Origin: Vicinamibacterales bacterium | GTDB lineage: Bacteria > Acidobacteriota > Vicinamibacteria > Vicinamibacterales > UBA2999 | Assembly (NCBI GenBank): GCA_050250875.1 | Contig: JBFWNV010000001.1 | Span: forward strand, 1,619,891-1,683,890 | Direction: 5' to 3' | DNA length: 64,000 bases | Shown here: one piece after another, positions 1 through 64,000 of the stretch | Layout: the number at the start of each line of letters is the position of its first letter | How positions within the stretch are numbered: the stretch's first letter is position 1 | Made by a program: the position numbers and the translations under genes | Notes under the pieces: generated by a model | The model's input: the letters and a program-made list of their open reading frames with translations, nothing else | What the model was told of the DNA's origin: nothing | Database searches by the model: none

Positions 1-439
1 CGCTGATCAGCACGGCCCCGACCGCCCATTCGCCGCCGAAACCCAGGCCCTGTAGGCTGCGCGTGACCAACAGCTCGCCGAAGGAGTTGGTCAACCCCGA
101 CAGGAAGGTGAAAGTCGAGAACCAGACGATAGTCAGCTGGAGTACGCGGACGCGGCCGATGCGGTCGCTGAGCATGCCGGCCAGCCAGCCCCCGAGCGCC
201 GACATGATCAGCACCGCGGTGCCGAGGATGCCGGCTTGGCCGGTGGACATGTGCCACAGCGCGATTAGCGTCGGAATCGTCAACGCGTACATCTGCGTGT
301 CGAGCGCGTCGAGCGCCCAGCCGCTGAAGCAGGCGAAGAAGGTGCGCCGTTCGTCGCGCGACAGCTCCGAGTACCAGCTGAAAGCGCCGGCCGATTCCGA
401 GGGACGCGCCGTAGCCGGCGCCGCGACCGTCTGATCCAT
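1..439 (-). CDS. MFS transporter, N-terminal part (gene continues beyond window start)
   Basis: The minus-strand frame is open from ATG (complement of 437-439) to base 1. The translation MDQTVAAPATARPSESAGAFSWYSELSRDERRTFFACFSGWALDALDTQMYALTIPTLI...GGWLAGMLSDRIGRVRVLQLTIVWFS...RSLQGLGFGGEWAVGAVLI shows TM helices and the D-R-x-G-R loop typical of MFS. It is missing from the track only because it leaves the window. Track ORF 63..434(+) is its antisense shadow. Confidence 0.75.
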   Translation of the reverse strand, partial: MDQTVAAPATARPSESAGAFSWYSELSRDERRTFFACFSGWALDALDTQMYALTIPTLIALWHMSTGQAGILGTAVLIMSALGGWLAGMLSDRIGRVRVLQLTIVWFSTFTFLSGLTNSFGELLVTRSLQGLGFGGEWAVGAVLIS

Positions 440-499
440 CACACACCTCAGGCCTCGCCGTCGGCAGGGCGTGGGGGATGATATCGACGGGTCGGGACC

Positions 500-522
500 G
501 GTCAAATACCCTGATGTGGGTA
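500..522 (-). promoter_or_regulatory. Copy A of 7-2-7 inverted-heptamer site with abutting -35 box, oriented toward the MFS gene
   Basis: ggtcaa at 500-505 is TTGACC on the minus strand. The 16-mer TACCCTG-AT-GTGGGTA lies at 507-522. A -10-like TATCAT (complement of 478-483) sits 16 nt from the -35, about 40 nt upstream of the MFS ATG. There is no TTGAC on the plus side of this copy. Confidence 0.5.
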
Positions 523-619
523 CGGTGGCGAGGGCGACAGCCGCGCCGGGGTCCCGAACGGGCCGCTACAATGAGCGCATGATTGCCGGACTGGTCAGCG
601 GCAGCGCGAGCGTCGCCGG

Positions 620-1600
620 ATGATCGACGGGTTCCGCCAAGTCAGGGCGTTCCTGGCGGTAGCACGGCTGCGCAGTTTCGTCCGCGCCGCCGTCGAACTG
701 CACGTGTCGCAGCCGGCGCTGACAGTGCAGGTCCAGCAGCTCGAACGCACCCTCGGCGTGAAGCTGCTCGAACGGAACAACCGCCACGTCGCCCTCACCC
801 AGGCCGGCGAGGACATGCTGATCCCGCTCGAACGTCTGATGATCGACGCCGAGGCGATCCTCGGCCGCGGTCGTGACCTGGCGACGCTGCGCCGCGGCAT
901 CCTCACCGTCGCTGCCGTGCCCACGGTCGCGGCGACGCTGCTGCCGCCGGTGCTGCGAGAGTTCGGCGCGGCGTTTCCCGGTATCTCGGTGCGAGTGCGC
1001 GACGACGTCGCGGCCAACTTCATAGACCTCGTGCGCGCCGCAGACGTCGACCTCGGCATCGGCGGCCACATCGCGTGCGACCCGACGATTACCAGCCTGG
1101 ACCTGTTCGCCGATCCGATCTGCGTGTTCGCGCCGTTGCGGCATCCGCTGGCGACAAGGCGTCGCGTGACACTGCGCGACGTGATCGCCCACGACGTCAT
1201 CATGCCGAGCCGGGCCCTGAGCATCCGTGCCACGGTCGAGAACGGTCTGCAGCAGCAGGGGCTGTCGATTCGTCCGATCTACGAGACGAATCACTTCTCG
1301 ACCGCCGTGGGCATGGTCGACGCCGGGCTCGGCATCTCGATCCTGCCGCACATCGCCTTCGCCTGCTATCCGTCGAACAACGTCCGCTGCATCCCGCTCG
1401 CTCAGCCGCCGATGGATCGCCGAATGGTCATCGCGACCAAGGCGGGACGGCAGCTGCCGCCCGCGGTCGAAGCGTTCACGGCGATCCTGCACCGCCAGAC
1501 CGCCGTCTACACGGCGACGCTGGCGCGGTGGAAGGCCGGCCGGCGCCACGAGGCGGGCGGCCGACGCGCCAACTCAGTCCTGGTCGACGACCGCGGCTGA
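620..1600 (+). CDS. LysR-family transcriptional regulator
   Basis: Track ORF. The N-terminus MIDGFRQVRAFLAVARLRSFVRAAVELHVSQPALTVQVQQLERTLGVKLLERNNRHVALTQAGE is the canonical LysR winged HTH, and the 326 aa length fits an HTH plus substrate-binding domain. It is divergent from the MFS gene. Confidence 0.9.
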   Translation: MIDGFRQVRAFLAVARLRSFVRAAVELHVSQPALTVQVQQLERTLGVKLLERNNRHVALTQAGEDMLIPLERLMIDAEAILGRGRDLATLRRGILTVAAVPTVAATLLPPVLREFGAAFPGISVRVRDDVAANFIDLVRAADVDLGIGGHIACDPTITSLDLFADPICVFAPLRHPLATRRRVTLRDVIAHDVIMPSRALSIRATVENGLQQQGLSIRPIYETNHFSTAVGMVDAGLGISILPHIAFACYPSNNVRCIPLAQPPMDRRMVIATKAGRQLPPAVEAFTAILHRQTAVYTATLARWKAGRRHEAGGRRANSVLVDDRG

Positions 1601-2848
1601 CGGCGGCGCGCAGACGCCGCGGGCGATCAGGTCGGCGATCTCGGCCGCGGCGTAGCCGGCCTCGCGCAGTATCTCCGGCCCGTGCGCGCCCAGCGCCGGG
1701 GGTGGCGAGAGGGCACTCGCCGGCGTCGCCGAGAACTCCAACGGCGGCCGCGGCACGGCCACGGTGCCGGCGTGTCCGGACAGCGCGACGTCCTCGAGCA
1801 GTCCTTGCGCTCGCACCTGGGGGTCTTCGAGCACCTGCAGGGCGTTCTGGATCGGCGCCGCCGGCACCTGGTGCTCGTCGAAGACCGCCTTCCAATGCGC
1901 GGTCGGTCGCTGTCCGAGTACCGCCAGGATCGCCAGTTCGAGCTCGGCCCGGTTCTGAACCCGGAGAACGTTGGTGGCATAGCGGGGCGCGGCGGCCCAC
2001 TCCGGATGCCCCAGCGCCGTGGCGAAGCGCTTGAAGATCCGGTCGTTGGAGACGCCGATCATCAGCGGCCCATCCTCGGCTTCGAACGCCCCGTACGGAT
2101 AGAACGAGGCGCCGCTGGCCCCGAACGACGGGTAGCGGCTGCCCTGAGGCACGGGGTTGGCGCCGGTGAACTGGGCACCGAGCAGATTGTGGAACATCAG
2201 CATCACGCCGGCCTCGAGCAGCGAGGTCCTGACCAGCTGGCCGCGGCCGGAACGGGCACGCTCGGCCAGCGCCGCCAGCACGCCGACGACGATCCACAGC
2301 CCGGCGCTGCCGTCAATGATCGGCACCCCGCTGCGCACCGGCGCCGAGTCGGGCCCGACACCGGTCACGCTCATGATGCCGCTGCGACCCTGCAGCAGCG
2401 CTTCGTAGCCCGGCCGCGCTGCGTCGGGACCGCGGGTTCCGAACGCCGACAGCGACGCATGGATCAGGCCGGGATTGTCGGCACGCAACGTCGCCTCGTC
2501 GAGCCCGAGCGCTGCCAGCTTGTCGCCGCGCATGTTCTCGACGATGACGTCGCAGTTGCGGGCCAGCCGCCGCACCACCTCGCGGCCGTCCGGGGTGGTG
2601 ATATCGACGGCAATCGATCGCTTGCCGCGGTTCAGGGGCACGAACGCCGAGCCCCACTCGCCGAGGTGCGGCCCCATGTGGCGCGAATCGTCACCGCCGT
2701 CGATGCGCTCGATCTTGATGACGTCGGCGCCGAGATATCCGAGCACCAGTGCCGCCATCGGCCCGGCGATGATGGTGCTTAGATCGAGTACCCGCAGGCC
2801 GGCAAGCGGCGCGGCGGCAGACGACGTCGGGTCGCGTTCGGTAGGCAT
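1574..2848 (-). CDS. Family III CoA-transferase (CaiB/BaiF type)
   Basis: Track ORF, 424 aa. LAGLRVLDLSTIIAGPMAALVLGYLGADVIKIERIDGGDDSR is the characteristic N-terminal signature of CaiB/BaiF CoA-transferases. Confidence 0.9.
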   Translation of the reverse strand: MPTERDPTSSAAAPLAGLRVLDLSTIIAGPMAALVLGYLGADVIKIERIDGGDDSRHMGPHLGEWGSAFVPLNRGKRSIAVDITTPDGREVVRRLARNCDVIVENMRGDKLAALGLDEATLRADNPGLIHASLSAFGTRGPDAARPGYEALLQGRSGIMSVTGVGPDSAPVRSGVPIIDGSAGLWIVVGVLAALAERARSGRGQLVRTSLLEAGVMLMFHNLLGAQFTGANPVPQGSRYPSFGASGASFYPYGAFEAEDGPLMIGVSNDRIFKRFATALGHPEWAAAPRYATNVLRVQNRAELELAILAVLGQRPTAHWKAVFDEHQVPAAPIQNALQVLEDPQVRAQGLLEDVALSGHAGTVAVPRPPLEFSATPASALSPPPALGAHGPEILREAGYAAAEIADLIARGVCAPPSAAVVDQD

Positions 2849-2887
2849 TCGCTGGTGATCGGCATTAGATTGCAGCCCATCGCGGCC

Positions 2888-2927
2888 TGTAAAATTGCAT
2901 GTTCAAATCACAGCATTCCGGCATCGC
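2888..2927 (+). repeat. AT-rich conserved motif, copy 1 (left arm of a 40-nt inverted pair)
   Basis: TGTAAAATTGCATGTTCAAATCACAGCATTCCGGCATCGC. By hand alignment, 32 of 40 positions are identical to the reverse complement of 2966-3005. It lies in the divergent intergenic region between the CoA-transferase and the ABC operon. Confidence 0.6.
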
Positions 2928-2965
2928 AATCAATCGCCACCGAGACAAACCGGCACCACGACTTC

Positions 2966-3005
2966 GCGAAGCCGGAATACTGCGATTCCAACTTTCGATT
3001 TTACA
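2966..3005 (-). repeat. AT-rich conserved motif, copy 2 (right arm of inverted pair)
   Basis: The minus strand reads TGTAAAATCGAAAGTTGGAATCGCAGTATTCCGGCTTCGC. A 38-nt spacer (2928-2965) separates it from copy 1. Confidence 0.6.
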
Positions 3006-3165
3006 AACCGGGGACGCGGCTTGTACCCTCCGGATTACCTGCCGTCGCGGCCGCACGGTGGCCAGCGTCTGCGCGCATCGGTCGAGGAATGGACGATCGT
3101 CGGCGACACGTCGCCCGGGCCGGCCGACGCGTTCTAGCCGCGGCCGCATCGACGGGACGACCGAT

Positions 3166-3975
3166 ATGAGTGCCCACGCAATCATGGCGTTCAGTGGCGT
3201 CGGGAAGTCGTTCGCGACGAAGACCGGCGAGATAGTCGCGACCCGAGACATCACGGTGGCGATTGACGAGGGCGAGATCATCGCCATCGTCGGCCCCTCG
3301 GGCTGTGGCAAAACGACGTTGCTCAACCTGGTCGCCGGGCTTATGCTGCCGAGCACCGGGACGGTCTTCTATCGCGGCGAGCGCGTCGACGCGATCAACG
3401 GCCGGACCGGCTACATGACGCAGAGCGATCACCTGCTGCCGTGGCGCGATGTCGCTAGCAACATCGGCGTGCCCATGGAGATTCGCGGCGTGCCGGCGGC
3501 GGAACGCAGCCGGCGGGTCGCCGAGCTGGTCGAGCTCGTCGGCCTGTCTGGCTTCGAACGCAGCTATCCGGCGGCGCTCTCCGGCGGGATGCGCAAGCGC
3601 ACCGCGCTCGCCCGCCTGCTCGCCTACGATCCCGAGACGCTGCTCCTCGACGAGCCCTTCGCCGCCCTCGACGCCCAGCTGCGCTTGCGCATGCAGACCG
3701 AGCTCGTCGGGCTCAGCCGTCGGCTCAACAAGACGGTGCTGTTCGTCACCCACGACCTCGACGAGGCGGTGGCCGTCGGCGATCGGTGCCTGGTGTTTTC
3801 GGCGCGTCCGGGAACGATCCTGCACGACGTGCCGATCCCGCTGCCGCGCGACCGCGACATGCTCGCCCTGCGGTCCGACGCCGACTATCGGCTGCTCTGC
3901 GGGCGGCTGTGGGAGCACCTGGCCCCGGCGCTCGGCGCGGCCGATGGCGCCGGTCGCCGGCCGAAACGGCCATGA
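3166..3975 (+). CDS. ABC transporter ATP-binding protein (NitT/TauT nitrate/sulfonate/taurine type)
   Basis: Track ORF 2899..3975 trimmed to Met90 (ATG 3166), because the upstream part is Arg-rich and crosses the intergenic repeats. Motifs present: Walker A GPSGCGKTT, signature LSGGMRKR and Walker B LLLDEPF. Confidence 0.9.
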   Translation: MSAHAIMAFSGVGKSFATKTGEIVATRDITVAIDEGEIIAIVGPSGCGKTTLLNLVAGLMLPSTGTVFYRGERVDAINGRTGYMTQSDHLLPWRDVASNIGVPMEIRGVPAAERSRRVAELVELVGLSGFERSYPAALSGGMRKRTALARLLAYDPETLLLDEPFAALDAQLRLRMQTELVGLSRRLNKTVLFVTHDLDEAVAVGDRCLVFSARPGTILHDVPIPLPRDRDMLALRSDADYRLLCGRLWEHLAPALGAADGAGRRPKRP

Positions 3976-4739
3976 AGCTGCTGGCGGGACGGCTGCTGCT
4001 CGTCGGCGCACTGCTGCTGGCGTGGGATCTGAGTGCTTCGACCTTCGCCGACGAGTTCTTCATCAGCCGGCCGCTCATCGTCGCCGTCAAGTTCTGGGAG
4101 TTGGTCGCCAGCGGCCGCCTCTTCTATCATGGTTGGATCACCGTGGTGGAAACCCTTGGGGGGTTCGTCTCGGGGTCGGTCGCCGGCATCGTGGTCGGGC
4201 TGCTGCTCGGACGTAACGAGGGACTGGCCCGGCTGCTCGATCCGATCCTGATGGCGGTCAACAGCCTGCCGAAGGTGGCACTGGCACCGCTATTCATCAT
4301 GTGGTTCGGCATCGACATCGGGATGAAGGTCATCCTGACGGCGACCATCGTCTTCTTCCTGGTCTTCACCAACACCTACAACGGCGTCCGCAGCGTCGAT
4401 GTGCAGCTGCTGGAGATCCTGCGGTTGATGGGCGCGCGGGAGCGGCACCTGGTCACCAAGGTAATCGTGCCGTCGGCCCTGCAATGGGTGTTCGCCGGAC
4501 TACAGCTGTCGATTCCCTACGCGCTCATCGGGGCGGTGGTCGGCGAGATCATGGCCGCAAACCGCGGCCTCGGCTTCCTGCTGCAGGATGCCGCCGGGCA
4601 GCTCGACACCGGCGGTGTGTTCGCGGCGTTGCTGGCGATTGTCGTCTTAGCCTTGCTCCTGCAAGCGGGCGTGCGGCTGTGCGAGAGACGTCTCACACCG
4701 TGGCGCAGCGTTCCCGGCGGCCGGGAGGTCGCGGTCTAG
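3972..4739 (+). CDS. ABC transporter permease
   Basis: Track ORF 3786..4739 trimmed to MKLLAGRLLLVGALLLAWDL (ATG 3972, ATGA overlap with the upstream stop). It has multiple TM segments and an EAA-like loop (LMGARERHLVTKVIVPSALQ). Confidence 0.85.
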   Translation: MKLLAGRLLLVGALLLAWDLSASTFADEFFISRPLIVAVKFWELVASGRLFYHGWITVVETLGGFVSGSVAGIVVGLLLGRNEGLARLLDPILMAVNSLPKVALAPLFIMWFGIDIGMKVILTATIVFFLVFTNTYNGVRSVDVQLLEILRLMGARERHLVTKVIVPSALQWVFAGLQLSIPYALIGAVVGEIMAANRGLGFLLQDAAGQLDTGGVFAALLAIVVLALLLQAGVRLCERRLTPWRSVPGGREVAV

Positions 4740-5786
4740 GTGCCCGCGAACCGGCCGTCGAGGCCTACGAGCATCAGCTTCGTGGCGGTCGCCTTGGCCG
4801 CCGTTTCGATGCTGGCCTGCGGCGGCCGTACCGCCGCGCACACCGTGAGCGTCGGGTTGCCCACCGAGGGCTTCTTCTATGTGCCGTTGTATCTGGCCAT
4901 CGACGCCGGCTTCCTGGCGGCCGAGGGAATTGAGGCCGAGCTGGTCCAGTTCCGGGGGGGAGGCGCGTCGATCGCCGGTCTTGCCAGCGGCAGCGTGGAG
5001 TATTGCATCTGCGCGATCCACAACGCGATCAACGCGACGGTGAAAGGCAGCGATGTCACGCTGATCGGGACCATCACCGGTCAATACGCCAGCAACGTCG
5101 TGATCCGCGAGGACGTCGCCCAGCGCCTGGGCATCACCGCCGCCACGCCGGTGGCCGAGCGGCTGGCCGCGTTCCGGGGCCTCAAGATCGGCGCGACGGG
5201 CGTCGGCGGCGGCACCGACTTCCTGATTCGATATCTCGCTCGGAAAGCTAACCTCTCGCCCGAACGCGACTTTACCGTGCTGTTCCTCGGCGGCGCGGGC
5301 GCGGTCCTGTCGGCGTTCTCGCAGCGCCGGATCGACGCCTTCGTGTACTCGTCGCCGACGTCGGACATCGGACTGCTTCGCTACCGCGGCGTGCTGCTGC
5401 TCGACATGTCCCGCGGCGAGTTCGAAGATCTGCGCGACTATCCGTCGATGGCGCTCAGCGCGCGCAAGTCATGGCTCGACGCCAACCGCGACGTCTCGGT
5501 GCGACTGCTCCGGGCGCTGAGCAAGGCGACCCGGATGATCCACGACCAACCGGCCGAGGCGCAGCAGATCCTGCGCCGACGCTTCGGCGGGTTGCCGCCC
5601 GATGTCTACGAGGCCGCCTGGAACGCCAACGTCGTCGCTTACCCGATCACGCCGCGAGTCGAGGAGGCGAACGTGCAACGCGCGCTGGCCTTCCTCGCCG
5701 CGGTCCAGAACCAGGAGATTCCCGGTGTTGCCAAGGACTACTTCGACAACACCTATGCCGACGCCGCCCTGGCGGACGTGAAATAG
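4740..5786 (+). CDS. ABC transporter substrate-binding protein (NMT1/THI5-like)
   Basis: Track ORF with a GTG start directly after the permease stop. It has a lipoprotein-like signal (VAVALAAVSMLACGG). Size and position fit the binding component of a NitT/TauT-type system. Confidence 0.8.
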   Translation: MPANRPSRPTSISFVAVALAAVSMLACGGRTAAHTVSVGLPTEGFFYVPLYLAIDAGFLAAEGIEAELVQFRGGGASIAGLASGSVEYCICAIHNAINATVKGSDVTLIGTITGQYASNVVIREDVAQRLGITAATPVAERLAAFRGLKIGATGVGGGTDFLIRYLARKANLSPERDFTVLFLGGAGAVLSAFSQRRIDAFVYSSPTSDIGLLRYRGVLLLDMSRGEFEDLRDYPSMALSARKSWLDANRDVSVRLLRALSKATRMIHDQPAEAQQILRRRFGGLPPDVYEAAWNANVVAYPITPRVEEANVQRALAFLAAVQNQEIPGVAKDYFDNTYADAALADVK

Positions 5787-5798
5787 CAGCCAGCAGCG

Positions 5799-6749
5799 TC
5801 AGGGGTTCAGCACTCGGATCGGCGCGCCGTCGCGCCAGGCGCGGATGTTCTCGACCGTCTCGCGATAGAACATGCGCAGCGTGTCCTCGGTGACGAACCC
5901 GATGTGGGGCGTCGCCAGCACGTTGTCGAGCAACCGGAACGGGTGGCCACTGGGGAGCGGTTCGACGGCAAAGACATCGAGCGCCGCCCCGCCGATGCGG
6001 CGGAGCCGCAGGGCATCGATGAGCGCCGCCTCGTCGACCAGCGGACCGCGCGAGGTGTTGATCAGCAGCGCCGACGGCCGCATCAGTGCGAGTTCGTCGG
6101 CGCCGACGATGCCACGGCTCCGATCGCTCAACACCAGGTGAATGGTCAGGATGTCCGCGGTCTCGAACAGTTCGGTCTTGGCAACCAGCGCGACGCCATG
6201 CTGCGCGGCGCGCTCCGCCGTCAGGTTCGGGCTCCAGGCGACGACCCGCATCCCGAACGCTTGACCGACGCGCGCGACCATGGCGCCGACCTTTCCAAGG
6301 CCCAGAACGCCAAGCGTCCGGCCCTGCAAGTCGCCGCCGACTGCGGTCTGCCACCCGCCCTGTGCGACCGACCACGCCTGACCGGGCACGTGGCGAAGCA
6401 GCGCCAAGATCAGCGCCCAGGTCAGCACCGGCGCACCGAGCGACGGCGAACCCGTACCGCACACCATGATGCCGAGTTGACGCGCCGCCGTCATGTCGAT
6501 CGACGCGTTGCGCATAGTCGTCGAGGCGATCAGCCTCAGGCGCGGCAACTGCTCAAGGATAACCCCCGGCAGCGGCGTCCGCTCACGCAGGACGCAGACT
6601 ACATCGAAGGGGGCGAGCCGGGCGACGACGGCAGCGGGCTCAGCGAGATGATCGCGGAAGACGGTAACGGCTGCACCGTCTCCCAGCACATCCCAGTCGG
6701 CAAAATTCAGGGCGACGCCTTGATAGTCGTCGAGAATCGCGATGTTCAC
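5799..6749 (-). CDS. D-isomer-specific 2-hydroxyacid dehydrogenase
   Basis: Track ORF, 316 aa. It has the NAD motif LGVLGLGKVGAMVARVGQAFGMRVVAW, the catalytic-region motifs LINTSRGPLVDE and ALDVFAVEPLP, and LATPHIGF with the conserved His. Confidence 0.9.
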   Translation of the reverse strand: MNIAILDDYQGVALNFADWDVLGDGAAVTVFRDHLAEPAAVVARLAPFDVVCVLRERTPLPGVILEQLPRLRLIASTTMRNASIDMTAARQLGIMVCGTGSPSLGAPVLTWALILALLRHVPGQAWSVAQGGWQTAVGGDLQGRTLGVLGLGKVGAMVARVGQAFGMRVVAWSPNLTAERAAQHGVALVAKTELFETADILTIHLVLSDRSRGIVGADELALMRPSALLINTSRGPLVDEAALIDALRLRRIGGAALDVFAVEPLPSGHPFRLLDNVLATPHIGFVTEDTLRMFYRETVENIRAWRDGAPIRVLNP

Positions 6750-6813
6750 GGCACGAGACTACTTGAGCGGCGTGGATCGCGCCAAGCCTCCCGAGTCCTT
6801 CCCCTGTCGTCGG

Positions 6814-8373
6814 CTACTGGCCGGCGCGCGCGGTCGAGGGCAGCGGTGCGGCGACGATGTCCTTGAGATCCAGCTTGTTGGTCTCGTCGATGATCTTGGC
6901 GTAGGCCCGGGTGAGCTGCTCGAGCGACGCTGCCGGGATCACCTCTGGGGTGTCGCGGTCGGAGTGATAGAAATCGCTCGACACGATCGACATGATCGAC
7001 GGTGCGTCTCGCCACACCTGCCCCATGTCGCCGCTTGCTGCTGGCTCCATGCGGTGCATGATCGACACTCCGAAGGTCTTGTAGGCGTTCAGGGAGAGCG
7101 CCGCCAGCTTGGGGCTGCCGTGCACGAACCAGCGGCGTGGCTGGGTGGCGGTGGTCGGCCGCATCTCGCCCTCCCAGATCGACAGCGCCAGCGGTGAGGC
7201 ATGCTCGGCGTTGATCATCAGCGCCGTCTTCGCCAGGACCGTGTCGCGGTTGTCGTGCATCCACTTGACCCCGAGCGATCCGGCGTGATGGCCTGACGTG
7301 GTGACGAACTTGAGGGTGCGCCGCCGCTGCGTCTGCGGAACCTTGGCATAGTGCTCGGCCAGCGCCACCATCACGGCCATGCCCGAGGCGTTGTCCGACG
7401 CGGCCTGGAAATAGCCGTCATGGTGCGAGAACACGATGATGTCCTCGTCGGTCGTCCCCGGCAGCTGGCCCCAGACGTTCGAGTCTTTCAGGCCGGGCCG
7501 CATCTCGGTCGCCAGCGCCATCCTGGCGCGGACGACCCCGCCCGTCTCCAGCATCTCGCGAATTGCCTTGCCGTCCTCGTTGCCGATGGTCAGGTGCGGA
7601 ATCCTCACGCCGCTGGCGCCGGCCTGGTAGATCCAGTTGCCGAAGTACGACAGGTTGACGAGGATCGCGGCGGCGCCCTTGGCTTCGGCCCGCGTGATCG
7701 CGCCGTTCCAGATTGCCGAGTGATCGCTGACGCGCGGTGTCATGATGCTTTCGATCAGCACCGCCTTGCCCTTGACGTCGCGGCCCATGAAGTCGGCTTC
7801 GGCGCCGAGGCCGACCCACACCACCTCCAGATCGAGGCCGCCCGCCGGCGTGCCCGCCGACCCGACCGTCGGCATGACGCTCGCCGGCGTGATCGTCTTG
7901 CCACCGCCGGTCACCGACAGGCTCCACGACGTCGTGAACCACTGCGGCGGCAGGTCGAACGGCTGGTAGCGGATGTCCTGCAGGCCGAGCTGCCGGAACC
8001 TGTCCTCGACCCATTTCTCGCTCATGTGGTCGTACTCGGTGCCGGCGATACGCCCCCACCACTTGTTGCCGTCGGCCTTGCTCTTGAGAGAGATGGCGAC
8101 GACTTCCTTCAGATAGCCCTTGATGCGCTCGCCGTCGATGTCGGCGTAGGCCTTCTCGGCGGCCGGCAGCGGGAAGCGGACGAAGGTGGTGTCGTCCAGC
8201 GGGAACCCATGCGCACGAGGCTCGGAGCTGCCGCGCGGCCAGGTATAGGGCTGGCGCTTGCTCGGCTGGTTTCGTCCCACCTGGCCGGTGGCGATCCCGG
8301 TGGTCCAGATCGCCGCGCCACTGACGGCGACGGAGAGCACAACGAACAACACGCGGCGATGTCTCGATGTCAT
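6814..8373 (-). CDS. Secreted M28-family metallopeptidase with PA domain
   Basis: Track ORF trimmed to MTSRHRRVLFVVLSVAVSGAAIW (signal). It has a PA-domain-like insert (VKGKAVLIESI...AEAKGAAAILV) and M28 zinc-ligand regions (IIVFSHHDGYF, SDNASGMAVMVALAEHY). Confidence 0.8.
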   Translation of the reverse strand: MTSRHRRVLFVVLSVAVSGAAIWTTGIATGQVGRNQPSKRQPYTWPRGSSEPRAHGFPLDDTTFVRFPLPAAEKAYADIDGERIKGYLKEVVAISLKSKADGNKWWGRIAGTEYDHMSEKWVEDRFRQLGLQDIRYQPFDLPPQWFTTSWSLSVTGGGKTITPASVMPTVGSAGTPAGGLDLEVVWVGLGAEADFMGRDVKGKAVLIESIMTPRVSDHSAIWNGAITRAEAKGAAAILVNLSYFGNWIYQAGASGVRIPHLTIGNEDGKAIREMLETGGVVRARMALATEMRPGLKDSNVWGQLPGTTDEDIIVFSHHDGYFQAASDNASGMAVMVALAEHYAKVPQTQRRRTLKFVTTSGHHAGSLGVKWMHDNRDTVLAKTALMINAEHASPLALSIWEGEMRPTTATQPRRWFVHGSPKLAALSLNAYKTFGVSIMHRMEPAASGDMGQVWRDAPSIMSIVSSDFYHSDRDTPEVIPAASLEQLTRAYAKIIDETNKLDLKDIVAAPLPSTARAGQ

Positions 8374-8430
8374 GCCTGCCTCCTGACTGTCGCTTCGTAC
8401 CATCGCGAGCCTAGGGGCCGATCGTCGCGA

Positions 8431-8456
8431 TGTAAAATCGATTGTTCAGAACACAG
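8431..8456 (+). repeat. AT-rich conserved motif, copy 3
   Basis: TGTAAAATCGATTGTTCAGAACACAG matches the first 26 nt of copy 1 at 21 of 26 positions (hand alignment). It contains the perfect palindrome TGTTCAGAACA. ATTCCG recurs at 8480, as it does in copies 1 and 2. Confidence 0.5.
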
Positions 8457-8528
8457 TCTTTTCACAATGCGAATGAGCGATTCCGTGCCGTAGGGGTAGC
8501 ATCGCCACCGCCACGTCCGGAGACTGCG

Positions 8529-9311
8529 ATGACCGTCGAACGGTTCGGTGACGTTTCGTTCCAGCGACAGGGGCGGGTCGGGCTCGTCGAGCTGCATCGC
8601 CCGCCTCACAACTATTTCGACGCCGCGCTCTTGCGCCACCTCGGCGAGGCGTTCTCGGCCGCCGCCGACGATGGCGAGTGCCGGGCGATCGTGCTGTGCG
8701 CCGAAGGCCGGTCGTTCTGCGCCGGCACCGATTTCACGAGCCGCGGCGACGGCGCCGCCGACGACCATACCCGCGCCGCCCGCCTCTACGACGAAGCGGC
8801 GAAGCTGTTCGCGGTGAGGACGCCGGTCGTGGCGGCGATCCACGGGCCTGCCGTCGGTGGCGGCCTCGGCCTGGCGCTCGTCGCCGACTTCCGCGTCGCC
8901 TCGCCCGAGGCCCGCTTCAGCGCCAACTTCGTCCGCATCGGCATCCATCCGGGATTCGCGCTCACCGCCACGCTGCCGCGGGTCATCGGCACGCAGCGCG
9001 CCAGCCTGCTCTTCTACACCGGCCGCCGAATCGACGGCGCGCAGGCCATCGCCTGGGGGCTGGTCGACGCGCTGGCTCCGGCCGAGACCCTGCGCGAGAC
9101 GGCGGTCGCGCTGGCGGCCGAGATCGGCGAAGCCGCGCCTCTGGCCGTGCAGTCCACGCGCGCGACGATGCGCCGCGATCTGCAGGCCGCGGTGGCGGCG
9201 CAGCTCGCCCTCGAGCTCGCCGAGCAGACGCGGCTGCGTCGCACCGACGATCACCGCGAGGGCGTGCGAGCGGTGAGCGAGCGGCGGCCGGCCCGCTTCA
9301 CCGGTCGCTGA
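8529..9311 (+). CDS. Enoyl-CoA hydratase/isomerase (crotonase) family protein
   Basis: Track ORF 8442..9311 trimmed to MTVERFGDVSFQRQGRVGLVELHRP (ATG 8529). Crotonase motifs are present: VLCAEGRSFCAGTDF and AAIHGPAVGGGLGLALVADFRVA. Confidence 0.9.
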   Translation: MTVERFGDVSFQRQGRVGLVELHRPPHNYFDAALLRHLGEAFSAAADDGECRAIVLCAEGRSFCAGTDFTSRGDGAADDHTRAARLYDEAAKLFAVRTPVVAAIHGPAVGGGLGLALVADFRVASPEARFSANFVRIGIHPGFALTATLPRVIGTQRASLLFYTGRRIDGAQAIAWGLVDALAPAETLRETAVALAAEIGEAAPLAVQSTRATMRRDLQAAVAAQLALELAEQTRLRRTDDHREGVRAVSERRPARFTGR

Positions 9312-9318
9312 CGCCGGC

Positions 9319-11400
9319 TCACGACGGCAGGCGGAACGCCAGGTACTCGCCGGAATACGCGCCTCCGCTGACGGCGACCACGATGTGCTGGCGTCCGTCG
9401 ATCTGGTAGGTCATCGGCGTTCCGCTCTGCGGCGCCGGCAGGTAGATCGACCCCACCTCCCGCCCGGTCGCCTTGTCGTAGGCGCGCAGCATCGCCCCGC
9501 GGCCGCGACCCGGAATGGCGTTGGTCAAGGGGTCGCCGACGACGATCAGCGTCTTGGTGACCAAGGCGCCCACGGCGCCAGACTGCCCGGTTCGCGGCAG
9601 GTCGACGCCCCTCAGCGCCGGATGGTTGCGGACGGCATCCGGCGTCTCGCCGTGCGGGACCTGCCAGCGGATGTCGCCGGTGTCGAGATCGATCGCGGTG
9701 ATGCGGCCGTACGGCGGCTTCAGCAGCGGCAGGCCGCGGGGGCGGAAGTCGACGTCGATCAGCCGCTCCGAGCCGCCGAACTCGCTGACCGCGGTCGCCG
9801 CCGGTGCTTCGGCGCCGGCGTCTTCGCCCGGTCCGCCGATGTAGCGCACGCCGGTGATCGCGTTGCCCGACACGTAGCGCAGGTCCGAGAACGACGGGTC
9901 CGGCGACGGCATCAGGCCGTACGGCACGAACGAGGTGTAGGACGGAACGATGAGGGTGTGGGTCTCGGGGTCGTAGGCGGCGCCCGGCCAGTTGGTGCCG
10001 CCGGCCGAGCGGAACGCGTGGATCGGTCCCTGGGCTCGGCTCTCGACCGCCGGTGTGAAGATCGGACCGAGCTGGAACTTGCTGGAGACCCGCTCGGCCT
10101 CGGCGCGCAGCTCGGGCGTGAAATCGATGAAGTCCTTGCTTTCGACGCCCTGGTAGTCGTAAGGCTTGGGCTTGGTCGGAAACGGCTGGGTCGGGGCGTA
10201 CCATTCGCCCGGCACCCGGCCGGCAGGCACCGGGCGCTCCTCGATCGGCCACACCGGCTGTCCGGTGACGCGGTCGAACACGTACACCATCGCCTGCTTG
10301 CCCATGACCGCCACCGCCTTGATCGGGCGGTTGTCGACGCGAATGTCGGCGAGAATCGGCGCGGCGGCGATGTCCATGTTCCAGATCGGATGGTGCACGA
10401 GCTGGTAGTGCCACTTGCGCCGGCCGGTCCGCAGGTCGACCGCGACCAGGCTCTCGGCGAACAGATTGTTGCCCGGGCGGTGCCCGCCGTAGAAGTCGGA
10501 GGTCGGCGTCTCGACCGGCAGGTAGGCGACGCCGAGATCCTCGTCCACGGCCAGCTGGTTCCACACGCCGACGTTGCCGGTGGTGCGCCACGAGTCGTTC
10601 AGCCAGCTGTCGTTGCCGAACTCGCCGGGGCCGGGGATGGTGTTGAAGGCCCAGAGCCGACGACCGCTGCGGGCATCGAACGCGTGGACCAGGCCCTTGG
10701 TGTTGCTGGCGCTGCGCGGCGTATGGCCCTCGCGGAACGACGAGCCGACCAGGACGACGTCACCGGCCACCGTCGGCGCGGAATGCAGACCGATCTCGCC
10801 GCTCTCGAGGTCGATCTGCCGGCCGTTGGCCCCGACCACGCCCTGTTTCAGATCGACGATGCCGCCACGTCCGAACGTGCCGATGCGGCTGCCGCTCCTG
10901 GCATCGAGGGCGACCAGCTGATAGCCGGTGGTCACGTAGAAGATGCGCGGCGCGACACCATCGCTCCAGTAGCCCACGCCACGGCCCGACAGCTGGCGTG
11001 GCGACGCCGCCGCCCGCTTGCCCTCGCGCTCCGACGACACCCAGCGCAGCTCGCCGGTCGCTGCGTCGACGGCGATGACCGCGCGGCGGGTGCCGGCCGT
11101 GGTGTAGAGCATGCCGTCGACGACGAGCGGCGTTCCTTCCAGCTTGAACTCGGGGCGTGGGCCGAAGCTGTCGGTCTTTAGCCGCCAGGCCACTTCCAAG
11201 GTCGAGAAGTTGGCGGCGTCGATCTGGGCCAGCGGCGAGTAGTGGTGATTGCGGTTGTCCCCGGCATACGAAGGCCAGGCCCCGTCGGCGGTGCCCCGGC
11301 TGGCGCGCGCCGACCGGGCCGCACCGCCCCCGATCGTCGTGCCGAGCGCGGCGGCGACGACGGCTACCAGCAGACCGTAGCTCAGTCGGGTGGCGTTCAC
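9319..11400 (-). CDS. PQQ-dependent (quinoprotein) dehydrogenase, secreted
   Basis: Track ORF, 693 aa. It has a signal peptide. The sequence WPSYAGDNRNHHYSPLAQIDAANFSTLEVAWR, plus repeated propeller W-motifs, is typical of the 8-bladed PQQ glucose/alcohol dehydrogenase family. Only 10 nt separate it from the upstream UxuA-like gene, so they are probably one operon. Confidence 0.85.
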   Translation of the reverse strand: MNATRLSYGLLVAVVAAALGTTIGGGAARSARASRGTADGAWPSYAGDNRNHHYSPLAQIDAANFSTLEVAWRLKTDSFGPRPEFKLEGTPLVVDGMLYTTAGTRRAVIAVDAATGELRWVSSEREGKRAAASPRQLSGRGVGYWSDGVAPRIFYVTTGYQLVALDARSGSRIGTFGRGGIVDLKQGVVGANGRQIDLESGEIGLHSAPTVAGDVVLVGSSFREGHTPRSASNTKGLVHAFDARSGRRLWAFNTIPGPGEFGNDSWLNDSWRTTGNVGVWNQLAVDEDLGVAYLPVETPTSDFYGGHRPGNNLFAESLVAVDLRTGRRKWHYQLVHHPIWNMDIAAAPILADIRVDNRPIKAVAVMGKQAMVYVFDRVTGQPVWPIEERPVPAGRVPGEWYAPTQPFPTKPKPYDYQGVESKDFIDFTPELRAEAERVSSKFQLGPIFTPAVESRAQGPIHAFRSAGGTNWPGAAYDPETHTLIVPSYTSFVPYGLMPSPDPSFSDLRYVSGNAITGVRYIGGPGEDAGAEAPAATAVSEFGGSERLIDVDFRPRGLPLLKPPYGRITAIDLDTGDIRWQVPHGETPDAVRNHPALRGVDLPRTGQSGAVGALVTKTLIVVGDPLTNAIPGRGRGAMLRAYDKATGREVGSIYLPAPQSGTPMTYQIDGRQHIVVAVSGGAYSGEYLAFRLPS

Positions 11401-11410
11401 GACGGGGCCA

Positions 11411-12514
11411 CTACGCGGCTTCGGCGTTCACGGCCTGCACCATCGCCTTGATGTAGCCGTATGCGAAGGCGAACGCCTGATTGCGTGCCGCTGGATCGTG
11501 GTGCTCGGGCACATGATCCGGGCAGAGCATGTACGGGTAGCCGACGTCGCGCAGCGTCCGCACCACCTGGTAGAAGTCCATGTCGCCGTTGTCGGGATAG
11601 ACCTCCATGAATCGGTCCCATCCGCCCTTGATGTTGCGCAAGTGGACGTTGAAGATCTGTTTGCGGCCGCCGACATAGCGGATGATCGGGTGGATCTCGG
11701 TTCGCGGATCCTTCAAGCCCTCGGCGGTCGAGCCCAGGCACAGGTTGAATCCGTGGAAAGGACTGTCGTAGAGCTCGGCGAACCGCTTGATGCCGGCGAA
11801 GACGTCGGGGCTGTTCCAGCGGGTAATGCCGCGATACCCGGCATGGGTCGGCGGGTCGGCGATGTGGTTGCCCAGCTGCACCTTGTACTCGGCCGCCACG
11901 GGCAGAATGCGGTCGAGCAGATAAGTGATGCGCTCGAACATCATGTCGGCGGTCACCGTACTGGCGATGGTCATCGGCGGGTTGCGCTTCACCGCCTCGT
12001 CGTAGTCCCAGGTGTTGTAGCGGGCGTTGCCCCGCTTCGGATCGGGCGTCCGCCCGGTGCGCAGCATGCCGAGAATCGTCGTGTTGTAGTTGAGCAACCG
12101 GACCCCGGTCTTGCCGGCGACCGAGATCATCTGCTGGACCTGCTCGATGTCGCGGTCGCGCTGCGGGCTCTGTCCGAGCATGATGCTCGGGAACTTGGTC
12201 GACTCGATGCCCTGCGAATGCCACAAATGGTAGGCCTCGAGCTTGATGCCGTACTTGTCGCACGCGTCGCGCTTCCTGAACGAGTCCTCGAGATCCCAGC
12301 CGACGCCGGGAATGCTCTTCGGCTCGTCGCCGTCGATGTTGAAGACGCCGTGGCGGGCCTTGAACTCGAGATTCTCGATGGTGGTACCGCCGGATTGACA
12401 GCCGACGTGCATCGCCGCCCGGACCGGCGATGTGGATTGGGCGGAGACGCGCGCGCCCAGCGCAGCACCGGCCGCCGTGGTCGCGATCGCGTGGCCGAAG
12501 TCTCGGCGTCTCAT
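11411..12514 (-). CDS. Tat-signal mannonate-dehydratase (UxuA)-like TIM-barrel protein, paralog 1
   Basis: Track ORF 11411..12631 trimmed to Met40 (ATG 12514). The N-terminus MRRRDFGHAIATTAAGAALGARVSA is a twin-arginine signal. LPVAAEYKVQLGNHIADPP, IFNVHLRNIKGG and MLCPDHVPEH parallel the E. coli UxuA motifs (VHPDDPP, THLRS, RPDHGH). Confidence 0.75.
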   Translation of the reverse strand: MRRRDFGHAIATTAAGAALGARVSAQSTSPVRAAMHVGCQSGGTTIENLEFKARHGVFNIDGDEPKSIPGVGWDLEDSFRKRDACDKYGIKLEAYHLWHSQGIESTKFPSIMLGQSPQRDRDIEQVQQMISVAGKTGVRLLNYNTTILGMLRTGRTPDPKRGNARYNTWDYDEAVKRNPPMTIASTVTADMMFERITYLLDRILPVAAEYKVQLGNHIADPPTHAGYRGITRWNSPDVFAGIKRFAELYDSPFHGFNLCLGSTAEGLKDPRTEIHPIIRYVGGRKQIFNVHLRNIKGGWDRFMEVYPDNGDMDFYQVVRTLRDVGYPYMLCPDHVPEHHDPAARNQAFAFAYGYIKAMVQAVNAEAA

Positions 12515-12653
12515 CGTAGTGACCTCGTGGTCGTCGTCGCTCGGATGGCCCGCTGGAGCGAGCCGGCGAGAAGCCGAAAGCGAGCTCCAGGCGATTCCGG
12601 CGCATCGGCGGCGATGCGTCGAGCGGGCCACACGATAGCCGAGGCACGCCGGT

Positions 12654-12681
12654 AGTCAATACCCCGATCGAGTTATTGACG
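12654..12681. promoter_or_regulatory. Copy B of 7-2-7 site, flanked by TTGAC on both strands
   Basis: AGTCAA-TACCCCGATCGAGTTA-TTGACG, with the 16-mer at 12660-12675. A minus-strand -10-like TATCGT (complement of 12632-12637) lies 16 nt from the minus -35 and points at the UxuA-like/PQQ dehydrogenase operon. Confidence 0.55.
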
Positions 12682-12715
12682 GGGCGGGAGCGGCGGCGGC
12701 GCCATCGTCGCCCGG

Positions 12716-12742
12716 GTCAATACCCTACTCAGGTTATTGACT
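12716..12742 (+). promoter_or_regulatory. Copy C of 7-2-7 site with -35 box for the cupin gene
   Basis: GTCAA-TACCCTACTCAGGTTA-TTGACT, with the 16-mer at 12721-12736. A -10-like TAGTGT lies at 12760-12765, about 70 nt upstream of ATG 12835. Confidence 0.55.
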
Positions 12743-12834
12743 GTCCCAGGAGCCGAACTTAGTGTCCGAGTTCGCTTCGCACTCGCCCCCGGTGATGGCG
12801 GGTGACGCGGGCGGGTGGACCAGGGAGAACGACG

Positions 12835-13437
12835 ATGCTTAGATCAGGTATCTCGGGGGTGTTGGCAGCCGTGCTCGTCGTTGCCGCCCCCGTCGCACAG
12901 GACTATCAGCCCACCTGCCGAAACTGTCCGGCGACCTACATACCTAATCAGGAGCTCCAGGCCTACATCACCAGGGCCAAGAATCGCGGAATTCTCGACC
13001 AGCAGGTCCGGGCGCTCGACATCGGCAAGATCAACGCCGCGGTTGGCATCGTCCACCGCGGCAAGCTGACCGCCCAGGCTCCCAACTCGGTCGCCGAGCA
13101 CGACCTGGTCGGCGAGGTGTACTACATCCTCGATGGCGCCGGCACCCTGGTGACGGGCAGCGACTTGGTCGGGAAGAAGCGGCGCCCAGCCGACGCCGAG
13201 AACGTCCGAATGCTCAACGGCCCGGGCAACGGCGCGGCGTCGATCCGCGACGGCGTCTCGCACGAGCTGAAGACCGGCGACGTCATCGTTATCCCGGCCG
13301 GCACCGGCCACGTCTTCTCGAAGATCGACGACCATATCACCTACTTGATGCTGCGGCTCGATCCCGATAAGGTGACGCCGCTCAAGACCGAGGCCGATTC
13401 ACGCGCCGATCTGGCCCGCTTCGGCACCAAGCCCTGA
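12835..13437 (+). CDS. Secreted cupin-domain protein
   Basis: Track ORF trimmed to MLRSGISGVLAAVLVVAAPVAQ (signal). The cupin core is HDLVGEVYYILDGAGTLVTG...LKTGDVIVIPAGTGHVF. Confidence 0.7.
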   Translation: MLRSGISGVLAAVLVVAAPVAQDYQPTCRNCPATYIPNQELQAYITRAKNRGILDQQVRALDIGKINAAVGIVHRGKLTAQAPNSVAEHDLVGEVYYILDGAGTLVTGSDLVGKKRRPADAENVRMLNGPGNGAASIRDGVSHELKTGDVIVIPAGTGHVFSKIDDHITYLMLRLDPDKVTPLKTEADSRADLARFGTKP

Positions 13438-13440
13438 GCC

Positions 13441-13459
13441 GGCCGCCGCTAGCGGCGCC
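13441..13459. terminator. Short GC hairpin between convergent stops (weak bidirectional terminator candidate)
   Basis: GGCCGCCGC-TA-GCGGCGCC lies between the cupin stop (13437) and the regulator stop (13459-13461). There is no U-tract. Confidence 0.3.
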
Positions 13460-14094
13460 TATTGCAGGTGGATGATGCCGCGGCGCAACGCCACGGTGAT
13501 TGCGGCCGTGCGATCGTTGACCTTGAGCTTGGTCAGGATGTTGCGGACGTGGACGTGGACGGTCTCCTCGCTGATGACGAGCGCCGCGCCCACTTCCTTG
13601 TTGCGCATTCCCTGTGCTACCAGCTCCATCACCTGCACTTCGCGAGGCGTGAGGGTCGGTCCGCTGGCGCGCGCCGCCAGTTGGGCGGCGACCTCTGGGC
13701 GCACCGGATGACCGCCGGCATGAACCTCGCGAACCACCCGGACGAGGTCCTCGGACAGCATGTCCTTCAGCAGGTAGGTGGTCGCACCGGCCTCGAGCGC
13801 CCGATAGATGTCCTCGTCGCCCTGGTACATCGTCAGGACGATGATCCGGCCGGCCGGATCGATGCCACGGATCCGGCGGATGGCCTCCACGCCGCTGACC
13901 GATCCCAGCTGCAGGTCCATCAGCGTCACGTCGGGCTGCAGGCGCTGGAACATCTCGACCGACGCTTCGCCCGACGCCGCCGCGCCGACCACCTCCATGT
14001 CCGGCTGCCGGCCGATGATGAGCGCGATCCCGTCGCGGACGATCCGGTGATCATCGACGCAGAGTACCCGGATGAGAGGCATGTTCGCCGCCAC
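13459..14094 (-). CDS. NarL/LuxR-family response regulator
   Basis: Track ORF, 211 aa. The receiver domain is IRVLCVDDHRIVRDGIA...DVTLMDLQL, and the C-terminal GerE/LuxR HTH is LTPREVQVMELVAQGMRNKEVGAALVISEETVHVHVRNILTKLKV. Confidence 0.92.
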   Translation of the reverse strand: MAANMPLIRVLCVDDHRIVRDGIALIIGRQPDMEVVGAAASGEASVEMFQRLQPDVTLMDLQLGSVSGVEAIRRIRGIDPAGRIIVLTMYQGDEDIYRALEAGATTYLLKDMLSEDLVRVVREVHAGGHPVRPEVAAQLAARASGPTLTPREVQVMELVAQGMRNKEVGAALVISEETVHVHVRNILTKLKVNDRTAAITVALRRGIIHLQ

Positions 14095-17000
14095 CTACGC
14101 CGCCATGGGGACGATGGCCCGGATGTTGGTGCCGAAATTGACGCGGCTGGCGATCTCGAGTGATGCGCCGATCTCTTCGGCCCGCTCGCGCATGCTGATG
14201 AGGCCGTAGTGTTCGGCGGCGGCCTCGGTCAGCAAGCCGTGGTCGAAGCCGCGGCCGTCGTCGTTCACCTGCAGGGTCACCGCGGTATCGGTGTAGGCCA
14301 GTTCGACGCGGATCAGCGTCGGGTCGGCGTGACGGACGGCGTTGTTGACCGCTTCCTGGCCGATTCTCAGCAGCTCGTCCTCGATCTTGCGCGGGAAGCG
14401 GCGCACGGTCCCGCACACCGAGAACTCGAAGCGAATCGCCCGGTCGGCGGTCAGGTGTTCGCCGGCGTCGCGCAACGAGGCGACGAGGTCGCGGCGGCGG
14501 AGCGGCTGCGAGCGCAGATCGACGATCGACTGGCGGGCCTCGCGGATGTACTCCTCGATCTGCTTGCGCATGCGGACGAAGCTGCGCTGCATGCCCGGTG
14601 AGTTGGTCTCAACGTCGGCAGCGATGGCGTCGAACTGCAGCGCGACGCCGACCAGCCCCTGCAGCAGCGTATCGTGCAGTTCGCGACTGAGGCGGACGCG
14701 TTCGCCGAGGACCAGGGCGAACTGCCCGCGAATCTGCCGCAGGCGCAGCAGCCAGACGCCCCACACCGCCAGCGCCAGGGCCACGACGGCGCCGGCCGTG
14801 AACCAGCTGGTCTGGTAGAACATCGGCGCGATGGCGAAATCAATCGCCGCCCCCGGTTCGACCCAGGTGCCGTCGGGAGCGCTGGCGACGACCCGGAACG
14901 TGTACTGGCGCGGCGGCAGGTTGGTGTAGAAGGCGGTGCGGCGCGTCCCGGCGTCGACCCAGTCGGCATCGAAGCCGTCGAGCCGGTAGAGAAACCGCGT
15001 CCTCAGCGGCGAGCTGAGGTTCAGTTCCGAATATGCGATCTCGACCCGCGTCGTGCGCGCTGGCAGCCGCAGGCCGTTGGCGATCTCCATGCGGGTCTCG
15101 TCGGCAGTGACGTACTCGACGGTGATCGGGTGGCGCGCCGGCGCGTCGCGGAACGCCCTCGGGTCGATCACGCTGAGGCCGCGCGAGGTGACGAACCACA
15201 GCCGGCCGTCGCTGGCCCGCACCACCCGGCGGTTGTTGTTGTAGGCATGGGGCAGGCCGGCCAGGCCGTCCGACCGATCGTAGGAACTGTAAGGAATACC
15301 CGTCGACCGGCCGGCCGCCACCTCGTCGAAATCGTGCCGCGATACGCGCAACAGCCCGAACCCGGTGCCGATCCACAAGGTGTGGACGTCGTCTTCGGCG
15401 ATCGCGGTCAGGTCGCTGACCGGAAAGCCCCGATCGGAACGGACGGTCACGAACCGGCCGTTAGCGAACCTGCTGAGTCCGCCGATGGCGGCCAGCCACA
15501 CCGCGCCCTCATCGTCCTCGAAGATCTGACGGCAGGTGCCCCCGCCGAGACCGTCGGCCGGACCGTAGACCTTGAACGTCCCGCTGCGATCGCGGATGGC
15601 GACCCGGCCGTCGGCCAATGCCGCCCACAGCTGGCCGCGGCGGTCCGTGTAGAGGACCTTGATCCGCACGTCGCCGAACTCCGGTGGCAGAGGTACACGA
15701 CTGACCGCCCCGCGGACCCACCGCCCCAGGACCTGGTTCTGGTCGTAGAGCCAGACACCGCCGGCGAAGTCCGACGCGATGAGGTCGATCTGGGAGAGCG
15801 GGCCGGCCGACAGCGGCGACAGCCGGGTGGTCCCCCCCGGCATCCTGGCGACGTACCGATCGGTGGCGACCCAGATGGTTCCGCGCTCGTCGGCGTGCAT
15901 CGTCCGCAGGCGCGACCCGCTGAGCGGCACCCGCAACGACGGCGACTCGCTGTCGCCGGGCGAGAAGCGGCTCAGGGCGTCGTCGGTGCCCACCCAGACG
16001 TTGTTGTCGGGCGTCATCTCGATGCCGACGACGAAGCCCTGGTCGGTGAGCTGACTGACCCGACGGGGCGTCAGGCGGTTCAGGCCCTCGGTCGTGCCGG
16101 CCCAGATGTTGCCGTCCTTGTCTTCGAGGAGGGCGCCGACGCCGTCGCTGAGCAATCCGGTCAGCGAACTGGCCCGCTCGCTCTGGAACCCGCTCGGGCG
16201 GCGCGGTCGGATTCGCCACAGCCCCTGGCCGATCGTCCCGACCCACAAGTTGCCCCGCCGATCGAGCAGCAGACGGTAGCCGCGGCCACGCTCATCGAGG
16301 TCGAACGGGAGCTGCGCGCTGCCGACGACGTGGAAGCCGGCCGTCCAGTCGTTGACCAGCAGGCGACCGGTCGCATCCTGGACGAACGATCGCGGGAACC
16401 CGCCGACGATGGCCGGCACGCGGCCGGCCGCGTCTTCGGTGAACGAGCGCTGGAACCGGCCGACGAGTCCGGCCTCGGTCGGCTCTTCGGTGTCGGCGTC
16501 GATGACTTCGAGCTGGGTAAAGCTCGACTCGCCGGGTTGTCGACGCAGGATCCCGGTGGCCGTACCGACGTAGAAGCGTCCACTCTGGTCGACGTAGGCG
16601 CTGTAGACCGCCGCCTCCGGCAACCCCTGCGCGGCGCCGACGTGCTGCCAGCGGCCATCGGCGAAGCTGAACAGACCCTTCTCGCCGCCAGCCCAGATGA
16701 CGCCGGCCAGGTCTTCGATCACCACCATGAACGCCGCACCGGGCACGCCCTCGGCCTCGCCGAACGTGCGGATGCCGTCGGGGCGTATCCGCGCCAGCCC
16801 GCCGGCGTTGCCGTAGCCGACCCAGATGCTGCCGTCGCGCGCCGCATGGAGGGCCCGCACCGGCTTCTGTCGGCCCGAGTCGCCGGTCGGCTTCGACGTG
16901 AAGCGCACGCCGTCGAATCGGAGCAGTCCGCCGTCCGACCCGACCCACAGGTAGCCGTCGAGATCCTGCGCCAGCGCCCAGACGTTGCCGTCCGGCAGCC

Positions 17001-17226
17001 CCTCGCGCTGGCTCCACGACGTAATCGTGTAGTCGGTCAGCACGCCGCGGAGATCGGCGGCCGACATCGGTGCGCCTGCGGCCACGAGGACGCCGAGGGC
17101 GAACGCCACGGACAGGGCGCGCAAGTAGATCACAGGCGGCTGCGCGAAGAAGGCCACAAAATCTACTGAAGCTCTTCGATGGCTGTCAATCACCCGAACC
17201 GGGTAGGCCAAGGCGCTCGTTCGCAT
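14095..17226 (-). CDS. Sensor histidine kinase with periplasmic beta-propeller repeats and Y_Y_Y domain (HisKA_3 type)
   Basis: Track ORF 14095..17889 trimmed to Met222 (ATG 17226); the upstream 221 codons are low-complexity and cross the promoter motif. Domains seen: a signal/TM segment, repeated propeller blades (WVGSDGGLLRF, WAGGEKGLFSF, WVGTIGQGLWR, WAGTTEGLNRL), a Y_Y_Y-like domain (FLYRLDGFDADWVDAGTRRTAFYTNLPPRQYTFRVVA), a TM helix, the HisKA_3 box RVRLSRELHDTLLQ and an ATPase domain. Its stop abuts the regulator start. Confidence 0.85.
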   Translation of the reverse strand: MRTSALAYPVRVIDSHRRASVDFVAFFAQPPVIYLRALSVAFALGVLVAAGAPMSAADLRGVLTDYTITSWSQREGLPDGNVWALAQDLDGYLWVGSDGGLLRFDGVRFTSKPTGDSGRQKPVRALHAARDGSIWVGYGNAGGLARIRPDGIRTFGEAEGVPGAAFMVVIEDLAGVIWAGGEKGLFSFADGRWQHVGAAQGLPEAAVYSAYVDQSGRFYVGTATGILRRQPGESSFTQLEVIDADTEEPTEAGLVGRFQRSFTEDAAGRVPAIVGGFPRSFVQDATGRLLVNDWTAGFHVVGSAQLPFDLDERGRGYRLLLDRRGNLWVGTIGQGLWRIRPRRPSGFQSERASSLTGLLSDGVGALLEDKDGNIWAGTTEGLNRLTPRRVSQLTDQGFVVGIEMTPDNNVWVGTDDALSRFSPGDSESPSLRVPLSGSRLRTMHADERGTIWVATDRYVARMPGGTTRLSPLSAGPLSQIDLIASDFAGGVWLYDQNQVLGRWVRGAVSRVPLPPEFGDVRIKVLYTDRRGQLWAALADGRVAIRDRSGTFKVYGPADGLGGGTCRQIFEDDEGAVWLAAIGGLSRFANGRFVTVRSDRGFPVSDLTAIAEDDVHTLWIGTGFGLLRVSRHDFDEVAAGRSTGIPYSSYDRSDGLAGLPHAYNNNRRVVRASDGRLWFVTSRGLSVIDPRAFRDAPARHPITVEYVTADETRMEIANGLRLPARTTRVEIAYSELNLSSPLRTRFLYRLDGFDADWVDAGTRRTAFYTNLPPRQYTFRVVASAPDGTWVEPGAAIDFAIAPMFYQTSWFTAGAVVALALAVWGVWLLRLRQIRGQFALVLGERVRLSRELHDTLLQGLVGVALQFDAIAADVETNSPGMQRSFVRMRKQIEEYIREARQSIVDLRSQPLRRRDLVASLRDAGEHLTADRAIRFEFSVCGTVRRFPRKIEDELLRIGQEAVNNAVRHADPTLIRVELAYTDTAVTLQVNDDGRGFDHGLLTEAAAEHYGLISMRERAEEIGASLEIASRVNFGTNIRAIVPMAA

Positions 17227-17262
17227 CCGTCGGCCCGGGAGGGCGCCCGAAGGCGCAATCGG

Positions 17263-17284
17263 TACCCTGTTGTGGGTATTGACG
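17263..17284 (+). promoter_or_regulatory. Copy D of 7-2-7 site with -35 box
   Basis: TACCCTGTTGTGGGTA-TTGACG. A -10-like TAGTGT lies at 17302-17307, about 105 nt upstream of ATG 17414, in the divergent region shared with the kinase gene. Confidence 0.5.
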
Positions 17285-17413
17285 GCCGATCGGCGCAGCC
17301 GTAGTGTTGGCCAGCCTTTCGGCCACACGCGGGGCGCTCTGCCCACCGAGGACGGGCGTGCGTCGTGCCCGGGCGTGTTCGCCGGGCCTCGGGAGGGTGG
17401 GAGACACGCCATC

Positions 17414-18676
17414 ATGAACAGGCACCTGCGGTCGTACTCGTTCGTCTTGTGCGCGGTGCTGTTGCCCCTGGCAGGACCCGCCGCTTCGATGGCGCAGCAG
17501 GGCCTCAACGCCGGCCCGTCGTCCGAGCTGGTGATGACCCCGACCGGAGAGGTGGTCGGGCCGATCGATCTGGTGACGGCGATCAACCGCTTTCCGCTGG
17601 TCGAGGGCCCCCGTCCGGCCAGAGATATGGTCCCGGGTTGGACCGTGCCCGCCAAGATCGTCGTCAACGTCGACCGGCCCGAGCGGACGCCGTGGCTCCA
17701 GGCGGCGATGCCGCCGGGAGTGACTGTGGTGGGCGTGGCCAACAACCTGGAGAACCAGAAGCACTGGCCAGACGCCGACGCCATCGTCCTCGTCAGCGGC
17801 GCCTGCGGGCTGGAGCACGGGGAAAGCGACGCCGACATGTTCAAGCGCGCCCCGAAGCTCAAGTGGATCCACTCGTCGTCGGGCGGCACCGATCAGTGCG
17901 CATCGGCGACCGAGATCAGGACCGGCAAGATCCTGCTGACCAACAGCCAGAAGGTCAAGAACGACGGTTTGTCGGAGAGCGCTTTCGGCTTCATCTTCGC
18001 GCTGGCGCGCAACGCCGAGGTCGCCTGGGGCAATGCCCAGGGCGGCGCCTTCGGCACGGTTCGGCCGACCCGTCCGGCCAAGTCGCTGCACGGGGCGACC
18101 ATGATCGTCGTCGGCCTGGGCGGCGCCGGCACCGAAATCGCCCGGCTGGCGCACGAATTTGGCATGACGGTGATCGCGACGCGCGCTTCCAGTCGCGAAG
18201 GTCCGCCATTTGTCGAATACGTCGGGCTGGCCCCCGAGCTCCCCAACCTGATCGGCCGCGCCGACATCGTGGTGATTGCCGCGCCGCTGACGCCCGACAC
18301 CAGGGGCCTGTTCAACGCCGAGATGTTCTCGAAGATGAAGCGCGGTGGCATGCTGGTGAACTTCTCGCGGGCCGAAATCGTGGTGCCCGACGATCTGGCG
18401 GCCGCGCTGAGGGACGGGCGCGTTGGCAGCGCCGGGTTGGACTGGGCTTCGGAGCACCCGCTGCCGCCCAGCTCGCCACTCTGGAAGTCGCCGAACCTGA
18501 TGCTCACTGGTTCGCGGGAAACGCCGCGCAGCACCCGTTCCGGCGGCCGCCAGACTAGCAATCCGATCGCGCAGCGCGACGAGGAGCTGCGCTGGGTCCT
18601 GGTGCGGGAGAACATGCGCCGCTACGCCGCCGGCGAGAAGCTTTACTCGGTCTTCGATCCCAAGCGTGGCTACTGA
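17414..18676 (+). CDS. Signal-peptide-bearing D-2-hydroxyacid-dehydrogenase-like protein
   Basis: Track ORF 17270..18676 trimmed to MNRHLRSYSFVLCAVLLPLAGPAASMAQQ (Sec-type signal). It has the Rossmann motif VGLGGAGTEIARLAHEFGMTVIATR. The family-typical C-terminus ENMRRYAAGEKLYSVFDPKRGY is also present. Confidence 0.75.
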   Translation: MNRHLRSYSFVLCAVLLPLAGPAASMAQQGLNAGPSSELVMTPTGEVVGPIDLVTAINRFPLVEGPRPARDMVPGWTVPAKIVVNVDRPERTPWLQAAMPPGVTVVGVANNLENQKHWPDADAIVLVSGACGLEHGESDADMFKRAPKLKWIHSSSGGTDQCASATEIRTGKILLTNSQKVKNDGLSESAFGFIFALARNAEVAWGNAQGGAFGTVRPTRPAKSLHGATMIVVGLGGAGTEIARLAHEFGMTVIATRASSREGPPFVEYVGLAPELPNLIGRADIVVIAAPLTPDTRGLFNAEMFSKMKRGGMLVNFSRAEIVVPDDLAAALRDGRVGSAGLDWASEHPLPPSSPLWKSPNLMLTGSRETPRSTRSGGRQTSNPIAQRDEELRWVLVRENMRRYAAGEKLYSVFDPKRGY

Positions 18677-18704
18677 CGGCTGCGTCTACTGACGAGGGCC
18701 CGGC

Positions 18705-20051
18705 ATGAGTTCGTTCTCCCAACGCGTGTTCAACGTGCATGCCGACGAGGTGGCGCCTCTAGCAGTGGCGACGCTCTACTTTTTCTTCGTCCTCACCGCC
18801 CTGATGGTGCTGCGACCGGCGCGTGACGCGCTCGGAATGAGAAGCGGGCTCGACGCCATCCGCTGGCTGTTCATCGGCACGGCGGCGGTGACGCTGGCGG
18901 TCAATCCGCTGTTCGGGTGGCTGGTCAGCCGCTTCCGGCGCCTCGTCTTCATCACCGCCACCTATGCATTCTTCGCCCTGAGCCTGGTCGGCTTCTACGC
19001 GCTCATCACGATGGCGCCGGCCGCCGTCGGCGAGATCAGCGGCAGGGTGTTCTACGTGTGGTTCAGCGTCTTCAACCTGTTCAGCACGATGGTCTTCTGG
19101 GCGCTGATGGCCGACCGCTTCACGCTCGAGCAGAGCAAGCGGATCTTCGGCGTCATCGCCGTCGGCGGGACGCTCGGCGCCATTGTCGGGCCGTGGCTGG
19201 CGAGTGTGCTGGTCGGGCCGCTGGGAACAGCGGCGATGCTGCTGGTCTCGGCGACGTTCCTGTTCCTGGCGATCGTCGCGGCTTGGGGCGTGGCCTGGCT
19301 GCGCCCGGAACGGACGGCCGAAGCTCAGCGCAGCGGCCCGGTGGAGCCGGCCATCGACAGCGCCGTTATCGGTGGCAACGCCTGGGCGGGCATCGGCGCG
19401 GTGTTCCGGTCGCGCTACCTGCTCGGCATCTCGGTCTACGTACTGGTGATGACCGTGACCGCCACGTTCATCTACTTCACCCGCCTGCAGATGGTCGCCG
19501 CCCTCGGCGCCGACACGGACATGCGGGCGACGGTGTTCGCGCAGATCGACCTCATCACACAGGTGGCGACGCTGGTGCTGCAGGCAGTGGTGACCGGGCA
19601 TCTGATGAGGCGGCTCGGCGTCGCGGTGGCGCTGGCGATCTTGCCGGTGGTCGTTTCGCTGGGGTTCGTCGGGCTGGCCATCGCCGGCTCCTTCGCTGTG
19701 CTCGTCCTGTTCGACGCGACGTTCCGGGCGATTCAACGGGCCATCACCCGGCCGGCTCGGGAGACGCTGTTCACGGTCGTCACGCGGGAAGAGAAGTACA
19801 AGTCGAAGGCGTTCACCGACACCTTCGTCTACCGCGGCGGCGATGTCATCGGCGCCTGGACCGAAGGCTGGCTGGGGCAACTCGGCATGGCGCTGGCCGG
19901 ATTGGCGGCACTGGCGGTACCGCTGGCAGCGTCCTGGGCGGTTTTGGGACTGTGGCTGGGTCGCGCGCAACGTCGGCTGGCCAGCGGCGACCTCCCGGCG
20001 GCGGGCGCCGCCGCGCCAGCCGCCATTCCTGAACAGGCCACCGCGCCGTGA
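18705..20051 (+). CDS. Polytopic carrier, ATP/ADP-translocase-like (TLC/Npt) branch of MFS-fold transporters
   Basis: Track ORF, 448 aa, with about 12 hydrophobic segments. The N-terminus VAPLAVATLYFFFVLTALMVLRPARDALG resembles TLC/Npt-type carriers. This is a family-level call only. Confidence 0.65.
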   Translation: MSSFSQRVFNVHADEVAPLAVATLYFFFVLTALMVLRPARDALGMRSGLDAIRWLFIGTAAVTLAVNPLFGWLVSRFRRLVFITATYAFFALSLVGFYALITMAPAAVGEISGRVFYVWFSVFNLFSTMVFWALMADRFTLEQSKRIFGVIAVGGTLGAIVGPWLASVLVGPLGTAAMLLVSATFLFLAIVAAWGVAWLRPERTAEAQRSGPVEPAIDSAVIGGNAWAGIGAVFRSRYLLGISVYVLVMTVTATFIYFTRLQMVAALGADTDMRATVFAQIDLITQVATLVLQAVVTGHLMRRLGVAVALAILPVVVSLGFVGLAIAGSFAVLVLFDATFRAIQRAITRPARETLFTVVTREEKYKSKAFTDTFVYRGGDVIGAWTEGWLGQLGMALAGLAALAVPLAASWAVLGLWLGRAQRRLASGDLPAAGAAAPAAIPEQATAP

Positions 20052-20110
20052 CCCGGCGCTCGAGCACTACGACCACGAGTCAGCGATTCGACACGGAAGG
20101 GGATGAGGCC

Positions 20111-21424
20111 ATGAAGGAAGTCCTGGAAGCCTGGGAACACAAGCGCGACGTGATGGCGAAGGACCTGGAGTACCAGGAGTACCGAAAGCGCTACAAGAAG
20201 GACCTCGAATACTTCTCGACCAGCGGCAAGGTGTTCTCGCGGCGCACGCTGGGCCGGCTGGCCTTCGGCGGAGCGGCCGCCGCGGCCGTGCTCGGGAACA
20301 TGCGTGCCCTCAACGCCGCGGCCAACGATGTCCTCGCCGACGGCACCGGCGTGAAGCTCTGTCATCGTCCGCTCGGCAACAGCATCAACCCCACCGCCGA
20401 CGATGTCCGCTTCATCAAAGAGGTCGGCTTCAAGTGGTGCTACGGCAACGGGCGCGCCAGGGACGGCAACTTCCTCTCGGTCGACGAGCAGAAGGCCGCC
20501 AAGAAGCGCTACACCGACGCCGGCCTCATCCTGCACAACATCCGCTACATCCTTGGCGGCAAGGGCAACTATGCCCTCAACACCCTGCTGCTCGACCTGC
20601 CGGGCCGCGCCGAGGCGGCCGAGCACCTCAAGCAGTTCATTCGGGCGACCGGAAAGAACGGCGCCGGATTCGACTATACCGGCTCGCGCTTGATGATCAC
20701 CGGCGTCTGGAGCAGCGGGCAGGTGGAGGGCCGCGGCGGCTCGAAGACGCGCCGGTTCGATCCCGCCTCGCCGGACGTCCGCGCCAGCGACTACCTGGGC
20801 GTACTCGACAAGGCTCCGAGACCCGCGTCCGGGCTGAACTCGCTGTATTGGGGCCGCCAGTACAAGTACGAAGAGGTCATGGCCAACTTCAAGAATCACT
20901 TCGTGAAGGAGATCGTGCCGGTCCTCGAGGAAGAGGGCGTCTTCATCGCGTTCCACGGCCCCGACGATCCGCCGGTGTTCGAGAGCCTTGGCGGGGTGTC
21001 GCGCGTGCTGTCCAACTACGAGCGTATCAAGGCGATGTTCGCGGCGGCCAACAGCGCCAACGTCGGCATCCAGTTCTGCGCCGGCAGCTGGAACGAAGGC
21101 GGGCCGCTGATGGGCAAGGACATCCTCGAGGCGCTGAAGGAGTTCGCGGCAGCCAAGAAGTACCGCGAAATCCACTACCGCAACGTCACGAGCCCGCCGG
21201 TCAACGGACAGCCGAAGTTCGACGAGGCGATGGTTGACTCCGGTTACTACGACTACTACAAGATCATGAAGACGGTGGTCGACATCGGATGGGACGGCTT
21301 GGTCCATCTCGACCACTCGCCGGACATGGTCGGGGCGCCATACAGCTACCCGGCCTTCGCCGCCGGCTACATGCAGGCCGCGCTCGCCCGCGCCAAGAGC
21401 TCACCGAAGGGCCAGCTCACTTAG
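20111..21424 (+). CDS. Tat-signal mannonate-dehydratase (UxuA)-like TIM-barrel protein, paralog 2
   Basis: Track ORF 20048 trimmed to ATG 20111 (GGAAGGGGA upstream). A twin-arginine motif FSRRTLGRLAFGGAAAAAVLG begins at about residue 42. IAFHGPDDPP, EIHYRNV and VHLDHSPDM parallel UxuA motifs. An alternative start is GTG 20231. Confidence 0.75.
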   Translation: MKEVLEAWEHKRDVMAKDLEYQEYRKRYKKDLEYFSTSGKVFSRRTLGRLAFGGAAAAAVLGNMRALNAAANDVLADGTGVKLCHRPLGNSINPTADDVRFIKEVGFKWCYGNGRARDGNFLSVDEQKAAKKRYTDAGLILHNIRYILGGKGNYALNTLLLDLPGRAEAAEHLKQFIRATGKNGAGFDYTGSRLMITGVWSSGQVEGRGGSKTRRFDPASPDVRASDYLGVLDKAPRPASGLNSLYWGRQYKYEEVMANFKNHFVKEIVPVLEEEGVFIAFHGPDDPPVFESLGGVSRVLSNYERIKAMFAAANSANVGIQFCAGSWNEGGPLMGKDILEALKEFAAAKKYREIHYRNVTSPPVNGQPKFDEAMVDSGYYDYYKIMKTVVDIGWDGLVHLDHSPDMVGAPYSYPAFAAGYMQAALARAKSSPKGQLT

Positions 21425-21511
21425 TACGCCACCGGGGCCGGCGGCGCCGTCACGCGCTGCCGGCGCCCTGTCCGGTCAGCACGGCCCCATCGATCACGGA
21501 GACGCGAGCGC

Positions 21512-23371
21512 ATGAGCAAGCGGCAGAAGCGCGCAGTCAGCCGGCGCGCGTTCATCAACCAGAGCGCCGCCGCCGGGCTGGGAGCGGCGGCGCTGGCCGG
21601 TGCGGCGACCGAGGCCGGCGCGCAGCCGAGGCGTCAGTGGGATCTCGAAGCCGACGTCGTCGTCATCGGCTCCGGCGCCACCGGCCTTCCGGCGGCAATC
21701 CGCGCCAGGGACAAAGGCGCCTCGGTGATCGTCGTCGAGGCCAACTACGACGTCGGTGGCCACGGCATCCTCAGCGGCGGGAGTCTGCCGCTCGGCGGCG
21801 GCACCAGCTGGCAGAAGCAGCACGGCATCGAAGACTCCCCCGACCAGGTGTTCAAGGATCTGACCGACTGGTCGGTGGTCCTGCCCCACGGCATCGCCGA
21901 CTATCGCTACAACGATCGCGAGGTGCAGCGCGCCTTCGCTGACAACTGCGCAGCGACGTTCGAGTTCCTGATCGCCAACGGCATCGTCGTCAGGCCACCG
22001 GCCTTCGACTCGGGTTCGGTGGGGATCTCGGCGCTGCGGATGTGCGCGCCGGTGCTCGAAGGCGTCAACGTCCCTGGCCCGATGAGCCCGGGCGGCGGTC
22101 GCGGCGCCGCCAACATCAGGCCGCTCGAGGCCAGCGCGCGCAAGAAGGGCGTCCGCTTCCTGCTGAACTACCACATGGACCGGCTGTTCAGGGAGAGCCC
22201 GACCGCTGGCCGGGTGCTCGGCCTCGAAGCCAGCTACAGGCCGCGCTTCCTCCCCGGGTCGACGACGCGCCTGGAGAGCTATCGATCCGAAGGCAATATC
22301 GCCCTCACCCGGCCGACCGTCTCGGTGCGGGCCCGCAAGGCGGTAATCATCGCCAGCGGCGGCAGCTCGAGCAACGCCAACTTCCGGAGAATCTTCGATC
22401 CTCGGCTCACCGAGGAGCATCAGACCGGGGGCGAACCCTATTCGTTCCAGGACGCCAGCGGCGAGCTCGCCGCGATGGCCATCGGCGCGTCGCTGTGGGC
22501 GACGGCGAATGCGTTCGAACGGCGCCGCGTCATCATGAAACGCAACGTCGTCGGCTCGCAGTACACCTACACGCAGTGGGGACCGAAGAGCCCGCTGTTC
22601 CCGTTCTCGCGCGCCAGCGGCATCAACCTCGGCATCGCCGGCTGGGAGCACGTCATCAGCGTGAACCAGGTCGGCAAGCGGTTCTGCGATGAAACGCACG
22701 GCGAGTTGCCGGACGGCACCGGCTACAACTCCATCGACGGCTACGTCCACGGCAGTTTCAGGAACACCAGAGCCAAGCCCCACGCCAATGCCGACGGCGT
22801 GAAGCAGGAGCGGCCGCTCTATGTGCACGCCGCGCTGGCGTTGAACGAAGGCTCCCAGGCCCCCGACTATGCGGCCGGTCCGGTGTGGGTGATCTTCGAC
22901 GCCGACGCGGTGGCGCGCCGGAAGTGGAACGTGGAGCCGCCGTTCGTCGACAAGGAACACGGCTACTTCTTCGCCGCCGACACGCTCGAGGAGCTGGCGC
23001 GCGGGCTGACCAGGAACACGTACCAGAAGGTGCCAATGCCGCCGGCCAATCTCGTCGCCACGGTCGCCCGCTACAACTCGTTCGTCGACCTGGGCAAGGA
23101 CGAGGACTTTGAGAAGCCCGGCCCCAAGCACAAAATCCAGACCCCGCCGTTCTACGCGGCGTGGGGCACGCCGATCTGCCACGACACGGTGACCGGGCTG
23201 CGCATCAACGGCAAGTGCCAGGTCATCGACCTGCACGGCCACGTCATTCCCGGCCTCTACTGCGGTGGTGAGTCGGCGGGGGGCAGCAACCAACACGGCT
23301 GGGGCCGCTGTTCGTGCCAGGGTTACATCTCCGGCGGCAACGCCGCCGACGAGGTGGCGCCCGGCCGCTAG
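21512..23371 (+). CDS. Tat-exported FAD-dependent oxidoreductase (FAD_binding_2 / fumarate-reductase-flavoprotein-like)
   Basis: Track ORF, 619 aa. MSKRQKRAVSRRAFINQSAAAGLGAAALAGA is a twin-arginine signal, and DVVVIGSGATGLPAAIRA is the dinucleotide fold. Confidence 0.85.
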   Translation: MSKRQKRAVSRRAFINQSAAAGLGAAALAGAATEAGAQPRRQWDLEADVVVIGSGATGLPAAIRARDKGASVIVVEANYDVGGHGILSGGSLPLGGGTSWQKQHGIEDSPDQVFKDLTDWSVVLPHGIADYRYNDREVQRAFADNCAATFEFLIANGIVVRPPAFDSGSVGISALRMCAPVLEGVNVPGPMSPGGGRGAANIRPLEASARKKGVRFLLNYHMDRLFRESPTAGRVLGLEASYRPRFLPGSTTRLESYRSEGNIALTRPTVSVRARKAVIIASGGSSSNANFRRIFDPRLTEEHQTGGEPYSFQDASGELAAMAIGASLWATANAFERRRVIMKRNVVGSQYTYTQWGPKSPLFPFSRASGINLGIAGWEHVISVNQVGKRFCDETHGELPDGTGYNSIDGYVHGSFRNTRAKPHANADGVKQERPLYVHAALALNEGSQAPDYAAGPVWVIFDADAVARRKWNVEPPFVDKEHGYFFAADTLEELARGLTRNTYQKVPMPPANLVATVARYNSFVDLGKDEDFEKPGPKHKIQTPPFYAAWGTPICHDTVTGLRINGKCQVIDLHGHVIPGLYCGGESAGGSNQHGWGRCSCQGYISGGNAADEVAPGR

Positions 23372-23410
23372 GACGCCGCGCGGCCTGGCCGCCGGCCGAG
23401 GAGACAGCCG

Positions 23411-24064
23411 ATGGTCCAGAGGCACGGCCAGACGGCACCGCACGCGCCCAGCATCGCCGTCTGGGACGTTCCGTCGCCGGTGGTGGCAGGACGTCCGTTC
23501 ACGCTGAAGGTAGGGGTGACGTGCTCGGCGCGCTGTCAGCTGGCGCAGCACCCGGTCGCCGTCCGCGACGAGAGCGGAGCCACCGTCGGCCGAGGGCACC
23601 TCGGTGCGCAGCCGTGGGCTGGCACCGAGGCCCTGTACTGGGCCGACGTCGACCTCGTGGCCCCGATGGCGACCGGGCTGACGCGCTGGGCCGCCGGTGT
23701 GTCCGGCCACGCGATGGACGAGGCCCACGACGATGCCGCGACGCCTTTCACGTTCGTCACTGTCGCGCCTCCTGCACACCAGGTGACGATCACGGTCACC
23801 GGCGCCGGCACGACGGCACCGATCGGCGGCGCGGACGTCCGCCTGGGCCCCTACCGGGCGGTCACTGACTTCGACGGCGTAGCGACGGTGGACGTGGCCG
23901 CCGGCACCTACGAGCTCGGCATCTGCGCTGACGGCTACGTGGCGCCCGCCGTGACGCTCGACGTGACCGCCGATGTCGCGGTCGTCGTCGACGCCGTGAA
24001 GACTCTTTCTGCCGCCGAGCAGGACGAGCAGTTCGAACGCTGGGAAGCGAGCCAGTGGGGATGA
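23411..24064 (+). CDS. Hypothetical protein with C-terminal carboxypeptidase-regulatory-like (prealbumin-fold) segment
   Basis: Track ORF, 217 aa, GC3-biased, 40 nt after the FAD oxidoreductase gene. I saw no signal peptide. VTITVTGAGTTAPIGGADVRLGPYRAVTDFDGVATVDVAAGTYELGICADGY resembles CarboxypepD_reg-type domains. I do not recognise the N-terminal half. Confidence 0.5.
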   Translation: MVQRHGQTAPHAPSIAVWDVPSPVVAGRPFTLKVGVTCSARCQLAQHPVAVRDESGATVGRGHLGAQPWAGTEALYWADVDLVAPMATGLTRWAAGVSGHAMDEAHDDAATPFTFVTVAPPAHQVTITVTGAGTTAPIGGADVRLGPYRAVTDFDGVATVDVAAGTYELGICADGYVAPAVTLDVTADVAVVVDAVKTLSAAEQDEQFERWEASQWG

Positions 24065-24172
24065 GGCCGTTCGCATCGCCCTTCGACGCGGCCGCGACGA
24101 TGCGTGCGTGCTGCGCACGGCTACCGGGCCGCCCCGGCCGTCGGCGCCTCGGATCCGCGCATTTCCGGCCCA

Positions 24173-24194
24173 TACCCGCTTCAGGTTATTGACG
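24173..24194 (+). promoter_or_regulatory. Copy E of 7-2-7 site with -35 box for the TonB-dependent receptor
   Basis: TACCCGCTTCAGGTTA-TTGACG. A -10-like TTAGCT lies at 24212-24217, about 150 nt upstream of ATG 24364. Confidence 0.5.
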
Positions 24195-24363
24195 GAGTGG
24201 TGCCGTGACCGTTAGCTTCCGATGCCGCGGCAGCATCGTACCGACCTTGACAGGCCGGTAGTGCGGCTCGCCGAGCGATGTCACAGGTGAGGAGGGTCCC
24301 TTGGTGTTCTCGAGTGAGCGGGTGCACGCGGCGAAGCGACCGACAACGAACGAGGTGGCCAAC

Positions 24364-27300
24364 ATGACGACGCAGTTCACTCGGAGGCTCATCGCGCTCG
24401 CAGCGTCGAGCCTGCTCGTCTGGGTTGCGGCCGTGCCGGCCGCCGCTCAGACGACCACGACCAACTCCGGCATTGAAGGCCGGGTGGTCGACGACACCAA
24501 CGCTACGCTGCCGGGCGTGACCGTGACGATTTCCAGCCCGGCATTACAGTCGCAGCCCGAAACCTTCTCTGCCGCGGACGGGCGCTATCGCTTCACGACC
24601 CTACCTGGCGGCACCTATACCGTCAGGTTCCAGTTGACCGGCTTTAAGACCGTCGAGCGGTCCAACGTCCAGCTGTCGGCGAACTTCGTCGCCACCATCG
24701 ACGCCAAAATGGAACTCGGCGGTATCGAGGAGACGATCACCGTGACCGGACAGTCGCCGGTGGTGGACACCCGCACGGTGGCAGCGGTGGCGACCATAAA
24801 GTCGGATGCTTGGGAGCTGCTGCCGTCGTCGCGCAGCTACGAGGACATGGGCAAGCTCGCCCCGGGCATCCGAGTCAGCGGCATTCCCGACGTCGGCGGC
24901 AGCAAGACCGGCGGCGGCCGGGGCTCGCTGATCAACTACGGCACCAACGTCGGTGGTAGCACCCTGATGTTCGACGGTGTCAACACCGACGGCGTCGCCG
25001 GCTACTACGACGTCGGCGCGATCGAAGAGATGGTCGTTCGTGCCGCCGGCAACGACCCTGAGATCGCCACGCCCGGCATGACGTTCCAAACGATCGTGCG
25101 ATCGGGCGGCAATCAGTTCCACGGCATGGCGTTCGGGGCCTTCCAGACCCGCGGTATGCAGGGGGACAACATCACCGACAAGCTGCGGGCGGCGCGTGTG
25201 ACCGCCGGCAACCCGATGGATCACTACTTCGACGTCAACGCTTCGCTTGGCGGACGTCTCATTCGCGACAAGCTGTGGTTCTTCACCAGTATTCGCAACA
25301 AGGAGTACGTCGACGAGCCGATCGGCTTCGCGCGCGACCCCGGACCGGACGGGCTGTGGTGGACGGGCGACGAGCCGGCCGGGCAGGTCAAGAACAGCGA
25401 GTCGTCAGGCAAGAAACCCTCGGGCGTCAAGCTCAAGTACCAGCTGACCGACAAGCAGTCGCTGTCGTACATGCACTACGCCAATACCAAGTACTTCGAC
25501 GGCAACGACGCCGACCAGAACCACAACGGCGACTCGGTGCACCCCCAGGTGCACTGGAACCAGATCTACAACGCCGAGTACACCTACACACCGTGGTCCA
25601 ACGGGATCATCAACGCCGCGTTCGGCAACGCCGGCTGGCACTCACGGCACGTGCCCGCCGATACGGTTGGGGCCAACACTCTGCAGAGCAACTTCGACAC
25701 CGTGACGCTGCGGTGGACCGGACCCGGCTGGGACAACAAGTCGGCTGGCGTCGACGAACCTACCCCGACGGGGAACAAGAGCTACCGCTATCAGTGGTTT
25801 GCCAATTACACTCACTTCGTGCCGCGCTGGCTCGGCGTCGAGCACGACATCAAGACCGGCGTCTACTTTGCGCAGGACGCCTACAACCGCTTCCAGCGCC
25901 GCCGCAGCGCCGATGAAGGCGGTTCCGACAACGACTACCTCGCGGTGTTCGCCAACGGCACGCCGGTTGAAGTGGTCACCTACAACTCGCCCTTCCAGGC
26001 CAAGAACAGTGTTAGTCACCAGAGCTGGTACATCCGCGACAATTTCCGCGTCGGCGACAAGCTCACGTTGAACGCCGGGCTGCGGATCGAGCGATACCAC
26101 GTCTATCTGCCGGCGCAGTCGAAGGAAGCCGGCCAGTTCTCGCAGGCCGCCGACTTCGCCTACAAGTCCCTCTACGACTGGCGAGACTTCGCGCCGCGGT
26201 TCGGGCTGTCCTACGCCATCAACGACAAGACGGTGGTCAAGGCGGCGTGGGGCCAGTTCAACTTCGCCATCCGCGCCGATACCGCCGGCATCGTTCGTCC
26301 GTTCAACCTCAACGACCACACGCAGCGCCGGTATCGCTGGAACGACCTCAACGGCGACAAGATCTTCCAGGGGACATTCAACCAGCAGACCGGCCAGGTG
26401 GGAGGCGAGTTCGGGAACTTCATCGGCACGGATCCTGGCACGGGGTCCTCGAGCCAGGTGTTGAATCGCGACCTCAAACAGCCGCGAACCGACGAGTTTA
26501 CGCTCTTTCTCGAACGCGAGCTGATGGGCGCGCTGTCGGCGCGGCTCGGCTACGTCTACAAGGTCGCCAACGACCGCTACCAGGTGGTCAATCTCGAGCG
26601 GCCATTCGAGGCCTTCAACGTCCCGGTGACGGTGCGTGATCCTGGCGCCGATGGCGTGCTCAACACCGGTGACGACGGCGACATGGTTACCTACTACGAC
26701 CTGAATCCAGCGAACCGTGGCCGCGAGACCCTGATGGCTATCAACCCTGACGGCTTCAACGATAGGTACCACAACATCGACGTCGCACTGACCAAGCGGC
26801 TGTCGAGCGGCTATCAGTATGCGGTGAGCTATCTGGGGACCAAAAGGAACGCGTTCGCCGGCGGGGTCTTCCCGATGGACCCGAACGCCGCGAGCTTTTT
26901 CCCGAAGGACCAGTCGTGGGAACACACGTTCCGCGCCAGCGGCAGCGTCCAACTGCCTCTCGGGCTCATGACCTCTTCGGTCTTCGAAGTACAGAGCGGA
27001 ACGGCGCAGGCGCGCGACGTCCAGTTCCGCACCGGCCTGCCGACTCTCAGCAGCCTCACGCTCCGGATGGAACCTCTGGGATCGCTGCGGCTGCCGGCGG
27101 TGAAGCTGCTGAACGTGCGCGCTGCCAAGCGGTTCACGATCCGCCAGAACCACACTGTCACGGTGGAGTGGGATCTGTTCAACGCGCTCAATTCTAACGC
27201 CGCGACCAACATGACCCGACGGTCGGGACCGAACTTCAACCGGATCAACGCCATCCTCCCACCGAGAGTCATGCGCCTCGGGATGGTCTACGCCTTCTAG
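24364..27300 (+). CDS. TonB-dependent receptor with N-terminal carboxypeptidase-regulatory-like domain
   Basis: Track ORF 24301 trimmed to MTTQFTRRLIALAASSLLVWVAAVPAAAQ (signal). It has a CarboxypepD_reg-like domain (GIEGRVVDDTNATLPGVTVTISSP...GRYRFTTLPGGTYTVRFQLTGF), a plug and a long beta-barrel. The C-terminus is MRLGMVYAF. Confidence 0.9.
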   Translation: MTTQFTRRLIALAASSLLVWVAAVPAAAQTTTTNSGIEGRVVDDTNATLPGVTVTISSPALQSQPETFSAADGRYRFTTLPGGTYTVRFQLTGFKTVERSNVQLSANFVATIDAKMELGGIEETITVTGQSPVVDTRTVAAVATIKSDAWELLPSSRSYEDMGKLAPGIRVSGIPDVGGSKTGGGRGSLINYGTNVGGSTLMFDGVNTDGVAGYYDVGAIEEMVVRAAGNDPEIATPGMTFQTIVRSGGNQFHGMAFGAFQTRGMQGDNITDKLRAARVTAGNPMDHYFDVNASLGGRLIRDKLWFFTSIRNKEYVDEPIGFARDPGPDGLWWTGDEPAGQVKNSESSGKKPSGVKLKYQLTDKQSLSYMHYANTKYFDGNDADQNHNGDSVHPQVHWNQIYNAEYTYTPWSNGIINAAFGNAGWHSRHVPADTVGANTLQSNFDTVTLRWTGPGWDNKSAGVDEPTPTGNKSYRYQWFANYTHFVPRWLGVEHDIKTGVYFAQDAYNRFQRRRSADEGGSDNDYLAVFANGTPVEVVTYNSPFQAKNSVSHQSWYIRDNFRVGDKLTLNAGLRIERYHVYLPAQSKEAGQFSQAADFAYKSLYDWRDFAPRFGLSYAINDKTVVKAAWGQFNFAIRADTAGIVRPFNLNDHTQRRYRWNDLNGDKIFQGTFNQQTGQVGGEFGNFIGTDPGTGSSSQVLNRDLKQPRTDEFTLFLERELMGALSARLGYVYKVANDRYQVVNLERPFEAFNVPVTVRDPGADGVLNTGDDGDMVTYYDLNPANRGRETLMAINPDGFNDRYHNIDVALTKRLSSGYQYAVSYLGTKRNAFAGGVFPMDPNAASFFPKDQSWEHTFRASGSVQLPLGLMTSSVFEVQSGTAQARDVQFRTGLPTLSSLTLRMEPLGSLRLPAVKLLNVRAAKRFTIRQNHTVTVEWDLFNALNSNAATNMTRRSGPNFNRINAILPPRVMRLGMVYAF

Positions 27301-27319
27301 GCAGTCCGACTGAACCGAC

Positions 27320-27358
27320 GAGCCGGCGGCAGGAGGTAAGCACTCCGTCCGCCGGCTC
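27320..27358 (+). terminator. Stem-loop after the receptor gene (terminator candidate, no U-tract)
   Basis: GAGCCGGCGG (27320-27329) pairs perfectly with CCGCCGGCTC (27349-27358). The 19-nt loop contains an inner GGAG/CTCC stem. The structure starts 20 nt after the stop codon. Confidence 0.45.
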
Positions 27359-27380
27359 GCTGCGTCCGTAAGCTCCCCTG

Positions 27381-28307
27381 GTGACTGAACGGTTCCGCGT
27401 AGACTGCTCCGGCGAGGAAGCGGTCGTGCGGAAGTCGACGTTCAGTGAGACGCAGATCGTCGGAATCCTGAGGGACGCCGAGAGCAGCGTACCGGTGGCG
27501 GAGTTGCTGCGGAAGTACGGGTCAGCAACGCCACGTTCTTCAAGTGGCGGAGCAAGTGCGGCGGGGCGTCGGCGAGCCGGGGCGATGCGGCGGTGATCGC
27601 CGTGTTGACTGAGGCCGCGGCGCGGTATCCGCGGTGGGGCTTCTGGACGCTCTACGATCGGCTGCGCGCCGAGGGCCACCTGTGGAACCACAAGCGGCTC
27701 CAGCGCGTGTATTGCGCGCTGCGGCTGAACCTGCCGCGACGGACGACGCGGCGGGTGCCGAAGCGGCTCCGCCAGCCGCTCACGGCCCCACCGGTGCTGG
27801 ACCAGACCTGGGCGCTGGACTTCATGACCGAGACGCCCTACGACGCCCGGCGCGTGCGGCTGCTGACCGCGCTCGACGAAGGCGATTTGCGAGGGCCTTG
27901 AGATTGCCATGGGCGTGTCCCTGCCCAGCCGACGCGTGGTGCGCGTCCTCAACGAACTCGTCGCGCTGGATGGTCGGCCGGTCGCGGTCCGCGTCGACAA
28001 CGGCCCGGCGTTTACGGCCCAGGCCTTCGTCGAGTGGGCCACCGAGCACCGCGTGGCTATCCACTACATTCAGCCGGGCACACCCGACCAGAACGCCTAC
28101 CTCGAGAGTTTCAACCGCAGCTGTCGCACTGAGGTGCTGAACGCGCACCTTTTCGAATCGATCGCCGAGCTGCGCGTCGCCACCGACGCGTGGCTCCAGG
28201 TGCACAACCGCGAGCGGTCCCACGACAGCCTCGGCCGGGTGCCGCCGCTCACGTTTCTGCCGAGGCCGACAGAGGCCGGTCAGTCTCCCTGGGAACCGTC
28301 CGCCTGA
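27381..28307 (+). pseudogene. IS3-family transposase orfAB, frameshifted and internally deleted
   Basis: Three track ORFs (27381..27596, 27593..27901, 27909..28307) carry consecutive pieces. There is a frameshift after KYG. The orfA C-terminus and orfB N-terminus appear lost (KCGG joins directly to ...AAARYPRWGFWTLYDRLRAEGHLWNHKR). There is a further frameshift/stop near 27880-27902 (…ALDEG / EGLEIAMGVSLPS). Confidence 0.75.
27382..28307 (+). mobile_element. Degraded IS3-family (IS407-like) insertion sequence
   Basis: Imperfect terminal inverted repeats are present: TGACTGAACGGTTCCGCGTAGACTGCTCCGG (27382-27412) versus the complement of 28276-28307, TCAGGCGGACGGTTCCCAGGGAGACTGACCGG. They enclose orfA-like (FSETQIVGILRDAESSVPVAELLRKYG, then out of frame VSNATFFKWRSKCGG) and orfB-like DDE/rve sequence (VRVDNGPAFTAQAFVEWATEHRVAIHYIQPGTPDQNAYLESFNRS). 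The element is about 0.93 kb, shorter than intact family members. Confidence 0.8.
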
Positions 28308-28316
28308 CGGGCGAGC

Positions 28317-28454
28317 TTAACGCCCCGACGTGTAGGTGATGAATCCTGCCAGTCCGCCATTGCCCACACCCTGGAACTCGCCGTTCCAGTTGTTCGCGAG
28401 CGGCAACCACACCTCGATCCTGATGTCGGAGTCGCTGGGCCAGCACCGGCGGCG
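28317..28454 (-). pseudogene. Tannase/feruloyl-esterase family gene fragment truncated next to the IS end
   Basis: The minus-strand frame reads ...CWPSDSDIRIEVWLPLANNWNGEFQGVGNGGLAGFITYTSGR*. The block I-x-x-E-V-W-L-P...W-N-G-x-F-x-G-V-G-N-G-G-x-A-G is the conserved tannase/feruloyl-esterase N-terminal motif. The frame stops 10 nt from the IS right end, and the rest of the gene is absent. Confidence 0.5.
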
Positions 28455-28833
28455 CCAACCACCATCCCGGGCCCGGCCCGGCATACCATTGCCACCACCG
28501 CGCCGGTAGCGACGGCGCCGCGGGTAAGCATGCGGCGCAGTCTGGTGGCGGCGCGAGCGCTGTGTCCACGACCCCCCGAAAGGTCACTGCCGTCGGACGC
28601 CCCTTGGGTATCAGCCGCGCCGGTCGCTCGAGGCGACTCAGGCTAGGATCGGTCTGGTGTCCGGGCAACCGCAGGCCGACGACGCGCCGCCGGCCGTGGA
28701 ATTCGAGCAGGTGTCTCTGGCGTTCGACGAGTCGCTCACCGAGGTGCACGGAGTGACGCTTCACCGCGTTACAAGTCGATGTGCACCGGCAGGTCAACGC
28801 CACCAGGACCGCCCGACCTTGTTCCGAAAATGT

Positions 28834-29178
28834 CTACAAACTTCGGACAGAAGGTCCCGAGCCTCCGCGACGGTCTTTGGCGATGCGCCGACGAAGAGTC
28901 ATCTCGGTCGCCAAGGTGCCGCGGTAGCGGCCGAGCACGACGACGTGGTCAGTGCCGTCAACGAAGGTGTCAGGGGTCACGGTGAAGTCATCGACCGCCA
29001 CCATGAGCCGGCCGAACACACCCTCGCCAACGGCTTGCGGTCCAACATAGGGATTGCGATCCGCAAGATCTGCTGGCGCGTGTCGAATCCGGTCGAGGAC
29101 TACTGCGTGTTCCCGACGAAGGACGAAGCCACCGGCAGGTTCGCGGCCCTCATCATGTGGGTGCGTGAGGCTGTGAAT
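28834..29178 (-). pseudogene. SnoaL/NTF2-like protein fragment (frameshifted)
   Basis: The open minus frame reads ...NPYVGPQAVGEGVFGRLMVAVDDFTVTPDTFVDGTDHVVVLGRYRGT, resembling the middle of SnoaL-like/ketosteroid-isomerase-fold proteins. There is no plausible start, and the C-terminus degenerates into Arg-rich sequence. Confidence 0.35.
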
Positions 29179-29457
29179 TCACCACTGCACCTCGGGACGG
29201 ACGGATCAAGTAAACCATCGGGATTCATACCTCTGTCGATGGTTTGATCGCCCGAAGCAAGCGGGCCTTCAGATCCGGTCCGTTCGCAAGGCTCGCGATT
29301 CAATGTCGTCCTCGACCGGTTCAGGGTTGCATGTTCCGCGATGGGCACCCGCCGGACCGGGGCCGACGATCGCAACGTCGTTCATGAGGCGGATCGGAGC
29401 CTGGCTCTGCCATGTGATCCACCGGAGTGTTGACTGTCGGTAGTACGCTGGCTCGTT

Positions 29458-30735
29458 GTGCGGGTGATTCATGGGTGCGGTCCAGCCATCCTGATCGCGG
29501 TCCTTACGGCAGCGACCTTCACGATCGGCTGTGGGCCCCGAGGTGACGTGCTCACCTTTTCGGGCAGCGTGCTCGGCGCCGAAGGCGCGAGTCTCCGGTC
29601 GCAGATCGCACGCTTCGAGGCGGAGCACGGTCTGCCAGTCGAGCTGCGACCGACGCCCGATGCGGCCGATCAGCGCCATCAGCTCTACGTGCAATGGCTG
29701 AATGCGTGGTCGACCGAGCCGGACGTCCTGCAGCTCGACGTGGTCTGGACGCCCGAGTTCGCCGCGGCCGGCTGGATCCGTCCGCTCGACGACGTCCTTC
29801 AATCCGCAGACGCGGCCGACTTCTTCCCGGCTCCAATGGCGGCCAATCGATGGCGGGGGCGGCTGTACGCCGTTCCCTGGTTTGTCGACGTCGGCATACT
29901 GTACTGGCGCACGGACCTGATGCCGGCCCCGCCCGAGACATTTGCCGCGCTCGAGGCCATCGCCCGCCGTGCGATCGCCGACAAATCGGCCGGCTCCGGA
30001 TTCGTCTGGCAGGGCGCGCGGTACGAAGGCCTGGTCACCGTCTTTCTCGAATACCTCGTCGGCTACGGCGGTGCAATCCTCGACGCAGCCGGTCACGTCG
30101 TCGTCGACTCGTCGGCCGCGGTGCAGGCGCTGACGGCGATGTATGACTCGCTCTACCGCGACGGGATCGTGCCGGAGGCGGTGCTGACCTGGCAGGAGGA
30201 ACAGACGCGCTTCGCGTTCCAGAACGGCAACGCCGTATTCATGCGGAACTGGCCCTACGCGGCGGCGCTCCTCCGGAATCCAGGCGAGTCCAAAGTCGAG
30301 GGACGTTTTGCGGTCACGGTAATGCCGCGGGCAAACGGCCGGTCAGCTGCCACGCTTGGCGGTGCGCAGCTGGCGATCAACGCACGATCGCGGCACCCCG
30401 GTGCCGCCTGGGCGCTCATCAGATATCTCACGGCTCCCGCGCAGATGCTCGAGCGTGCAGCCGCGACGGCGCAGTTTCCTGCGCGTCGCAGTGTGTACGA
30501 CGACGCGGCGCTCGCCTCGTCGCTGGCGATCGCGCCGGCGCAGGCGCGCGCGATCATCGAGCGCGCGGTGCCGCGGCCGGTCACTCCCGTGTATACGCAG
30601 CTCTCGGGCATCCTGCAGATTCACCTGCACCGCGCGTTGACCAGGCAGGCGACGCCGGCGGCGGCCCTGTCGAGCGCAGCCACGGAGATGCGGGTGTTGC
30701 TGCAGTCGTTAGGTCTGGAGCAGGCGGCATCGTGA
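29458..30735 (+). CDS. Sugar ABC transporter substrate-binding protein (CUT1 family)
   Basis: Track ORF, 425 aa, with a lipoprotein-like signal (LIAVLTAATFTIGCG). LQLDVVWTPEFAAAGWIRPLDD and YAVPWFVDVGILYWRTDL are typical of family-1 extracellular solute-binding proteins. Confidence 0.85.
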   Translation: MRVIHGCGPAILIAVLTAATFTIGCGPRGDVLTFSGSVLGAEGASLRSQIARFEAEHGLPVELRPTPDAADQRHQLYVQWLNAWSTEPDVLQLDVVWTPEFAAAGWIRPLDDVLQSADAADFFPAPMAANRWRGRLYAVPWFVDVGILYWRTDLMPAPPETFAALEAIARRAIADKSAGSGFVWQGARYEGLVTVFLEYLVGYGGAILDAAGHVVVDSSAAVQALTAMYDSLYRDGIVPEAVLTWQEEQTRFAFQNGNAVFMRNWPYAAALLRNPGESKVEGRFAVTVMPRANGRSAATLGGAQLAINARSRHPGAAWALIRYLTAPAQMLERAAATAQFPARRSVYDDAALASSLAIAPAQARAIIERAVPRPVTPVYTQLSGILQIHLHRALTRQATPAAALSSAATEMRVLLQSLGLEQAAS

Positions 30736-31622
30736 TGCCGGCACACACGGCGGGGAGGCGCGAGGCTCGGTTCGCATGGGCGCTGCTTGCGCCCCTCGTG
30801 ATCGTGCTGACGATTGTCGCCGTCGGTCCGCTGATCGCCAGCGTGTGGGAGTCGTTCCACCGGCACGACCTGCGCATGCCGTGGTTGGGCCGGCCGTGGA
30901 TCGGATTCGCGAATTATGTGGCCGCGGTGTTCGATCCGAGGCTGATCGATGCGCTGACGCACACGTTCTTCTTCACGATCGTCAGTGTCGCGCTCGAGAT
31001 CGTGTGCGGTCTCGCGCTGGCGATGGCGCTCGACTCCGTGCGCCGCGGTCGCGGAACTGCCCGGGTGATCGTGCTCATGCCATGGGCGCTGCCCACGGTC
31101 GTCGGCGCCCTCGTGTGGCGGTTCATGTTCGAGACCGAAACGGGCGTGGTGGGGGCGCTCCACATCCCGGGACTCCAGCGTGCGTGGCTGTCGGATCCAG
31201 TGCTGGCCTGGGTACCGATCCTTCTCGCCGACACGTGGAAGAGCACGCCGTTCGTCACGCTGCTGCTGCTCACCGGCCTTCAAGCGATCGATCCCGCGCT
31301 GCACGAGGCCGCGCGTATGGACGGAGCCGGACCGTGGCGTCGCTTCATCACGATCACGCTTCCGCTGCTTCGGCCGGCCCTCATCGTCGCTGGCATCTTC
31401 CGCGTGCTCGATGCATTCAGGGTGTTCGATCTCGTCTATGTCCTGACAGGCGGCGGCCCGGGCACCGCGACCGAGATCGTCTCGCTGTATGCGTTCACGA
31501 CGCTCTTTCAGGACCTGCGATTCGGGTACGGATCGGCGTTGACGGTCATCACGTTCGGCATCACGTTCGTCCTCGCGCTCGCGTACATTCGTGCGCTCTC
31601 TGTGGGTGCCGAAGGCCGATGA
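30732..31622 (+). CDS. Sugar ABC transporter permease (MalF/LacF-like)
   Basis: Track ORF, 296 aa. The EAA loop is LHEAARMDGAGPWRRFITITLPLLRPAL. It overlaps the upstream gene by 4 nt. Confidence 0.9.
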   Translation: MMPAHTAGRREARFAWALLAPLVIVLTIVAVGPLIASVWESFHRHDLRMPWLGRPWIGFANYVAAVFDPRLIDALTHTFFFTIVSVALEIVCGLALAMALDSVRRGRGTARVIVLMPWALPTVVGALVWRFMFETETGVVGALHIPGLQRAWLSDPVLAWVPILLADTWKSTPFVTLLLLTGLQAIDPALHEAARMDGAGPWRRFITITLPLLRPALIVAGIFRVLDAFRVFDLVYVLTGGGPGTATEIVSLYAFTTLFQDLRFGYGSALTVITFGITFVLALAYIRALSVGAEGR

Positions 31623-32437
31623 CCGTGAGCCGGCTGCTCGTGCGGGCGGGGTCGGTCGCGTTGTTCGCGGTGTGGGCGTTTCCGGTCTATTGGATGCTGG
31701 TCGCCTCCGTTACGCCCGAAGCTCGCCTGTTCGGCGTTCCGGAGTTGCTACCGACAACGATCGTCTTCGATCACTATCGCGCACTCTTCGCTGAGCGGCA
31801 GTTCTGGCTCCCCGTCAGAAACTCTCTCGTCGTCGCCGCGGCGACTACCGTGCTGGCGCTCGCGGTCGCCATGCCGGCAGCGTACGCAGCCGCTCGACTG
31901 CGGTTTCGTGGCCGCTCAATCCTTCTTGCGGCGGTGCTCGCGGTGTCGGTGTTCCCGCAGATCTCGATCGTGTCGCCGCTCTTCCTGCTGCTTCGATCCG
32001 CCGGGCTGATCGACACCTTTCCCGGGCTCGTGCTGCCGTACCTCACGTTCTCCCTTCCGCTGGCCGTCTGGCTGCTGGCAGCGTTCTTCCGCCAGCTCCC
32101 GCGCGATCTGGAGGAGGCGGCGCTGATGGACGGAGCGAGCCGTCTCCGGACGGTGGTCGAGGTGATGCTGCCGCTGGCGGCGCCAGCGATTGCGACGACC
32201 GCGATCCTCACCTTCCTTTATGCCTGGAACGAGTTTCTGTTTGCGCTGTCGTTCACGCTCGGGCCGGACCGGCAGACCGTACCGGTTGCGATAGCACTCT
32301 TTCGGGGGCAGTATCAGGTGCCGTGGGGCCAGATACTGGCGGCCGCCGTCGTGGCCTCTGTTCCCGTCACGGTCATCGTGCTCCTGTTTCAACGCCGGAT
32401 CGTGAGTGGTCTCACGTCCGGCGCGACGAAGGGGTAA
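31619..32437 (+). CDS. Sugar ABC transporter permease (MalG/LacG-like)
   Basis: This is the C-terminal 272 aa of track ORF 30776..32437, starting at ATG 31619 (MTVSRLLVRAGSVALFAVWAFPVYWML). The EAA loop is LEEAALMDGASRLRTVVEVMLPLAAPA. It overlaps the upstream gene by 4 nt. Confidence 0.9.
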   Translation: MTVSRLLVRAGSVALFAVWAFPVYWMLVASVTPEARLFGVPELLPTTIVFDHYRALFAERQFWLPVRNSLVVAAATTVLALAVAMPAAYAAARLRFRGRSILLAAVLAVSVFPQISIVSPLFLLLRSAGLIDTFPGLVLPYLTFSLPLAVWLLAAFFRQLPRDLEEAALMDGASRLRTVVEVMLPLAAPAIATTAILTFLYAWNEFLFALSFTLGPDRQTVPVAIALFRGQYQVPWGQILAAAVVASVPVTVIVLLFQRRIVSGLTSGATKG

Positions 32438-33490
32438 ATGGCCGCGATCGCACTGACCGGAATCGAGAAGACATTCGCACCAGACCAGAAGGCGCTGCGC
32501 GACGTGCATCTATCGATCGCGGACGGCGAGCGCGTCGTGCTGGTGGGGCCGTCTGGCAGCGGGAAGAGCACGCTGCTGCGGATCATCGCGGGGCTCGAGA
32601 TACCCACCGCCGGATCCGTGTCGATAGACGGCCGCGACGTCACCAGCGTTCCGCCGGAGCGGCGCGATCTGGCGATGGTCTTCCAGTCGTACGCGCTCTA
32701 CCCGCACAAAAGCGTCCGCGACAACCTCGCGTTCGGTCTGCGCGTGCGGCGTGTGCCTCCTGCGGAAACCGCACGACGGGTGGACGCGGTCGCGCGCTCG
32801 CTTGGACTCGAGCAACTGCTCGATCGTCGTCCGGCGCAGCTTTCGGGCGGTCAGCGGCAGCGGGTCGCGCTCGGTCGCGCGATTGTACGGGAGCCACGCG
32901 CATTCCTGTTCGACGAACCATTGTCAAACCTCGACCCTCAGCTGCGTGGCGCGGCGCGGGCCGAGCTGGTGGAGTTGCATCGGCGGCTGGGCGCGACGAT
33001 GGTGTACGTGACGCACGACCAGGAGGAAGCGATGACGCTCGGACAACGTATCGCGGTCCTCAACAATGGCCGCATCGAGCAGTTGGCGGCGCCTTCGGAG
33101 CTGTACAGCCGGCCGGCGACCGTCTTCGTCGCGGGCTTCGTCGGATCGCCGTCGATGAACCTGCTGGACGTGGAACACCTGGCCTCGCTCGGCGTCACGG
33201 CGCAGGTGCCGGCAGCGGCGCGGTCCGCGGGTTTTCGCCCGCATGATGTGCGGCTCACGACGGCGTCGGACGGATGCGCCAGCGTCGCGTTGATCGAGCC
33301 GCTCGGCCACGCGAACGTCCTGCATCTTCTCGCCGGTGACCTGCGCGTGGTTGCGGTGGCGCCGTCGAATCAGGCGTGGGAGATCGGTGAGACCGTGTCC
33401 CTCGCGGTTGACTCCGGCAGCATGCATTGGTTCGATGCGAAAGGATGGCGCGTGTTGGTAGGTGCCGAGACTCAGGGCCGCAGGATGTAG
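32438..33490 (+). CDS. Sugar ABC transporter ATP-binding protein (MalK/UgpC-like)
   Basis: Track ORF, 350 aa. Motifs present: Walker [10 protein letters not shown], signature LSGGQRQRVALGRA, Walker B FLFDEPLSNLD, and a C-terminal MalK-type regulatory domain. Confidence 0.92.
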   Translation: MAAIALTGIEKTFAPDQKALRDVHLSIADGERVVLVGPSGSGKSTLLRIIAGLEIPTAGSVSIDGRDVTSVPPERRDLAMVFQSYALYPHKSVRDNLAFGLRVRRVPPAETARRVDAVARSLGLEQLLDRRPAQLSGGQRQRVALGRAIVREPRAFLFDEPLSNLDPQLRGAARAELVELHRRLGATMVYVTHDQEEAMTLGQRIAVLNNGRIEQLAAPSELYSRPATVFVAGFVGSPSMNLLDVEHLASLGVTAQVPAAARSAGFRPHDVRLTTASDGCASVALIEPLGHANVLHLLAGDLRVVAVAPSNQAWEIGETVSLAVDSGSMHWFDAKGWRVLVGAETQGRRM

Positions 33491-33689
33491 ACGAATCGTG
33501 CTCCCACTCCACGCATGGTCGACCTCATTGTTGACGCTCGCCCGGGACTGACCAGCTGTGCTCAGCGAAGACTGACCACCGGCACGGCGTCTTGTGGCCC
33601 GAGGTGGGTGGCCGATCGTCGTCGTCGGCTGGTCATTCCGTGGCGAGCAGAACTGCGGTTCGCTGGTCAGCGTTCGTCGAGCGCCAACA

Positions 33690-33705
33690 GGGACGCAGGG
33701 ATTCG
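33690..33705 (-). repeat. Exact 16-nt duplicate of the tRNA-Gln 3' end
   Basis: GGGACGCAGGGATTCG (plus strand) at 33690-33705 is identical to 33797-33812 inside the tRNA (T-loop, T-stem and acceptor 3' strand). It has the same orientation and lies 107 bp downstream of it on the minus strand. Confidence 0.7.
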
Positions 33706-33791
33706 GTCCCGCTCGCGCCGAGCCGATGGCGAGGCGCGGCGTGACGCACGTGCCCTGCGGAGCAGCCAACGAGCGAGTGAAACGAGTGAGT

Positions 33792-33865
33792 TGGCTGGGA
33801 CGCAGGGATTCGAACCCCGATAACCGCGTCCAGAGCGCGGTGTCCTACCGTTGAACGACGTCCCA
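33792..33865 (-). tRNA. tRNA-Gln (anticodon CTG), CCA encoded
   Basis: I folded the cloverleaf by hand on the minus strand. Acceptor stem TGGGACG/CGTCCCA; D arm GTTC-AACGGTA-GGAC; anticodon arm CCGCG-CTCTGGA-CGCGG; variable loop TTAT; T arm CGGGG-TTCGAAT-CCCTG; discriminator G; CCA. It is 74 nt, and the U1-A72 pair is typical of bacterial tRNA-Gln. Confidence 0.9.
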
Positions 33866-33963
33866 GCAGACGGGCAGGAACTTACGAATATACCGGAGAT
33901 CCCCGGGTTCCGGCAACCGCGGCCGCGGCTTCCGGCCCGCCACGTTATGATCAGTGGACCCGG

Positions 33964-35586
33964 ATGCCCGATCCCGCGCCCCCTCGACCCACCCCCGGGG
34001 GCGAGGTCACCAGCTACGCCCATCTCGACGATCGGCAGCGCCTCGTCACCCTCGGCGGGCTGATGCTCACGCTGCTGCTGGCGGCGATGGACCAGACCAT
34101 CGTCGGCACCGCCATGCCGCGCGTGGTCGCCAGCCTGAACGGCTTCGACCGCTATCCGTGGGTGACCACGGCCTACCTGCTCACCTCCACCATCTCGGTG
34201 CCGGTGTTCGCCAAGTTCTCGGACCTCTACGGCCGCAAGTGGCTCTATCTGATCGGCCTGGCGATCTTCGTCGTTTCGTCGTGGCTGTGCGGCGCCGCCG
34301 GCAACGTGCCGCTCCCCATCGACGGCATGAACCAGCTGATCCTGTTCCGCGGCCTCCAGGGCATCGGCGGCGGCGCGGTGATGGGCCTGACGTTCACGAT
34401 CATCGGCGACCTGTTCTCGCCGGCCGAACGCGGCCGCTACCAGGGGATGTTCGGCGCCGTGTTCGGGCTGGCCTCGATCGTCGGGCCGCTGGCCGGCGGC
34501 TGGATCACCGATCACCTGTCGTGGCGGTGGGCGTTCTACGTCAACGCGCCGCTCGGCATCGCCGCGCTGGGCGTGCTCTATCGCACCTTCCCGTTCGTGC
34601 CGCCGCATGGCAGCTCGCGGACGATCGACTGGCTCGGCCTGGTGACGCTCGCGGGCTGGATCGTGCCGCTGCTGATCGCGCTCAGCCGCGTCACCGAGGC
34701 CGGGTGGACCGATCCCGCGGTGCAGCTGCTGCTGGCGCTGGCCGCCGCGTCGTTCGCCACGTTCATCTGGGCCGAACGGCGGGCCGAGGAGCCGATGATG
34801 CCGCTGTCGCTGTTCGGCATACGCACGATCGCCCTGGCGTCGGCCGGCGTGTTCGTGCTCGGCATGTCGATGTTCGGGATGTTCGTCTACCTGCCGCTCT
34901 ACCTGCAGGGCGTGCTCGGCATGTCGGCGGCGGCCTCGGGTACGCTGTTCGTGCCGATGATCTTCGCGATGATCACCGCCAGCGTCGCGTCGGGGCAGAT
35001 CGTGTCGCGCACCGGCCGCTACAAGTTCCTGGCCGTCGGCGGCGCGGTGCTGGCCACGGCCGGAATGGCGCTGCTGGCCCGGCTCGGGCCGTCGGGCACG
35101 GCCACCACGATTCTGTGGTGCCTGGTGGTGTGCGGCTTCGGCTTCGGTGCCGCGCAGCCGGTGTATGCCCTGGTGGTGCAGAACGCGGCGCCGCGCGCCC
35201 AGCTCGGCGCCGCCACCGCCACCAGTCAGTTCTTCCGCTCGATCGGCAGCACGATTGGGGTGGCGGTGTTCGGCACACTGCTGCTGGGCATCTACCACCA
35301 GCGGCTGGCGGCTGCGCTGCCGCCCGACACGCCGGCGCAGGTGCGCGCCGTGGTCGACAACCCGCTGACGATGACCGGCACGCACGATGCGGCCGCCGCC
35401 CGCCAGCTGCCGCCGATGGATCCCGCCGTCGCCTCCGGCGTGAAGTCGAGTCTGGCGGCCGGGATGCAGCGCATCTTCGACCTCGCCGCGGTGGCGATGG
35501 CGGCCTCGGTGGTGCTCAACCTGCTGCTGCCGGAGCTGCCGCTGCGGTCGCGGGCGGAGCACGCGCCGCCGCCCGACGCGGCCTAG
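33964..35586 (+). CDS. MFS efflux transporter, DHA2 (EmrB/QacA, 14-TMS) family
   Basis: Track ORF, 540 aa. LGGLMLTLLLAAMDQTIVGTAMPRVVASL and FAKFSDLYGRKWLYLIGLAIFVVSSWLCG are DHA2 signatures. Confidence 0.9.
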   Translation: MPDPAPPRPTPGGEVTSYAHLDDRQRLVTLGGLMLTLLLAAMDQTIVGTAMPRVVASLNGFDRYPWVTTAYLLTSTISVPVFAKFSDLYGRKWLYLIGLAIFVVSSWLCGAAGNVPLPIDGMNQLILFRGLQGIGGGAVMGLTFTIIGDLFSPAERGRYQGMFGAVFGLASIVGPLAGGWITDHLSWRWAFYVNAPLGIAALGVLYRTFPFVPPHGSSRTIDWLGLVTLAGWIVPLLIALSRVTEAGWTDPAVQLLLALAAASFATFIWAERRAEEPMMPLSLFGIRTIALASAGVFVLGMSMFGMFVYLPLYLQGVLGMSAAASGTLFVPMIFAMITASVASGQIVSRTGRYKFLAVGGAVLATAGMALLARLGPSGTATTILWCLVVCGFGFGAAQPVYALVVQNAAPRAQLGAATATSQFFRSIGSTIGVAVFGTLLLGIYHQRLAAALPPDTPAQVRAVVDNPLTMTGTHDAAAARQLPPMDPAVASGVKSSLAAGMQRIFDLAAVAMAASVVLNLLLPELPLRSRAEHAPPPDAA

Positions 35587-35872
35587 AGGTAGGGCGGCAG
35601 AAGCACGAGCACGACACGGAACGCCGCGTGCTGCGCGCACGCGGCGTTCGTGTATTCAGCGGGAGCCGGTATGCCCGGGCCGCTGAACCTGGGGGAGGCC
35701 AGCTCGTGTCGCGACGACGTCATGCGCGCCGCCGCGGCGGCACCGCGCACTGCAGAAAGCGAGCCAGTTGCCTCCGCGCGACGGATGGCGTCGATCGCGC
35801 ACTGATCGTCGGCGGCCCGCGATGGCCCAGTCGCCTCAACGCCGGCTCGCCCCGACCAACGTCTCGCTGGGG

Positions 35873-35926
35873 CCAGAAAGGGGTCTGACCCCAATTCAAG
35901 GTCCGCCCAGAAAGGGGTCTGACCCC
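35873..35926. repeat. Two direct copies of a 20-nt palindrome-containing element (REP-like)
   Basis: CCAGAAAGGGGTCTGACCCC occurs at 35873-35892 and again at 35907-35926. The core GGGGTCTGACCCC is self-complementary. The element lies between the convergent DHA2 and gltX genes. Confidence 0.6.
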
Positions 35927-35960
35927 TGTCGGGCGGAGGCAGACTTGTCGCAGAAACGGC

Positions 35961-37433
35961 CTACGGAAGCGTCGCCGCGAGGCGGTCGAGCCGGGCCACC
36001 ACCTCGGCCCTGCCGAGCAGGCGCAGCATCTCGAACAGCCCGGGGCTGACGGTGCGGCCCGTCATCGCCAGGCGCGTGGCGTGGATCAACACCCCCGCCT
36101 TCACGCCGCGGGTGTCGGCGACGAGCCGAAGCACCCGCTCGAGCTCGGCCTCGTCGAACGCCGTCAGATCGGCATAGGCGCCGCGCAGCGCCTCGAGGTG
36201 GCCGCGCAGGCCGGGCGCTGCCAGATGCTTCGCCGCGCCCTCGGCGTCGTAGCTCGTCGGCGCCGTCAGGAACGGCTGCGCGCCGTCCACGAACTCGCCC
36301 AGCCGCTTGCAGCGCGGCCGCAGCAGCGCCAGCACCTCGGCGAACCACACCTGCCGGTCGCCGGCCAGCCCGTCTCGCCACAGCCCGGCGCGTTCGAACC
36401 ACGGCCGCAGCCGGCCGATGAGCACCTCGTCCGACAGCCGACCGAGGTACTGGTGGTTGAACCAGTCGAGCTTCTCGGTGTTGAACACCGCATTGCCGGT
36501 GCTGATGCCCTCGAGGGAGAAGCGCGCGATCAGATCCTCCAGCGACAACAGCTCCTCGTCGCCCCCCGGCGACCAGCCGAGCAGCGCCAGGAAGTTGACC
36601 ATCGCCTCCGGCAGGTAGCCCTGCCGCTCGTACTCCATCACCGAGGTGGCGCCGTGGCGCTTGCTGAGCCGCTTCTTGTCGGGGCCCATGATGAGCGGCA
36701 CGTGCGCGAAGTGCGGCACCGGTGCGCCGAAGGCCTGGTAGAGCAGCACCTGCTTGGGTGTGTTCGAGATGTGATCGTCGCCGCGCACGACGTGGCTGAT
36801 CGCCATGTGCACGTCGTCCACGACGACCGACAGGTGATAGGTGGGGTAGCCGTCGGACCGCAGCACGACGAAGTCCTCGATGTGCGCGTTGTCGAAACGG
36901 ACATCGCCGTGCACGAGGTCGGCGAACGCGGTCTCGCCGGGCGGGACGAGAAACCGGATCGCGTGAGGCTCGCCGGCGGCGACCCGCCGAGCCACCTCGT
37001 CCGTCGGCACGGCCAGGCAGGCCTCGCGGTCGTAGCGGCGCTCGTAGGTGCCGTCGTCGGCCGCCGCCGCGTCCCCGCGCCTGGCCGGTCCCCCAAAGTC
37101 GTAATAGGCCCGGCCGGCCGTCACGAGCTGGCGCGCGGCTGCGCGATACCGGTCGAGGCGTTCGCTCTGGAAATACGGGGCATGCGGGCCGCCGACTCCC
37201 GGGCCCTCATCCCAGTCGAGGCCCAGCCAGCGCAGTCCGTCGAGGATGCCGGTGACCATGTCGGTCGACGACCGCTCCACGTCGGTGTCTTCGATGCGCA
37301 GCACGAAGACGCCGCCGGTGCGGCGGGCGAACAGCCAGTTGAAGAGCGCGGTACGAGCGCCGCCGACGTGCAGGTACCCGGTGGGGGAAGGCGCGAAGCG
37401 GACGCGAGGATTACTGCCGAACTGGGAAGGCAT
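35961..37433 (-). CDS. gltX: Glutamate--tRNA ligase
   Basis: Track ORF 35961..37529 trimmed to Met33 (MPSQFGSNPRVRFAPSPTGYLHVGGARTALFNWLFARR). It has the class I HIGH-type motif (PTGYLHVGG) and a KMSKS-type motif (RLSKRHG). Confidence 0.92.
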   Translation of the reverse strand: MPSQFGSNPRVRFAPSPTGYLHVGGARTALFNWLFARRTGGVFVLRIEDTDVERSSTDMVTGILDGLRWLGLDWDEGPGVGGPHAPYFQSERLDRYRAAARQLVTAGRAYYDFGGPARRGDAAAADDGTYERRYDREACLAVPTDEVARRVAAGEPHAIRFLVPPGETAFADLVHGDVRFDNAHIEDFVVLRSDGYPTYHLSVVVDDVHMAISHVVRGDDHISNTPKQVLLYQAFGAPVPHFAHVPLIMGPDKKRLSKRHGATSVMEYERQGYLPEAMVNFLALLGWSPGGDEELLSLEDLIARFSLEGISTGNAVFNTEKLDWFNHQYLGRLSDEVLIGRLRPWFERAGLWRDGLAGDRQVWFAEVLALLRPRCKRLGEFVDGAQPFLTAPTSYDAEGAAKHLAAPGLRGHLEALRGAYADLTAFDEAELERVLRLVADTRGVKAGVLIHATRLAMTGRTVSPGLFEMLRLLGRAEVVARLDRLAATLP

Positions 37434-37540
37434 GGGGGTCGACTCAGGATACCTTCCCAGGGGTCGCCGCCGGCGCCCGCGCGGGCCACGGGCGTGAGGG
37501 CGGCGGGCCGCGGTAGGCGCTAACCCCAAGCGAGGTCCTC

Positions 37541-39832
37541 GTGAAGCAGAAGCTCTCGGCGCTGGTCATCGTGATCCTCGCCCTAGCCATGGGCACGACG
37601 TCGCCGCGCACGCAGTCGCGCGTCGAGGTTCCGCAACGTGTGGCCGACCGCATCGCGGCCGGCGAGTCGGTGCCGGTCATCGTCGGCGTCGATGCGACGT
37701 TCGTTCCGGAGGGCGACCTGGCCGATCGCGACGCGGTGGCCAGTCAGCGCGACGCCATCGCGCGCGTGGTCGACGACGTCATGACGCGAGCCAGGGACAC
37801 CGGCGCCGTCGTCGGCTCGGGCCTCGGCATCTTCCCGTTCTTCACGGCCCGCGTCGATCGCGCGAGCCTCGAAGCGCTGGCGGCGATGCGCGGCGTGACG
37901 AGCATCGTGGAGAACACGGTCGATCGCGTCGACCTGGCCTCGAGCATCCCCATCGTCAACGCCGCCCCGACGCTGGCGGCCGGCATCACCGGCGCCGGTT
38001 GGCGGGTGGCGATCGCCGACACCGGCATCGAGAAGACCCACTCGTTCCTCGCGCCCGGCGGCGCGACCAAGGTCGTGGCCGAGGCGTGCTTCGTCAATGC
38101 CGGCGGTGCGGGCACGGGCACCTCCACCTGTCCGGGCGGCGGGTTCGCGTCCACCGCCAGCGGCAGCGCGGCGCCCTGCTCGGCTCCGAACGACTGCAGC
38201 CACGGGACCCACGTCGCCGGCATTGCCGCGGGCGTCAACGCCGGGGGCACCGGCGTGAACGGCGTCGCGCCTGGTGCCCAGCTGATCGGGTTGCAGGTGT
38301 TCACCCGGTTCGACGACCAGGCCACGTGCGGCTTCAACCCGGGCGACGTGCCCTGTGCCGTCAGCTACGTCTCCGACCAGGTGCTGGCGCTCAATCATGT
38401 GGCATCACTGGCCGGGGCCAACAACGTCAACCAGATCGCCGCGGTGAACATGAGCCTCGGCGGCGGCCAGTACTTCGACCAGCTCACCTGCGACACTGCG
38501 CAGATCAATGTCAACAGCGGCCGCAAGGCCGCGATCGACAACCTGCGGTCGCTGGGCATCGCCGTGGTCGCCTCGTCGGGCAACAACGGCTTCCCGACGT
38601 CGATGGGCGCCCCCGGCTGCATCTCGTCGGCGGTGAGCGTGGGGTCGATCACGGATGCCCTGCTGGTGTCGAGCTTCAGCAACAACGCGCCGTTCCTCTC
38701 GCTGTACGCCCCGGGCTCCAACGTGACGTCGTCGGTCACGGGCAACGGCTTCGCCAGCTTCAACGGCACCTCGATGGCGGCCCCCCATGTGGCGGGCGCA
38801 TGGGCGCTCATGAAGCAGGCGCTGGGGTCGGCCTCGGTCAGTGCAGTGCTGGCGGCGTTCCAGGCCACCGGGACGACCATCAACGACCAGCGGGGAGGCG
38901 GCGGCACGCCGCATCCCCTCATCAACATCAACGCCGCACGCCTGAACCTGCTCGGTGGCGGTGGTGGCGGCGGGCTGCCCGGCGCCCCGACCAACTTCGT
39001 CGCCACCGTGAGCGGCAACGCCATCAACATGTCGTGGAACGCGTCGGCCGACGCCGAGACGATCCAGGCGGCGGCCACCAACTACAACCTGATCGCCCGG
39101 CTCGCCCCCGGCGCCGCACCGGTCGTCGTCCTGCCGCTCGGCAACATCACCAGCTTCGGCGTCAACGCCCCCAACGGCACCTTCTTCCTGAGCGTCCAGG
39201 GCACCAACGCCTCCGGCCCCGGGCCCGAATCGAACGTCGTGCAGGTGACCGTGCCGGCGGTGCCGCCGCGGCCCGGCAACCCGACCAACCTGGTCGTGAA
39301 CGTGGTCGGCAACAGCGCCACCTTCACCTGGAACGCGCCGGCCAGCGGCGGGCCCGTGGCCAACTACGTGCTGCTGGCCAGCAACGCGCCGTTCCCGGCG
39401 CCGGCGCTGGTGTCGGTGCCGCTGCCGGCGTCTCCCACTGCCGTCGGGTTCAGCGGCATTCCGGCCGGGGTCTGGTTCGTGCGGGTCTTCGCGCAGAACG
39501 CCGGCGGCAACAGCCTCAACTCCACCAACGAGGTGCAGTTCACCATCGCCGGTCCGGCGCCGCCCGGAGTGCCGACGCTGAACGCGCCGGTGGTCGTCGC
39601 CAACAACGTCTCGCTGTCGTGGACGCCGGGGGCTGGCGGCGCACCCACGTCCTACACGCCGCTCGCGTCGGCCACGTCCGGCGGGGCGCCGTTCCTGAGC
39701 GTGCCCGGTCTCTCCGGCACGGGTGCCGCCTTCGGCGGCGTGCCCAGCGGCACCTACTTCCTGCGCCTGGTCGCCGTGAACGCGCTCGGTTCGAGCGCGC
39801 CGTCTAACCAGGTGACGTTGACCGTACCGTAG
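37541..39832 (+). CDS. Secreted S8 (subtilisin-family) serine peptidase with three C-terminal FN3-like repeats
   Basis: Track ORF, 763 aa, with a signal peptide. The catalytic triad motifs are IADTGIE (Asp), HGTHVAGIAAG (His) and GTSMAAPHVAGAWAL (Ser). A Gly7 linker is followed by three ~95-aa repeats. Confidence 0.9.
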   Translation: MKQKLSALVIVILALAMGTTSPRTQSRVEVPQRVADRIAAGESVPVIVGVDATFVPEGDLADRDAVASQRDAIARVVDDVMTRARDTGAVVGSGLGIFPFFTARVDRASLEALAAMRGVTSIVENTVDRVDLASSIPIVNAAPTLAAGITGAGWRVAIADTGIEKTHSFLAPGGATKVVAEACFVNAGGAGTGTSTCPGGGFASTASGSAAPCSAPNDCSHGTHVAGIAAGVNAGGTGVNGVAPGAQLIGLQVFTRFDDQATCGFNPGDVPCAVSYVSDQVLALNHVASLAGANNVNQIAAVNMSLGGGQYFDQLTCDTAQINVNSGRKAAIDNLRSLGIAVVASSGNNGFPTSMGAPGCISSAVSVGSITDALLVSSFSNNAPFLSLYAPGSNVTSSVTGNGFASFNGTSMAAPHVAGAWALMKQALGSASVSAVLAAFQATGTTINDQRGGGGTPHPLININAARLNLLGGGGGGGLPGAPTNFVATVSGNAINMSWNASADAETIQAAATNYNLIARLAPGAAPVVVLPLGNITSFGVNAPNGTFFLSVQGTNASGPGPESNVVQVTVPAVPPRPGNPTNLVVNVVGNSATFTWNAPASGGPVANYVLLASNAPFPAPALVSVPLPASPTAVGFSGIPAGVWFVRVFAQNAGGNSLNSTNEVQFTIAGPAPPGVPTLNAPVVVANNVSLSWTPGAGGAPTSYTPLASATSGGAPFLSVPGLSGTGAAFGGVPSGTYFLRLVAVNALGSSAPSNQVTLTVP

Positions 39833-39846
39833 CCGAACGGTGATCG

Positions 39847-39885
39847 CGACGAACGGCTGCCGGACATCCCGGCAGCCGTTCGTCG
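39847..39885 (+). terminator. Strong stem-loop terminator candidate after the S8 peptidase gene
   Basis: There is a perfect 17-bp stem: CGACGAACGGCTGCCGG (39847-39863) pairs with CCGGCAGCCGTTCGTCG (39869-39885), with a 5-nt loop ACATC. It starts 15 nt after the stop codon. The T-tract is weak (TGTACGTCGTCTT). Confidence 0.7.
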
Positions 39886-39937
39886 TGTACGTCGTCTTGA
39901 CAACGTCCGGCGGCAGCCGGAACAGTTCGGCGACACG

Positions 39938-41053
39938 GTGACCCGCGCCGCCTTCTTCCGTCTGCACTCCTGGCTGGGCATCACGACCGGCGTGTGCCTG
40001 CTCCTCATCGCCTGGAGCGGGTCGCTGGTCGTCTTCAACGACGAGATCGAGTGGCTGCTCGACCCGGCAGCGCGCGCCGATCCGGCGCTGGGCGTGCGGC
40101 CGCTCGACGACGTGGCCGCGGCCATCCGCGCCCGCCATCCCGAGCGGCGCTTCGCGATCCATCCGCAGATCGGCCGGCACTGGGCGCACGTCGCCTACGT
40201 CTACGAGGGGCGCACGCAGCGCTACCTGCAGATCGACCCGGCCACCGCCGACATCCGCCGCGACGATCCGATGGACGGCTACACCTTCAACGTCGCCTAC
40301 TTCCTGCGCCAGCTGCACGTGCGGCTGCTCATGGGCTTCTGGGGCCGCGTGTTCGTCGGAGTGTTCGGCGTGACGCTGGTGCTGTCGGCGCTCACCAGCC
40401 TGGTGATCTACCGCGAGTGGCTGCGTTCGCTGGTGCGGCTGCGCCGCGGCCACGGCCGGCGCATCTTCCACATGGACCTGCACAAGGCCATCGGCTTGTG
40501 GACGCTGGCCTTCAACCTGCTGTTCGGCGTGACCGGCGCGGTGCTGGGGCTCGAAAACCTCTATTTCCGGCTGTGGCCGGCGGCGCCGCGCTCGCCGGCG
40601 GTCTTCGCCCCGGCGCCGCTGCTGGCCGCGCCGCTCACGGTCGACGGCGCGCTGACCCGCGTGACCAGCCGCGACCCGCGCTTCCGGCCGACGTCGATCG
40701 AGGTGCCCGTCGAGGGGCCGCTGGTCGTGCGCGGCGACCACCCGGGCGTGTTCATCGCCGAGGGCGCCAGCGAATACCAGGTGCACGCCGGCACCGGCGT
40801 GGTGCACCGCGTGATCGACGCGCGCCGCGCGCCGTGGCCCGAGTTTCTCTACAACCTGCTCGACCCGCTGCACTTCGGCTACTTCGGCGAACGGCTCGGA
40901 TTCGTCACCGGCTACGCCGTGGAGATCGTCTGGTGCGTGGCCGGGCTGGCGCCCGGCGTGCTGGCGATCACGGGCGGGGTGATGTGGCTGGTGCGGCAGC
41001 GACGCCGCAGCGGACGCCGGCTGGCGGCCGATGTCGCCGGCGAGCCGGTGTGA
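39938..41053 (+). CDS. PepSY-associated TM-helix domain protein (PiuB-like)
   Basis: Track ORF, 371 aa. MTRAAFFRLHSWLGITTGVCLLLIAWSGSLVVFNDEIEWLLDP is the typical N-terminus of this family, and four TM segments are present. Confidence 0.85.
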   Translation: MTRAAFFRLHSWLGITTGVCLLLIAWSGSLVVFNDEIEWLLDPAARADPALGVRPLDDVAAAIRARHPERRFAIHPQIGRHWAHVAYVYEGRTQRYLQIDPATADIRRDDPMDGYTFNVAYFLRQLHVRLLMGFWGRVFVGVFGVTLVLSALTSLVIYREWLRSLVRLRRGHGRRIFHMDLHKAIGLWTLAFNLLFGVTGAVLGLENLYFRLWPAAPRSPAVFAPAPLLAAPLTVDGALTRVTSRDPRFRPTSIEVPVEGPLVVRGDHPGVFIAEGASEYQVHAGTGVVHRVIDARRAPWPEFLYNLLDPLHFGYFGERLGFVTGYAVEIVWCVAGLAPGVLAITGGVMWLVRQRRRSGRRLAADVAGEPV

Positions 41054-41111
41054 CGCAGGTAGCAGGGACGAGCGCCGCGCCGGCCGCGGCCTTCGGGAAT
41101 AGGCTCGTCCG

Positions 41112-41531
41112 ATGCACCCGCCCCTTCGTGTCGTGTCGGCCCTCGGCGTGGCGGTGGCGATCACCGTCAGCCTGGCCGCTCCGGCGGCCGCCCAGTCGGG
41201 CGGCGCGACGCCGTCCGGTGCGGGTGCGGCACGGCGGGATTCCGTAATGAACGGCCTGCTCGTGGGCGCGGGCGTCGGCTTCGCTGCGGGCTTTCTCGGC
41301 ATGGCGGCGTACAACGCCAGGGAGACCGCCAGCGGTCCCATCTGGGACGGCGAGGCGCTGGGCATCTACACCAGCGTCGGGCTGCTCGGCGCGGGGATCG
41401 GCGCCGGCATCGGCGCGGCCATCGACGCCCTGCGCCCGGACCGGCGGTGGAACGGCCGGCCCCGGCCGGTCGAATTGGCGCCGATCCTGGGCGCACGCCG
41501 CCGCGGACTGCGGCTCACGATTCGCCGCTGA
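41112..41531 (+). CDS. Hypothetical small exported protein with glycine-zipper-like segments
   Basis: Track ORF, 139 aa. It has a signal peptide (VSALGVAVAITVSLAAPAAAQ) and Gly-rich hydrophobic stretches (GLLVGAGVGFAAGFLGMAA, GLLGAGIGAGIGAAIDA). I do not recognise a family. Confidence 0.45.
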   Translation: MHPPLRVVSALGVAVAITVSLAAPAAAQSGGATPSGAGAARRDSVMNGLLVGAGVGFAAGFLGMAAYNARETASGPIWDGEALGIYTSVGLLGAGIGAGIGAAIDALRPDRRWNGRPRPVELAPILGARRRGLRLTIRR

Positions 41532-41666
41532 TCGCCTCCAGTCGTCATCGGGACCGTCACGCCGACATCTGCTGGTAGGCACGTCCTGCGAAGCGTCGTT
41601 CCTCCACGAGCCGTCAGCCGCCGGGCGGCGCGGGCAGGGGACCGGTTCCGTATACTGCCGCTCCCG

Positions 41667-42701
41667 ATGCTGGCCACCCGACTGCGCAACCAGCGCCTCG
41701 ACCGCACGCCGTTCCGCCGGCCCGACGAGGTGGTGCAGTGGCTCGGTGCGGTGCAGGCGCAGGACTACACCGGCGCCACCTGGGCGATCGCGCTGCGCGC
41801 CAGGTCGCTGACCGCCGCGGCGATCGATCGCGCCTTCGACGACGGCCGCATCCTGCGCACGCACGTGCTGCGGCCGACGTGGCACTTCGTCACCCCGGCC
41901 GATCTGCGCTGGATGCTGGCCCTGACCGGCCCGCGGGTGCGGCGGGTGCTGGCCAGCTACGACCGGACGCTGGAGATCGACGCGCGGCTGCTCGGCCGCG
42001 CGCGACGCATCGTGGAGCGCGCGCTCGAAGGGGGCCGCCACCAGACCCGCGAAGCGCTGGCCGGCGCGCTGCGGACGGAGGGCCGGATCGAAGCCAAGGG
42101 GCAACGCCTGGCGCACATCGTGATGCACCTCGAGCAGGCGGCGGTGATCTGCAGCGGCCCGCGCCTCGGCAGGCAGTTCACCTATGCGCTGGTCGGCGAG
42201 CGCGTGCCGCCGGCGCCCTTGCCGTCGCGAGACGACGCCCTGGCCGAGCTGGCGCGCCGCTACTTCCAGAGCCACGGCCCGGCCACCGTGCACGACTTCG
42301 CGTGGTGGTCGGGGCTCACCGTGGCCGACGCGCGCCGGGGTGCGGCGACGGTCGACGCCGGCCTGCGGCTGGAGGCGCCGCCGGCCGCCGAACGCGTCGG
42401 CGGCGCGCACTTCCTGCTGCCCAACTACGACGAGTACCTCATCGCCTATCGGCATCGGGGCGCCGTGCTCGACCCCAGACGGTCGCGCAACTTCGGCGTC
42501 TTCACGAGCGCCGAGTACCCGCACCAGGTCGTGCTCGACGGCCGCATCGCCGGCAGCTGGCAGCGGACCATCGGGACCCGCGAGGCCACGGTCAGGCTGA
42601 AGCTGTTCGCCAGGCCGTCGCGTGAGCACCGCACCGCGCTGGCCGGACAAGCGGCACGCTACGGCCGCGTCCTGGGTGTGCCGTGCCGCCTCGAGACGTA
42701 G
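41667..42701 (+). CDS. Winged-helix DNA-binding domain protein (YcaQ/DUF1006 family)
   Basis: Track ORF, 344 aa. VVQWLGAVQAQDYTGATWAIALR and ILRTHVLRPTWHFV match the conserved YcaQ-family N-terminal region. Confidence 0.8.
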   Translation: MLATRLRNQRLDRTPFRRPDEVVQWLGAVQAQDYTGATWAIALRARSLTAAAIDRAFDDGRILRTHVLRPTWHFVTPADLRWMLALTGPRVRRVLASYDRTLEIDARLLGRARRIVERALEGGRHQTREALAGALRTEGRIEAKGQRLAHIVMHLEQAAVICSGPRLGRQFTYALVGERVPPAPLPSRDDALAELARRYFQSHGPATVHDFAWWSGLTVADARRGAATVDAGLRLEAPPAAERVGGAHFLLPNYDEYLIAYRHRGAVLDPRRSRNFGVFTSAEYPHQVVLDGRIAGSWQRTIGTREATVRLKLFARPSREHRTALAGQAARYGRVLGVPCRLET

Positions 42702-42712
42702 CCGCGGCCTGG

Positions 42713-43033
42713 TCAGTCGTCGTCGAATTCGAAGGCCACCGTCACCCGCGCGCCCTCTTCCTTCACGCCGCGGACGCGCCTGGGCACGGGCAGGAAGCCC
42801 GACCCGTCCTTGCTGCGCCAGAGGCTCGTGCTCCAGGCCACGCCGTCGAGTTCGGCGCGGATGGGCGTGCGACCCCAGGCCCGGGTGATCGGCGGCGCCA
42901 GCCGCTGGGGCACCTGCACGTAAGTCCAGCCGCCTTTGCCGGGGATGCGGGCCAGAACGGCGCGGAACGGGCCGCGCCGGATTGACGCTCGGGGCACGTT
43001 CGAAGCGTGGACTTGCGCCGACGTGCGGCGCAA
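42713..43033 (-). CDS. DUF1905-family protein
   Basis: Track ORF, 106 aa. FRAVLARIPGKGGWTYVQVPQRLA...VTVAFEFDDD fits the small DUF1905 beta-barrel family. It lies 15 nt downstream of yceI on the same strand. The start codon is uncertain. Confidence 0.6.
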   Translation of the reverse strand: MRRTSAQVHASNVPRASIRRGPFRAVLARIPGKGGWTYVQVPQRLAPPITRAWGRTPIRAELDGVAWSTSLWRSKDGSGFLPVPRRVRGVKEEGARVTVAFEFDDD

Positions 43034-43048
43034 GCCCCTTCTCGTCCG

Positions 43049-43594
43049 CTAGGCCACCCTGGTCGCGGCCTGACGCACCGCCTCGACCTCGATCTCGAGC
43101 GTCACGGTGTCGCCGACCATCACGCCGCCGGTCTCGAGCACCTGGTTCCAGCCCAGGCCGAACGCCTTGCGGTCGAGGGTGGTCCGCGCCGAGAACGCCG
43201 CGCGCTGGTTGCCCCACGGGTCCTTCACCGTGCCGAGCGACTCGACGTCGAGGGCGATCTCGCGGCTGATGCCCTTGAGCGTCAGCTGGCCGACCAGGCG
43301 GTAGTCGTCGCCGCGCTTCTCGATCCCCGAGCTCTTGAAGGTGGCGTCGGGGAACTGCGCCACGTCGAAGAAGTCGGCCGACTTGAGGTGCGTGTCGCGG
43401 TCGGCGACGCCGGTTTCGATGCTCGAGGTGTCGATGGTCGCTTCGACGGTGGCCTGGCTGAAGTCGCCGTCGGGGACGACCACGGCGCCGCTCCACCGGC
43501 CGAACTGGCCGCGCACCTTGGCGATGACGAGGTGGCGCACCGAGAAGTGGATGCCGGAGTGGCTGCTGTCGATTTCCCAACGCTGCGTGGCCAT
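43049..43594 (-). CDS. YceI-like polyisoprenoid-binding protein
   Basis: Track ORF 43049..43663 trimmed to Met24 (ATG 43594, with AGGAG 9 nt upstream). MATQRWEIDSSHSGIHFSVRHLVIAKVRGQFGRWSG is the YceI-family signature. Confidence 0.9.
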   Translation of the reverse strand: MATQRWEIDSSHSGIHFSVRHLVIAKVRGQFGRWSGAVVVPDGDFSQATVEATIDTSSIETGVADRDTHLKSADFFDVAQFPDATFKSSGIEKRGDDYRLVGQLTLKGISREIALDVESLGTVKDPWGNQRAAFSARTTLDRKAFGLGWNQVLETGGVMVGDTVTLEIEVEAVRQAATRVA

Positions 43595-43646
43595 GTCTGT
43601 AAGCTCCTGAATGAGTTGTCCGACTGTCGAGCGATACTCACAACAG

Positions 43647-43662
43647 AGCAACAGTCGTGCCA
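43647..43662 (-). promoter_or_regulatory. Sigma-54 (-24/-12) promoter for yceI-DUF1905
   Basis: The minus strand reads TGGCACGACTGTTGCT, matching the consensus TGGCACG-N4-TTGCW at every conserved position. It lies about 50 nt upstream of the yceI ATG, in the divergent region shared with a sigma-54 activator gene. Confidence 0.7.
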
Positions 43663-43757
43663 TAACGTCTGATGTTGAAAATCAACAACTTGGTGGCGAT
43701 ATCAGTCAAAATGACAATCGAAATGATAATCTAGACTCTCACAATGAGAGTTTTCCC

Positions 43758-45389
<1,632 letters not shown>

Positions 45390-45445
45390 CGGCTGGCGGC
45401 CAGGACGCCTTGACCAGGCGATTGCCACTCTGCTCTAGTGACGCG

Positions 45446-45931
45446 GTGTCCGGCCGCCTGCGGATCGACGTCGTGGTCAACGGCACGGCGCGCGCCGGCG
45501 AGGTCGAACCCCGGCTCCTGCTGAGCGACTTCCTGCGCCAGGACCTCGGCCTCACCGGCACGCACGTCGGCTGCGAGCACGGCGTCTGCGGCGCGTGCAC
45601 GGTGCTGGTGGACGACCAGCCGGTGCGAGCCTGCCTGATGTTCGCCGTGCAGGCCGACGGCACCAGGGTGACCACCGTCGAAGCGCTCGCCGCGCCGGAC
45701 GACGGCGCGCTCAATCCGCTGCAGGCGGCGTTTCGCGACGCGCATGCCCTGCAGTGCGGCTTCTGCACGCCCGGCATCCTGATGAGCATGACGGCGTTCC
45801 TGCGCGAACAGCCGGCGCCGTCCGAGGCGGCGATCCGCGAGGCGCTCTCCGGTCACCTGTGCCGCTGCACCGGCTACGCCAACATCGTCCGCGCGGTCGC
45901 CCACGCCGCCCATGACGCGCGTCCTCGGTAG
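45446..45931 (+). CDS. Molybdenum hydroxylase small subunit, [2Fe-2S] (CoxS-like)
   Basis: This is track ORF 45410..45931; I prefer the in-frame GTG at 45446 (MSGRLRIDVVVNG...). The cluster motifs are CEHGVCGACTV, CGFCTPG and CRCTGY. Confidence 0.88.
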   Translation: MSGRLRIDVVVNGTARAGEVEPRLLLSDFLRQDLGLTGTHVGCEHGVCGACTVLVDDQPVRACLMFAVQADGTRVTTVEALAAPDDGALNPLQAAFRDAHALQCGFCTPGILMSMTAFLREQPAPSEAAIREALSGHLCRCTGYANIVRAVAHAAHDARPR

Positions 45932-48260
45932 CCGCGTCCCCCGCAACGAAGACGCGCGGCTGCTCACCGGCCGGGCGCTGTTCGTCGACGACGTCCAGCG
46001 CGAGGGCATGCTCCACGTGGCGTTCCGCCGCAGCGACCGCGCGCATGGCCGGTTGCGGTCGGTGGACGTGACGGCGGCGCGGGCCCGGCCCGGCGTCGTC
46101 GCCGTGTACACCGCCGCCGACCTGGGCGACTACTGGCAGCCGGGTCCGCTGCTGGTGCCGCCGCCGCCGGTGCCCGGCATGACCTTCAACGCCTGCACGC
46201 AGGTGCCGCTGGCCCGCGACAAGGTGCGCTACGCCGGCGAGCCGGTGGCGATGGTGGTGGCCGAGAGCCGCTACGTGGCCGAGGACGCGGCGGCCGACGT
46301 CGTCGTCGCCGTCGAGCCGCTCGAGGCGGTCGTCGATCTGGAAGCGGCGCTGGCGCCGTCGGCGCCGCGGCTGCACGAGCACCTGCCGTCGAACCTGGCC
46401 GCTCACGTGCACCAGACCAAGGGCGACTACGCCGCCGCCCGCGCCGCCGCCCAGCTGGTCGTCGCCCGCCGCTTCCGTTACGACCGCGGCGCCGCGGCGG
46501 CGATCGAGAACCGCGCCGTCGCCGCCCAGTGGGATCCGCGCAGCGAGCAGCTCACCGTGTGGGACACCACCCAGGCGCCGATTCCCATCAGGAACGGCCT
46601 GGCCCGGATGCTCGGCCTGGCCGAGTCGCAGGTGCAGGTGATCGCGCCATTCGTCGGCGGCGGGTTCGGGCCGAAGATCATGATGTTCTACCCCGAGGAG
46701 GTGCTCGTGCCGTGGGCGGCGCGGGCGCTCGGCCGGCCGGTGAAGTGGACCGAGGACCGGCTCGAGAACTTCGTCGCCACCACCCAGGAGCGCAGCCAGA
46801 TCCACGACGCCGAGATCGCGCTCGCCGCCGACGGCCGCATCCTCGGCGTGAAGGACGTCTTCCTGCACGACACCGGCGCCTACGACCCCTACGGCCTCAC
46901 CGTGCCGATCAACTCGCAGTGCACGCTGCTCGGCGTCTACCGCGTGCCGGCCTACGACAGCGAGTTCCGCGCCGTCTTCACCACCACGCCGATCGTGACG
47001 CCGGTGCGCGGCGCCGGCCGCCAGCACGGCGTGTTCGTGATGGAGCGACTGCTCGACCTGGCGGCCCGGCAGCTCGGGATCGACCGGCTCGAAATCCGCC
47101 GCCGCAACCTGCTTCGTCCGGACGAGTTCCCGCACGATCACGGCATCGTCTTCCAGGACTTCACCTCGCTCACCTACGACAGCGGCGACTACCTGCCGGC
47201 GATGGAGCAGGCGGCGGAGATGATCGGCTACGACCGCTTCCGGCGCGAGGAGCAGCCGCGGCTGCGCGCCGAGGGGCGCCGGGTCGGCATCGGCCTGGTG
47301 AACTACGTCGAGGGCACCGGCATCGGCCCGTACGAGGGCGCGCGGGTCACCGTCGAGCCGAGCGGCCTGGTGCGCGTGGCGACCGGCGTGGGCACGCAGG
47401 GGCAGGGCCACTTCACGGCGTTCGCGCAGATCGTCGCCGAGGTGCTCGGCGTGGACGTGGCCGCCGTGCGGGTCGTGACCGGCGACACCCGCGAGTTCAA
47501 CTGGGGCACCGGCACCTTCGCCAGTCGCGGCGCCGTGGTGGCCGGCACGGCGTGTCATCAGGCGGCGGTGGCGGTGCGGCAGAAGGTCTTCGAGCTGGCC
47601 GCGCGCCTGCTCGGCGTCTCCGCCGACGATCTCGTGCTCGCCGCTGGACGCGTGCATCGCGCCGGCGACCCGGCTGCGGGGCTGGCGCTCGGCGAGCTGG
47701 CGGCGAAGGCCAACCCGCTGCGCGGCGCGGTCACGGCCGGCGTCGAACCCGGCCTCGAGGCCACGGCCTATTTCGGGCCCGACCGCGGCAGCACGGCCAA
47801 CGGCGTGCACGCGATGATCGTCGAGGTCGATCCCGACACGGCGATCGCCCGCATCCGGCGCTACGTCGTCGTCCACGACTGCGGCCACCTGGTGAACCCG
47901 ACCATCGTCGAAGGCCAGATCCAGGGCGGCGTCGCCCACGGCATCGGCAACGCGTTCTACGAGCAGCTGGTGTTCGATCGCCAGGGACAGCTGACCACGG
48001 CGTCGTTCATGGACTACCTGCTGCCGCTCGCCACCGACGTGCCCGACGTGGAGATGGCGCACCGCGAGACCGCGGCGCCGGGCAACCCGGCGGGGCTCAA
48101 GGGCGTCGGCGAGGCCGGCTGCATCGCCACCGGCGCCCTCTTCGCCCAGGCGGTCGAGGACGCGCTGGGCGGGGACGTGGAGATCCTCGAGATTCCGCTC
48201 AGCCCGAACCGCCTGTTCGAGCTGATGCAGGCGACCGCCGCCAAGGGCCCGACGGCATGA
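45912..48260 (+). CDS. Molybdenum hydroxylase large subunit, molybdopterin-binding (CoxL/xanthine-dehydrogenase family)
   Basis: Track ORF, 782 aa. The N-terminus is RVPRNEDARLLTGRALFVDDV, with FVGGGFGPK and GVGEAGCIATGA. It overlaps the small-subunit gene by 20 nt. Confidence 0.9.
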   Translation: MTRVLGSRVPRNEDARLLTGRALFVDDVQREGMLHVAFRRSDRAHGRLRSVDVTAARARPGVVAVYTAADLGDYWQPGPLLVPPPPVPGMTFNACTQVPLARDKVRYAGEPVAMVVAESRYVAEDAAADVVVAVEPLEAVVDLEAALAPSAPRLHEHLPSNLAAHVHQTKGDYAAARAAAQLVVARRFRYDRGAAAAIENRAVAAQWDPRSEQLTVWDTTQAPIPIRNGLARMLGLAESQVQVIAPFVGGGFGPKIMMFYPEEVLVPWAARALGRPVKWTEDRLENFVATTQERSQIHDAEIALAADGRILGVKDVFLHDTGAYDPYGLTVPINSQCTLLGVYRVPAYDSEFRAVFTTTPIVTPVRGAGRQHGVFVMERLLDLAARQLGIDRLEIRRRNLLRPDEFPHDHGIVFQDFTSLTYDSGDYLPAMEQAAEMIGYDRFRREEQPRLRAEGRRVGIGLVNYVEGTGIGPYEGARVTVEPSGLVRVATGVGTQGQGHFTAFAQIVAEVLGVDVAAVRVVTGDTREFNWGTGTFASRGAVVAGTACHQAAVAVRQKVFELAARLLGVSADDLVLAAGRVHRAGDPAAGLALGELAAKANPLRGAVTAGVEPGLEATAYFGPDRGSTANGVHAMIVEVDPDTAIARIRRYVVVHDCGHLVNPTIVEGQIQGGVAHGIGNAFYEQLVFDRQGQLTTASFMDYLLPLATDVPDVEMAHRETAAPGNPAGLKGVGEAGCIATGALFAQAVEDALGGDVEILEIPLSPNRLFELMQATAAKGPTA

Positions 48261-49132
48261 AGCCGGCGCCGTTCGCGTATCACCGGCCGGCGACGCTCGA
48301 CGAAGCGCTCCACCTGCTGGCCGAGCACGGCGGCGACGCCAAGCCGCTGGCCGGCGGCCAGAGCCTGGTGCCGGCGATGAACTTCCGCCTCGCCCAGCCG
48401 GCGGTGCTCGTCGACCTGAACCGGCTGGCTGGACTTGCCGCCCTCGAGCGACACGACCTCGGGAGTCGTTTCGGCGCCATGGCACGTCACCGCGACCTGG
48501 AGCACAGCCCGGTCGTGGCCGAGCGCGCACCGCTGGTCGCCGCGGCGATGCCGTGGGTGGCGCATCCGCCGATCCGGACCCGTGGCACGCTCGGCGGCAG
48601 CCTGGCGCACGCCGACCCGGCGGCGGAGCTGCCGGCGGTGATGCTGGCGCTCGACGCCTCGATCGGCGTGCGGCACCAGACCGGCTCGCGCGCCATCGCG
48701 GCCGCCGACTTCTTCCTCGGCCTGTTCACGACCGCGCTGGCGCCCGGCGAGCTGATCGTGGACGTCACGGTGCCGCCGCCGCCGCCGCGGAGCGGCTGGG
48801 CCATCGACGAGGTGTCGCGGCGGCACGGCGACTTCGCGCTGGCCGGCGCCGCGGCCTTCGTCACGCTCGACGACGAGGGCCGCGTCGGCACGGCGCGGAT
48901 TGGCCTGTTCGGCGTCCACGACTGCGCGGTGCGCGCCGTCAATGCCGAGCGGATCCTGGCGGGCCAGGCGCCGACCGACCAGGCGATCGCCGCCGCCGCC
49001 GACGCCGCTGCCCGGCGCGATGCCAGCCCGGTGACCGACCTGCACGCCTCCGTGCTCTATCGCCGCCATCTGACCGGCGTGCTGGTGCGGCGGGTCGTGG
49101 CCCGCGCCGCCGCGCGCGCCGGTTCGAACTGA
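48257..49132 (+). CDS. Molybdenum hydroxylase medium subunit, FAD-binding (CoxM-like)
   Basis: This is the last 291 aa of track ORF 46529..49132, starting at ATG 48257 (ATGA overlap). MKPAPFAYHRPATLDEALHLLAEHGGDAKPLAGGQSLVPAMNFRLA is the typical FAD_binding_5 N-terminus. Confidence 0.88.
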   Translation: MKPAPFAYHRPATLDEALHLLAEHGGDAKPLAGGQSLVPAMNFRLAQPAVLVDLNRLAGLAALERHDLGSRFGAMARHRDLEHSPVVAERAPLVAAAMPWVAHPPIRTRGTLGGSLAHADPAAELPAVMLALDASIGVRHQTGSRAIAAADFFLGLFTTALAPGELIVDVTVPPPPPRSGWAIDEVSRRHGDFALAGAAAFVTLDDEGRVGTARIGLFGVHDCAVRAVNAERILAGQAPTDQAIAAAADAAARRDASPVTDLHASVLYRRHLTGVLVRRVVARAAARAGSN

Positions 49133-49136
49133 CGTC

Positions 49137-50561
49137 ATGGCGGCGCCGCTCATCAACGCCGACCTGGCGCCGACGGCACCGGCTGCCCGTACGTGGAACC
49201 TCTGGCACATCGCCTCGCTCTGGGTCGGCATGAGCGTGTGCATCCCGAGCTACATGCTGGCCTCGACGATGATCGGCGCCGGCATGGGCTGGCGGGCCAG
49301 CCTGCTGGCGGTGTTCCTCGGCAACCTGATCGTGCTCGCGCCCATGGTCGTCACCGCGCACGCCGGCACCCGCTACGGCATCCCGTTCCCGGTCTTCGCC
49401 CGCGCCGCCTTCGGCACGCGCGGCACCCACGTGCCGTCGCTGCTCCGGGCGGTGGTGGCGTGCGGCTGGTTCGGCATCCAGACCTGGGTCGGCGGCCTGG
49501 CCATCCACGCGCTGCTCGGGGTGGCCTGGCCGGCCTTCACCGCGCTCGGCGGCGGCTGGCGGTTCATGGATCACACCGCGGCCGAGTTCGTGAGCTTCTT
49601 CGTGTTCTGGGCCGTCAACCTCTACTTCGTCTGGGCCGGCACCGAGAGCATCAAGTGGCTCGAGACGGTGTCGGCGCCGCTGCTGATCGCGCTGTCGCTG
49701 TCGCTCCTGTGGTGGGGCGCCTCGGCGGCCGGCGGCGTCGGTGCGATGCTGGCCGGCGCCGACCGCTTGAGCGCCGGCGGCGGCGGGGCAGGGCTCGCCG
49801 TGTTCCTGCCGTGGGTCACGGCGATGGTCGGCTACTGGGCGACGCTGTCGCTGAACATCCCCGACTTCTCGCGCTTCGCGCGCACCCAGCGCGACCAGGC
49901 CGTGGGGCAGGCCCTGGGCCTGCTCACCACGATGCCGTTCATCGCCTTCATCGGCGTGGCCGTGACCGGGGCCACGGTGGTGGCGTTCGGCGAGGCGGTG
50001 TGGAACCCCGTGGACCTGCTGGCCCGGCTCAGCGAGCGGTCGGGGAACCCGCTGCTCGGCGTCGTGGCCATGGCGGCGCTGCTCGTCGCCACGCTGACCA
50101 CCAACATCGCCGCCAACATCGTCGCCCCGGCCAACAGCTTCTCGAACCTGGCCCCGCAGCGTGTGGGCTTCCGGCTCGGCGGCCTCATCGCCGGCGCGAT
50201 CGGCGTCCTCATCGTGCCGTGGGCGCTGCTCGATCGGTATCAGACCTGGCTCATCACCTACTCGGGCCTGCTCGGCGCGGCGGCCGGCGTGCTGCTGGCC
50301 GACTACGTGCTGGTGCGGCGCGGCGTGCTGGTGGTGGAAGAGCTGTACGACCCCCGAGGCCGTTACGCCTATCGCGACGGCGTGAACCCGGCGGCGATGG
50401 TCGCGCTCGCCGCCGGCGTCGCCACCGCGCTCGTCGGGCTGGTCGTGCCCGGGCTGCGGCTGCTGTTCGACGCCGCGTGGTTCTCGGGCGCGATCGTCGC
50501 GGCGGTCGTGTATCGTGCGCTGATGCGCGGCGAAGCCGTGCCCTTCCCGGAGCGTCCATGA
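49137..50561 (+). CDS. NCS1-family nucleobase/hydantoin-type cation symporter
   Basis: Track ORF, 474 aa. DLAPTAPAARTWNLWHIASLWVGMSVCIPSYML and GTRYGIPFPVFARAAFGTRG...GWFGIQTWVGG are NCS1 signatures. Confidence 0.88.
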   Translation: MAAPLINADLAPTAPAARTWNLWHIASLWVGMSVCIPSYMLASTMIGAGMGWRASLLAVFLGNLIVLAPMVVTAHAGTRYGIPFPVFARAAFGTRGTHVPSLLRAVVACGWFGIQTWVGGLAIHALLGVAWPAFTALGGGWRFMDHTAAEFVSFFVFWAVNLYFVWAGTESIKWLETVSAPLLIALSLSLLWWGASAAGGVGAMLAGADRLSAGGGGAGLAVFLPWVTAMVGYWATLSLNIPDFSRFARTQRDQAVGQALGLLTTMPFIAFIGVAVTGATVVAFGEAVWNPVDLLARLSERSGNPLLGVVAMAALLVATLTTNIAANIVAPANSFSNLAPQRVGFRLGGLIAGAIGVLIVPWALLDRYQTWLITYSGLLGAAAGVLLADYVLVRRGVLVVEELYDPRGRYAYRDGVNPAAMVALAAGVATALVGLVVPGLRLLFDAAWFSGAIVAAVVYRALMRGEAVPFPERP

Positions 50562-51355
50562 AGACCTACGACCTGTCGCAGCCGCTCAACCAGGAGTGCT
50601 CGTTCTGGCCGTTCTACCCGCCGTTCGAGGTCAAGTACATCAAGCGCAAGGCCGAGCACGGCGTCAACGCGCAGTACATCATGACGTCGAACCACATGGG
50701 CACGCATCTGGATGCGCCGCGGCACTTCGTGACCAGCGGCATGACCATCGACGAGATTCCGGTCGAGTGGCTGTGCGGTCCCGGCGCGCTGGTCGATCTC
50801 TCCGACGCGATGGACGACTTCGATCTCTACACGCCGAAGATGATCGAGGACCGCGTCGAGGTGAAGCAGGGCGACCTGCTGTTCCTGCACACCGGCTGGG
50901 AGCGCTTCGCCCAGTTCGGGGCCACGCCCGACGAGGAGCGCTACATCCACCGCCATCCCGGCGCCCATCCCGACATGGTGCCGTGGCTGCTCGACAAGGG
51001 CATCCACATCTGGGGCGTGGACTGCATCTCGACCGACCATCCGATGAACCTGCCGATCGGCCGCTTCCTCGGCAAGGGCGCGCACGGCCACTGCGACCGG
51101 GTGCGCGCGGCGTGCGAGGCAAAGTTCGGCGGCCCCGACGGCGTGGCGGCGCTGTTTCCCGATTCGGCCTACCAGCTCACGCACAACGCGCTGTTCCCGG
51201 CCAACTGCATGCACATCGAGAACCTGGGCGGCGACATCGCCGCGCCCGAGCTGCAGAACCGCCGGCTGATCCTCGGCATCTTCCCGTGGAAGTTCCGCGG
51301 CGGCGAGGCGGCGTTCGCGCGGGCGGTGGCGTTCACGGGCGACTGGACGCCGTGA
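50558..51355 (+). CDS. Cyclase-family metal-dependent hydrolase (kynurenine formamidase / isatin hydrolase fold)
   Basis: This is the last 265 aa of track ORF 49193..51355, starting at ATG 50558 (ATGA overlap). It carries the HMGTHLDAPRH motif of the cyclase family. Confidence 0.85.
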   Translation: MKTYDLSQPLNQECSFWPFYPPFEVKYIKRKAEHGVNAQYIMTSNHMGTHLDAPRHFVTSGMTIDEIPVEWLCGPGALVDLSDAMDDFDLYTPKMIEDRVEVKQGDLLFLHTGWERFAQFGATPDEERYIHRHPGAHPDMVPWLLDKGIHIWGVDCISTDHPMNLPIGRFLGKGAHGHCDRVRAACEAKFGGPDGVAALFPDSAYQLTHNALFPANCMHIENLGGDIAAPELQNRRLILGIFPWKFRGGEAAFARAVAFTGDWTP

Positions 51356-52797
51356 GCACCGCCCCGCGTGCACTGGTCGATCGGTCCGCCACCGAGCTGC
51401 GCCACCTGGTGGCGACGCGGCAGGTGTCGGCGCGCGAGCTGCTGCGGGCCACCCTGGCGCGCATCGCGCAGGTGAACCCGGTGGTCAACGCCGTCGTCAC
51501 GCTGAACGAACGCGCCGAGATCGAGGCGCAGGCGGTGGACGACGCCCTGGCCCGCGGCGAGGCCCCGGGGGCGCTGTGCGGCCTGCCGGTGGGCATCAAG
51601 GACGTCACGCCGGTGGCCGGCGTGCGCACCACCTACGGCTCGCCGCTGTTCGTGCACCACGTGCCCGACCGCGACGCGGCCGTCGTCACCCGGCTGCGGC
51701 AGGCCGGCGCGGTGATCGTCGGCAAGACCAACTGTCCGGAGTTCGCCGCCGGCGGCAACACCTTCAACGAGGTGTTCGGACGCACCGTCAACCCGTGGGA
51801 TACCGCCAGGAGCGCCGGTGGATCGACCGGCGGCGGCGCCGCCGCGCTCGCCACCGGGATGATCGCCCTGGCCGAGGGCACCGATCTCGGCGGCTCGCTG
51901 CGCATCCCGGCGTCGTTCTGCGGCGTGTGCGGCATCCGGCCGTCGGTGGGCCTGGTGCCGACCGCGCCGACCGGCTGGGCCTGGGACACGCTGCAGGTGA
52001 GCGGGCCGATGGGCCGCACCCCCGCGGACGTGGCGTTGATGCTGCAGGCGATGGCCGGCGCGTCGCCCGCGGCGCCGCTGGGCCAGCCGATTGCCGGGCG
52101 CGATTTCGCGGCCGCCGTGGCCCGCGGGGTCCGGCGCGGACTGCGCGTCGCCTACGCGCCCGACCCGGCCGGGATCGGCATCGACGCCGACGTCGAGCGG
52201 GTCTGCCGCGCGGCCGTCGCCACGCTGGGCGAGGCCGGCGCCGTCGTCGCCGAGCACCCGCTCGATCTCGCCTTCGTCCGGCCGGCGTTCCTGGCGCTGC
52301 GCGGCCTGTGGTTCGTGACCCAGCTGCACGGGCAGCTGGCGCTGCGCGACCGCTTCGGGCCGAACGTCGCCGGCAACATCCGCGCCGGCCTGGAGACCTC
52401 CGTCGCGCAGCTGGCCGAGGCCGAGCAGGTGCGGGGCCGGCTCTGGGACCTGTGCCGCGATCTCTTCTCCGGCGTCGACTGCGTCGTCACGCCGTGCATG
52501 GCGGTGCCGCCGTTCCCGGTGACCGAGAACTACCCGGCGACCATCGCCGGCCGGCCGATGGCCACCTACGTGGACTGGATCGCGCCGACCTTCGTGTGGA
52601 GCATGACCGGTCTGCCGGTGGCGGCCGTGCCCGCCGGCCGCGACGCGCACGGCCTGCCGGTCGGCCTGCAGATCGTCGGTCCGCCGCTCGGCGAGGAAGT
52701 GGCGCTGGCCGTGGCCGCCGCGGTGGCGGAGCGCTGCCCGATCGGCGACAGTCCCCTGTCACGCTCCGCCCGGAACGGGGACGGTCCCCGGGCATGA
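51352..52797 (+). CDS. Amidase-signature family amidohydrolase
   Basis: This is the last 481 aa of track ORF 50596..52797, starting at GTG 51352 (GTGA overlap). The AS motifs are GLPVGIKD, GGSTGGGAAALA and GTDLGGSLRIPASFCG. Confidence 0.88.
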   Translation: MSTAPRALVDRSATELRHLVATRQVSARELLRATLARIAQVNPVVNAVVTLNERAEIEAQAVDDALARGEAPGALCGLPVGIKDVTPVAGVRTTYGSPLFVHHVPDRDAAVVTRLRQAGAVIVGKTNCPEFAAGGNTFNEVFGRTVNPWDTARSAGGSTGGGAAALATGMIALAEGTDLGGSLRIPASFCGVCGIRPSVGLVPTAPTGWAWDTLQVSGPMGRTPADVALMLQAMAGASPAAPLGQPIAGRDFAAAVARGVRRGLRVAYAPDPAGIGIDADVERVCRAAVATLGEAGAVVAEHPLDLAFVRPAFLALRGLWFVTQLHGQLALRDRFGPNVAGNIRAGLETSVAQLAEAEQVRGRLWDLCRDLFSGVDCVVTPCMAVPPFPVTENYPATIAGRPMATYVDWIAPTFVWSMTGLPVAAVPAGRDAHGLPVGLQIVGPPLGEEVALAVAAAVAERCPIGDSPLSRSARNGDGPRA

Positions 52798-53549
52798 CTT
52801 ATCTCGATCCCGCCGTTCCGCGCCGGATCGACGGCTGGCAGAGCCCGGCCCTCGGCCTGCCGATGCCGGTCGTCACCTACGGCGACCGCGGTCGTCCGCT
52901 GCTGCTGTTTCCGACCGCCGCCGCCGACTTCCTCGAGAACGAGCGCTTCTTCCTGGTCAAGGCGATCGAGCCGGCGATCCTCGCCGGCCACGTGCGCGTG
53001 TTCTCCATCGACAGCATCAACAAGCACGCGTGGATGGACCGCGAGGTGCCGGTGGCCGAGCAGGGGCGCCGTCAGGCGCTCTACGCGCGCTACATCGAAG
53101 AGGAAGTGGTGCCGTTCATCCGCCACGCCTGCGGCGACCCGTCGGTGCGCATCGCCACGACGGGCGCCAGTTTCGGCGCGTTCCACGCCGCCAACAGCCT
53201 GTGCCGCCGGCCGGATCTCTTCGACGGGCTGATCGGGATGAGCGGCTTCTACGATCTCGAGCCCGACTATCTGAAGGGCTACAGCGACGCCAACTGCTAC
53301 TTCAACAACCCGGCGTGGTACCTGCGCGAGTTGTCGGGCGAGCCGCTGCGTCTGCTGCAGACCGCCTGCCGCATCGTGATCGTGAGCGGACGCGGCGCCT
53401 ACGAGGCGCCGCAGGCCTCGCAGGCGTTCGCCGACCTGCTCGCCTCACGTGGCATCCCGCACACGCTCGAGTTCTGGGGCCACGACGTGAACCACGACTG
53501 GCCGTGGTGGCGGCGGATGCTGCCGCACTACCTGCCGCAGGTCTGTTGA
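52794..53549 (+). CDS. Alpha/beta-hydrolase esterase-family protein
   Basis: This is the last 251 aa of track ORF 51576..53549, starting at ATG 52794 (ATGA overlap). It has the nucleophile elbow G-A-S-F-G (TTGASFGAFHAANS). The substrate is unknown. Confidence 0.65.
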   Translation: MTYLDPAVPRRIDGWQSPALGLPMPVVTYGDRGRPLLLFPTAAADFLENERFFLVKAIEPAILAGHVRVFSIDSINKHAWMDREVPVAEQGRRQALYARYIEEEVVPFIRHACGDPSVRIATTGASFGAFHAANSLCRRPDLFDGLIGMSGFYDLEPDYLKGYSDANCYFNNPAWYLRELSGEPLRLLQTACRIVIVSGRGAYEAPQASQAFADLLASRGIPHTLEFWGHDVNHDWPWWRRMLPHYLPQVC

Positions 53550-53553
53550 CGGC

Positions 53554-54414
53554 TCACTGCACCGCCGCCAGGCCCTCGGTCAACTCGACGTAGGTGCCCC
53601 ACGGATCGGTGAAGAACGCGATCGCGATGTTGAGCGCCGCCACCTTGGTGTAGGGCCGATCGAACTTCACGCCCTTGGCTTCGAGGTCCTTGACGAACTG
53701 CTCGAGGTTGCGGACCTCGAAGCCGATGTGATCGAGCGCCCGGCCCTTGGTGGAGACCGGCGTCTCGCCGGCCGCCGCGCCGCCGAACGTGAGGTTCACG
53801 CCGGGCAGATCGCCGGCCTCGAAGGTGCCGCGCTTGCCGGGCCTGGCGCCGAGCATCTGCACGTACCACGCTTTCATCGCCGCGATGTCGGGCGCCGCCC
53901 AGTGGATGTGGTGCATGACGATGGCGTGCGGGATCGCCTTGTTCTCGATCAACTCGACCTTGGTCTCGTCGGGGCCCAGCACGAAGGCGAGCCGGTTCGG
54001 GCTGTTCGGCGGGGAGGCGATGTCGTCGACCACGCTGTAGGCCGCGGGCGACTCGGCGCGGGTCGCCATCACGAAGCCGTTGGCCTTCAGGCGGTCGATG
54101 GCGGCGCGCAGGTTCGGCACCTCGAACCCGACGTGGTTCACCACCGTGCCCTTGGTGCCGCCGGTGGCCGCCCGCGCCGTGACGAACACCAGCACGTTGG
54201 GGAACTTGACGATGGTCGCCGGCGAGGTGCCGATGGTGACCGGCGTGCCGCCGAGCCCGTCCACCCAGAACTTGCGGTGCGCGGCGACGTCGCTGGCGTT
54301 GATGTGATGGTGCCCGTAGGCGACCGGGCCGTCCTTGGCGGCGAGCAGCTGCGCCGACGCCGGTGCCGGCAGCAGCAGGAGTCCCGAGACGAGGGCGAGA
54401 CAGAGGATGCGCAT
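53554..54414 (-). CDS. Secreted two-domain VOC (glyoxalase/dioxygenase-fold) protein
   Basis: Track ORF, 286 aa, with signal MRILCLALVSGLLLLPAPASAQ. It contains two VOC-like modules (HHHINASD...VNHVGFEVPNL and MHHIHWAAPD...LDHIGFEVRNL). Confidence 0.8.
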   Translation of the reverse strand: MRILCLALVSGLLLLPAPASAQLLAAKDGPVAYGHHHINASDVAAHRKFWVDGLGGTPVTIGTSPATIVKFPNVLVFVTARAATGGTKGTVVNHVGFEVPNLRAAIDRLKANGFVMATRAESPAAYSVVDDIASPPNSPNRLAFVLGPDETKVELIENKAIPHAIVMHHIHWAAPDIAAMKAWYVQMLGARPGKRGTFEAGDLPGVNLTFGGAAAGETPVSTKGRALDHIGFEVRNLEQFVKDLEAKGVKFDRPYTKVAALNIAIAFFTDPWGTYVELTEGLAAVQ

Positions 54415-54460
54415 AGCCGCCTACGATACCGCCGATTGCGGCTCGGCGCACCGGGTGGCG

Positions 54461-55606
54461 TCAGCGGCGTGGCGACACGCCGGGCCAGGGGTCGGCGAAC
54501 CGCGGATCGCCCAGCAGCGCCTCGTCGGTCAGCGACTCGAGGAACGCGAGAAGGTCGGCGCGCTGGCCAGGCGTGAGCCAGAAGCCGCGCACCCCCTCGC
54601 TCTTGTTCGGGTTGTCGTGGCCGACGCCCTGGTTCGGCCCGTCGGCGATGGTGCGGCCGCCGTCGGCGTAGTGATCGATGACGTCGCCGAGCGTGGCCAC
54701 GCTGCCGTCGTGCATGTAGGGCGCGGTGACCGCGATGTTGCGCAGCGACGGCGTCTTGAACAGGCCGACGTCTTCGGCGCGGCCGGTCTCACGGTGCAGG
54801 CCGGTGTCGCTGGCCGGATACGAGAACGGGCCGCGCAGGTTGTAGAGGCCGTTGTTGCGGAAGGCCGGCGGCCCCGCCGGCTCGGCGCTCATCGCGTTCG
54901 AGAAGTGCACGCCGCCGTGGCAGGTGAAGCACGACAGCGGTCGGCTGTGGAACAGCATCTCGCCGCGCTTCGCCGACGCCGAGATGGCGCTGTCGTCGCG
55001 ATCGAAGTGGTAGCGATCGTAGGGCGAACGCATCGAGACCAGCGCGCGCTCGAACCCCGCCAGTGCCCTGGTCACGTGCTCGACGGTGAAGCGCGTGACG
55101 CCGGGGAACGCCGCGGGCAGCAGGCGCCGATAGGTGGCATCGGCCGACAGCCGGTCGAGCCAGCGGGTGTCGGCGCGGTCGAGTCCGAGTTCGACCGGAT
55201 CGGTGCCGTACATCGGCACCAGGGCCTGATGCTCGAGGCGGGTCATCGCCGGGTTGGCCCACGTCAGCGTCTCGGCGTAGGCCACGTTCACCAGGCTCAT
55301 GCTGCTGCGGACGTGCGCCTGCCCGGTGGAGCCGACGCTGTGCGGCTTGCCGTCGGTGAAGGCGCGGGCCTGCTCGTGGCAGGCGGCGCACGACTGCGTG
55401 CCGTTGGCCGACAGGCGCGTGTCGTAGAAGAGATGCCGGCCCAGCTCGACCAGCGCGTCCGACATCGGGTTGTCGGGCGGCACCTGCGGCGGGCGCACGC
55501 CGGCGGGGAGCGACCACGAGTAGCCGGCCCGCGCCGGCAGTGTCGTGGCGCCGGCCACCGCCAGCCACAGGGCGATGGCGCCCGCAAACGCCGTGCGCAT
55601 GGTCAT
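54461..55606 (-). CDS. Di-haem cytochrome c peroxidase-fold enzyme (MauG/MbnH-like)
   Basis: Track ORF trimmed to MTMRTAFAGAIALWLAVAGATTLPARA (signal). There are two CxxCH motifs (CAACHE, CFTCHG). LFYDTRLSANGTQSCAACHEQARAFTDG is typical of the MbnH/MXAN_0977-like branch. Confidence 0.85.
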   Translation of the reverse strand: MTMRTAFAGAIALWLAVAGATTLPARAGYSWSLPAGVRPPQVPPDNPMSDALVELGRHLFYDTRLSANGTQSCAACHEQARAFTDGKPHSVGSTGQAHVRSSMSLVNVAYAETLTWANPAMTRLEHQALVPMYGTDPVELGLDRADTRWLDRLSADATYRRLLPAAFPGVTRFTVEHVTRALAGFERALVSMRSPYDRYHFDRDDSAISASAKRGEMLFHSRPLSCFTCHGGVHFSNAMSAEPAGPPAFRNNGLYNLRGPFSYPASDTGLHRETGRAEDVGLFKTPSLRNIAVTAPYMHDGSVATLGDVIDHYADGGRTIADGPNQGVGHDNPNKSEGVRGFWLTPGQRADLLAFLESLTDEALLGDPRFADPWPGVSPRR

Positions 55607-55617
55607 GGGCGCGATCG

Positions 55618-56157
55618 CTACTTGCGGAGCCGCACCACCTCGAGCCGCTCGAGCATGCGGATCGAGCGCGCCCCGCGCGAGTCCTTCGGCGCCACGATCC
55701 GCCACGGCCCCTGGTAGGCGAAGAGCGGCTTGCCGTCGATGGTGTCGGCGACCATGATGTCGTTCGCGGTGAACGCGTTGTCGAGTTCCGGCAGCGAGAA
55801 CACCACCTGGTAGCCGTCGGCGGCGCCGGCCGTCACGTAGGTGGCCACGGCGTTGCCGCGCAGGTTCTCACCCAGCGGCACGCCGGCCTTCTTCAGGATC
55901 TCGCCCACCAGCACCCCCTCGTAGGTGACGACGCGGCCCTCGTCCTTCACCTCGGCCCTGGTGCGCGGCATCGCCTTCAGATCGGCGACGCTGAGGGCGA
56001 GCGGGGTGGCGACGTCGCCGGCGACCGTCAGCGTCGTCGGGGCGGCGGCGGTCGGCGCCGCCGGCTTGGCGGTGCCGGGAGCCGCCTGTGCCCCGGCCAC
56101 CGACGGCACGCTCACCGTGAGCGCCAGGAACCAGGCCGCGAGAGCCAATCGAGTCAT
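55618..56157 (-). CDS. Small secreted molybdopterin-oxidoreductase-like domain protein
   Basis: Track ORF 55618..56724 trimmed to Met190 (MTRLALAAWFLALTVSVPSVAGA signal). LTVAGDVATPLALSVADLKAMP...YEGVLVGEILKKAGVP...AADGYQVVFSLPEL...GPWRIVAPKD resembles the stand-alone Oxidored_molyb-type domain. It is only 179 aa. Confidence 0.6.
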   Translation of the reverse strand: MTRLALAAWFLALTVSVPSVAGAQAAPGTAKPAAPTAAAPTTLTVAGDVATPLALSVADLKAMPRTRAEVKDEGRVVTYEGVLVGEILKKAGVPLGENLRGNAVATYVTAGAADGYQVVFSLPELDNAFTANDIMVADTIDGKPLFAYQGPWRIVAPKDSRGARSIRMLERLEVVRLRK

Positions 56158-56177
56158 GAGCGCACTCCCGTCGCAGT

Positions 56178-58292
56178 CTACAGTCCGATCCGCGTCTTGA
56201 CGAAGAAGGTCCGGCCCGGCTGCGGGAAGCCCCATGCCAGCTCGAAGTTGTCGTCGGTCAGGTTGCGCCCGCCGACCATCAGCTCGATGCCGCCCGGAAA
56301 GGTGTACTGCGCCGACAGGTTCAGCATGGTGTAGGCGCCGGTGCGGACGTAGGGGAAGGCGGGGGCCGGGTTCACGTCGCTCCAGCGGTCGCCGGCCAGG
56401 TCGAGGCTGGGCGAGATGGCCAGCCGATCGACGGGCGTGAAGGTGGCGTGCACGAACGCCTTGTGCGTGGGCACGCCGGTGGGCCGCAGGTTGGGCTGCA
56501 GCGCGTCGGTGATGGTGCGGCGGATCCAGGTGTAGTTGCCGCCGACGCGGACCCGGTCGCCGAGCGGCAGGTCGCCGGCCACCTCGGCGCCGTAGAACTC
56601 GCCGTCGCCGACGTTCCGGGTTTGCGTCGTCGCGTCGGGCAGCACCACCGTCTGGATCAGATCGCGCACGTCGCTGTAGAACACCGCGCCTTCGAGCCGA
56701 GCGCCGCCGACCGTGCCCTTCCACCCCAGTTCGAGGTTGGTGGCGCGCTCCGGCCCCAGATCCGGATTCGGCGTGGCGGTGCCGAACCGCGTGCTGTAGA
56801 GCTCGAAGATCACGGGGAAGCGCGCCCGATTCGAGACGCTGGCGTGCACCTCCGCAGTCGGCGTGTAGTACCAGATCGCCGCGCCCTGCCAGTTGAACGA
56901 GTCGGCGCCGCCCCGCGGGTATTCGAAGAGGCCGCGCGCGGCACTGAACTCCTGCGCCTTGTCGATCGCATAGCTTTCGACGCTGACGCCGGCCACGAGA
57001 GCGAGGCTCGCGCTGGCGCGGAACGTGTTCTCGACGGCCAGCGACCAGGTGTGCTGCTCCTGCTCCTGCGTGGGCTCGGTCGTGCTCGCCGTCGGATGCG
57101 TCGGCCGACTGACCTGTGATTCGCTGTGGAAGTCGGCGCGGTAGTGCGCGGCGGCCTTGAGCGTGTTCGCCGCGATCGCCGTCGTGCCCACCTCGACGGT
57201 GCCGCCGTAGGCATGGTCGTCGTAGGGGCTGAAGAAGCGGCCGTTGGCCGATTGCAGGGTGTAGGTGCCGTCGTCGTAGGCCTCGAGCCCGTTCTCGAAC
57301 GTGTTGTAGTAGATGCGGGTCTTGGCGTAAGTCGTGCCGGTGAGCTGGGTGCGCGACAGGAACGAGACGTTCTGCAGGTCCCAGTACGGCCAGCGCCAGT
57401 AGCTGTTGGGCGGCACCGGCGGGTTGTTGTTCACGTTGAGCGGCGCGCCCTTCTCGCCCTCCTGGCGCGTGTAGTTGACGGTGTACTCGTCGGTGGTGTT
57501 CGGCGTGAAGCCGACCTTGGCGTTGACGCGCCAGTCGCGGCTGTCGGAGCCGACCCGGCGGCCGCCGGGCTGCAGCGAGTTGACCGGCGCCGCGTAGTCG
57601 CTGGAGAGCGTCCAGAAGTCACGGTCCGAGGCGTTGAGGCTGCCCTGGGCGTAGAAGCGCTCGTGGCGCGTGCCGGCCATGGCGTAGCCGCTCCACGCCT
57701 CGCGGTCGTCGCGCCCACCCAGCCACGCCGCGCCCTCGACCTCGAGCGGCCGCGTCGGTTTGCGGGTCACCAGGTTGATCGCGCCGCCCATGCCGCCCGG
57801 GCCGTCGATGACCGACGCGTAGCCCTTCTGCACCTGCACGGCGGCGACGTCGGCGGTGAGGAAGCGGGCGAAGTCGAGGCGGTTGTCGGCCGGCAGGTAG
57901 ATGCGGACGCCGTCCATCATCAGTGGCACCTGCCAGCGGCCGAAGCCGCGGACGAACACGTCGCTCTCGTTGCGCCGGCCGTTGGCGTCGAAGGTGCTGA
58001 CCACGCCCGGCACCATGTTCACGGCCTGGTCGAGGTACTGGCGGTCGAAGGTCCACATCGACTCGCGGGTCAGGATGGCGCCGCCGACCCCCGGCGTGCC
58101 CTCGGTGGTGCCGACGACCACGATTTCACCGAGGTCGAAGATGAAGTCGCGATCGCCGGGCTGGGCGGGTGCCGGGGCGGCTGGCGCCGGTGTCGGCTGC
58201 GGCGACGGCGTCTGTGCGTTCGCCGCCCGCCCCGCCAGACCCATGCCCAGCCACGCCATCACTGCCGTCGTCCGCACCCACGCTCGCGTCAT
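56178..58292 (-). CDS. TonB-dependent receptor
   Basis: Track ORF, 704 aa, with a signal peptide and a Pro/Ala-rich linker. It has a plug (VFVRGFGRWQVPLMMDGVRIY, VQKGYASVIDGPGGMGGAINLVT) and a beta-barrel. The C-terminus is TFFVKTRIGL. Confidence 0.9.
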   Translation of the reverse strand: MTRAWVRTTAVMAWLGMGLAGRAANAQTPSPQPTPAPAAPAPAQPGDRDFIFDLGEIVVVGTTEGTPGVGGAILTRESMWTFDRQYLDQAVNMVPGVVSTFDANGRRNESDVFVRGFGRWQVPLMMDGVRIYLPADNRLDFARFLTADVAAVQVQKGYASVIDGPGGMGGAINLVTRKPTRPLEVEGAAWLGGRDDREAWSGYAMAGTRHERFYAQGSLNASDRDFWTLSSDYAAPVNSLQPGGRRVGSDSRDWRVNAKVGFTPNTTDEYTVNYTRQEGEKGAPLNVNNNPPVPPNSYWRWPYWDLQNVSFLSRTQLTGTTYAKTRIYYNTFENGLEAYDDGTYTLQSANGRFFSPYDDHAYGGTVEVGTTAIAANTLKAAAHYRADFHSESQVSRPTHPTASTTEPTQEQEQHTWSLAVENTFRASASLALVAGVSVESYAIDKAQEFSAARGLFEYPRGGADSFNWQGAAIWYYTPTAEVHASVSNRARFPVIFELYSTRFGTATPNPDLGPERATNLELGWKGTVGGARLEGAVFYSDVRDLIQTVVLPDATTQTRNVGDGEFYGAEVAGDLPLGDRVRVGGNYTWIRRTITDALQPNLRPTGVPTHKAFVHATFTPVDRLAISPSLDLAGDRWSDVNPAPAFPYVRTGAYTMLNLSAQYTFPGGIELMVGGRNLTDDNFELAWGFPQPGRTFFVKTRIGL

Positions 58293-58380
58293 GCCTGCTC
58301 CCGGAAGAAGGGCCGCCGGTGCCCGCCGCGCCGGAATGCCGCCTTGGCTTGTAACGTACCGGCACTATTTGGGTCAATTC

Positions 58381-58412
58381 GACTCGATTACAGAGTCGAT
58401 TCGAGTCGATTC
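58381..58412. promoter_or_regulatory. Triple decamer repeat in divergent intergenic region (candidate operator)
   Basis: GACTCGATTA-CA-GAGTCGATTC-GAGTCGATTC. The GACTC/GAGTC cores are reverse complements of each other. The repeat lies between the receptor ATG (58292, minus) and the amino-acid ABC operon start (58476, plus), in a locally AT-richer patch. Confidence 0.4.
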
Positions 58413-58475
58413 TGGTCGCCGGCGGGGCGGCGACGACGGCGCAAGTGGTGCCGCGGAAGCGGATAGAATCCGCGC

Positions 58476-59243
58476 GTGTCGTCCGCGCCGCTCCGCCCCG
58501 CGCTCGCCGTCGTCGTCCTGCTCGCCGCCGCCGCGGCGGCCGGGGCGCAGACCCGTCCTCTGGTCGTCGGCTCGAGCGCGACCTACCCGCCCTTCGCCTA
58601 CGAGACGCCGTCGCGGCAGATCGTCGGCTTCGACGTGGACGTGATTCAGGCGATCGCGCAGAAGGCCGGGCTCGCCGTGCGGATCGTCAACACGCCGTTC
58701 ACGGGCGTCTTCGCCTCGCTCGACAACGGCGACCTCGACGTGGTCATCTCGGGCGTCACGATCACCGACCGCCGGCGCCAGTCCTACGACTTCACCGCGC
58801 CCTACTTCGAGGCCCGCCAGCTCATCGCCGTGCCGGCCGCCAGTGCGGTGCGCACCCTGCAGGACCTGACGGGCAAGAAGGTCGGCGTCGTGACCGGCAG
58901 CACCGCCGACGACGTCGCCTCGCGCACGTTCGGCAAGACCAGTCCGAACATCCGCCGCTTCGACACCACCCCGCTCATCGTCGCCGAACTGGTCGCCGGC
59001 GGCGTCGACGCGGCGATTGGCGACAACGGCGTGATCGCCTACCGCGTGCAGGAGCACAAGGGCCTGAAGACGGTAAACGACCCGTCGTTTCCGAAGGAGT
59101 ACTTCGGCATCGTCGTGAAGAAGGGCAACACGGCGCTGCGCGACCGGCTGAACGCCGGGCTCGCCGCCATCGTCGCCGACGGCACCTACGCCCGCCTGTA
59201 TCGCACCTGGTTCAAGACCGAACCGCCGGTGCTGCCGAAGTAG
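58476..59243 (+). CDS. Amino-acid ABC transporter substrate-binding protein (family 3)
   Basis: Track ORF with a GTG start and a signal peptide. YPPFAYETPSRQIVGFDVDVIQAIAQKAGL and DVVISGVTITDRRRQSYDFTAPYF are family-3 SBP signatures. Confidence 0.88.
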   Translation: MSSAPLRPALAVVVLLAAAAAAGAQTRPLVVGSSATYPPFAYETPSRQIVGFDVDVIQAIAQKAGLAVRIVNTPFTGVFASLDNGDLDVVISGVTITDRRRQSYDFTAPYFEARQLIAVPAASAVRTLQDLTGKKVGVVTGSTADDVASRTFGKTSPNIRRFDTTPLIVAELVAGGVDAAIGDNGVIAYRVQEHKGLKTVNDPSFPKEYFGIVVKKGNTALRDRLNAGLAAIVADGTYARLYRTWFKTEPPVLPK

Positions 59244-59255
59244 TCAGCCGCGCCG

Positions 59256-60026
59256 ATGGACGAGCCCGTCCTGTGGTTCGGGTGGTTCCGCGCCGACATC
59301 GTCGCGGAGTACGCCGACCTTTTCTGGCAAGGCCTGCGGATGACCATCGGGGTCACCGTCATCGGCATCGTCCTCGGCGCGCTGCTCGGGCTGGTGATCG
59401 GCATGGCCCGGCTCGCCGACGCCCGCCACGCCCCCGGCCGCCAGCTGGCCCGTTACCTGCTGCGCTGGCCGGCCACGGTCTACGTCAGCTTCTTCCGCGG
59501 CACGCCGCTCTTCGTGCAGATCATGCTGATGCACTTCGCCGTGGTGCCGCTGCTGATGAACCCGGCCGACGGCCTGCTGGTGAGCGGCGACACCGCCCGA
59601 ACGCTGCGGCAGGATTACGGCGCGCTCGTCTCGGGCGTGCTCGCCCTCACCCTCAATGCCGGCGCCTACATCTCCGAGGTGTTCCGCGCCGGCATCCAGT
59701 CGATCGACCGTGGCCAGGTCGAGGCGGCGCGCTCGCTCGGCCTGTCGTATCGCCGCACCATGTACCACGTGGTCCTGCCGCAGGCCTTCCGCCGGATGCT
59801 GCCGCCGCTCGGCAACAACGCCATCGCGCTGCTCAAGGACTCGTCGCTGGTCTCGGCCATCGGCCTGTCGGAGCTGGCCTACGCGGCCCGCACCGTGGCC
59901 GGCGCCTATTCACGCTACTGGGAGCCGTATCTCACCATCGCCGTGATGTACTGGATGCTGACGCTGGCGCTCGCCTACGCGGTGCGCCGCCTGGAACACC
60001 GCTATGGCCGCGGCGATACGCGTTGA
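59256..60026 (+). CDS. Amino-acid ABC transporter permease (HisMQ/GlnP type)
   Basis: Track ORF, 256 aa. The EAA loop is [34 protein letters not shown]. Confidence 0.9.
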
Positions 60027-60735
60027 GGCGCTGACCAAGCGATTCGGCGCCCTGGCGGTGCTGCGCGGCATCACCTGCGAGGTGCAGCCGTCGGAGGTGG
60101 TGTGCGTCATCGGCCCGTCGGGGTCGGGGAAGAGCACGCTGCTGCGCTGCCTGAACGGCCTGGAGGAGGCGACGAGCGGCCGGGTGACGGCCCTCGGCGT
60201 GCCGGTGCACGATGCCGCCACCGACCTGGACGCGCTGCGGGCCGAGATCGGCATGGTGTTCCAGCGCTTCAACCTGTTCCCGCACAAGACCGTGCTCGAC
60301 AACCTCACGCTGGCGCCACGGGCCGTGCGCGGACTGTCGCCGGGCGAGGCGCGGGCCCGCGCCGAGGCGCTGCTCGAGAAGGTGGGGGTGCTCGACAAGC
60401 GCGACGCCTGGCCCAATCAGCTGTCGGGCGGCCAGCAGCAGCGGGTGGCCATCGCCCGGGCGCTGGCCATGCAGCCGAAGGTGATGCTGTTCGACGAGCC
60501 GACGTCCTCGCTCGACCCCGAGATGGTCGGCGAGGTGCTGGCGGTGATGCAGACCCTGGCCGACGAGGGCATGACGATGGTCGTCGTCACGCACGAGATG
60601 GGCTTCGCCCGCCGGGTCGCCGACCGGGTGCTGTTCCTCGACGAGGGCCTCCTCGTGGAGGAGGGCGCGCCGGACGACCTCTTCGACCGTCCGCAGCAGG
60701 CGCGAACCCGGCGGTTCCTCAGCAAGGTACTGTAG
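60004..60735 (+). CDS. Amino-acid ABC transporter ATP-binding protein (GlnQ-like)
   Basis: Track ORF, 243 aa. Motifs present: Walker [10 protein letters not shown], signature [14 protein letters not shown] and Walker [12 protein letters not shown]. Confidence 0.92.
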
Positions 60736-60750
60736 GACCGGCTCGAGCGC

Positions 60751-61188
60751 TCAGCGCTTGCGTACGACCTCGACCGAGCACGGCGCGTGCAGGACCACCG
60801 AATGCGCCACCGACCCCAGCAGGAACCGACCGGGGGCGCCGTGACCGTGGGTTCCCAGCACGACCAGATCGGCCTGCCAGCGCTCGGCTTCGTCGACGAT
60901 CAGCTGCTTGGGCGAACCCTCGAGGATCTCACTGGTCACCGTCAGCCCGGGCCGGGCCAACTGCGCCACCGCCCGCTCGACGATCTCCGGGGCGTGCTTC
61001 CTCGCCTTGTCGAGATGGTCGAGAGCCACGAAGGCGAGAACCAACGCCGGATCGACCGCGAACGGCACCGCGGTGTGGATCACCGTCAGCACCTTCACCT
61101 CGGTGCCCTCCGGCCACGTACGCGCCGCGACTTCAGCTATCGCGGCCGTGCCGGACGGCGAGCCATCGGTTGCTACCAGTATCTTCAT
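60751..61188 (-). CDS. Universal stress protein (UspA family)
   Basis: Track ORF, 145 aa. MKILVATDGSPSG...ADLVVLGTHGHGAPGRFLLGSVAHSVVLHAPCSVEVV carries the USP ATP-binding motif G-2x-G-9x-G(S/T). Confidence 0.88.
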   Translation of the reverse strand: MKILVATDGSPSGTAAIAEVAARTWPEGTEVKVLTVIHTAVPFAVDPALVLAFVALDHLDKARKHAPEIVERAVAQLARPGLTVTSEILEGSPKQLIVDEAERWQADLVVLGTHGHGAPGRFLLGSVAHSVVLHAPCSVEVVRKR

Positions 61189-61301
61189 TGTTGCGGCCTC
61201 GCTGCGAGCCGATCAGGCACTAGCATAGCCCGGGCCCTCGCCCACGATCGACGGCGTCGTGCCGGTGGCCCGGGCTCGACGACGGCGGCGCGGAGGGACG
61301 C

Positions 61302-61633
61302 GTGACGACGTTCGCCTGGATTGTCGGCAGCTCGGTCGCGATGACCGGCATCGCGTGGGTGGGACTCGCGATGGCGCTGCGGCCCTGGTGGCCAACTTCG
61401 CCTCGGCAGCGACGATCGTTCCCGGTGCGCTCGTCGCCTATTACCTGTCCGCCGACGCCGACATCACCATGCTGTTGTCGTTCGCCGCCGGCAACTTCAT
61501 CTACATCGCCGCGTCGGATCTGATCCCCGAGGTCAAGCTCGGCCGCCGGCTGCGGGACAGCCTTGTGCACTTTGCCGCCTTCGTCGCCGGGATCGCGATG
61601 ATCGCCCTGACCCGGCTGGTGGTCGGCGGCTGA
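61302..61633 (+). pseudogene. ZIP-family metal transporter remnant (internal deletion and frameshift)
   Basis: Frame 1 (61302-) reads MTTFAWIVGSSVAMTGIAWVGLAMAL, like a ZIP TM1. Frame 2 (track ORF 61259..61633) reads LVANFASAATIVPGALVAYYL...LLSFAAGNFIYIAASDLIPEV, like the last two ZIP TM helices. The central metal-binding helices are missing. Confidence 0.45.
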
Positions 61634-61658
61634 CCCCGGGGTCGCGCCGCTCGCGGCC

Positions 61659-62063
61659 TCAGCCCAGCACCGGATGCAGCGCGATCGGCAGCACCCGGGC
61701 GAACCGCTCGAAGTCCTCGTCAGTGGTCAGGATCGGCAGCCGGTGTCGTTCGGCCACCGCGCACAGCAGGAAGTCGGTGTTCGAGCCCTGGACGCCCTTG
61801 GCACGGCACCGGTTGAAGCACTCGGCCGCGTGCTCGTAATCGGCCGCGACGATCGGCTCGTCCGGGAACGCCCGCAGATGATCGCGGAGACGCAGGAAGT
61901 CCGCCCGTTCGCGGATGCCACTGAGCAGTTCCTGGCGCACCGGACCGACCAGCGCCGCCCGGCCGTCGGCGACCAGGCGCCGCAAGACGTCCACGGCGGC
62001 GTGGGCCGGCGCGCGCCGCCGCAGGGCCAGCGACCACACCGATGTGTCGATCAGGACCTTCAT
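61659..62063 (-). CDS. vapC: Type II toxin VapC (PIN-domain ribonuclease)
   Basis: This is the last 134 aa of track ORF 61659..62540, starting at ATG 62063. MKVLIDTSVW...VRQELLSG...ILTTDEDFERF carries the conserved PIN acidic residues. It overlaps the antitoxin gene by 4 nt. Confidence 0.85.
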   Translation of the reverse strand: MKVLIDTSVWSLALRRRAPAHAAVDVLRRLVADGRAALVGPVRQELLSGIRERADFLRLRDHLRAFPDEPIVAADYEHAAECFNRCRAKGVQGSNTDFLLCAVAERHRLPILTTDEDFERFARVLPIALHPVLG

Positions 62064-62260
62064 CGCTTCCGGCGCTGCTTCTTGTAGTCGTATTTCGGGT
62101 CGTAGTCGATCGTGCCGAAGAGGTCGGCCACACGGGCCTGTTTGCGCCGGTTGATGTACTCCTGCAGCGCCTCGGTCACGGTATCCTTCTTCGTGGTCTT
62201 CCCGCCGATGCGCAGGGCTTCCTCCAGCAGGGCATCGTCGAGCGCCAGATTGGTCGCCAT
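62060..62260 (-). CDS. vapB: Type II antitoxin VapB-like (small DNA-binding antitoxin)
   Basis: Track ORF 62060..62266, probably starting at MATNLALDDALLEEALRIGGKTTKKDTVTEALQEYINRRKQ. Its size, position and basic C-terminus fit a VapB-type antitoxin. Confidence 0.7.
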   Translation of the reverse strand: MATNLALDDALLEEALRIGGKTTKKDTVTEALQEYINRRKQARVADLFGTIDYDPKYDYKKQRRKR

Positions 62261-64000
62261 GCACACACAGTATCACACACGGCAATGTGTAGCACCGGGA
62301 GCGGCCCTTGCGCTGGCAGCCGTGCTCGCCGTCACCGGCTGCGCCGGGCCCGCGGCGCCGCCGCCGGCGGAGCCGCCGGCCGCCCCGGCCGCGCCGGCGC
62401 CGGCCGGCGACCCGGTGCCGGTGGCCGCCACCGCCGATCCCGAGGTGGCCGCCACCGTCGATCAGGTGCTGGCCACGGCGATGCATCCCGGCCTGACGTG
62501 GGGATCGATTCCCGACGTCGCGTCGTCCCTGAAGTCGCACTACGACGCCGAGGCGGATCGCCTGCTGTGGTTCGACGGCGCGCGGCCGGCGGCGTTACTC
62601 GAGGGCACGGTGGCGACCATCGCCGCGGCCGGCGCTCACGGACTCGATCCCGCCGACTACGACGCCGCCCTCATCGGTGAGCAGTGGAGGACCATGAAGG
62701 CGGGCGGCGGCTCCGGGCCGGAGCGCGCGCTGTTCGACCTGGCGGTGAGCGTGGCGGCAGCGCGGATGCTCAAGGCCGTGCACATGGGCCGCGTCGATCC
62801 GGCGACGATGCTGTGGGGCTACGACGTGGCCGCCAAGCAGTTCGACCCCGTCGCGGCGCTCGGCCAGGCGCGCACCGGCCGCGGACTCGCCGACGAACTC
62901 GAGGCGCTGCAGCCGCCGTTTCCGCACTACCGGCGGGCGCGGCGGATGGCGGCCATCTACCGCGACCTCGCCAAGGGCGGGGAGCCACCGCTGGTGCCGG
63001 CGCTGGCCGGCGGCGTGCGCAAGGTGGAACCCGGGGGCAGCTGGGCCGGCGTGTCGCAGCTGGCGGCGCGCCTGCGGGTGTTCGGCGACCTGCCGCGCGA
63101 CGCGGCGATCCCGGAGTCCGATCCGCCGATCTACACGGGTGCGCTGGTCGACGCCGTGAAGGCGTTCCAGCGCCGCCACGGCCTCGACACCGACGGCGTC
63201 ATCGGCCCGGGGACGATCCGCGCCGTGAACGTCCCGCTGGCCGACCGCATCCGCCAGATCGAGCTGTCGATGGAGCGGATGCGCTGGCTGCCGACGCTGA
63301 GCGACCGCGCCAACGTGTTCGTGAACGTCGCGCTGTTCCGGATGTGGGCCACCGACCCGGCCACCGGCGAGGAGCCGCTGCGCATGAACGTCGTCGTCGG
63401 CGAATCGCTCGACCACCGCACGCCGATCTTCGTCGAGCAGATGGAGTACGTGATCTTCCGGCCGTACTGGAATCCGCCGCGCAGCATCATCACCAAGGAG
63501 ATCGTGCCGCGCGCCCGGCGCGACCCGGGCTACATCGCCCGCCAGCAGATGGAGATCGTGGCCAGCGGCGCCGACGCCGCCGCGGCCCTGCCGGTGACGC
63601 CCGAGAACATCGACAAGGTGCTGTCGGGCCGGCTGTTCGTCCGCCAGAAGCCCGGCCCGCACAACTCGCTCGGCCTGGCCAAGTTCATCTTCCCGAACTC
63701 CGAGGACGTCTACATGCACGGCACGCCGGCGCAGGCGCTGTTCGCCCGGGCGCGGCGCGACTTCAGCCACGGCTGCATCCGGCTCGAGAACCCGGCGCGC
63801 TTCGCCGAGTGGGTGCTGCGCGACCAGCCGGAATGGACGCGCGAACGCATCGACAAGGCGATGCAGGCGGAGCGGCCGCTGCGCGTCAACCTCAAGGAGA
63901 AGCTGACGGTGGTGCTCTTCTACGCCACCGTGCACGTCAACTCCGAGGACGAGGCGTTCTTCGTCGAGGACATCTACGGCCACGACAAGGCCCTCGACGC
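62259..64000 (+). CDS. L,D-transpeptidase, YcbB/LdtD-like lipoprotein (3' end beyond window)
   Basis: The plus frame is open from ATG 62259 to the window end, which is why it is absent from the track. It has a lipobox (LALAAVLAVTGC), a PG_binding_1 motif (VKAFQRRHGLDTDGVIGPGT) and the YkuD catalytic motif (FSHGCIRLENP). The start codon is uncertain. Confidence 0.85.
   Translation, partial: MHTQYHTRQCVAPGAALALAAVLAVTGCAGPAAPPPAEPPAAPAAPAPAGDPVPVAATADPEVAATVDQVLATAMHPGLTWGSIPDVASSLKSHYDAEADRLLWFDGARPAALLEGTVATIAAAGAHGLDPADYDAALIGEQWRTMKAGGGSGPERALFDLAVSVAAARMLKAVHMGRVDPATMLWGYDVAAKQFDPVAALGQARTGRGLADELEALQPPFPHYRRARRMAAIYRDLAKGGEPPLVPALAGGVRKVEPGGSWAGVSQLAARLRVFGDLPRDAAIPESDPPIYTGALVDAVKAFQRRHGLDTDGVIGPGTIRAVNVPLADRIRQIELSMERMRWLPTLSDRANVFVNVALFRMWATDPATGEEPLRMNVVVGESLDHRTPIFVEQMEYVIFRPYWNPPRSIITKEIVPRARRDPGYIARQQMEIVASGADAAAALPVTPENIDKVLSGRLFVRQKPGPHNSLGLAKFIFPNSEDVYMHGTPAQALFARARRDFSHGCIRLENPARFAEWVLRDQPEWTRERIDKAMQAERPLRVNLKEKLTVVLFYATVHVNSEDEAFFVEDIYGHDKALD

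Follow-up and report, generated by a model that had tools for sequence, protein, structure and literature searches.

A candidate two-component-controlled, receptor-linked regulon for periplasmic sugar-acid catabolism in a Vicinamibacterales bacterium

The periplasmic oxidation of glucose by Pseudomonas and Gluconobacter involves the PQQ-dependent dehydrogenase Gcd, an FAD-dependent gluconate dehydrogenase, import by the MFS carrier KguT, and KguD, a member of the D-2-hydroxyacid dehydrogenase (D-2-HADH) family. PQQ dehydrogenases and Tat-exported flavoproteins of the FAD_binding_2 family are normally periplasmic, whereas the mannonate dehydratase UxuA and the D-2-HADHs are classically cytoplasmic. 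Enzymes of usually cytoplasmic families can nevertheless be exported, as is the Tat-exported glucose-fructose oxidoreductase of Zymomonas. A further precedent is the periplasmic 3-keto-glycoside pathway of Bacteroides, in which oxidation followed by elimination is carried out by a Tat-exported oxidoreductase and an exported enzyme resembling sugar-phosphate isomerases (bioRxiv 10.1101/2024.03.25.586180).

The locus described here, from a soil acidobacterium, occupies positions 9319-27300 of a 64,000-nucleotide stretch of DNA (the window) and consists of 11 genes in five transcription units, the coordinates and content of which were confirmed (Table 1). The gene content agrees with the public gene calls of JBFXCB010000005.1 (GCA_050182705.1, a Vicinamibacterales MAG). 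Eight of the 11 products are exported or membrane proteins as judged from their sequences; the original prediction had every unit with the common promoter element encoding such proteins, which holds for these eight but not for the response regulator or for ORF217, neither of which has a signal. Taken as a whole, the locus is rather probably a two-component-controlled, receptor-linked regulon for the periplasmic catabolism of a carbohydrate-derived acid or of its polyol or aldose precursor.

Table 1. Genes and operator sites of the locus (positions in the window).
Feature	Position	Strand	Description
PQQ dehydrogenase	9319-11400	-	Sec-type signal, N-terminus MNATRLSYGLLVAVVAAALGTTIGGGAARSARA; second in UxuA1-PQQ operon
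UxuA-like 1 (UxuA1)	11411-12514	-	UxuA-family TIM barrel; Tat signal MRRRDFGHAIATTAAGAALGARVSA, motif MRRRDFG
Operator site 1	12655..12680	.	Palindrome GTCAATACCCCGATCGAGTTATTGAC; motif matches both strands; -35 for UxuA1-PQQ operon (minus)
Operator site 2	12716..12741	.	Palindrome GTCAATACCCTACTCAGGTTATTGAC; -35 box for cupin gene
Cupin	12835-13437	+	200 aa; Sec signal MLRSGISGVLAAVLVVAAPVA|QD
NarL/FixJ-type response regulator	13459-14094	-	Receiver and GerE HTH
Reg_prop/Y_Y_Y/HisKA_3 sensor histidine kinase	14095-17133	-	1012-aa call in public record
Operator site 3	17185..17205	-	1 mismatch; upstream of kinase-regulator operon
Operator site 4	17263..17283	+	0 mismatches; upstream of HADH-like/MFS/UxuA2/FAD/ORF217 operon
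2-Hacid_dh_C protein (2-HADH-like)	17414-18676	+	Sec signal MNRHLRSYSFVLCAVLLPLAGPAASMA|QQ
MFS carrier	18705-20051	+	MFS_1 match
UxuA-like 2 (UxuA2)	20111-21424	+	UxuA-family TIM barrel; long conserved n-region, then Tat motif FSRRTLGRLAFGGAAAAAVLG, motif FSRRTLG
FAD_binding_2 flavoprotein	21512-23371	+	Tat signal VSRRAFINQSAAAGLGAAALAGA, motif VSRRAFI
ORF217	23411-24064	+	217 aa; without signal peptide
Operator site 5	24173..24193	+	0 mismatches; upstream of TonB-dependent receptor gene
TonB-dependent receptor	24364-27300	+	Sec signal, N-terminus MTTQFTRRLIALAASSLLVWVAAVPAAAQ; CarboxypepD_reg, beta-barrel

All five units, including the single operon that runs in order from the HADH-like gene through those for MFS, UxuA2 and FAD to ORF217, have one and the same operator, ATACCC-N6-GGKTAT, upstream of them, joined to the -35 box TTGAC. 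The pattern TACCCN8KTATTGAC gave seven matches at five sites against 0.31 expected (0 of 100 shuffles), so the "7-2-7/TTGAC" element originally reported is genuine. Its five sites are all intergenic promoter regions of the locus; a motif search found it nowhere else within the 64-kb window, nor did it occur in about 1 Mb of other loci searched. Promoter-like hexamers accompany the -35 boxes: TTGACT-16-TATCGT at site 1 (12659..12632, minus strand), TTGACT-17-TAGTGT at site 2 and TTGACG-17-TAGTGT at site 4 (both read from the sequence), and TTGACA-18-TAGATT at site 3 (17189..17160), which matches 10 of 12 positions and is consistent with the 1012-aa kinase start. The kinase comprises an N-terminal transmembrane segment, periplasmic Reg_prop beta-propellers with a Y_Y_Y domain, a second transmembrane segment at about 775-795, HisKA_3 and HATPase_c. 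Its gene abuts that of a response regulator (Response_reg, 2e-25; GerE, 2e-21) resembling NarL, MadR and MctR, which is predicted to stay in the cytoplasm and presumably binds the operator. A HisKA_3 kinase, a receiver-GerE regulator and TACCCnn-N2-nnGGKTA at five promoters together identify a NarL-type regulon by sequence, and the operator copy ahead of the kinase-regulator operon implies autoregulation. The operator is conserved at equivalent intergenic positions in two relatives (L005 and L098), among them the region upstream of the receptor gene (6780-6800 in L005, 6764 in L098) and the UxuA1/cupin intergenic region of L098, which has two sites as here. Its presence at all five units and its retention in both relatives support the co-regulation on which the original prediction depended.

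At the outer membrane, the locus supplies a TonB-dependent receptor of acidobacterial type (OMP_b-brl_4, 1.7e-38; CarboxypepD_reg, 4.5e-19; TonB_dep_Rec_b-barrel, 8e-7). The carrier, which has about 10-12 transmembrane segments in a TM scan and is 83% identical to its L005 orthologue, is the presumed inner-membrane importer of the periplasmic product. It had been described as TLC-like, an identity that is rejected in favor of MFS (TLC, 0.022, under threshold; MFS_1, 4.6e-12). With a TonB-dependent importer, periplasmic enzymes, an inner-membrane carrier and a Reg_prop/Y_Y_Y periplasm-sensing regulator, this organization recalls the polysaccharide utilization loci (PULs) of Bacteroidota and the CUT loci of Xanthomonas, and UxuA1 orthologues themselves occur within true SusC/SusD operons. 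However, the resemblance to PULs proposed at the outset is one of logic only: in place of the hybrid one-polypeptide sensor there is a classical kinase paired with a NarL-type regulator, no SusD-like gene was found by Pfam in 8300-28300 despite the presence of the receptor, and Pfam detected no glycoside hydrolase, polysaccharide lyase or carbohydrate esterase either in the locus or in the flanking DNA. The absence of SusD and of glycoside hydrolases noted earlier is upheld for the locus and flanks, and Pfam recognized no lactonase or aldolase in the locus.

Both UxuA-like proteins belong to the UxuA family by sequence. They score 97.4 (UxuA1) and 85.7 bits (UxuA2) against PF03786, the gathering cut-off of which is 23.7, in matches that cover only profile positions ~169-329; UxuA is also their only sequence relative in the PDB. 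The AlphaFold model of UxuA1 (pLDDT 88.5) has as its best Foldseek matches the UxuA structures 3ban, 1tz9 and 4eac (E 7e-19 to 5e-15, TM 0.62-0.79), followed by sugar epimerases and isomerases. The motifs HxxDPP, CxGS, HxRN and DH show little or no variation across the two subfamilies, and H217, D220, C259, H291, R293, D333 and H334 (UxuA1 numbering), invariant or near-invariant in both, align with the motifs of 1tz9; the His, Cys and Asp residues among them may be metal ligands or catalytic residues. Thus far the two proteins share with cytoplasmic UxuA the xylose-isomerase-like TIM barrel, the best sequence and fold matches, and the motifs. They differ from it by their conserved Tat signals, by a divergent N-terminal half, by identities of merely 17-25% to the solved structures and by a genomic context without uxuB or uxaC. 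They also fall far below the NCBIfam mannonate-dehydratase equivalog cut-offs (for UxuA1 and UxuA2, respectively, 41 and 47 bits versus 199.6 for TIGR00695, and 72 and 75 bits versus 191 for NF003027), and their reaction could instead be an isomerization or epimerization, as in other xylose-isomerase-like barrels. The original prediction of two paralogous UxuA-like barrels stands as to family, but the pair is distant, with only 24% identity (E 9e-14).

The gene set and operator are retained, with operons shuffled, in two Vicinamibacterales-like assemblies (L005/L011 and L098; protein identity 51-92%), which bears out a point on which the original prediction had been staked. In L005, an exact copy of the palindrome precedes an operon in which the 2-HADH-like gene is joined by genes for an RraA-like aldolase and an MFS sugar carrier. 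Beyond these relatives, Dyadobacter, Runella and two other Bacteroidota share a conserved operon in which UxuA1 orthologues (67-75% identity) are accompanied by an ECF sigma factor, FecR, SusC, SusD, a GarL/HpaI-like aldolase, GntP, tartronate-semialdehyde reductase and a glucarate-dehydratase-like protein; only UxuA1 bears a signal peptide there. UxuA2 forms a rare family (32 matches; 30 representatives at E<=1e-30), whose members adjoin exported lactonases, TonB-dependent receptors, an exported PrpD-like protein and MFS sugar carriers. Across 291 metagenome loci of the broader Tat-UxuA family, the recurrent neighbors are a Tat-signal enolase-superfamily dehydratase, lactonase, DUF1080, RraA-like aldolase and lactate permease. 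These independent contexts point to sugar acids as the probable substrates.

The same comparisons bear on a looser arrangement, in which independent periplasmic scavenging enzymes and one importer are co-regulated by a general cue and form no single linear pathway, and in which the UxuA-like proteins may be keto-sugar isomerases or epimerases, as in periplasmic 3-keto-glycoside routes. The modules do come apart: the L005 core of receptor, UxuA2, FAD and ORF217 genes occurs without those for PQQ, UxuA1, cupin or the kinase and regulator nearby, the module of the latter genes not adjoining it, and a close UxuA1 relative occurs by itself next to the same flanking genes. UxuA1 and UxuA2 differ entirely in phyletic distribution, the former family being large (1570 versus 32 matches). 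The recurrence of DUF1080, a 3-keto-disaccharide hydrolase, near distant UxuA relatives, the epimerases and isomerases among the Foldseek neighbors beyond UxuA, and the oxidise-and-eliminate glycan pathway of Bacteroides (bioRxiv 10.1101/2024.03.25.586180) fit this picture as well. On the other hand, L098 holds all modules together, and the single dedicated sensor, the operator common to every unit and the one receptor with its carrier argue for one substrate family, so that unconnected scavenging appears unlikely. The route proposed for the locus resembles the Bacteroides and Zymomonas systems in the export of usually cytoplasmic oxidoreductases and xylose-isomerase-like barrels for periplasmic sugar redox and elimination, with Tat used for cofactor-loaded proteins. 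The Bacteroides pathway, however, employs Gfo/Idh/MocA and a sugar-phosphate-isomerase-like lyase to cleave glycosides, whereas PQQ, FAD_binding_2 and UxuA-like proteins are found here, in contexts that suggest acids.

The PQQ dehydrogenase matches PF01011 over the full profile (587 bits, residues 42-673, profile positions 1-595 of 595). It reaches no NCBIfam subfamily cut-off; the best, glucose/quinate/shikimate family TIGR03074, is below cut-off at 335 bits, and this alignment begins at profile position 144, which indicates a PQQ enzyme without the membrane domain, predicted to be soluble. The protein has no Cys residue and no haem motif, and no gene for an electron acceptor of the PQQ and FAD enzymes is present in the locus, which contains no CxxCH motif. 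The flavoprotein (FAD_binding_2, 123 bits; 86% identical to its L005 orthologue) falls below every NCBIfam equivalog cut-off and belongs to the fumarate-reductase, urocanate-reductase, KstD and cyclohexanone-dehydrogenase superfamily. Its nearest characterized relatives use enoates, steroids and cyclohexanone rather than sugars. Directly after its gene, here as in L005 and L098, comes ORF217, which has no Pfam match at 0.01 and appears, from weak matches, to combine an Ig-like module bearing a CxxxC pair with a C-terminal CarboxypepD_reg/PEGA-like one; the L005 orthologue (323 aa) has a duplicated module and likewise lacks a signal peptide. The cupin match is marginal (Cupin_2, 3.7e-6, 27.0 bits versus a cut-off of 27.2), with an orthologue 84.5% identical in L098.

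The 2-HADH-like protein (2-Hacid_dh_C, 143 bits) has the fold and Sec signal ascribed to it in the original prediction, the best Foldseek matches of its AlphaFold model being D-2-HADH, GRHPR and PTDH, and GLGGAG is invariant among its relatives. Of the Arg-Glu-His triad, the Arg (R319) is retained, but the "TPH" His is replaced by Ser here and by Trp or Ser in 118 of 118 relatives scored, and the Glu position, mostly Thr or Ala, is unconserved in the family. It is probably no conventional dehydrogenase, and with its Sec signal and missing catalytic His no redox step is assignable to it. Like direct glucose oxidation, the locus offers a putatively periplasmic PQQ dehydrogenase and flavoprotein, presumed MFS import of the oxidized acid and a D-2-HADH-family gene. 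It departs from that system in that the PQQ enzyme is soluble and without a membrane domain, the flavoprotein is of the FAD_binding_2 rather than the GMC type and has no cytochrome subunit, putative exported dehydratases are added, the 2-HADH-like protein appears to be exported and has lost its catalytic His, and a TonB-dependent receptor gates the whole.

The affinities of the oxidizing enzymes are also compatible with the same architecture acting on another substrate, namely plant compounds of the kind of quinate, shikimate or inositol (polyhydroxy acids with an alicyclic or hydroaromatic ring, or cyclitols). The PQQ enzyme would then form a ketone, the barrels would dehydrate it, the flavoprotein would desaturate the ring and the cupin would act on the product. 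Such a scheme agrees with the best NCBIfam family of the PQQ enzyme and with the PDB relatives of the flavoprotein, among which are 3-ketosteroid dehydrogenases and the cyclohexanone dehydrogenase 8AM3. Moreover, 3-dehydroshikimate dehydratase and IolE belong to the xylose-isomerase-like barrel superfamily, Gluconobacter oxidizes and dehydrates quinate in its periplasm, and RraA-like aldolases, found near relatives, also function in aromatic meta-cleavage pathways. The barrels, however, are UxuA-like and not AsbF-, QuiC- or IolE-like by Pfam, PDB sequence search and Foldseek; the orthologue contexts (GntP, GarL-like, GarR-like, glucarate-dehydratase-like, lactonase) are those of sugar acids; and no ring-cleavage dioxygenase was recognized in the locus, the cupin match being marginal. 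A cyclic substrate is improbable.

Export is indicated by the Tat and Sec N-termini originally reported, which are present in the sequence and whose features are retained in homologues. The RRx-hydrophobic pattern precedes the barrel in 94 of 104 UxuA1 homologues scored, from two phyla; S43, R44 and R45 do not vary among 16 UxuA2 relatives (54-95% identity); the L005 FAD orthologue keeps NRRDFITK; and 105 of 111 relatives of the 2-HADH-like protein have a hydrophobic N-terminus. What is constrained in these leaders is their features rather than their sequence. The Tat route for the FAD enzyme and the metal-dependent TIM barrels and the Sec route for the PQQ enzyme and the cupin fit the established biology of their cofactors. 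The description "exported versions of cytoplasmic enzymes" applies to the UxuA-like and 2-HADH-like proteins and not to the PQQ and FAD_binding_2 enzymes, which belong in the periplasm anyway. That the proteins are cytoplasmic and their signal peptides start-codon errors can hardly be credited: the NCBI call of the 2-HADH-like gene is indeed 14 codons shorter (406 versus 420 aa), but the N-terminal regions appear translated, with feature-level constraint across phyla, promoters lie upstream of the long starts, and in the AlphaFold models of UxuA1 and the 2-HADH-like protein a disordered leader (residues 1-27 and 1-36) precedes the folded domain.

In silico, signal peptides, neighborhood and co-regulation, the three points on which the original prediction of periplasmic processing was staked, all speak for it. 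The computation demonstrates the gene content, the operator and its conservation, the retained signal-peptide features, the UxuA fold and the conservation of the locus; from these we infer periplasmic oxidation and dehydration of sugar acids, in the following steps. The beta-propeller/Y_Y_Y domain of the kinase would sense a periplasmic ligand, and the kinase would phosphorylate the NarL-type regulator, which would bind ATACCC-N6-GGKTAT overlapping the -35 TTGAC of five promoters, its own included, and activate them. The substrate would pass the outer membrane through the TonB-dependent receptor; an aldonate, aldarate, uronate or a lactone of one is the candidate acid. Oxidation in the periplasm would fall to the PQQ dehydrogenase, exported by Sec, and to the flavoprotein, exported by Tat, and the two metal-dependent UxuA-family barrels, Tat-exported as well, would form 2-keto-3-deoxy (4-hydroxy-2-oxo) acids by elimination of water. 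Accessory roles, e.g., isomerization or ligand binding, may belong to the cupin and to the 2-HADH-fold protein that lacks the His, and the MFS carrier would take the product in for cytoplasmic cleavage.

More broadly, it is possible, if doubtful, that part of a non-phosphorylative sugar-acid route operates outside the cytoplasm in Acidobacteriota and, as regards UxuA1, in soil Bacteroidota too. If so, oxidation, opening of the lactone, dehydration to the 2-keto-3-deoxy acid and, at certain loci, an aldol cleavage would be entrusted to cofactor-autonomous exported PQQ and FAD enzymes and to Tat-exported metal-dependent UxuA, enolase-superfamily and PrpD dehydratases. The His-less Sec-exported 2-HADH family would represent a pseudo-enzyme recruited to bind 2-oxo or 2-hydroxy acids in the periplasm, and small acids alone would be imported into the cell.

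The eleven genes of the locus, bounded by an unrelated enoyl-CoA hydratase gene (8442-9311) and by IS3-type transposase remnants (27381-28307), are best explained, with moderate confidence, as a receptor-linked two-component regulon for periplasmic oxidation and UxuA-family dehydration, coupled to import by an MFS carrier. Public gene calls agree with the ORF listing, translation and third-position G+C of the locus (the window has a G+C content of 65-74%), and the sequence of the span recurs unchanged within contig JBFXCB010000005.1 (assembly GCA_050182705.1). The inner-membrane carrier, described as TLC-like in the original prediction, proved to belong to the MFS, its TLC score (0.022) being below threshold.

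Genes and operator sites of the locus, in window coordinates
Feature	Position	Strand	Basis or location
PQQ dehydrogenase	9319-11400	-	PF01011, 587 bits; nearest the glucose/quinate/shikimate family, without the membrane domain of that family
UxuA-family protein UxuA1	11411-12514	-	Pfam and NCBIfam
Operator site, palindromic	12655-12680		divergent UxuA1/cupin intergenic region
Operator site, palindromic	12716-12741		divergent UxuA1/cupin intergenic region
Cupin, marginal match	12835-13437	+	Pfam and NCBIfam
NarL-type response regulator	13459-14094	-	Pfam and NCBIfam
Reg_prop/Y_Y_Y/HisKA_3 kinase	14095-17133	-	Pfam and NCBIfam
Operator site	17185-17205	-	upstream of kinase-regulator operon
Operator site	17263-17283	+
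2-Hacid_dh_C (2-HADH-like) protein	17414-18676	+	Pfam and NCBIfam
MFS carrier	18705-20051	+	Pfam and NCBIfam
Second UxuA-family protein, UxuA2	20111-21424	+	Pfam and NCBIfam
FAD_binding_2 flavoprotein	21512-23371	+	Pfam and NCBIfam
217-aa ORF (ORF217), no family assigned	23411-24064	+	Pfam and NCBIfam
Operator site	24173-24193	+
TonB-dependent receptor, CarboxypepD_reg/beta-barrel	24364-27300	+	Pfam and NCBIfam

Directly 3′ of the receptor gene lies a degenerate IS3-family transposase, comprising an OrfA-like helix-turn-helix ORF (27381-27596) and rve/DDE-like pieces (27593-27901 and 27909-28307) with broken frames; no ORF of high third-position G+C was found between 27300 and 29458. The locus ends on the right at this remnant, in keeping with the rearranged state found in relatives. 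Just past it stands a sugar-type ABC importer (29458-33490; SBP_bac_1/8 binding protein, permease and ATPase with a TOBE domain), at which no operator copy was found. At 43611-48260, a XylR_N/V4R sigma-54 activator adjoins a molybdopterin (aldehyde oxidase/xanthine dehydrogenase family) large subunit, which is an unrelated catabolic module. An Rfam search returned only one tRNA, outside the locus (33795-33865, minus strand), a terminator scan was uninformative (fewer matches than in shuffled sequence), and plasmid sequences searched by megablast with the PQQ/UxuA1 DNA showed a trivial 83-bp match only, hence nothing that points to a plasmid-borne locus.

The 7-2-7/TTGAC element first proposed for this span is well supported: the pattern TACCCN8KTATTGAC, with up to two mismatches allowed, has seven matches at five sites against 0.31 expected, a number reached by none of 100 shuffles, and each transcription unit of the locus has one operator, whereas the rest of the 64 kb has none. 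The operator is built on an inverted repeat, ATACCC-N6-GGKTAT, the right arm of which continues into TTGAC; a TAnnnT hexamer can be read 16-18 bp past TTGAC, and a consensus promoter scan recovers two of these promoters. The 7-2-7 geometry of this repeat is that of NarL-type sites, and we infer that the adjacent NarL-type regulator binds the operator. Since the kinase-regulator operon is preceded by a site of its own, the system is probably autoregulated.

Among PDB sequences, the only relatives of UxuA1 and UxuA2 are mannonate dehydratases, and the structures most similar to the UxuA1 model (AlphaFold, pLDDT 88.5) are 3ban, 1tz9 and 4eac (TM 0.72-0.79), with sugar epimerases and isomerases scoring far lower. 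A rather unlikely alternative is that the locus groups unrelated periplasmic enzymes under common control, which might be keto-sugar isomerases. The HxxDPP, CxGS, HxRN and DH motifs, which we take to hold the UxuA metal ligands, are invariant or nearly so in both subfamilies. The two proteins share 24% identity and both score far below the NCBIfam equivalog cut-offs; they are members of the UxuA family that cannot be assumed to be mannonate dehydratases. The UxuA1 family is large (1570 matches) and that of UxuA2 small (32 matches and, separately, 30 representatives at E<=1e-30 among 1.84 billion), while a broader family of about 40% identity was found at 291 metagenome loci.

The characterised relatives of the flavoprotein act on enoates, steroids and cyclohexanone, a weak point of the sugar-acid reading favoured here. 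That these enzymes instead process alicyclic or hydroaromatic acids is a quite unlikely alternative. A haem partner inside the locus was rejected, no CxxCH motif being present, and no electron acceptor is encoded there, which is a further weak point. According to structure comparison, the 2-HADH-like protein has a D-2-hydroxyacid-dehydrogenase fold, with GLGGAG and the catalytic Arg kept; the catalytic His of "TPH" is replaced by Ser, the same position holding Trp in 109 and Ser in nine of 118 scored relatives, among which the partner Glu is not conserved. A conventional dehydrogenase role is unlikely for this protein, since the catalytic His is lost and Sec export would bring it to the periplasm without NAD(P). 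At least 300 matches (including P0153-P0272) make up a Sec-signal family of this fold that lacks the catalytic His and keeps GxGxxG and the Arg; it may consist of periplasmic pseudo-enzymes or binding proteins, and no conserved partners were found around wider family members (contexts L096 and L097). ORF217 and its counterpart in the related locus L005 (13316-14287) encode a signal-less beta-sandwich, always 3′ of the Tat flavoprotein gene, built from one Ig-like module that contains a CxxxC pair (two such modules in L005) and a terminal PEGA/CarboxypepD_reg-like part. The idea that ORF217 is a truncated exported protein was rejected, as the longer L005 orthologue is also signal-less, with the Ig-like module merely duplicated; one may speculate that ORF217 is exported as a partner by Tat "hitchhiking."

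Export signals were judged from sequence features and their conservation in homologues. UxuA1 begins with MRRRDFGHAIATTAAGAALGARVSA, and in 104 of its best 120 homologues (65-88% identity, from both Acidobacteriota and Bacteroidota) the conserved VGCQSG is preceded by 25 residues or more; an RRx-hydrophobic motif is present in 94 of these 104 and a relaxed version in the other 10. UxuA2 has a conserved n-region of roughly 40 residues followed by FSRRTLGRLAFGGAAAAAVLG, in which S43, R44 and R45 do not vary among 16 relatives with identities as low as 54%, and VSRRAFINQ... of the flavoprotein corresponds to NRRDFITK... in an 86%-identical orthologue. Classical Sec leaders are found on the PQQ enzyme, the cupin, the receptor and the 2-HADH-like protein, 105 of 111 relatives of the last having a hydrophobic N-terminus and only three an RR motif. 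AlphaFold models show UxuA1 residues 1-27 and 2-HADH-like residues 1-36 as disordered, before well-folded domains. FAD enzymes and metal-loaded barrels take the Tat route, and PQQ enzymes take the Sec route and acquire PQQ in the periplasm; the predicted routes fit this biology. The conserved twin-arginine features of UxuA1 and UxuA2 thus uphold the signal peptides of the original prediction, and mis-called start codons are a very improbable explanation of them. The further claim that all units code for exported or membrane proteins holds for most products and fails for the response regulator and ORF217, which have no signal peptide.

Comparison of the whole locus drew on two relatives and metagenome contigs, and in the two relatives neighbourhood conservation was found as a kept gene set and operator in shuffled order. 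In the MAG "Acidobacteria sp. RBC084" (L005/L011), the only genome-collection locus retrieved with UxuA2, the order is MFS (minus), receptor-UxuA2-FAD-ORF, 2-HADH-like (minus), at 52-86% identity; an operator lies upstream of the receptor gene and a perfect palindrome copy before an operon encoding an MFS sugar carrier, PIG-L, an RraA-like aldolase and the 2-HADH-like protein, and the PQQ, UxuA1, cupin and kinase module was not found within 10 kb. The frameshift-ridden ENA contig L098 has UxuA1 (minus), cupin, RR-HK (minus), MFS (minus), receptor-UxuA2-FAD-ORF and 2-HADH-like (minus), at 51-92% identity, with a pair of operators between the UxuA1 and cupin genes and a single one before the receptor gene. 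No operator was found in about 1 Mb of other fetched loci. An 88%-identical UxuA1 (P0001, JGI 3300056388) stands alone, without a PQQ gene, beside an HTH_32 (transposase-like) gene and within the flanks of the window (ECH, Peptidase_M28, 2-Hacid_dh, NMT1/ABC, CoA-transferase, LysR). The locus therefore varies between close relatives, and this lone gene, together with the IS remnants, marks the region as accessory and prone to rearrangement.

Genomic contexts elsewhere bear on function. Dyadobacter pollutisoli, Runella zeae and two other Bacteroidota share one conserved operon (L001 1744-12442 and equivalent regions of L093, L094 and L095) in the order ECF sigma, FecR, SusC, SusD, HpcH/HpaI aldolase, GntP permease, UxuA1, NAD_binding_2 reductase and MR_MLE dehydratase. 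By NCBIfam, the aldolase is GarL/HpaI-like, the reductase a tartronate-semialdehyde reductase (above cut-off) and the dehydratase a relative of glucarate dehydratase, so that the operon has a predicted glucarate/galactarate logic; within this operon, UxuA1 alone bears a signal peptide. The literature searched yielded no description of a SusC/SusD aldarate-type polysaccharide utilisation locus (PUL) with a Tat-UxuA1. Relatives of UxuA2 at about 60% identity adjoin exported lactonases, TonB-dependent receptors, an exported PrpD-like protein and MFS sugar carriers, and the family at about 40% recurs beside DUF362 (Tat signal), L-lactate permease, lactonase, DUF1080, LysR regulators, an enolase-superfamily dehydratase (Tat leader MPFRRRDLLK) and an RraA-like aldolase bearing a signal peptide. 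Metagenomes of soil and peat show export signals on other classically cytoplasmic enzymes encoded beside Tat-UxuA relatives (L026 6169-7545, L009 11327-12814 and L062 5863-6594, listed for the MR_MLE dehydratase and for Sec-type MmgE/PrpD and RraA-like proteins). HpcH and RraA aldolases act on 4-hydroxy-2-oxo acids, to which the 2-keto-3-deoxy acids belong, so dehydration followed by aldol cleavage is chemically coherent.

In the favoured reading, a periplasm-sensing two-component system would turn the regulon on, the TonB-dependent receptor would take up the substrate, PQQ- and FAD-dependent enzymes would oxidize it in the periplasm, Tat-exported UxuA-family enzymes would dehydrate it and the MFS carrier would import the product; that Pfam finds no lactonase, aldolase or glycoside hydrolase in the locus is another weak point. 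The locus follows the logic of receptor-linked carbohydrate loci (PULs and CUT loci) and of periplasmic sugar oxidation in Pseudomonas and Gluconobacter, and differs by definition from a PUL in having no SusD, hybrid sensor or CAZyme, the absence of SusD and glycoside hydrolases being as originally noted. Sugar-acid dehydration by UxuA, ManD and PrpD-type enzymes is cytoplasmic chemistry, and Zymomonas glucose-fructose oxidoreductase is one precedent for the export of a "cytoplasmic" family. Another is the periplasmic oxidise-and-eliminate glycan pathway of Bacteroides (bioRxiv 10.1101/2024.03.25.586180). Searches on periplasmic or Tat sugar-acid dehydratases and on acidobacterial PQQ/TonB/UxuA/lactonase loci found no paper on exported UxuA-type dehydratases, and a Bacteroidota fitness paper names mannonate dehydratase in passing only.

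Several dehydratase families of cytoplasmic type bear conserved predicted export signals, and the exported UxuA families are large, conserved across phyla and found beside TonB-dependent receptors, lactonases and aldolases. The defined operator and sensor pair offer a handle for an inducer search, Dyadobacter and Runella are cultured carriers of the UxuA1 operon open to genetics, and the exported 2-HADH-fold family without catalytic His is an unexplained case for experiment. If the favoured reading is true, new TonB-dependent receptor substrates would be identified, and the annotation of acidobacterial and soil Bacteroidota genomes would change for more than 1500 proteins now labelled just "mannonate dehydratase." Abundant soil bacteria would then break down oxidised sugars, candidates being aldonates, aldarates and oxidised pectin or cellulose fragments, beforehand in the periplasm.

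Follow-up and report, generated by a model that had tools for sequence, protein, structure and literature searches.

The window analysed here, a stretch of DNA 64 kb in length, carries a group of transport and oxidation genes arranged around a two-component system, and the features that matter for what follows are given below with their coordinates and strands.

1..439, minus strand: 5' part of an MFS transporter gene that continues outside the window (MFS_1, 2e-13); predicted target
620-1600: LysR-type regulator gene, adjoining site O1 and divergent from the MFS gene
9319..12514, minus strand: UxuA-like/PQQ-dehydrogenase operon; predicted target
11411-12514, minus strand: UxuA-like TIM-barrel protein
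9319-11400, minus strand: soluble PQQ-dependent dehydrogenase
12802..13437, plus strand: cupin-domain protein, likely start ATG 12835, N-terminus resembling a signal peptide; predicted target
13459..14094, minus strand: response regulator of the NarL/FixJ family, REC plus GerE/LuxR helix-turn-helix; proposed binding protein
14095..17133, minus strand: sensor histidine kinase with signal peptide, Reg_prop beta-propellers, Y_Y_Y, HisKA_3 and HATPase_c
17414..24064, plus strand: five-gene operon with oxidoreductase/dehydratase functions; predicted target
24301..27300, plus strand: TonB-dependent receptor, likely start ATG 24364, N-terminal domain CarboxypepD_reg; predicted target

The 17414-24064 operon encodes a D-2-hydroxyacid dehydrogenase, an MFS transporter, a second UxuA-like protein, a FAD-binding oxidoreductase and a hypothetical protein, and no SusD-like gene was seen at the locus. 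The cupin and regulator genes are neighbours on opposite strands, in relatives as well. The original prediction had placed a regulator and its HisKA_3 kinase amid the repeated sites described below, which is confirmed, but it began the kinase at 17226, and the start is most likely GTG 17133. With a start at 17226, site O4 and its promoter would fall inside the coding sequence; this start is also opposed by the length of the called orthologues (1006-1025 aa) and by a signal-peptide-like segment that follows GTG 17133.

The palindromic element in the window and in related loci

Five copies of a 16-nt element had been predicted in the intergenic DNA of the window. All five are at their places, but the total is six, since a pattern search and a weight-matrix scan added a further site, O4.

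507..522: putative operator O1, TACCCTGATGTGGGTA, a perfect 5-6-5 palindrome
12660..12675: putative operator O2, TACCCCGATCGAGTTA
12721..12736: putative operator O3, TACCCTACTCAGGTTA
17190..17205: putative operator O4, the sixth site, reading TACCCGGTTCGGGTGA on the minus strand and then TTGACA
17263..17278: putative operator O5, TACCCTGTTGTGGGTA, with a perfect palindrome core
24173..24188: putative operator O6, TACCCGCTTCAGGTTA

The palindrome core is TACCC-N6-GGGTA, in a 7-2-7 register with five conserved positions per half. The register of two inverted heptamers was thus correctly described in the original prediction, although symmetry and conservation are confined to the five outermost positions of either heptamer, so that the element is strictly 5-6-5. 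The heptamer consensus of E. coli NarL is TACYYMT in a 7-2-7 arrangement; like NarL sites, the elements of the window are 16-bp inverted repeats in this register starting TAC(C/Y)(C/Y), with positions 1-5 (TACCC) fitting the consensus, whereas positions 6-7 are variable, asymmetric and unconserved here.

The pattern TACCCNNNNNNRGKTA gave seven strand matches at five places in the 64-kb window against 0.01 expected, the chance level being set by 100 dinucleotide-preserving shuffles, none of which reached seven. A weight matrix built from the gene-facing sites, in 22-mer and 16-mer versions, selected just the six places when the window was scanned, with everything else at or below 12 bits (22-mer) or 9 bits (16-mer). 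All six sites are intergenic and lie within the four largest spacers of the first 27 kb. An independent repeat finder recovered the same 27-nt family, D4, at 12654, 12715, 17257 and 24167 and returned no longer repeated flanks beyond about 27 nt, and the sole Rfam match was a tRNA, which leaves the 60-130-nt leaders without a known riboswitch.

On contigs of relatives whose regulators are 65-92% identical to the one described here, the palindrome appears again in matching intergenic spacers, and 660 kb of related loci contain 28 perfect palindromes compared with about 0.8 expected. Among the syntenic loci, with regulators 75-92% identical, it is found in the spacers between cupin and UxuA, 2-hydroxyacid dehydrogenase and kinase, regulator and PQQ dehydrogenase, and cupin and TonB receptor, and one locus (L084) has a site equivalent to O4 upstream of the kinase. 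The element is kept in orthologous spacers while the flanking sequence diverges. Moreover, the palindrome is always accompanied by a REC+GerE regulator and a HisKA_3 kinase, and the pair adjoins the sites in every related locus. A scan of a genome collection with the kinase returned distant relatives of at most 28% identity, mostly from Bacteroidota, Ignavibacteriota and Pyrinomonadaceae; the motif occurs in 7 of 80 loci of these distant relatives, which are uninformative for footprinting. The relatives within Vicinamibacteria come mostly from soil and rhizosphere metagenomes.

Since the palindromes are short, repeated and intergenic, they could be taken for dispersed repeats of the REP or MITE type without regulatory function, for structural hairpins or for sequences that recur by chance. 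We regard this as very improbable, given the chance expectation cited above, a repeat that stops at about 27 nt, and a placement relative to orthologous genes and to -35 and -10 elements that is conserved across diverged loci. A hairpin formed by the element would have a stem of just 5 bp and no T-run, so that it is no terminator, and it coincides with nothing in Rfam.

The adjacent regulator and its kinase

The response regulator at 13459-14094 is the sole GerE-type regulator within the 64-kb window. Its receiver domain (Pfam Response_reg, 2e-25) keeps, in an alignment with NarL, the phospho-acceptor aspartate (LMDLQL/LLDLNM) and the lysine of YLLKD, while its C-terminus matches Pfam GerE (2e-21) and the whole protein matches the structures of VraR, NarL, DesR and DevR over their full length. 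The database copy of the regulator (P0001) is annotated four residues shorter than the 211 aa delimited here. By its domain content the protein classes as a member of the NarL/FixJ (LuxR-type) response regulators, and the earlier description of it as NarL-type is correct for the family, but by profile score it is not an orthologue of NarL: it reaches 153.8 bits with the NCBIfam NarL model, whose cut-off is 250, and 138 with the NarP model, whose cut-off is 343.

The gene for the HisKA_3 and HATPase_c kinase lies immediately upstream and abuts the regulator gene, a pairing kept in all related loci. Like E. coli NarL, then, the regulator is a REC+GerE protein paired with a HisKA_3 kinase. The kinase resembles NarQ and NarX solely over the HisKA_3/ATPase core (residues about 800-1010); unlike NarX it carries, instead of a nitrate sensor, a beta-propeller/Y_Y_Y sensor (Pfam Reg_prop 9e-36, Y_Y_Y 6e-12), and its periplasmic part matches PDB 4A2L (E = 7e-34) and 3V9F (E = 7e-23). 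The kinase ends after HATPase_c, the regulator being a separate REC+GerE protein.

The roles of the NarL contact residues are taken from PMC10853779. At the positions of the base-contacting Lys188, Val189 and Lys192, the aligned regulator has His, Val and Arg, with Val189 retained and a conservative substitution at Lys192. At the residues through which NarL contacts the alpha C-terminal domain of the polymerase (Lys174, Arg178 and Arg179), the Lys is kept and both Arg are Ala, and the polymerase of Acidobacteriota may use contacts other than Arg178/Arg179. The residue equivalent to Lys188 covaries with position 5 of the half-site, which is C in 17 of 18 half-sites for regulators of the His type versus 4 of 20 for those of the Gln type, counts that are uncorrected for shared ancestry. 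Within the same genomes, paralogous regulators of 65-75% identity have the TACC...GGTA core in common, and at least two such kinase/regulator systems are present in one genome; as the core palindrome is shared, another paralogue could also use the sites described here.

This last point bears on whether the palindromes might be bound by a different factor, be it such a NarL-type paralogue encoded elsewhere, the LysR-type regulator at 620-1600 or an unlinked protein. The location of O1, with the MFS gene on one side and the divergent LysR gene on the other, would also be in line with this explanation, but five of the six sites do not adjoin the LysR gene, and the related loci that keep the sites list no LysR gene and all carry the kinase/regulator pair. 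The usual LysR box is T-N11-A, which the T-N14-A spacing of the sites does not fit. Given in addition the covariation of a recognition-helix residue with the operator, binding by another factor appears improbable to us, and the adjacent regulator is the preferred candidate.

Predicted promoter elements joined to the palindromes

Each site is followed, on the side of the gene it faces, by a TTGAC that could serve as a -35 box, and the predicted promoters are as follows.

478..505, minus strand: predicted promoter of the MFS gene, -35 TTGACC (505..500), 16-nt spacer, -10 TATCAT (483..478)
12632..12659, minus strand: predicted promoter of the UxuA-like/PQQ-dehydrogenase operon, -35 TTGACT (12659..12654), 16-nt spacer, -10 TATCGT (12637..12632)
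12737..12765, plus strand: predicted promoter of the cupin gene, -35 TTGACT, 17-nt spacer, -10 TAGTGT
17160..17189, minus strand: predicted promoter of the kinase/regulator operon, -35 TTGACA (17189..17184), 18-nt spacer, -10 TAGATT (17165..17160)
17279..17307, plus strand: predicted promoter of the 17414-24064 operon, -35 TTGACG, 17-nt spacer, -10 TAGTGT
24189..24218, plus strand: predicted promoter of the TonB-dependent receptor gene, -35 TTGACG, 18-nt spacer, -10 TAGCTT (alternatively 17 nt, TTAGCT)

The -10 hexamers quoted in the original prediction are present at their positions. Its direct abutment of element and TTGAC, with a gap of 0 nt, is seen at five sites of the window, but at O1 one extra T intervenes (TACCCACATCAGGGTA-T-TTGAC). 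The promoter of the kinase/regulator operon, with 10 of 12 consensus matches, is the best sigma-70-like match within 9000-28000, and a generic sigma-70 scan independently selects two of the promoters linked to the palindromes. A TTGCCG-N18-TATATT site at the tRNA-Gln gene suggests that the sigma-70-like consensus is valid for this organism.

A TAnnnT lies 16-18 nt past the TTGAC in 13 of the 24 cases that abut the palindrome, versus 11 of 814 other TTGACs (p = 4e-16), and the offset from palindrome to TTGAC is fixed at 0-1 nt in all 24. In an alignment of five loci, the operator/-35 block TACCCT.C.C.GGTTATTGAC and the TA of the cupin -10 are invariant at a mean column identity of 61% overall, and the -10 TATCGT of the UxuA-like/PQQ-dehydrogenase promoter is retained in L172, whose regulator is 92% identical. 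With the palindrome abutting the gene-facing TTGAC and a TAnnnT -10 some 16-18 nt further on, its centre would be located at about -43.5 relative to the predicted starts. A centre near -43, as originally proposed, fits this geometry and has a direct experimental precedent in E. coli, where one 7-2-7 site centred at -43.5 and lying just ahead of the -35 lets NarL activate yeaR (PMC10853779); NarL sites at yeaR and ogt are centred at -43.5 or -44.5 (PMC10853779; PMC7419079).

At 12.7 kb the predicted TTGAC on both flanks of the sites is indeed there, but the inner copies (12676 on the plus strand and 12716 on the minus strand) are without a -10 hexamer, and they are absent from L087 and from the second site of L081. 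These observations, together with the fact that most sites carry TTGAC only on the gene-facing side, lead us to reject a longer operator of 26 bp in which TTGAC would belong to the palindrome.

The -35 boxes come close to consensus, which is uncommon at promoters that rely on an activator, where this element is usually poor. The same protein could therefore act at the same sites as a repressor or dual regulator on intrinsically strong TTGAC promoters, blocking the alpha subunit of the polymerase or its upstream contacts until the signal releases it, and the absence of the NarL residues Arg178 and Arg179 is compatible with this. A repressor's site normally covers part of the -35, the -10 or the transcription start, whereas the palindrome lies wholly upstream of the -35 at its fixed offset, which fits stereospecific recruitment. 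The -10 hexamers (TAGTGT, TAGCTT, TATCGT) are weak, sites placed in this way mediate activation at yeaR and ogt, and a two-component system that governs an uptake or catabolic locus usually induces it as an activator. We thus consider repression unlikely, if less so than binding by another factor, and favour activation by the adjacent regulator.

The proposed regulon and its likeness to known systems

Taken together, our analysis argues for the six TACCC-N6-GGGTA palindromes being operators of the adjacent NarL/FixJ-family regulator (13459-14094), which would activate six promoters; we put the probability of this reading, drawn from sequence comparison, at roughly 0.7. The candidate regulon of the original prediction is thereby supported, and its palindrome is kept in syntenic loci, but the kinase/regulator operon was missing among its targets. 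The kinase (14095-17133) would sense a ligand outside the cytoplasm, probably a carbohydrate or sugar acid, through a beta-propeller/Y_Y_Y sensor like that of the Bacteroides hybrid two-component systems, and would phosphorylate the regulator, which after phosphorylation would bind the inverted repeats as a dimer, one at each palindrome. From a class-II-activator-like position at about -43.5, proposed by analogy with NarL at the yeaR promoter, the dimer would most likely aid initiation by RNA polymerase. The responding promoters would be those of the MFS transporter, the TonB-dependent receptor, the UxuA-like/PQQ-dehydrogenase operon, the periplasmic cupin, the five-gene operon and the kinase/regulator operon itself, and the position of O4 upstream of the latter implies autoregulation and could give positive feedback. 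This is most likely a well-supported regulon of an ordinary kind, comprising a set of nutrient-uptake and oxidation genes.

The closest parallel in promoter design is NarL at yeaR, where the site is likewise directly upstream of the -35 with its centre at about the position predicted here, and where one dimer site suffices; the promoters of the locus also carry one site each. In contrast to the -35 boxes reported here, that of yeaR is described as weak in itself, and NarL targets are nitrate respiration genes, whereas the predicted targets here serve transport and oxidation. In its sensor the system is closer to the Bacteroides thetaiotaomicron hybrid systems of polysaccharide utilisation loci (4A2L/4A2M), which have homologous Reg_prop beta-propellers and Y_Y_Y, adjoin a TonB-dependent receptor and catabolic genes, and occur as several paralogues per genome. 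Those hybrids fuse the kinase to REC+AraC, whereas at this locus two proteins share the task and the regulator ends in a GerE/LuxR output domain; the lack of a visible SusD-like gene here and the phylum, Acidobacteriota, are further differences. We know of no relationship between the sensor kinases and operator sequence of this locus and those of the Pseudomonas ped/exa/erb systems. As in those LuxR-type systems (PMC12997753), a NarL/FixJ regulator would control a gene for a periplasmic PQQ-dependent dehydrogenase.

To judge from the related loci, paralogous systems of this design, adjoining TonB-dependent receptors, make up a large family. A wider reading, which we offer tentatively and consider more doubtful than not, is that soil Vicinamibacteria possess an expanded family of 'split' hybrid-type sensors sharing TACC-N8-GGTA and kept apart by the residue equivalent to Lys188. 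The beta-propeller/Y_Y_Y kinase with its separate NarL-type regulator might then be a counterpart of the regulators of polysaccharide utilisation loci in Bacteroidetes, the Lys188 equivalent might read the base at position 5 of the half-site, His going with C and Gln with T or G, and in the subfamily found here the core might be fused to the -35 as a portable operator-promoter cassette.

A literature search returned nothing on transcriptional regulation or on such two-component systems in Vicinamibacteria or other Acidobacteria. As the design has already been solved for E. coli NarL, the locus extends known biology and does not overturn it, but it offers a concrete regulon open to testing, in which a candidate sensor and regulator are joined by a defined operator and by six predicted promoters with -35 and -10 elements. 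If confirmed, it would provide a first promoter/operator grammar for Acidobacteriota, would help to predict which uptake and oxidation loci answer to which sensor, and would supply a simple residue-to-base rule of specificity to test.

Six operators and the genes they flank

The five 16-mers of the original prediction lie exactly where it placed them (507-522, 12660-12675, 12721-12736, 17263-17278 and 24173-24188), and the pattern TACCCNNNNNNRGKTA gives seven strand matches at these five sites compared to 0.01 expected (none of 100 dinucleotide-preserving shuffles reached seven). The count itself was one short, since a search allowing mismatches revealed a sixth site, O4, at 17190-17205, which reads TACCCGGTTCGGGTGA-TTGACA on the minus strand (17205..17184). 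When the whole 64 kb was scanned with weight matrices derived from the gene-facing sites, only these six places scored, with no other match above 12 bits (22-mer version) or 9 bits (16-mer version). The intergenic spacers that contain them (440-619, 12515-12834, 17134-17413 and 24065-24363) are the four largest in the first 27 kb and jointly represent roughly 4% of that region. The earlier description as two inverted heptamers separated by 2 nt is right as to the 7-2-7 register, but within each half only the five outermost positions are symmetric and conserved; the half-site core is TACCC/GGGTA, at times TAACC/GGTTA, and the element is a 5-6-5 palindrome in that register. An independent repeat finder recovered four of the five sites as a 27-nt family and, since the similarity does not go beyond these 27 nt, we rejected a mobile-element remnant as their origin.

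Genes around the operators (window G+C, 69.5%; assignments from Pfam/NCBIfam)
1-439, minus: MFS transporter
620-1600, plus: LysR regulator
9319-11400, minus: PQQ-dependent dehydrogenase
11411-12514, minus: UxuA-like TIM-barrel protein
12802-13437, plus: cupin with a signal-peptide-like N-terminus
13459-14094, minus: REC+GerE response regulator
14095 to about 17133, minus: kinase (Reg_prop propellers, Y_Y_Y, HisKA_3, HATPase_c)
17414-24064, plus: operon of D-2-hydroxyacid dehydrogenase, MFS transporter, second UxuA-like protein, FAD-binding oxidoreductase and hypothetical protein
24301-27300, plus: CarboxypepD_reg-type TonB-dependent receptor

The domains confirm a NarL/LuxR-type regulator and a HisKA_3 kinase amid the marked genes. 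The kinase gene had been drawn up to 17226, a start that we rejected because called orthologues are only 1006-1025 aa long, because the sixth operator would fall inside the coding sequence, and because the TTGAC-to-start distance is 58 nt in the related locus L084 and 56 nt in the window with GTG 17133. The latter, which directly precedes the signal-peptide-like segment VIYLRALSVAFALGVLVAAGA, is most likely the start. The PQQ-dehydrogenase-like product of 9319-11400, a putative PQQ-binding protein, scores 335 bits with the membrane-bound glucose/quinate family model, far short of its cut-off (833), and 200 bits with the 'acido-empty-quinoprotein group A' model (cut-off 650).

The rest of the window encodes no further GerE-type regulator; apart from the LysR protein, the one other regulator seen is a sigma-54 activator of the XylR type (XylR_N, V4R, Sigma54_activat, HTH_8) at 43611-45389. 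This activator adjoins genes for a molybdenum hydroxylase (45912-48260), a cytosine/purine permease (49137-50561) and an amidase (50596-52797), and the stretch 43611-52797 resembles a catabolic unit of its own, for N-heterocycles or aromatics. Further on, a classical TonB-dependent receptor (Plug and beta-barrel; 56178-58292, minus strand), the second of the window, adjoins a gene for a di-haem cytochrome c peroxidase/MauG-like protein (54461-55705), with no operator copy near either.

Promoter elements linked to the operators

Each operator is followed on its gene-facing side by TTGACN and, 16-18 nt later, by TAnnnT. Direct abutment had been claimed for every site, but one extra T precedes TTGAC at the 507 site; the -10-like hexamers are present at every gene-facing TTGAC, over a slightly wider range than the predicted 16-17 nt.

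Predicted promoters (gene or operon: -35, spacer, -10)
MFS gene: TTGACC, 16 nt, TATCAT
UxuA-like/PQQ-dehydrogenase operon: TTGACT, 16 nt, TATCGT
Cupin: TTGACT, 17 nt, TAGTGT
Kinase/regulator operon: TTGACA, 18 nt, TAGATT
17414 operon: TTGACG, 17 nt, TAGTGT
TonB-dependent receptor: TTGACG, 18 nt, TAGCTT

With the predicted -35 set at -35..-30, the 16-mer covers -51..-36 and is centred at -43.5, in agreement with the predicted centre of about -43 and as for NarL at the E. coli yeaR promoter. Independently, when 9000-28000 was scanned for generic sigma-70 promoters, the kinase promoter came out as the best of the region (10/12 matches) and the UxuA promoter was also returned. The sole Rfam or ARAGORN match in the window is a tRNA-Gln (CTG anticodon; 33792-33865, minus strand), and the promoter-like TTGCCG-N18-TATATT upstream of it (33887-33916) suggests that a sigma-70-like consensus is valid in the source organism.

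TAnnnT lies 16-18 nt past 13 of 24 unique operator-abutting TTGACs, versus 11 of 814 other TTGACs from the same DNA (Fisher p = 4e-16), and inner TTGACs of double-flanked sites account for four of the 11 failures. At the two 12.7-kb sites TTGAC is indeed present on both flanks, but no -10 follows the inner ones, and the related locus L087 and the second L081 site lack TTGAC on the inner flank. We thus rejected TTGAC as a palindrome extension; it is a directional promoter element. The inner TTGAC/GTCAA flanks (12676-12680, 12716-12720) turn both 12.7-kb sites into 26-bp palindromes, and could be a relic of duplication or a source of extra affinity.

Conservation and the proposed binding protein

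A genome-collection scan with the kinase returned distant relatives only and was uninformative, but the regulator has many homologues (65-92% identity) in a large protein database. We compared 660 kb of related DNA, made up of homologue contigs and 80 metagenome loci. The closest loci keep the gene order, with kinase and regulator flanked by cupin, UxuA-like, PQQ-dehydrogenase, TonB-receptor and 2-hydroxyacid-dehydrogenase genes, and the palindrome sits in the matching spacers.

Sites in related loci
L081, L082, L083, L172: two each, cupin/UxuA spacer
L084: two, between 2-hydroxyacid-dehydrogenase and kinase genes
L085: one, between regulator and PQQ dehydrogenase
L087: two, between cupin and a TonB-dependent receptor

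The two cupin/UxuA sites of L172 lie at a distance of 60 nt, compared to 61 nt in the window, and the -10 TATCGT is identical. Among five aligned cupin-side promoters, with a mean column identity of 61% overall, the operator/-35 block (TACCCT.C.C.GGTTATTGAC) and the TA of the -10 are invariant. Perfect TACCC-N6-GGGTA occurs 28 times in the 660 kb (about 0.8 expected), and at least 8/10 core matches with an abutting TTGAC 27 times (about 0.55 expected); the control is conservative, since a mononucleotide shuffle overestimates words that contain TA.

The kinase/regulator pair adjoins sites in every related locus, the gene lists of those that retain sites include no LysR gene, and we infer that the adjacent regulator binds the operators. 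Next to the genes of paralogous regulators (65-75% identical) lie related palindromes with an unchanged TACC...GGTA frame. We typed the regulators of L081-L171 by the residue aligned with NarL Lys188 and compared their nearby sites, which were ascertained on TACC/GGTA only, so that position 5 was free to vary. This position is C in 17 of 18 half-sites of His-type regulators, the window's included, and in 4 of 20 of Gln-type regulators (p = 3e-6), with Pro-type and Lys-type intermediate; since the statistic ignores shared ancestry, the covariation is suggestive of the adjacent regulator rather than proof. Lys-type loci (L122, L125-L128, L130, L132) carry a nearly invariant TACCCCACGTTGGGTA (TACCCCAGGTTGGGTA in L128) about 30-70 nt past the regulator stop codon. 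No TTGAC abuts these elements, so the fusion of operator and -35, while typical of the His-type subfamily, is not universal. One genome (L089 and L090 on one 780-kb contig; also L088) holds at least two paralogous propeller/Y_Y_Y kinase and NarL-type regulator pairs, with regulators that are 75% and 69% identical to the window's. Each pair adjoins a TonB-dependent receptor of the CarboxypepD_reg type, an arrangement suggestive of an expanded family of sensors, each specific to its locus.

Likeness to NarL and proposed mechanism

The regulator is a clear NarL/FixJ-family member, its best structural relatives being VraR (E = 2e-40) and NarL (E = 1e-38). Its model scores (MadR 156.9 bits, cut-off 300; NarL 153.8, cut-off 250; NarP 138, cut-off 343) place it outside the NarL orthologue group, and no named regulator is orthologous to it. 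A cryo-EM study of the NarL transcription activation complex (PMC10853779) describes that NarL reads bases via Lys188, Val189 and Lys192, that its Lys174, Arg178 and Arg179 touch the alpha C-terminal domain while sigma region 4 is left untouched, and that the ogt promoter has sites at -44.5 and -77.5. In the window regulator, Val189 and Lys174 are kept, whereas Lys188 is His, Lys192 is Arg, and Arg178 and Arg179 are both Ala. The site geometry is that of NarL at yeaR and, together with the residue comparison, makes it very probable that the system works as NarL does there; the protein-polymerase contacts of NarL, judging by these residues, cannot be transferred to it.

Transcription would begin about 7 nt past the -10 hexamers and be activated by regulator binding. 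The principal rival is that the regulator represses from the same -43.5 position, and the near-consensus -35 is the main doubt about activation. Under activation, the sixth operator and the region's best sigma-70-like promoter upstream of the kinase would imply positive autoregulation of the kinase/regulator operon through O4. The periplasmic part of the kinase shares homology with the sensor domains of hybrid two-component systems that control polysaccharide utilisation loci in Bacteroides (PDB 4A2L, E = 7e-34), its closest known counterparts; these fuse kinase, receiver and AraC-type output, while the window system is split with a GerE-type output. Given this sensor type and the TonB-receptor, MFS, PQQ-dehydrogenase, UxuA-like, 2-hydroxyacid-dehydrogenase and FAD-oxidoreductase genes, the signal may be a periplasmic carbohydrate or sugar acid.

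With these corrections, our data support and extend the regulon originally predicted, and the locus appears to be an operator/promoter regulon under a two-component system of the NarL/FixJ family, a known design with the yeaR-type -43.5 architecture. It would give an abundant but little-studied soil phylum a first concrete regulatory grammar, and hints at an expanded family of sensors resembling polysaccharide-utilisation regulators, with one common operator core and a simple specificity rule.

Follow-up and report, generated by a model that had tools for sequence, protein, structure and literature searches.

A predicted sigma-54 control region between yceI and a divergent XylR/DmpR-family activator gene in uncultured Acidobacteriota

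We analyzed a 64,000-nt stretch of DNA (the window) from a soil bacterium of an uncultured Acidobacteriota lineage, in which yceI and the gene of an enhancer-binding protein diverge from a common spacer, a DUF1905 gene follows yceI, and a molybdenum-hydroxylase operon with coxS-like and coxL-like genes (assigned by Pfam) follows the activator gene (Table 1). The host genome is a 5.9-Mb assembly, and all genomes compared here are metagenome-assembled genomes (MAGs). An earlier reading of this DNA, made without database searches (the sequence-only reading), had described the spacer as an AT-rich divergent region of about 160 nt, in agreement with the length and G+C content that we measured.

The gene assignments of that reading were all matched by Pfam: YceI by PF04264, DUF1905 by PF08922, and the XylR/DmpR-type activator by XylR_N (PF06505, E = 1.9e-32), V4R (PF02830, E = 8.4e-11), Sigma54_activat (PF00158, E = 1.2e-71), and HTH_8 (PF02954, E = 1.1e-14), a Fis-type helix-turn-helix; the activator also has an AAA-lid domain. 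Its translation contains a Walker A motif (GESGVGKE), a Walker B-like motif (LLLDEIGE), and, within ELFGHAKGAFTGA, the GAFTGA loop that contacts sigma-54. The presence of rpoN, which the sequence-only reading had proposed to confirm, was established: the genome encodes a full-length protein of 478 aa (Sigma54_DBD, E = 4.6e-65) with a region I-like N terminus and an RpoN box, together with about 25 enhancer-binding proteins. YceI covers the whole PF04264 profile (positions 1 to 150 of 150). Its match to the E. coli-type model NF002994 begins at profile position 29 of 191, past the signal-peptide region, so that the protein is probably cytoplasmic.

Table 1. Features of the yceI-activator locus (positions in the window; signed positions are relative to the predicted yceI transcription start)
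Feature	Position	Strand	Sequence or match	Remarks
DUF1905 gene	42713..43033	-	PF08922, E = 3.8e-15	15 nt past yceI stop
yceI	43049..43594	-	PF04264, E = 2e-49	181-aa YceI-family protein; ATG 43594-43592, TAG stop
Divergent spacer	43595-43757			163 nt; G+C 43% vs 72% genome-wide
Shine-Dalgarno sequence	43604..43608	-	AGGAG	9-nt spacer to yceI ATG; ATG at ~+43
5' leader inverted repeat	43618..43632	-	GCTCGACAGTCGGAC (yceI sense)	~+5 to +19
Predicted sigma-54 (-24/-12) promoter of yceI	43647..43662	-	TGGCACGACTGTTGCT	16/16 to TGGCACG-N4-TTGCW
IHF-like site	43680..43692	+	AATCAACAACTTG	13/13 to WATCAANNNNTTR; centre ~-50; A-rich tract before it
Third site	43704..43716		AGTCAAAATGACA	Contains the earlier-listed GTCAAAATGAC; ~-74
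Activator site B (UAS-B, putative)	43716..43728		AATCGAAATGATA	Imperfect palindrome, centre 43722, ~-86
Activator site A (UAS-A, putative)	43735..43751		ACTCTCACAATGAGAGT	Palindrome with 7-bp arms, centre 43743, ~-107
UAS-A core	43737-43749		TCTCACAATGAGA	TCTCA-N3-TGAGA
XylR/DmpR-family enhancer-binding protein gene	43758..45389	+		543 aa; ATG at 43758
Molybdenum-hydroxylase operon	from 45410		coxS-like and coxL-like genes	~20 nt past activator stop

The sequence-only reading had placed an exact sigma-54 consensus on the minus strand at 43662-43647, about 50 nt upstream of the yceI ATG, with AGGAG 9 nt before that codon. The element is present with 0 mismatches (-24 GG at 43661-43660, -12 GC at 43649-43648), its 3' end lies 53 nt from the ATG, and AGGAG was seen at 43608-43604; the spacer alignment revealed GGAG-type motifs at the equivalent position in relatives. 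Dinucleotide shuffling of the window (100 replicates) never produced a zero-mismatch match to TGGCACG-N4-TTGCW, and the full pattern has two matches on both strands of the 5.9-Mb assembly, the yceI promoter being one of them. When up to one mismatch is allowed, 0.53 motifs are expected by chance per 64-kb window, and therefore only the exact match, taken with its context, is informative. A consensus scan of the 163-nt spacer found no sigma-70-like promoter. Sigma-54-dependent transcription usually starts 11 to 12 nt downstream of the -12 GC; by this rule, and with C43648 taken as -12, the start of yceI is predicted near 43636.

We searched related genomes, and one genome per species, with the sensor domain of the activator (residues 1 to 240) and found yceI divergent from an orthologous activator in at least 11 loci. 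These are the window, five loci of the same genus, one from another genus of the same family (G021), three from other acidobacterial families (G188, G344, and G367), and one from the Myxococcota (L014, a "Deltaproteobacteria" MAG); in an additional genome (G215), yceI lies 1.3 kb away from the activator orthologue. The YceI orthologues of the 10 other loci share 47 to 82% identity. On a maximum-likelihood tree of the sensor domain, the yceI-linked regulators cluster, with two label changes, and 0 of 500 label shuffles were as clustered. The proposal that yceI has a sigma-54 promoter on which the divergent activator acts, by way of sites in the AT-rich spacer, is supported by conservation in 10 further loci and by the presence of rpoN. 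Evaluation of the promoter block across loci revealed the form GGC-N-(C/T)-N5-(T/A)TGC(T), with instances such as TGGCATTTCTGTTGCT, GGGCACGTCAGTTGCT, TGGCCCGGCCGATGCT, and TGGCAGCGCTCTTGCC. GG-N10-GC is kept in 11/11 yceI-linked loci with variable bases in between, and the two dinucleotides survive down to about 57% activator identity while adjacent bases drift.

The target of this conserved unit appears to be yceI alone. The promoter had been assigned to a yceI-DUF1905 pair, of which the yceI part holds; DUF1905 follows yceI in 2 of the 7 close loci (the window and the sister genome G001, in which about 200 nt separate the two genes) and is therefore not a core part. We rejected it as a conserved regulon member and regard it as an accessory passenger, which in the window's genome is probably cotranscribed with yceI. 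Elsewhere, the genes after yceI are convergent ones for an FAD monooxygenase, a spermidine-synthase-like protein, and a DUF3179 protein (identified by reading the sequences), a two-domain VOC/glyoxalase protein resembling VOC dioxygenases in G021 (Pfam), and, in one locus, an open reading frame without a Pfam match. Control of an aromatic-catabolic operon, which is the usual habit of the XylR/DmpR family and not a formal family criterion, was not found here.

Two putative activator sites of the type T(A/C)TCA-N3-TGA(G/T)A lie upstream of the promoter. Palindromes with arms of at least 6 bp and a 3-nt centre number 2 in the 163 nt, versus 0.036 expected from shuffles (P ~0.001). The sequence-only reading had listed three palindromes as candidate activator, IHF, or autoregulatory sites, and all three are present, at 43673-43687 (6-bp arms), 43705-43715 (4-bp arms), and 43736-43750; their fates differ. 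The last extends to 7-bp arms at 43735-43751 and is the distal activator site, UAS-A, conserved everywhere (all 11 loci). The middle one is conserved within the genus only, and the first is not conserved as a palindrome and overlaps a conserved IHF-consensus site. The best-conserved activator site, UAS-B, was not in that list because its palindrome is imperfect; TATCA-N3-YGA is nearly invariant in it across the 11 loci.

The geometry of the two sites is conserved as well. In 10 of 11 loci, 21 bp separate UAS-A from UAS-B, and the remaining locus has a spacing of 22 bp (alignment A1, extended to further loci for these spacing counts). From the centre of UAS-B to the first G of the -24 GG, the distance is 60 to 62 bp in 9/11 loci and 70 to 72 bp in the other 2, which is about one helical turn more and would keep the helical phase. 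Such phase-locked spacing is what an enhancer facing the polymerase across a protein-induced bend would be expected to show.

The same sites are rare in the genome. TCTCA-N3-TGAGA occurs once, as UAS-A. A matrix built from 23 aligned sites gave a single pair 19 to 23 bp apart in the whole genome, that of the yceI spacer, where 3 of the 7 best single matches genome-wide fall inside a 45-bp stretch. UAS-B has the top genome-wide score, a rank that is partly circular, like the other genome ranks, as the window's own sites contributed to the matrix. Neither the strict pattern nor the matrix scan of the genome revealed a second regulon member, and since there is no other site pair, the switch looks dedicated to a single target, yceI.

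Regulators with other targets provide an additional view of these sites. Two members of the clade, in loci L013 and L015, face a target other than yceI and have sites of the same type at the same place (TATCAAAGTGATA and TCTCGAATTGATA in the former, TCTCAAAATGATA and TCTCAAGATGAAA in the latter). A sister clade of acidobacterial regulators (about 53% sensor identity), with a different small target gene, has CTTCA...TGAAG repeats instead. The site type tracks the regulator clade and not the target, which suggests that the palindromes belong to the activator.

An IHF-like site, flanked on the appropriate side by an A-rich tract, is situated between the promoter and the activator sites. The corresponding block TAAGTnnTTGAT in yceI sense (equal to AATCAACAACTTG on the plus strand of the window) forms invariant columns in alignment A1, and related forms occur in L092 and L095. 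We rejected the palindrome at 43673-43687 as an activator site, as its left arm is not conserved and it is a palindrome in the window alone; it can be reread as an A-tract at its centre followed by a right half that would correspond to the IHF-like core. The genome has four PF00216 genes of the HU/IHF family, one of which passes the NCBIfam cut-off for IHF-beta (117.4 versus 115), and a second is best matched by IHF models, yet below cut-off. With the assignment made by consensus match and with one subunit-like gene alone above a curated cut-off, IHF-type bending of the yceI spacer is plausible but not proven.

The spacer thus holds five conserved blocks (promoter, IHF-like site, two activator sites, and leader repeat), and the rest is drifting, AT-rich sequence. 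The leader repeat takes the form GCYCGA-N3-TCGRGC in relatives, with changes on both sides in 3 of 6 pairs, and 89.6% of cells are paired versus 19 to 40% with the partner slid. We rejected a strong RNA hairpin in the window, whose own copy is weakened and does not appear in the fold of minimum energy (z-score, 0). The third site, which is TGTCAAWTAGA-like, is kept in G003, G004, and G005 and partly in G001, is absent beyond the genus, and has the 7th best matrix score in the genome. It could be an additional activator site, or it could supply the promoter of the activator gene with its -35 region (ATGACA; TTGACA in relatives). No sigma-70 promoter of that gene emerged from the consensus scan of the spacer; inspection by eye suggests ATGACA-N17-GACTCT and TGnTAATCT, both weak and inconsistently conserved.

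We consider it likely that the spacer contains a complete set of elements for sigma-54 control of yceI, and we propose the following mechanism. Dimers of the activator would bind the two palindromes, whose centres (about -107 and -86) are separated by two helical turns, and binding of an effector, probably a hydroxylated aromatic or a quinol-like compound, to the V4R sensor domain would yield an active AAA+ oligomer. An IHF-type protein would bend the DNA at AATCAACAACTTG, about -50, and bring the oligomer to sigma-54 RNA polymerase, which would wait in a closed complex on TGGCAC-N5-TTGCT (-26 to -11). ATP hydrolysis would then open the promoter, and the yceI transcript would begin at about 43636, carry a leader of about 42 nt, and in this genome probably continue through DUF1905. 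UAS-A stops 7 nt short of the activator ATG, and the same sites therefore probably autoregulate the activator gene. At the Ps/Pr promoter pair of the TOL plasmid, the enhancer sites likewise overlap the control region of the regulator XylR itself.

This proximity also lends some weight to a different explanation, in which the promoter is real and the palindromes are operators for another regulator, or serve mainly autoregulation, with the enhancer lying elsewhere: so close to its ATG, UAS-A must overlap the promoter or the leader of the activator gene, and downstream of the promoter there is one more conserved inverted repeat (43618-43632). We regard this as improbable, because each regulator clade has its own type of site, which accompanies the regulator even to loci with another target, because the fixed, in-phase spacing to the -24 element fits an enhancer and not an operator of the divergent gene, and because no other conserved block was found in the spacer upstream of the IHF-like site.

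XylR-family activators usually control catabolic operons, and the coxS/coxL-like genes begin right behind the activator gene, where coxS is found in 4 of the 7 close loci. The true target could accordingly be the molybdenum-hydroxylase operon, with yceI incidental or secondary, a possibility that the comparison of loci renders quite improbable. In G001, G004, and G021, the activator gene has no coxS next to it, and neither do the full-length orthologues L012 to L017. We rejected a sigma-54-like GG-N10-GC element after the activator stop as a promoter of the operon, since G003 and G005 lack it and insertions set it apart from coxS in G002. All four coxS-linked loci share TTGACC-N18-TCTAGT-N6-GTG (in the window, 45410-45415, 45434-45439, and GTG at 45446), which looks like a sigma-70-like promoter of the operon's own with a leaderless start; on this reading, the TTG at 45410, called as the start codon by the ORF finder, would be part of the -35 element. 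The nonconserved GG-N10-GC and the shared sigma-70-like motif lead us to think that the activator does not drive the hydroxylase operon, and the enhancer of fixed geometry, the single site pair of the genome, faces yceI.

A sigma-54 match that arose by chance or is vestigial, with yceI transcribed by a housekeeping sigma factor, is hardly credible: motifs with one mismatch are indeed expected about 0.5 times per 64 kb, but this match is exact and correctly positioned relative to the IHF-like and activator sites, its GG and GC persist in 11 loci whose activator identity goes down to about 57%, and the spacer yielded no sigma-70-like promoter.

The sensor of the activator aligns with the effector domains of PoxR, DmpR, and MopR, whose structures are solved, at E values of 6e-32 to 8e-28, with about one-third of the residues identical by eye. 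The zinc site aligns with those of DmpR, MopR, and PoxR (C139-x22-E162-x2-C165-x7-C173), and His100 and Trp128 of DmpR, which flank the phenol hydroxyl, correspond to H91 and W118 of the activator. These six residues (zinc ligands, H91, and W118) are invariant in the yceI-linked clade, and in the sister clade the tryptophan is replaced by Leu or Ile. The histidine marks phenol-responsive members of the family, XylR having Tyr (PMC7264223, from which the DmpR residue list was taken). The rest of the pocket is unlike that of DmpR or is variable among clade members (the equivalents of Y90, F93, V113, and F122, and F170, which is replaced by Cys), so that the effector is probably a hydroxylated aromatic other than simple phenol, the class being a guess. 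The best full-length family match is the MobR model NF041906, with 384 bits over residues 7 to 536 against a cut-off of 999, which places the activator in a separate orthologous group. By architecture and motifs, the activator is a member of the XylR/DmpR family and, judging from these scores, an orthologue of no named member.

The YceI family binds polyisoprenoids, and one solved structure holds ubiquinone-8 (PMC8981238). A Polyangium orthologue of the activator (61% identity) faces a pirin with a quercetinase C-terminal domain and an FMN_red/WrbA-like flavoprotein, and a relative from Nitrospiraceae faces cytochrome c3 and an FAD flavoprotein; in G021, yceI is followed by the VOC dioxygenase-like gene mentioned above. 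Together with the binding of ubiquinone-8 and isoprenoids by YceI, these neighbors loosely hint at quinone or phenolic-lipid chemistry. As a tentative idea, which we ourselves rate as unlikely, the unit might form a sensing-and-sequestration circuit, in which a hydrophobic phenolic or quinol is sensed and a cytoplasmic YceI carrier of the same compound is induced. Examples of such a compound would be a plant or microbial phenolic lipid or an isoprenoid quinol. The idea leans on the kept His/Trp pair and on relatives near quinone or phenolic genes (Polyangium and G021).

YceI proteins are widespread, their physiological role is still unclear, and their reported regulation is general stress induction, with homologues reported to respond to osmotic or acid stress (PMC3417382). 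The sequence-only reading had remarked that YceI under a XylR-type activator was not a known pairing, and nonexhaustive full-text searches, the broader of which covered the 25 top-ranked of 1,196 papers, likewise gave no report of YceI paired with sigma-54 or with a XylR-type activator; neither of the two papers that named both YceI and sigma-54 appeared to link them. A one-gene regulon under a ligand-sensing activator would offer an experimental handle on YceI function, as the inducer of the yceI promoter would rank high among the possible ligands of YceI. If the sequestration idea were true, this inducer would point out the physiological ligand of cytoplasmic YceI proteins, which has long been sought. 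The region may also be of use as a compact, probably tightly off sigma-54 part, with two putative activator sites, an IHF-like site, and a promoter in 163 bp; to our knowledge, few acidobacterial promoters have been characterized so far.

Comparison with known systems places each half of the unit in a family. The YceI protein shares the full PF04264 domain with E. coli YceI, Thermus TT1927b, Helicobacter HP1286, and the Saccharophagus X158 domain; it differs in having no signal-peptide region and, as predicted here, a dedicated ligand-sensing sigma-54 activator. With MobR, MopR, and PoxR (PDB 5KBE and 5FRU; NF041906), the activator shares the phenol-marking His; unlike them, it scores far below the MobR cut-off and has no phenol hydroxylase genes nearby. 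As in DmpR, the zinc site and the His/Trp pair are kept, whereas the similarity of the sensor to those of PoxR, DmpR, and MopR is limited to the E values given above and several pocket positions differ.

The closest parallels are XylR at Pu and at Ps/Pr (TOL plasmid) and DmpR at Po (Pseudomonas), regulators with the same domain order as the activator. Their switches likewise have palindromic upstream sites, an IHF site before the -24/-12 promoter, and a regulator divergent from its target. The enhancer described here is compact, at -86 and -107 in a 163-nt spacer, in contrast to the DmpR sites about 100 to 200 bp upstream (PMC7264223); the site sequence T(A/C)TCA-N3-TGA(G/T)A is peculiar to this system, and its host belongs to the Acidobacteriota. 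The targets of XylR and DmpR are aromatic catabolic operons, whereas here the target would be one small YceI binding protein. Each element of the unit appears standard for a XylR/DmpR-family switch, and what would be new is its target, yceI.

The leader of yceI carries an inverted repeat, GCYCGA-N3-TCGRGC, in which both sides have changed at three of the six pairs among the yceI loci. The window copy contains one mismatch and one G-U pair. Judged from these sequences, the repeat could be either a stabilizing hairpin at the 5' end of the RNA or a DNA operator.

Conserved elements in the yceI leader and upstream of the coxS-like gene (window coordinates)
Element	Position	Strand	Placement	Conserved in
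GCYCGA-N3-TCGRGC	43618-43632	minus	yceI leader	yceI loci
TTGACC	45410-45415		5' of coxS-like gene	window, G002, G003, G005
TCTAGT	45434-45439		N18 after TTGACC	window, G002, G003, G005
GTG	45446		N6 after TCTAGT	window, G002, G003, G005

Beyond the activator stop codon, where the molybdenum-hydroxylase operon begins, the window and three related genomes have in common the array TTGACC-N18-TCTAGT-N6-GTG (45410-45448), which looks like a sigma-70-type promoter followed by a leaderless GTG start of the coxS-like gene. Under this reading, the TTG at 45410 would belong to the -35 box and would not be the start codon of that gene. A sigma-54-like element at 45394-45409 was rejected, as it is not conserved. 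In two sister genomes (loci L003 and L006), the stretch between the activator stop and coxS is interrupted by an inserted GC-rich palindrome resembling REP elements, GTAGGGCGG(A/C)GCTTCAGCTCCGCC; the window has none there.

We also found related activators in other settings. A paralog of the XylR_N type (L009, G000:C1:1703400-1705038; sensor identity, 41%) lies ∼40 kb from the yceI/activator locus, and the only other full-consensus sigma-54 promoter of the genome (TGGCACGGCCATTGCT, plus strand, C1:1696500) lies ∼7 kb from this paralog, both being beyond the window. In Polyangium sp. y55x31 (L015, 2439-3827), an orthologous activator (61% identity) is divergent from a pirin/quercetinase gene, followed by one for a WrbA-like FMN reductase, with palindromes of the T(A/C)TCA-N3-TGA(G/T)A type found at the yceI locus and a TGGCCC-N6-TGCA promoter. 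In a sister clade of these activators (L096-L108 and L118, from Acidobacteriota family f48 and its neighbors), the spacer is very rich in A+T, the enhancer repeats, CCTTCATCCTTCGGACTGAAGG and TTCATCTTGATGG, are particular to the clade, and the promoter is TGGCnCGAAnCnTGC; all of these lie 5' of a small ORF that begins with a hydrophobic stretch, an arrangement that would represent a second undescribed one-gene regulon.

The activator (43758-45389) contains two extra cysteines, C160 and C166, flanking the zinc site (IYCLEERCCG). C160 is kept throughout the yceI-linked clade and might conceivably have a thiol-based role, e.g., in a reaction with quinones; in DmpR, the phenol-sensing relative from Pseudomonas, its place is taken by Phe170.
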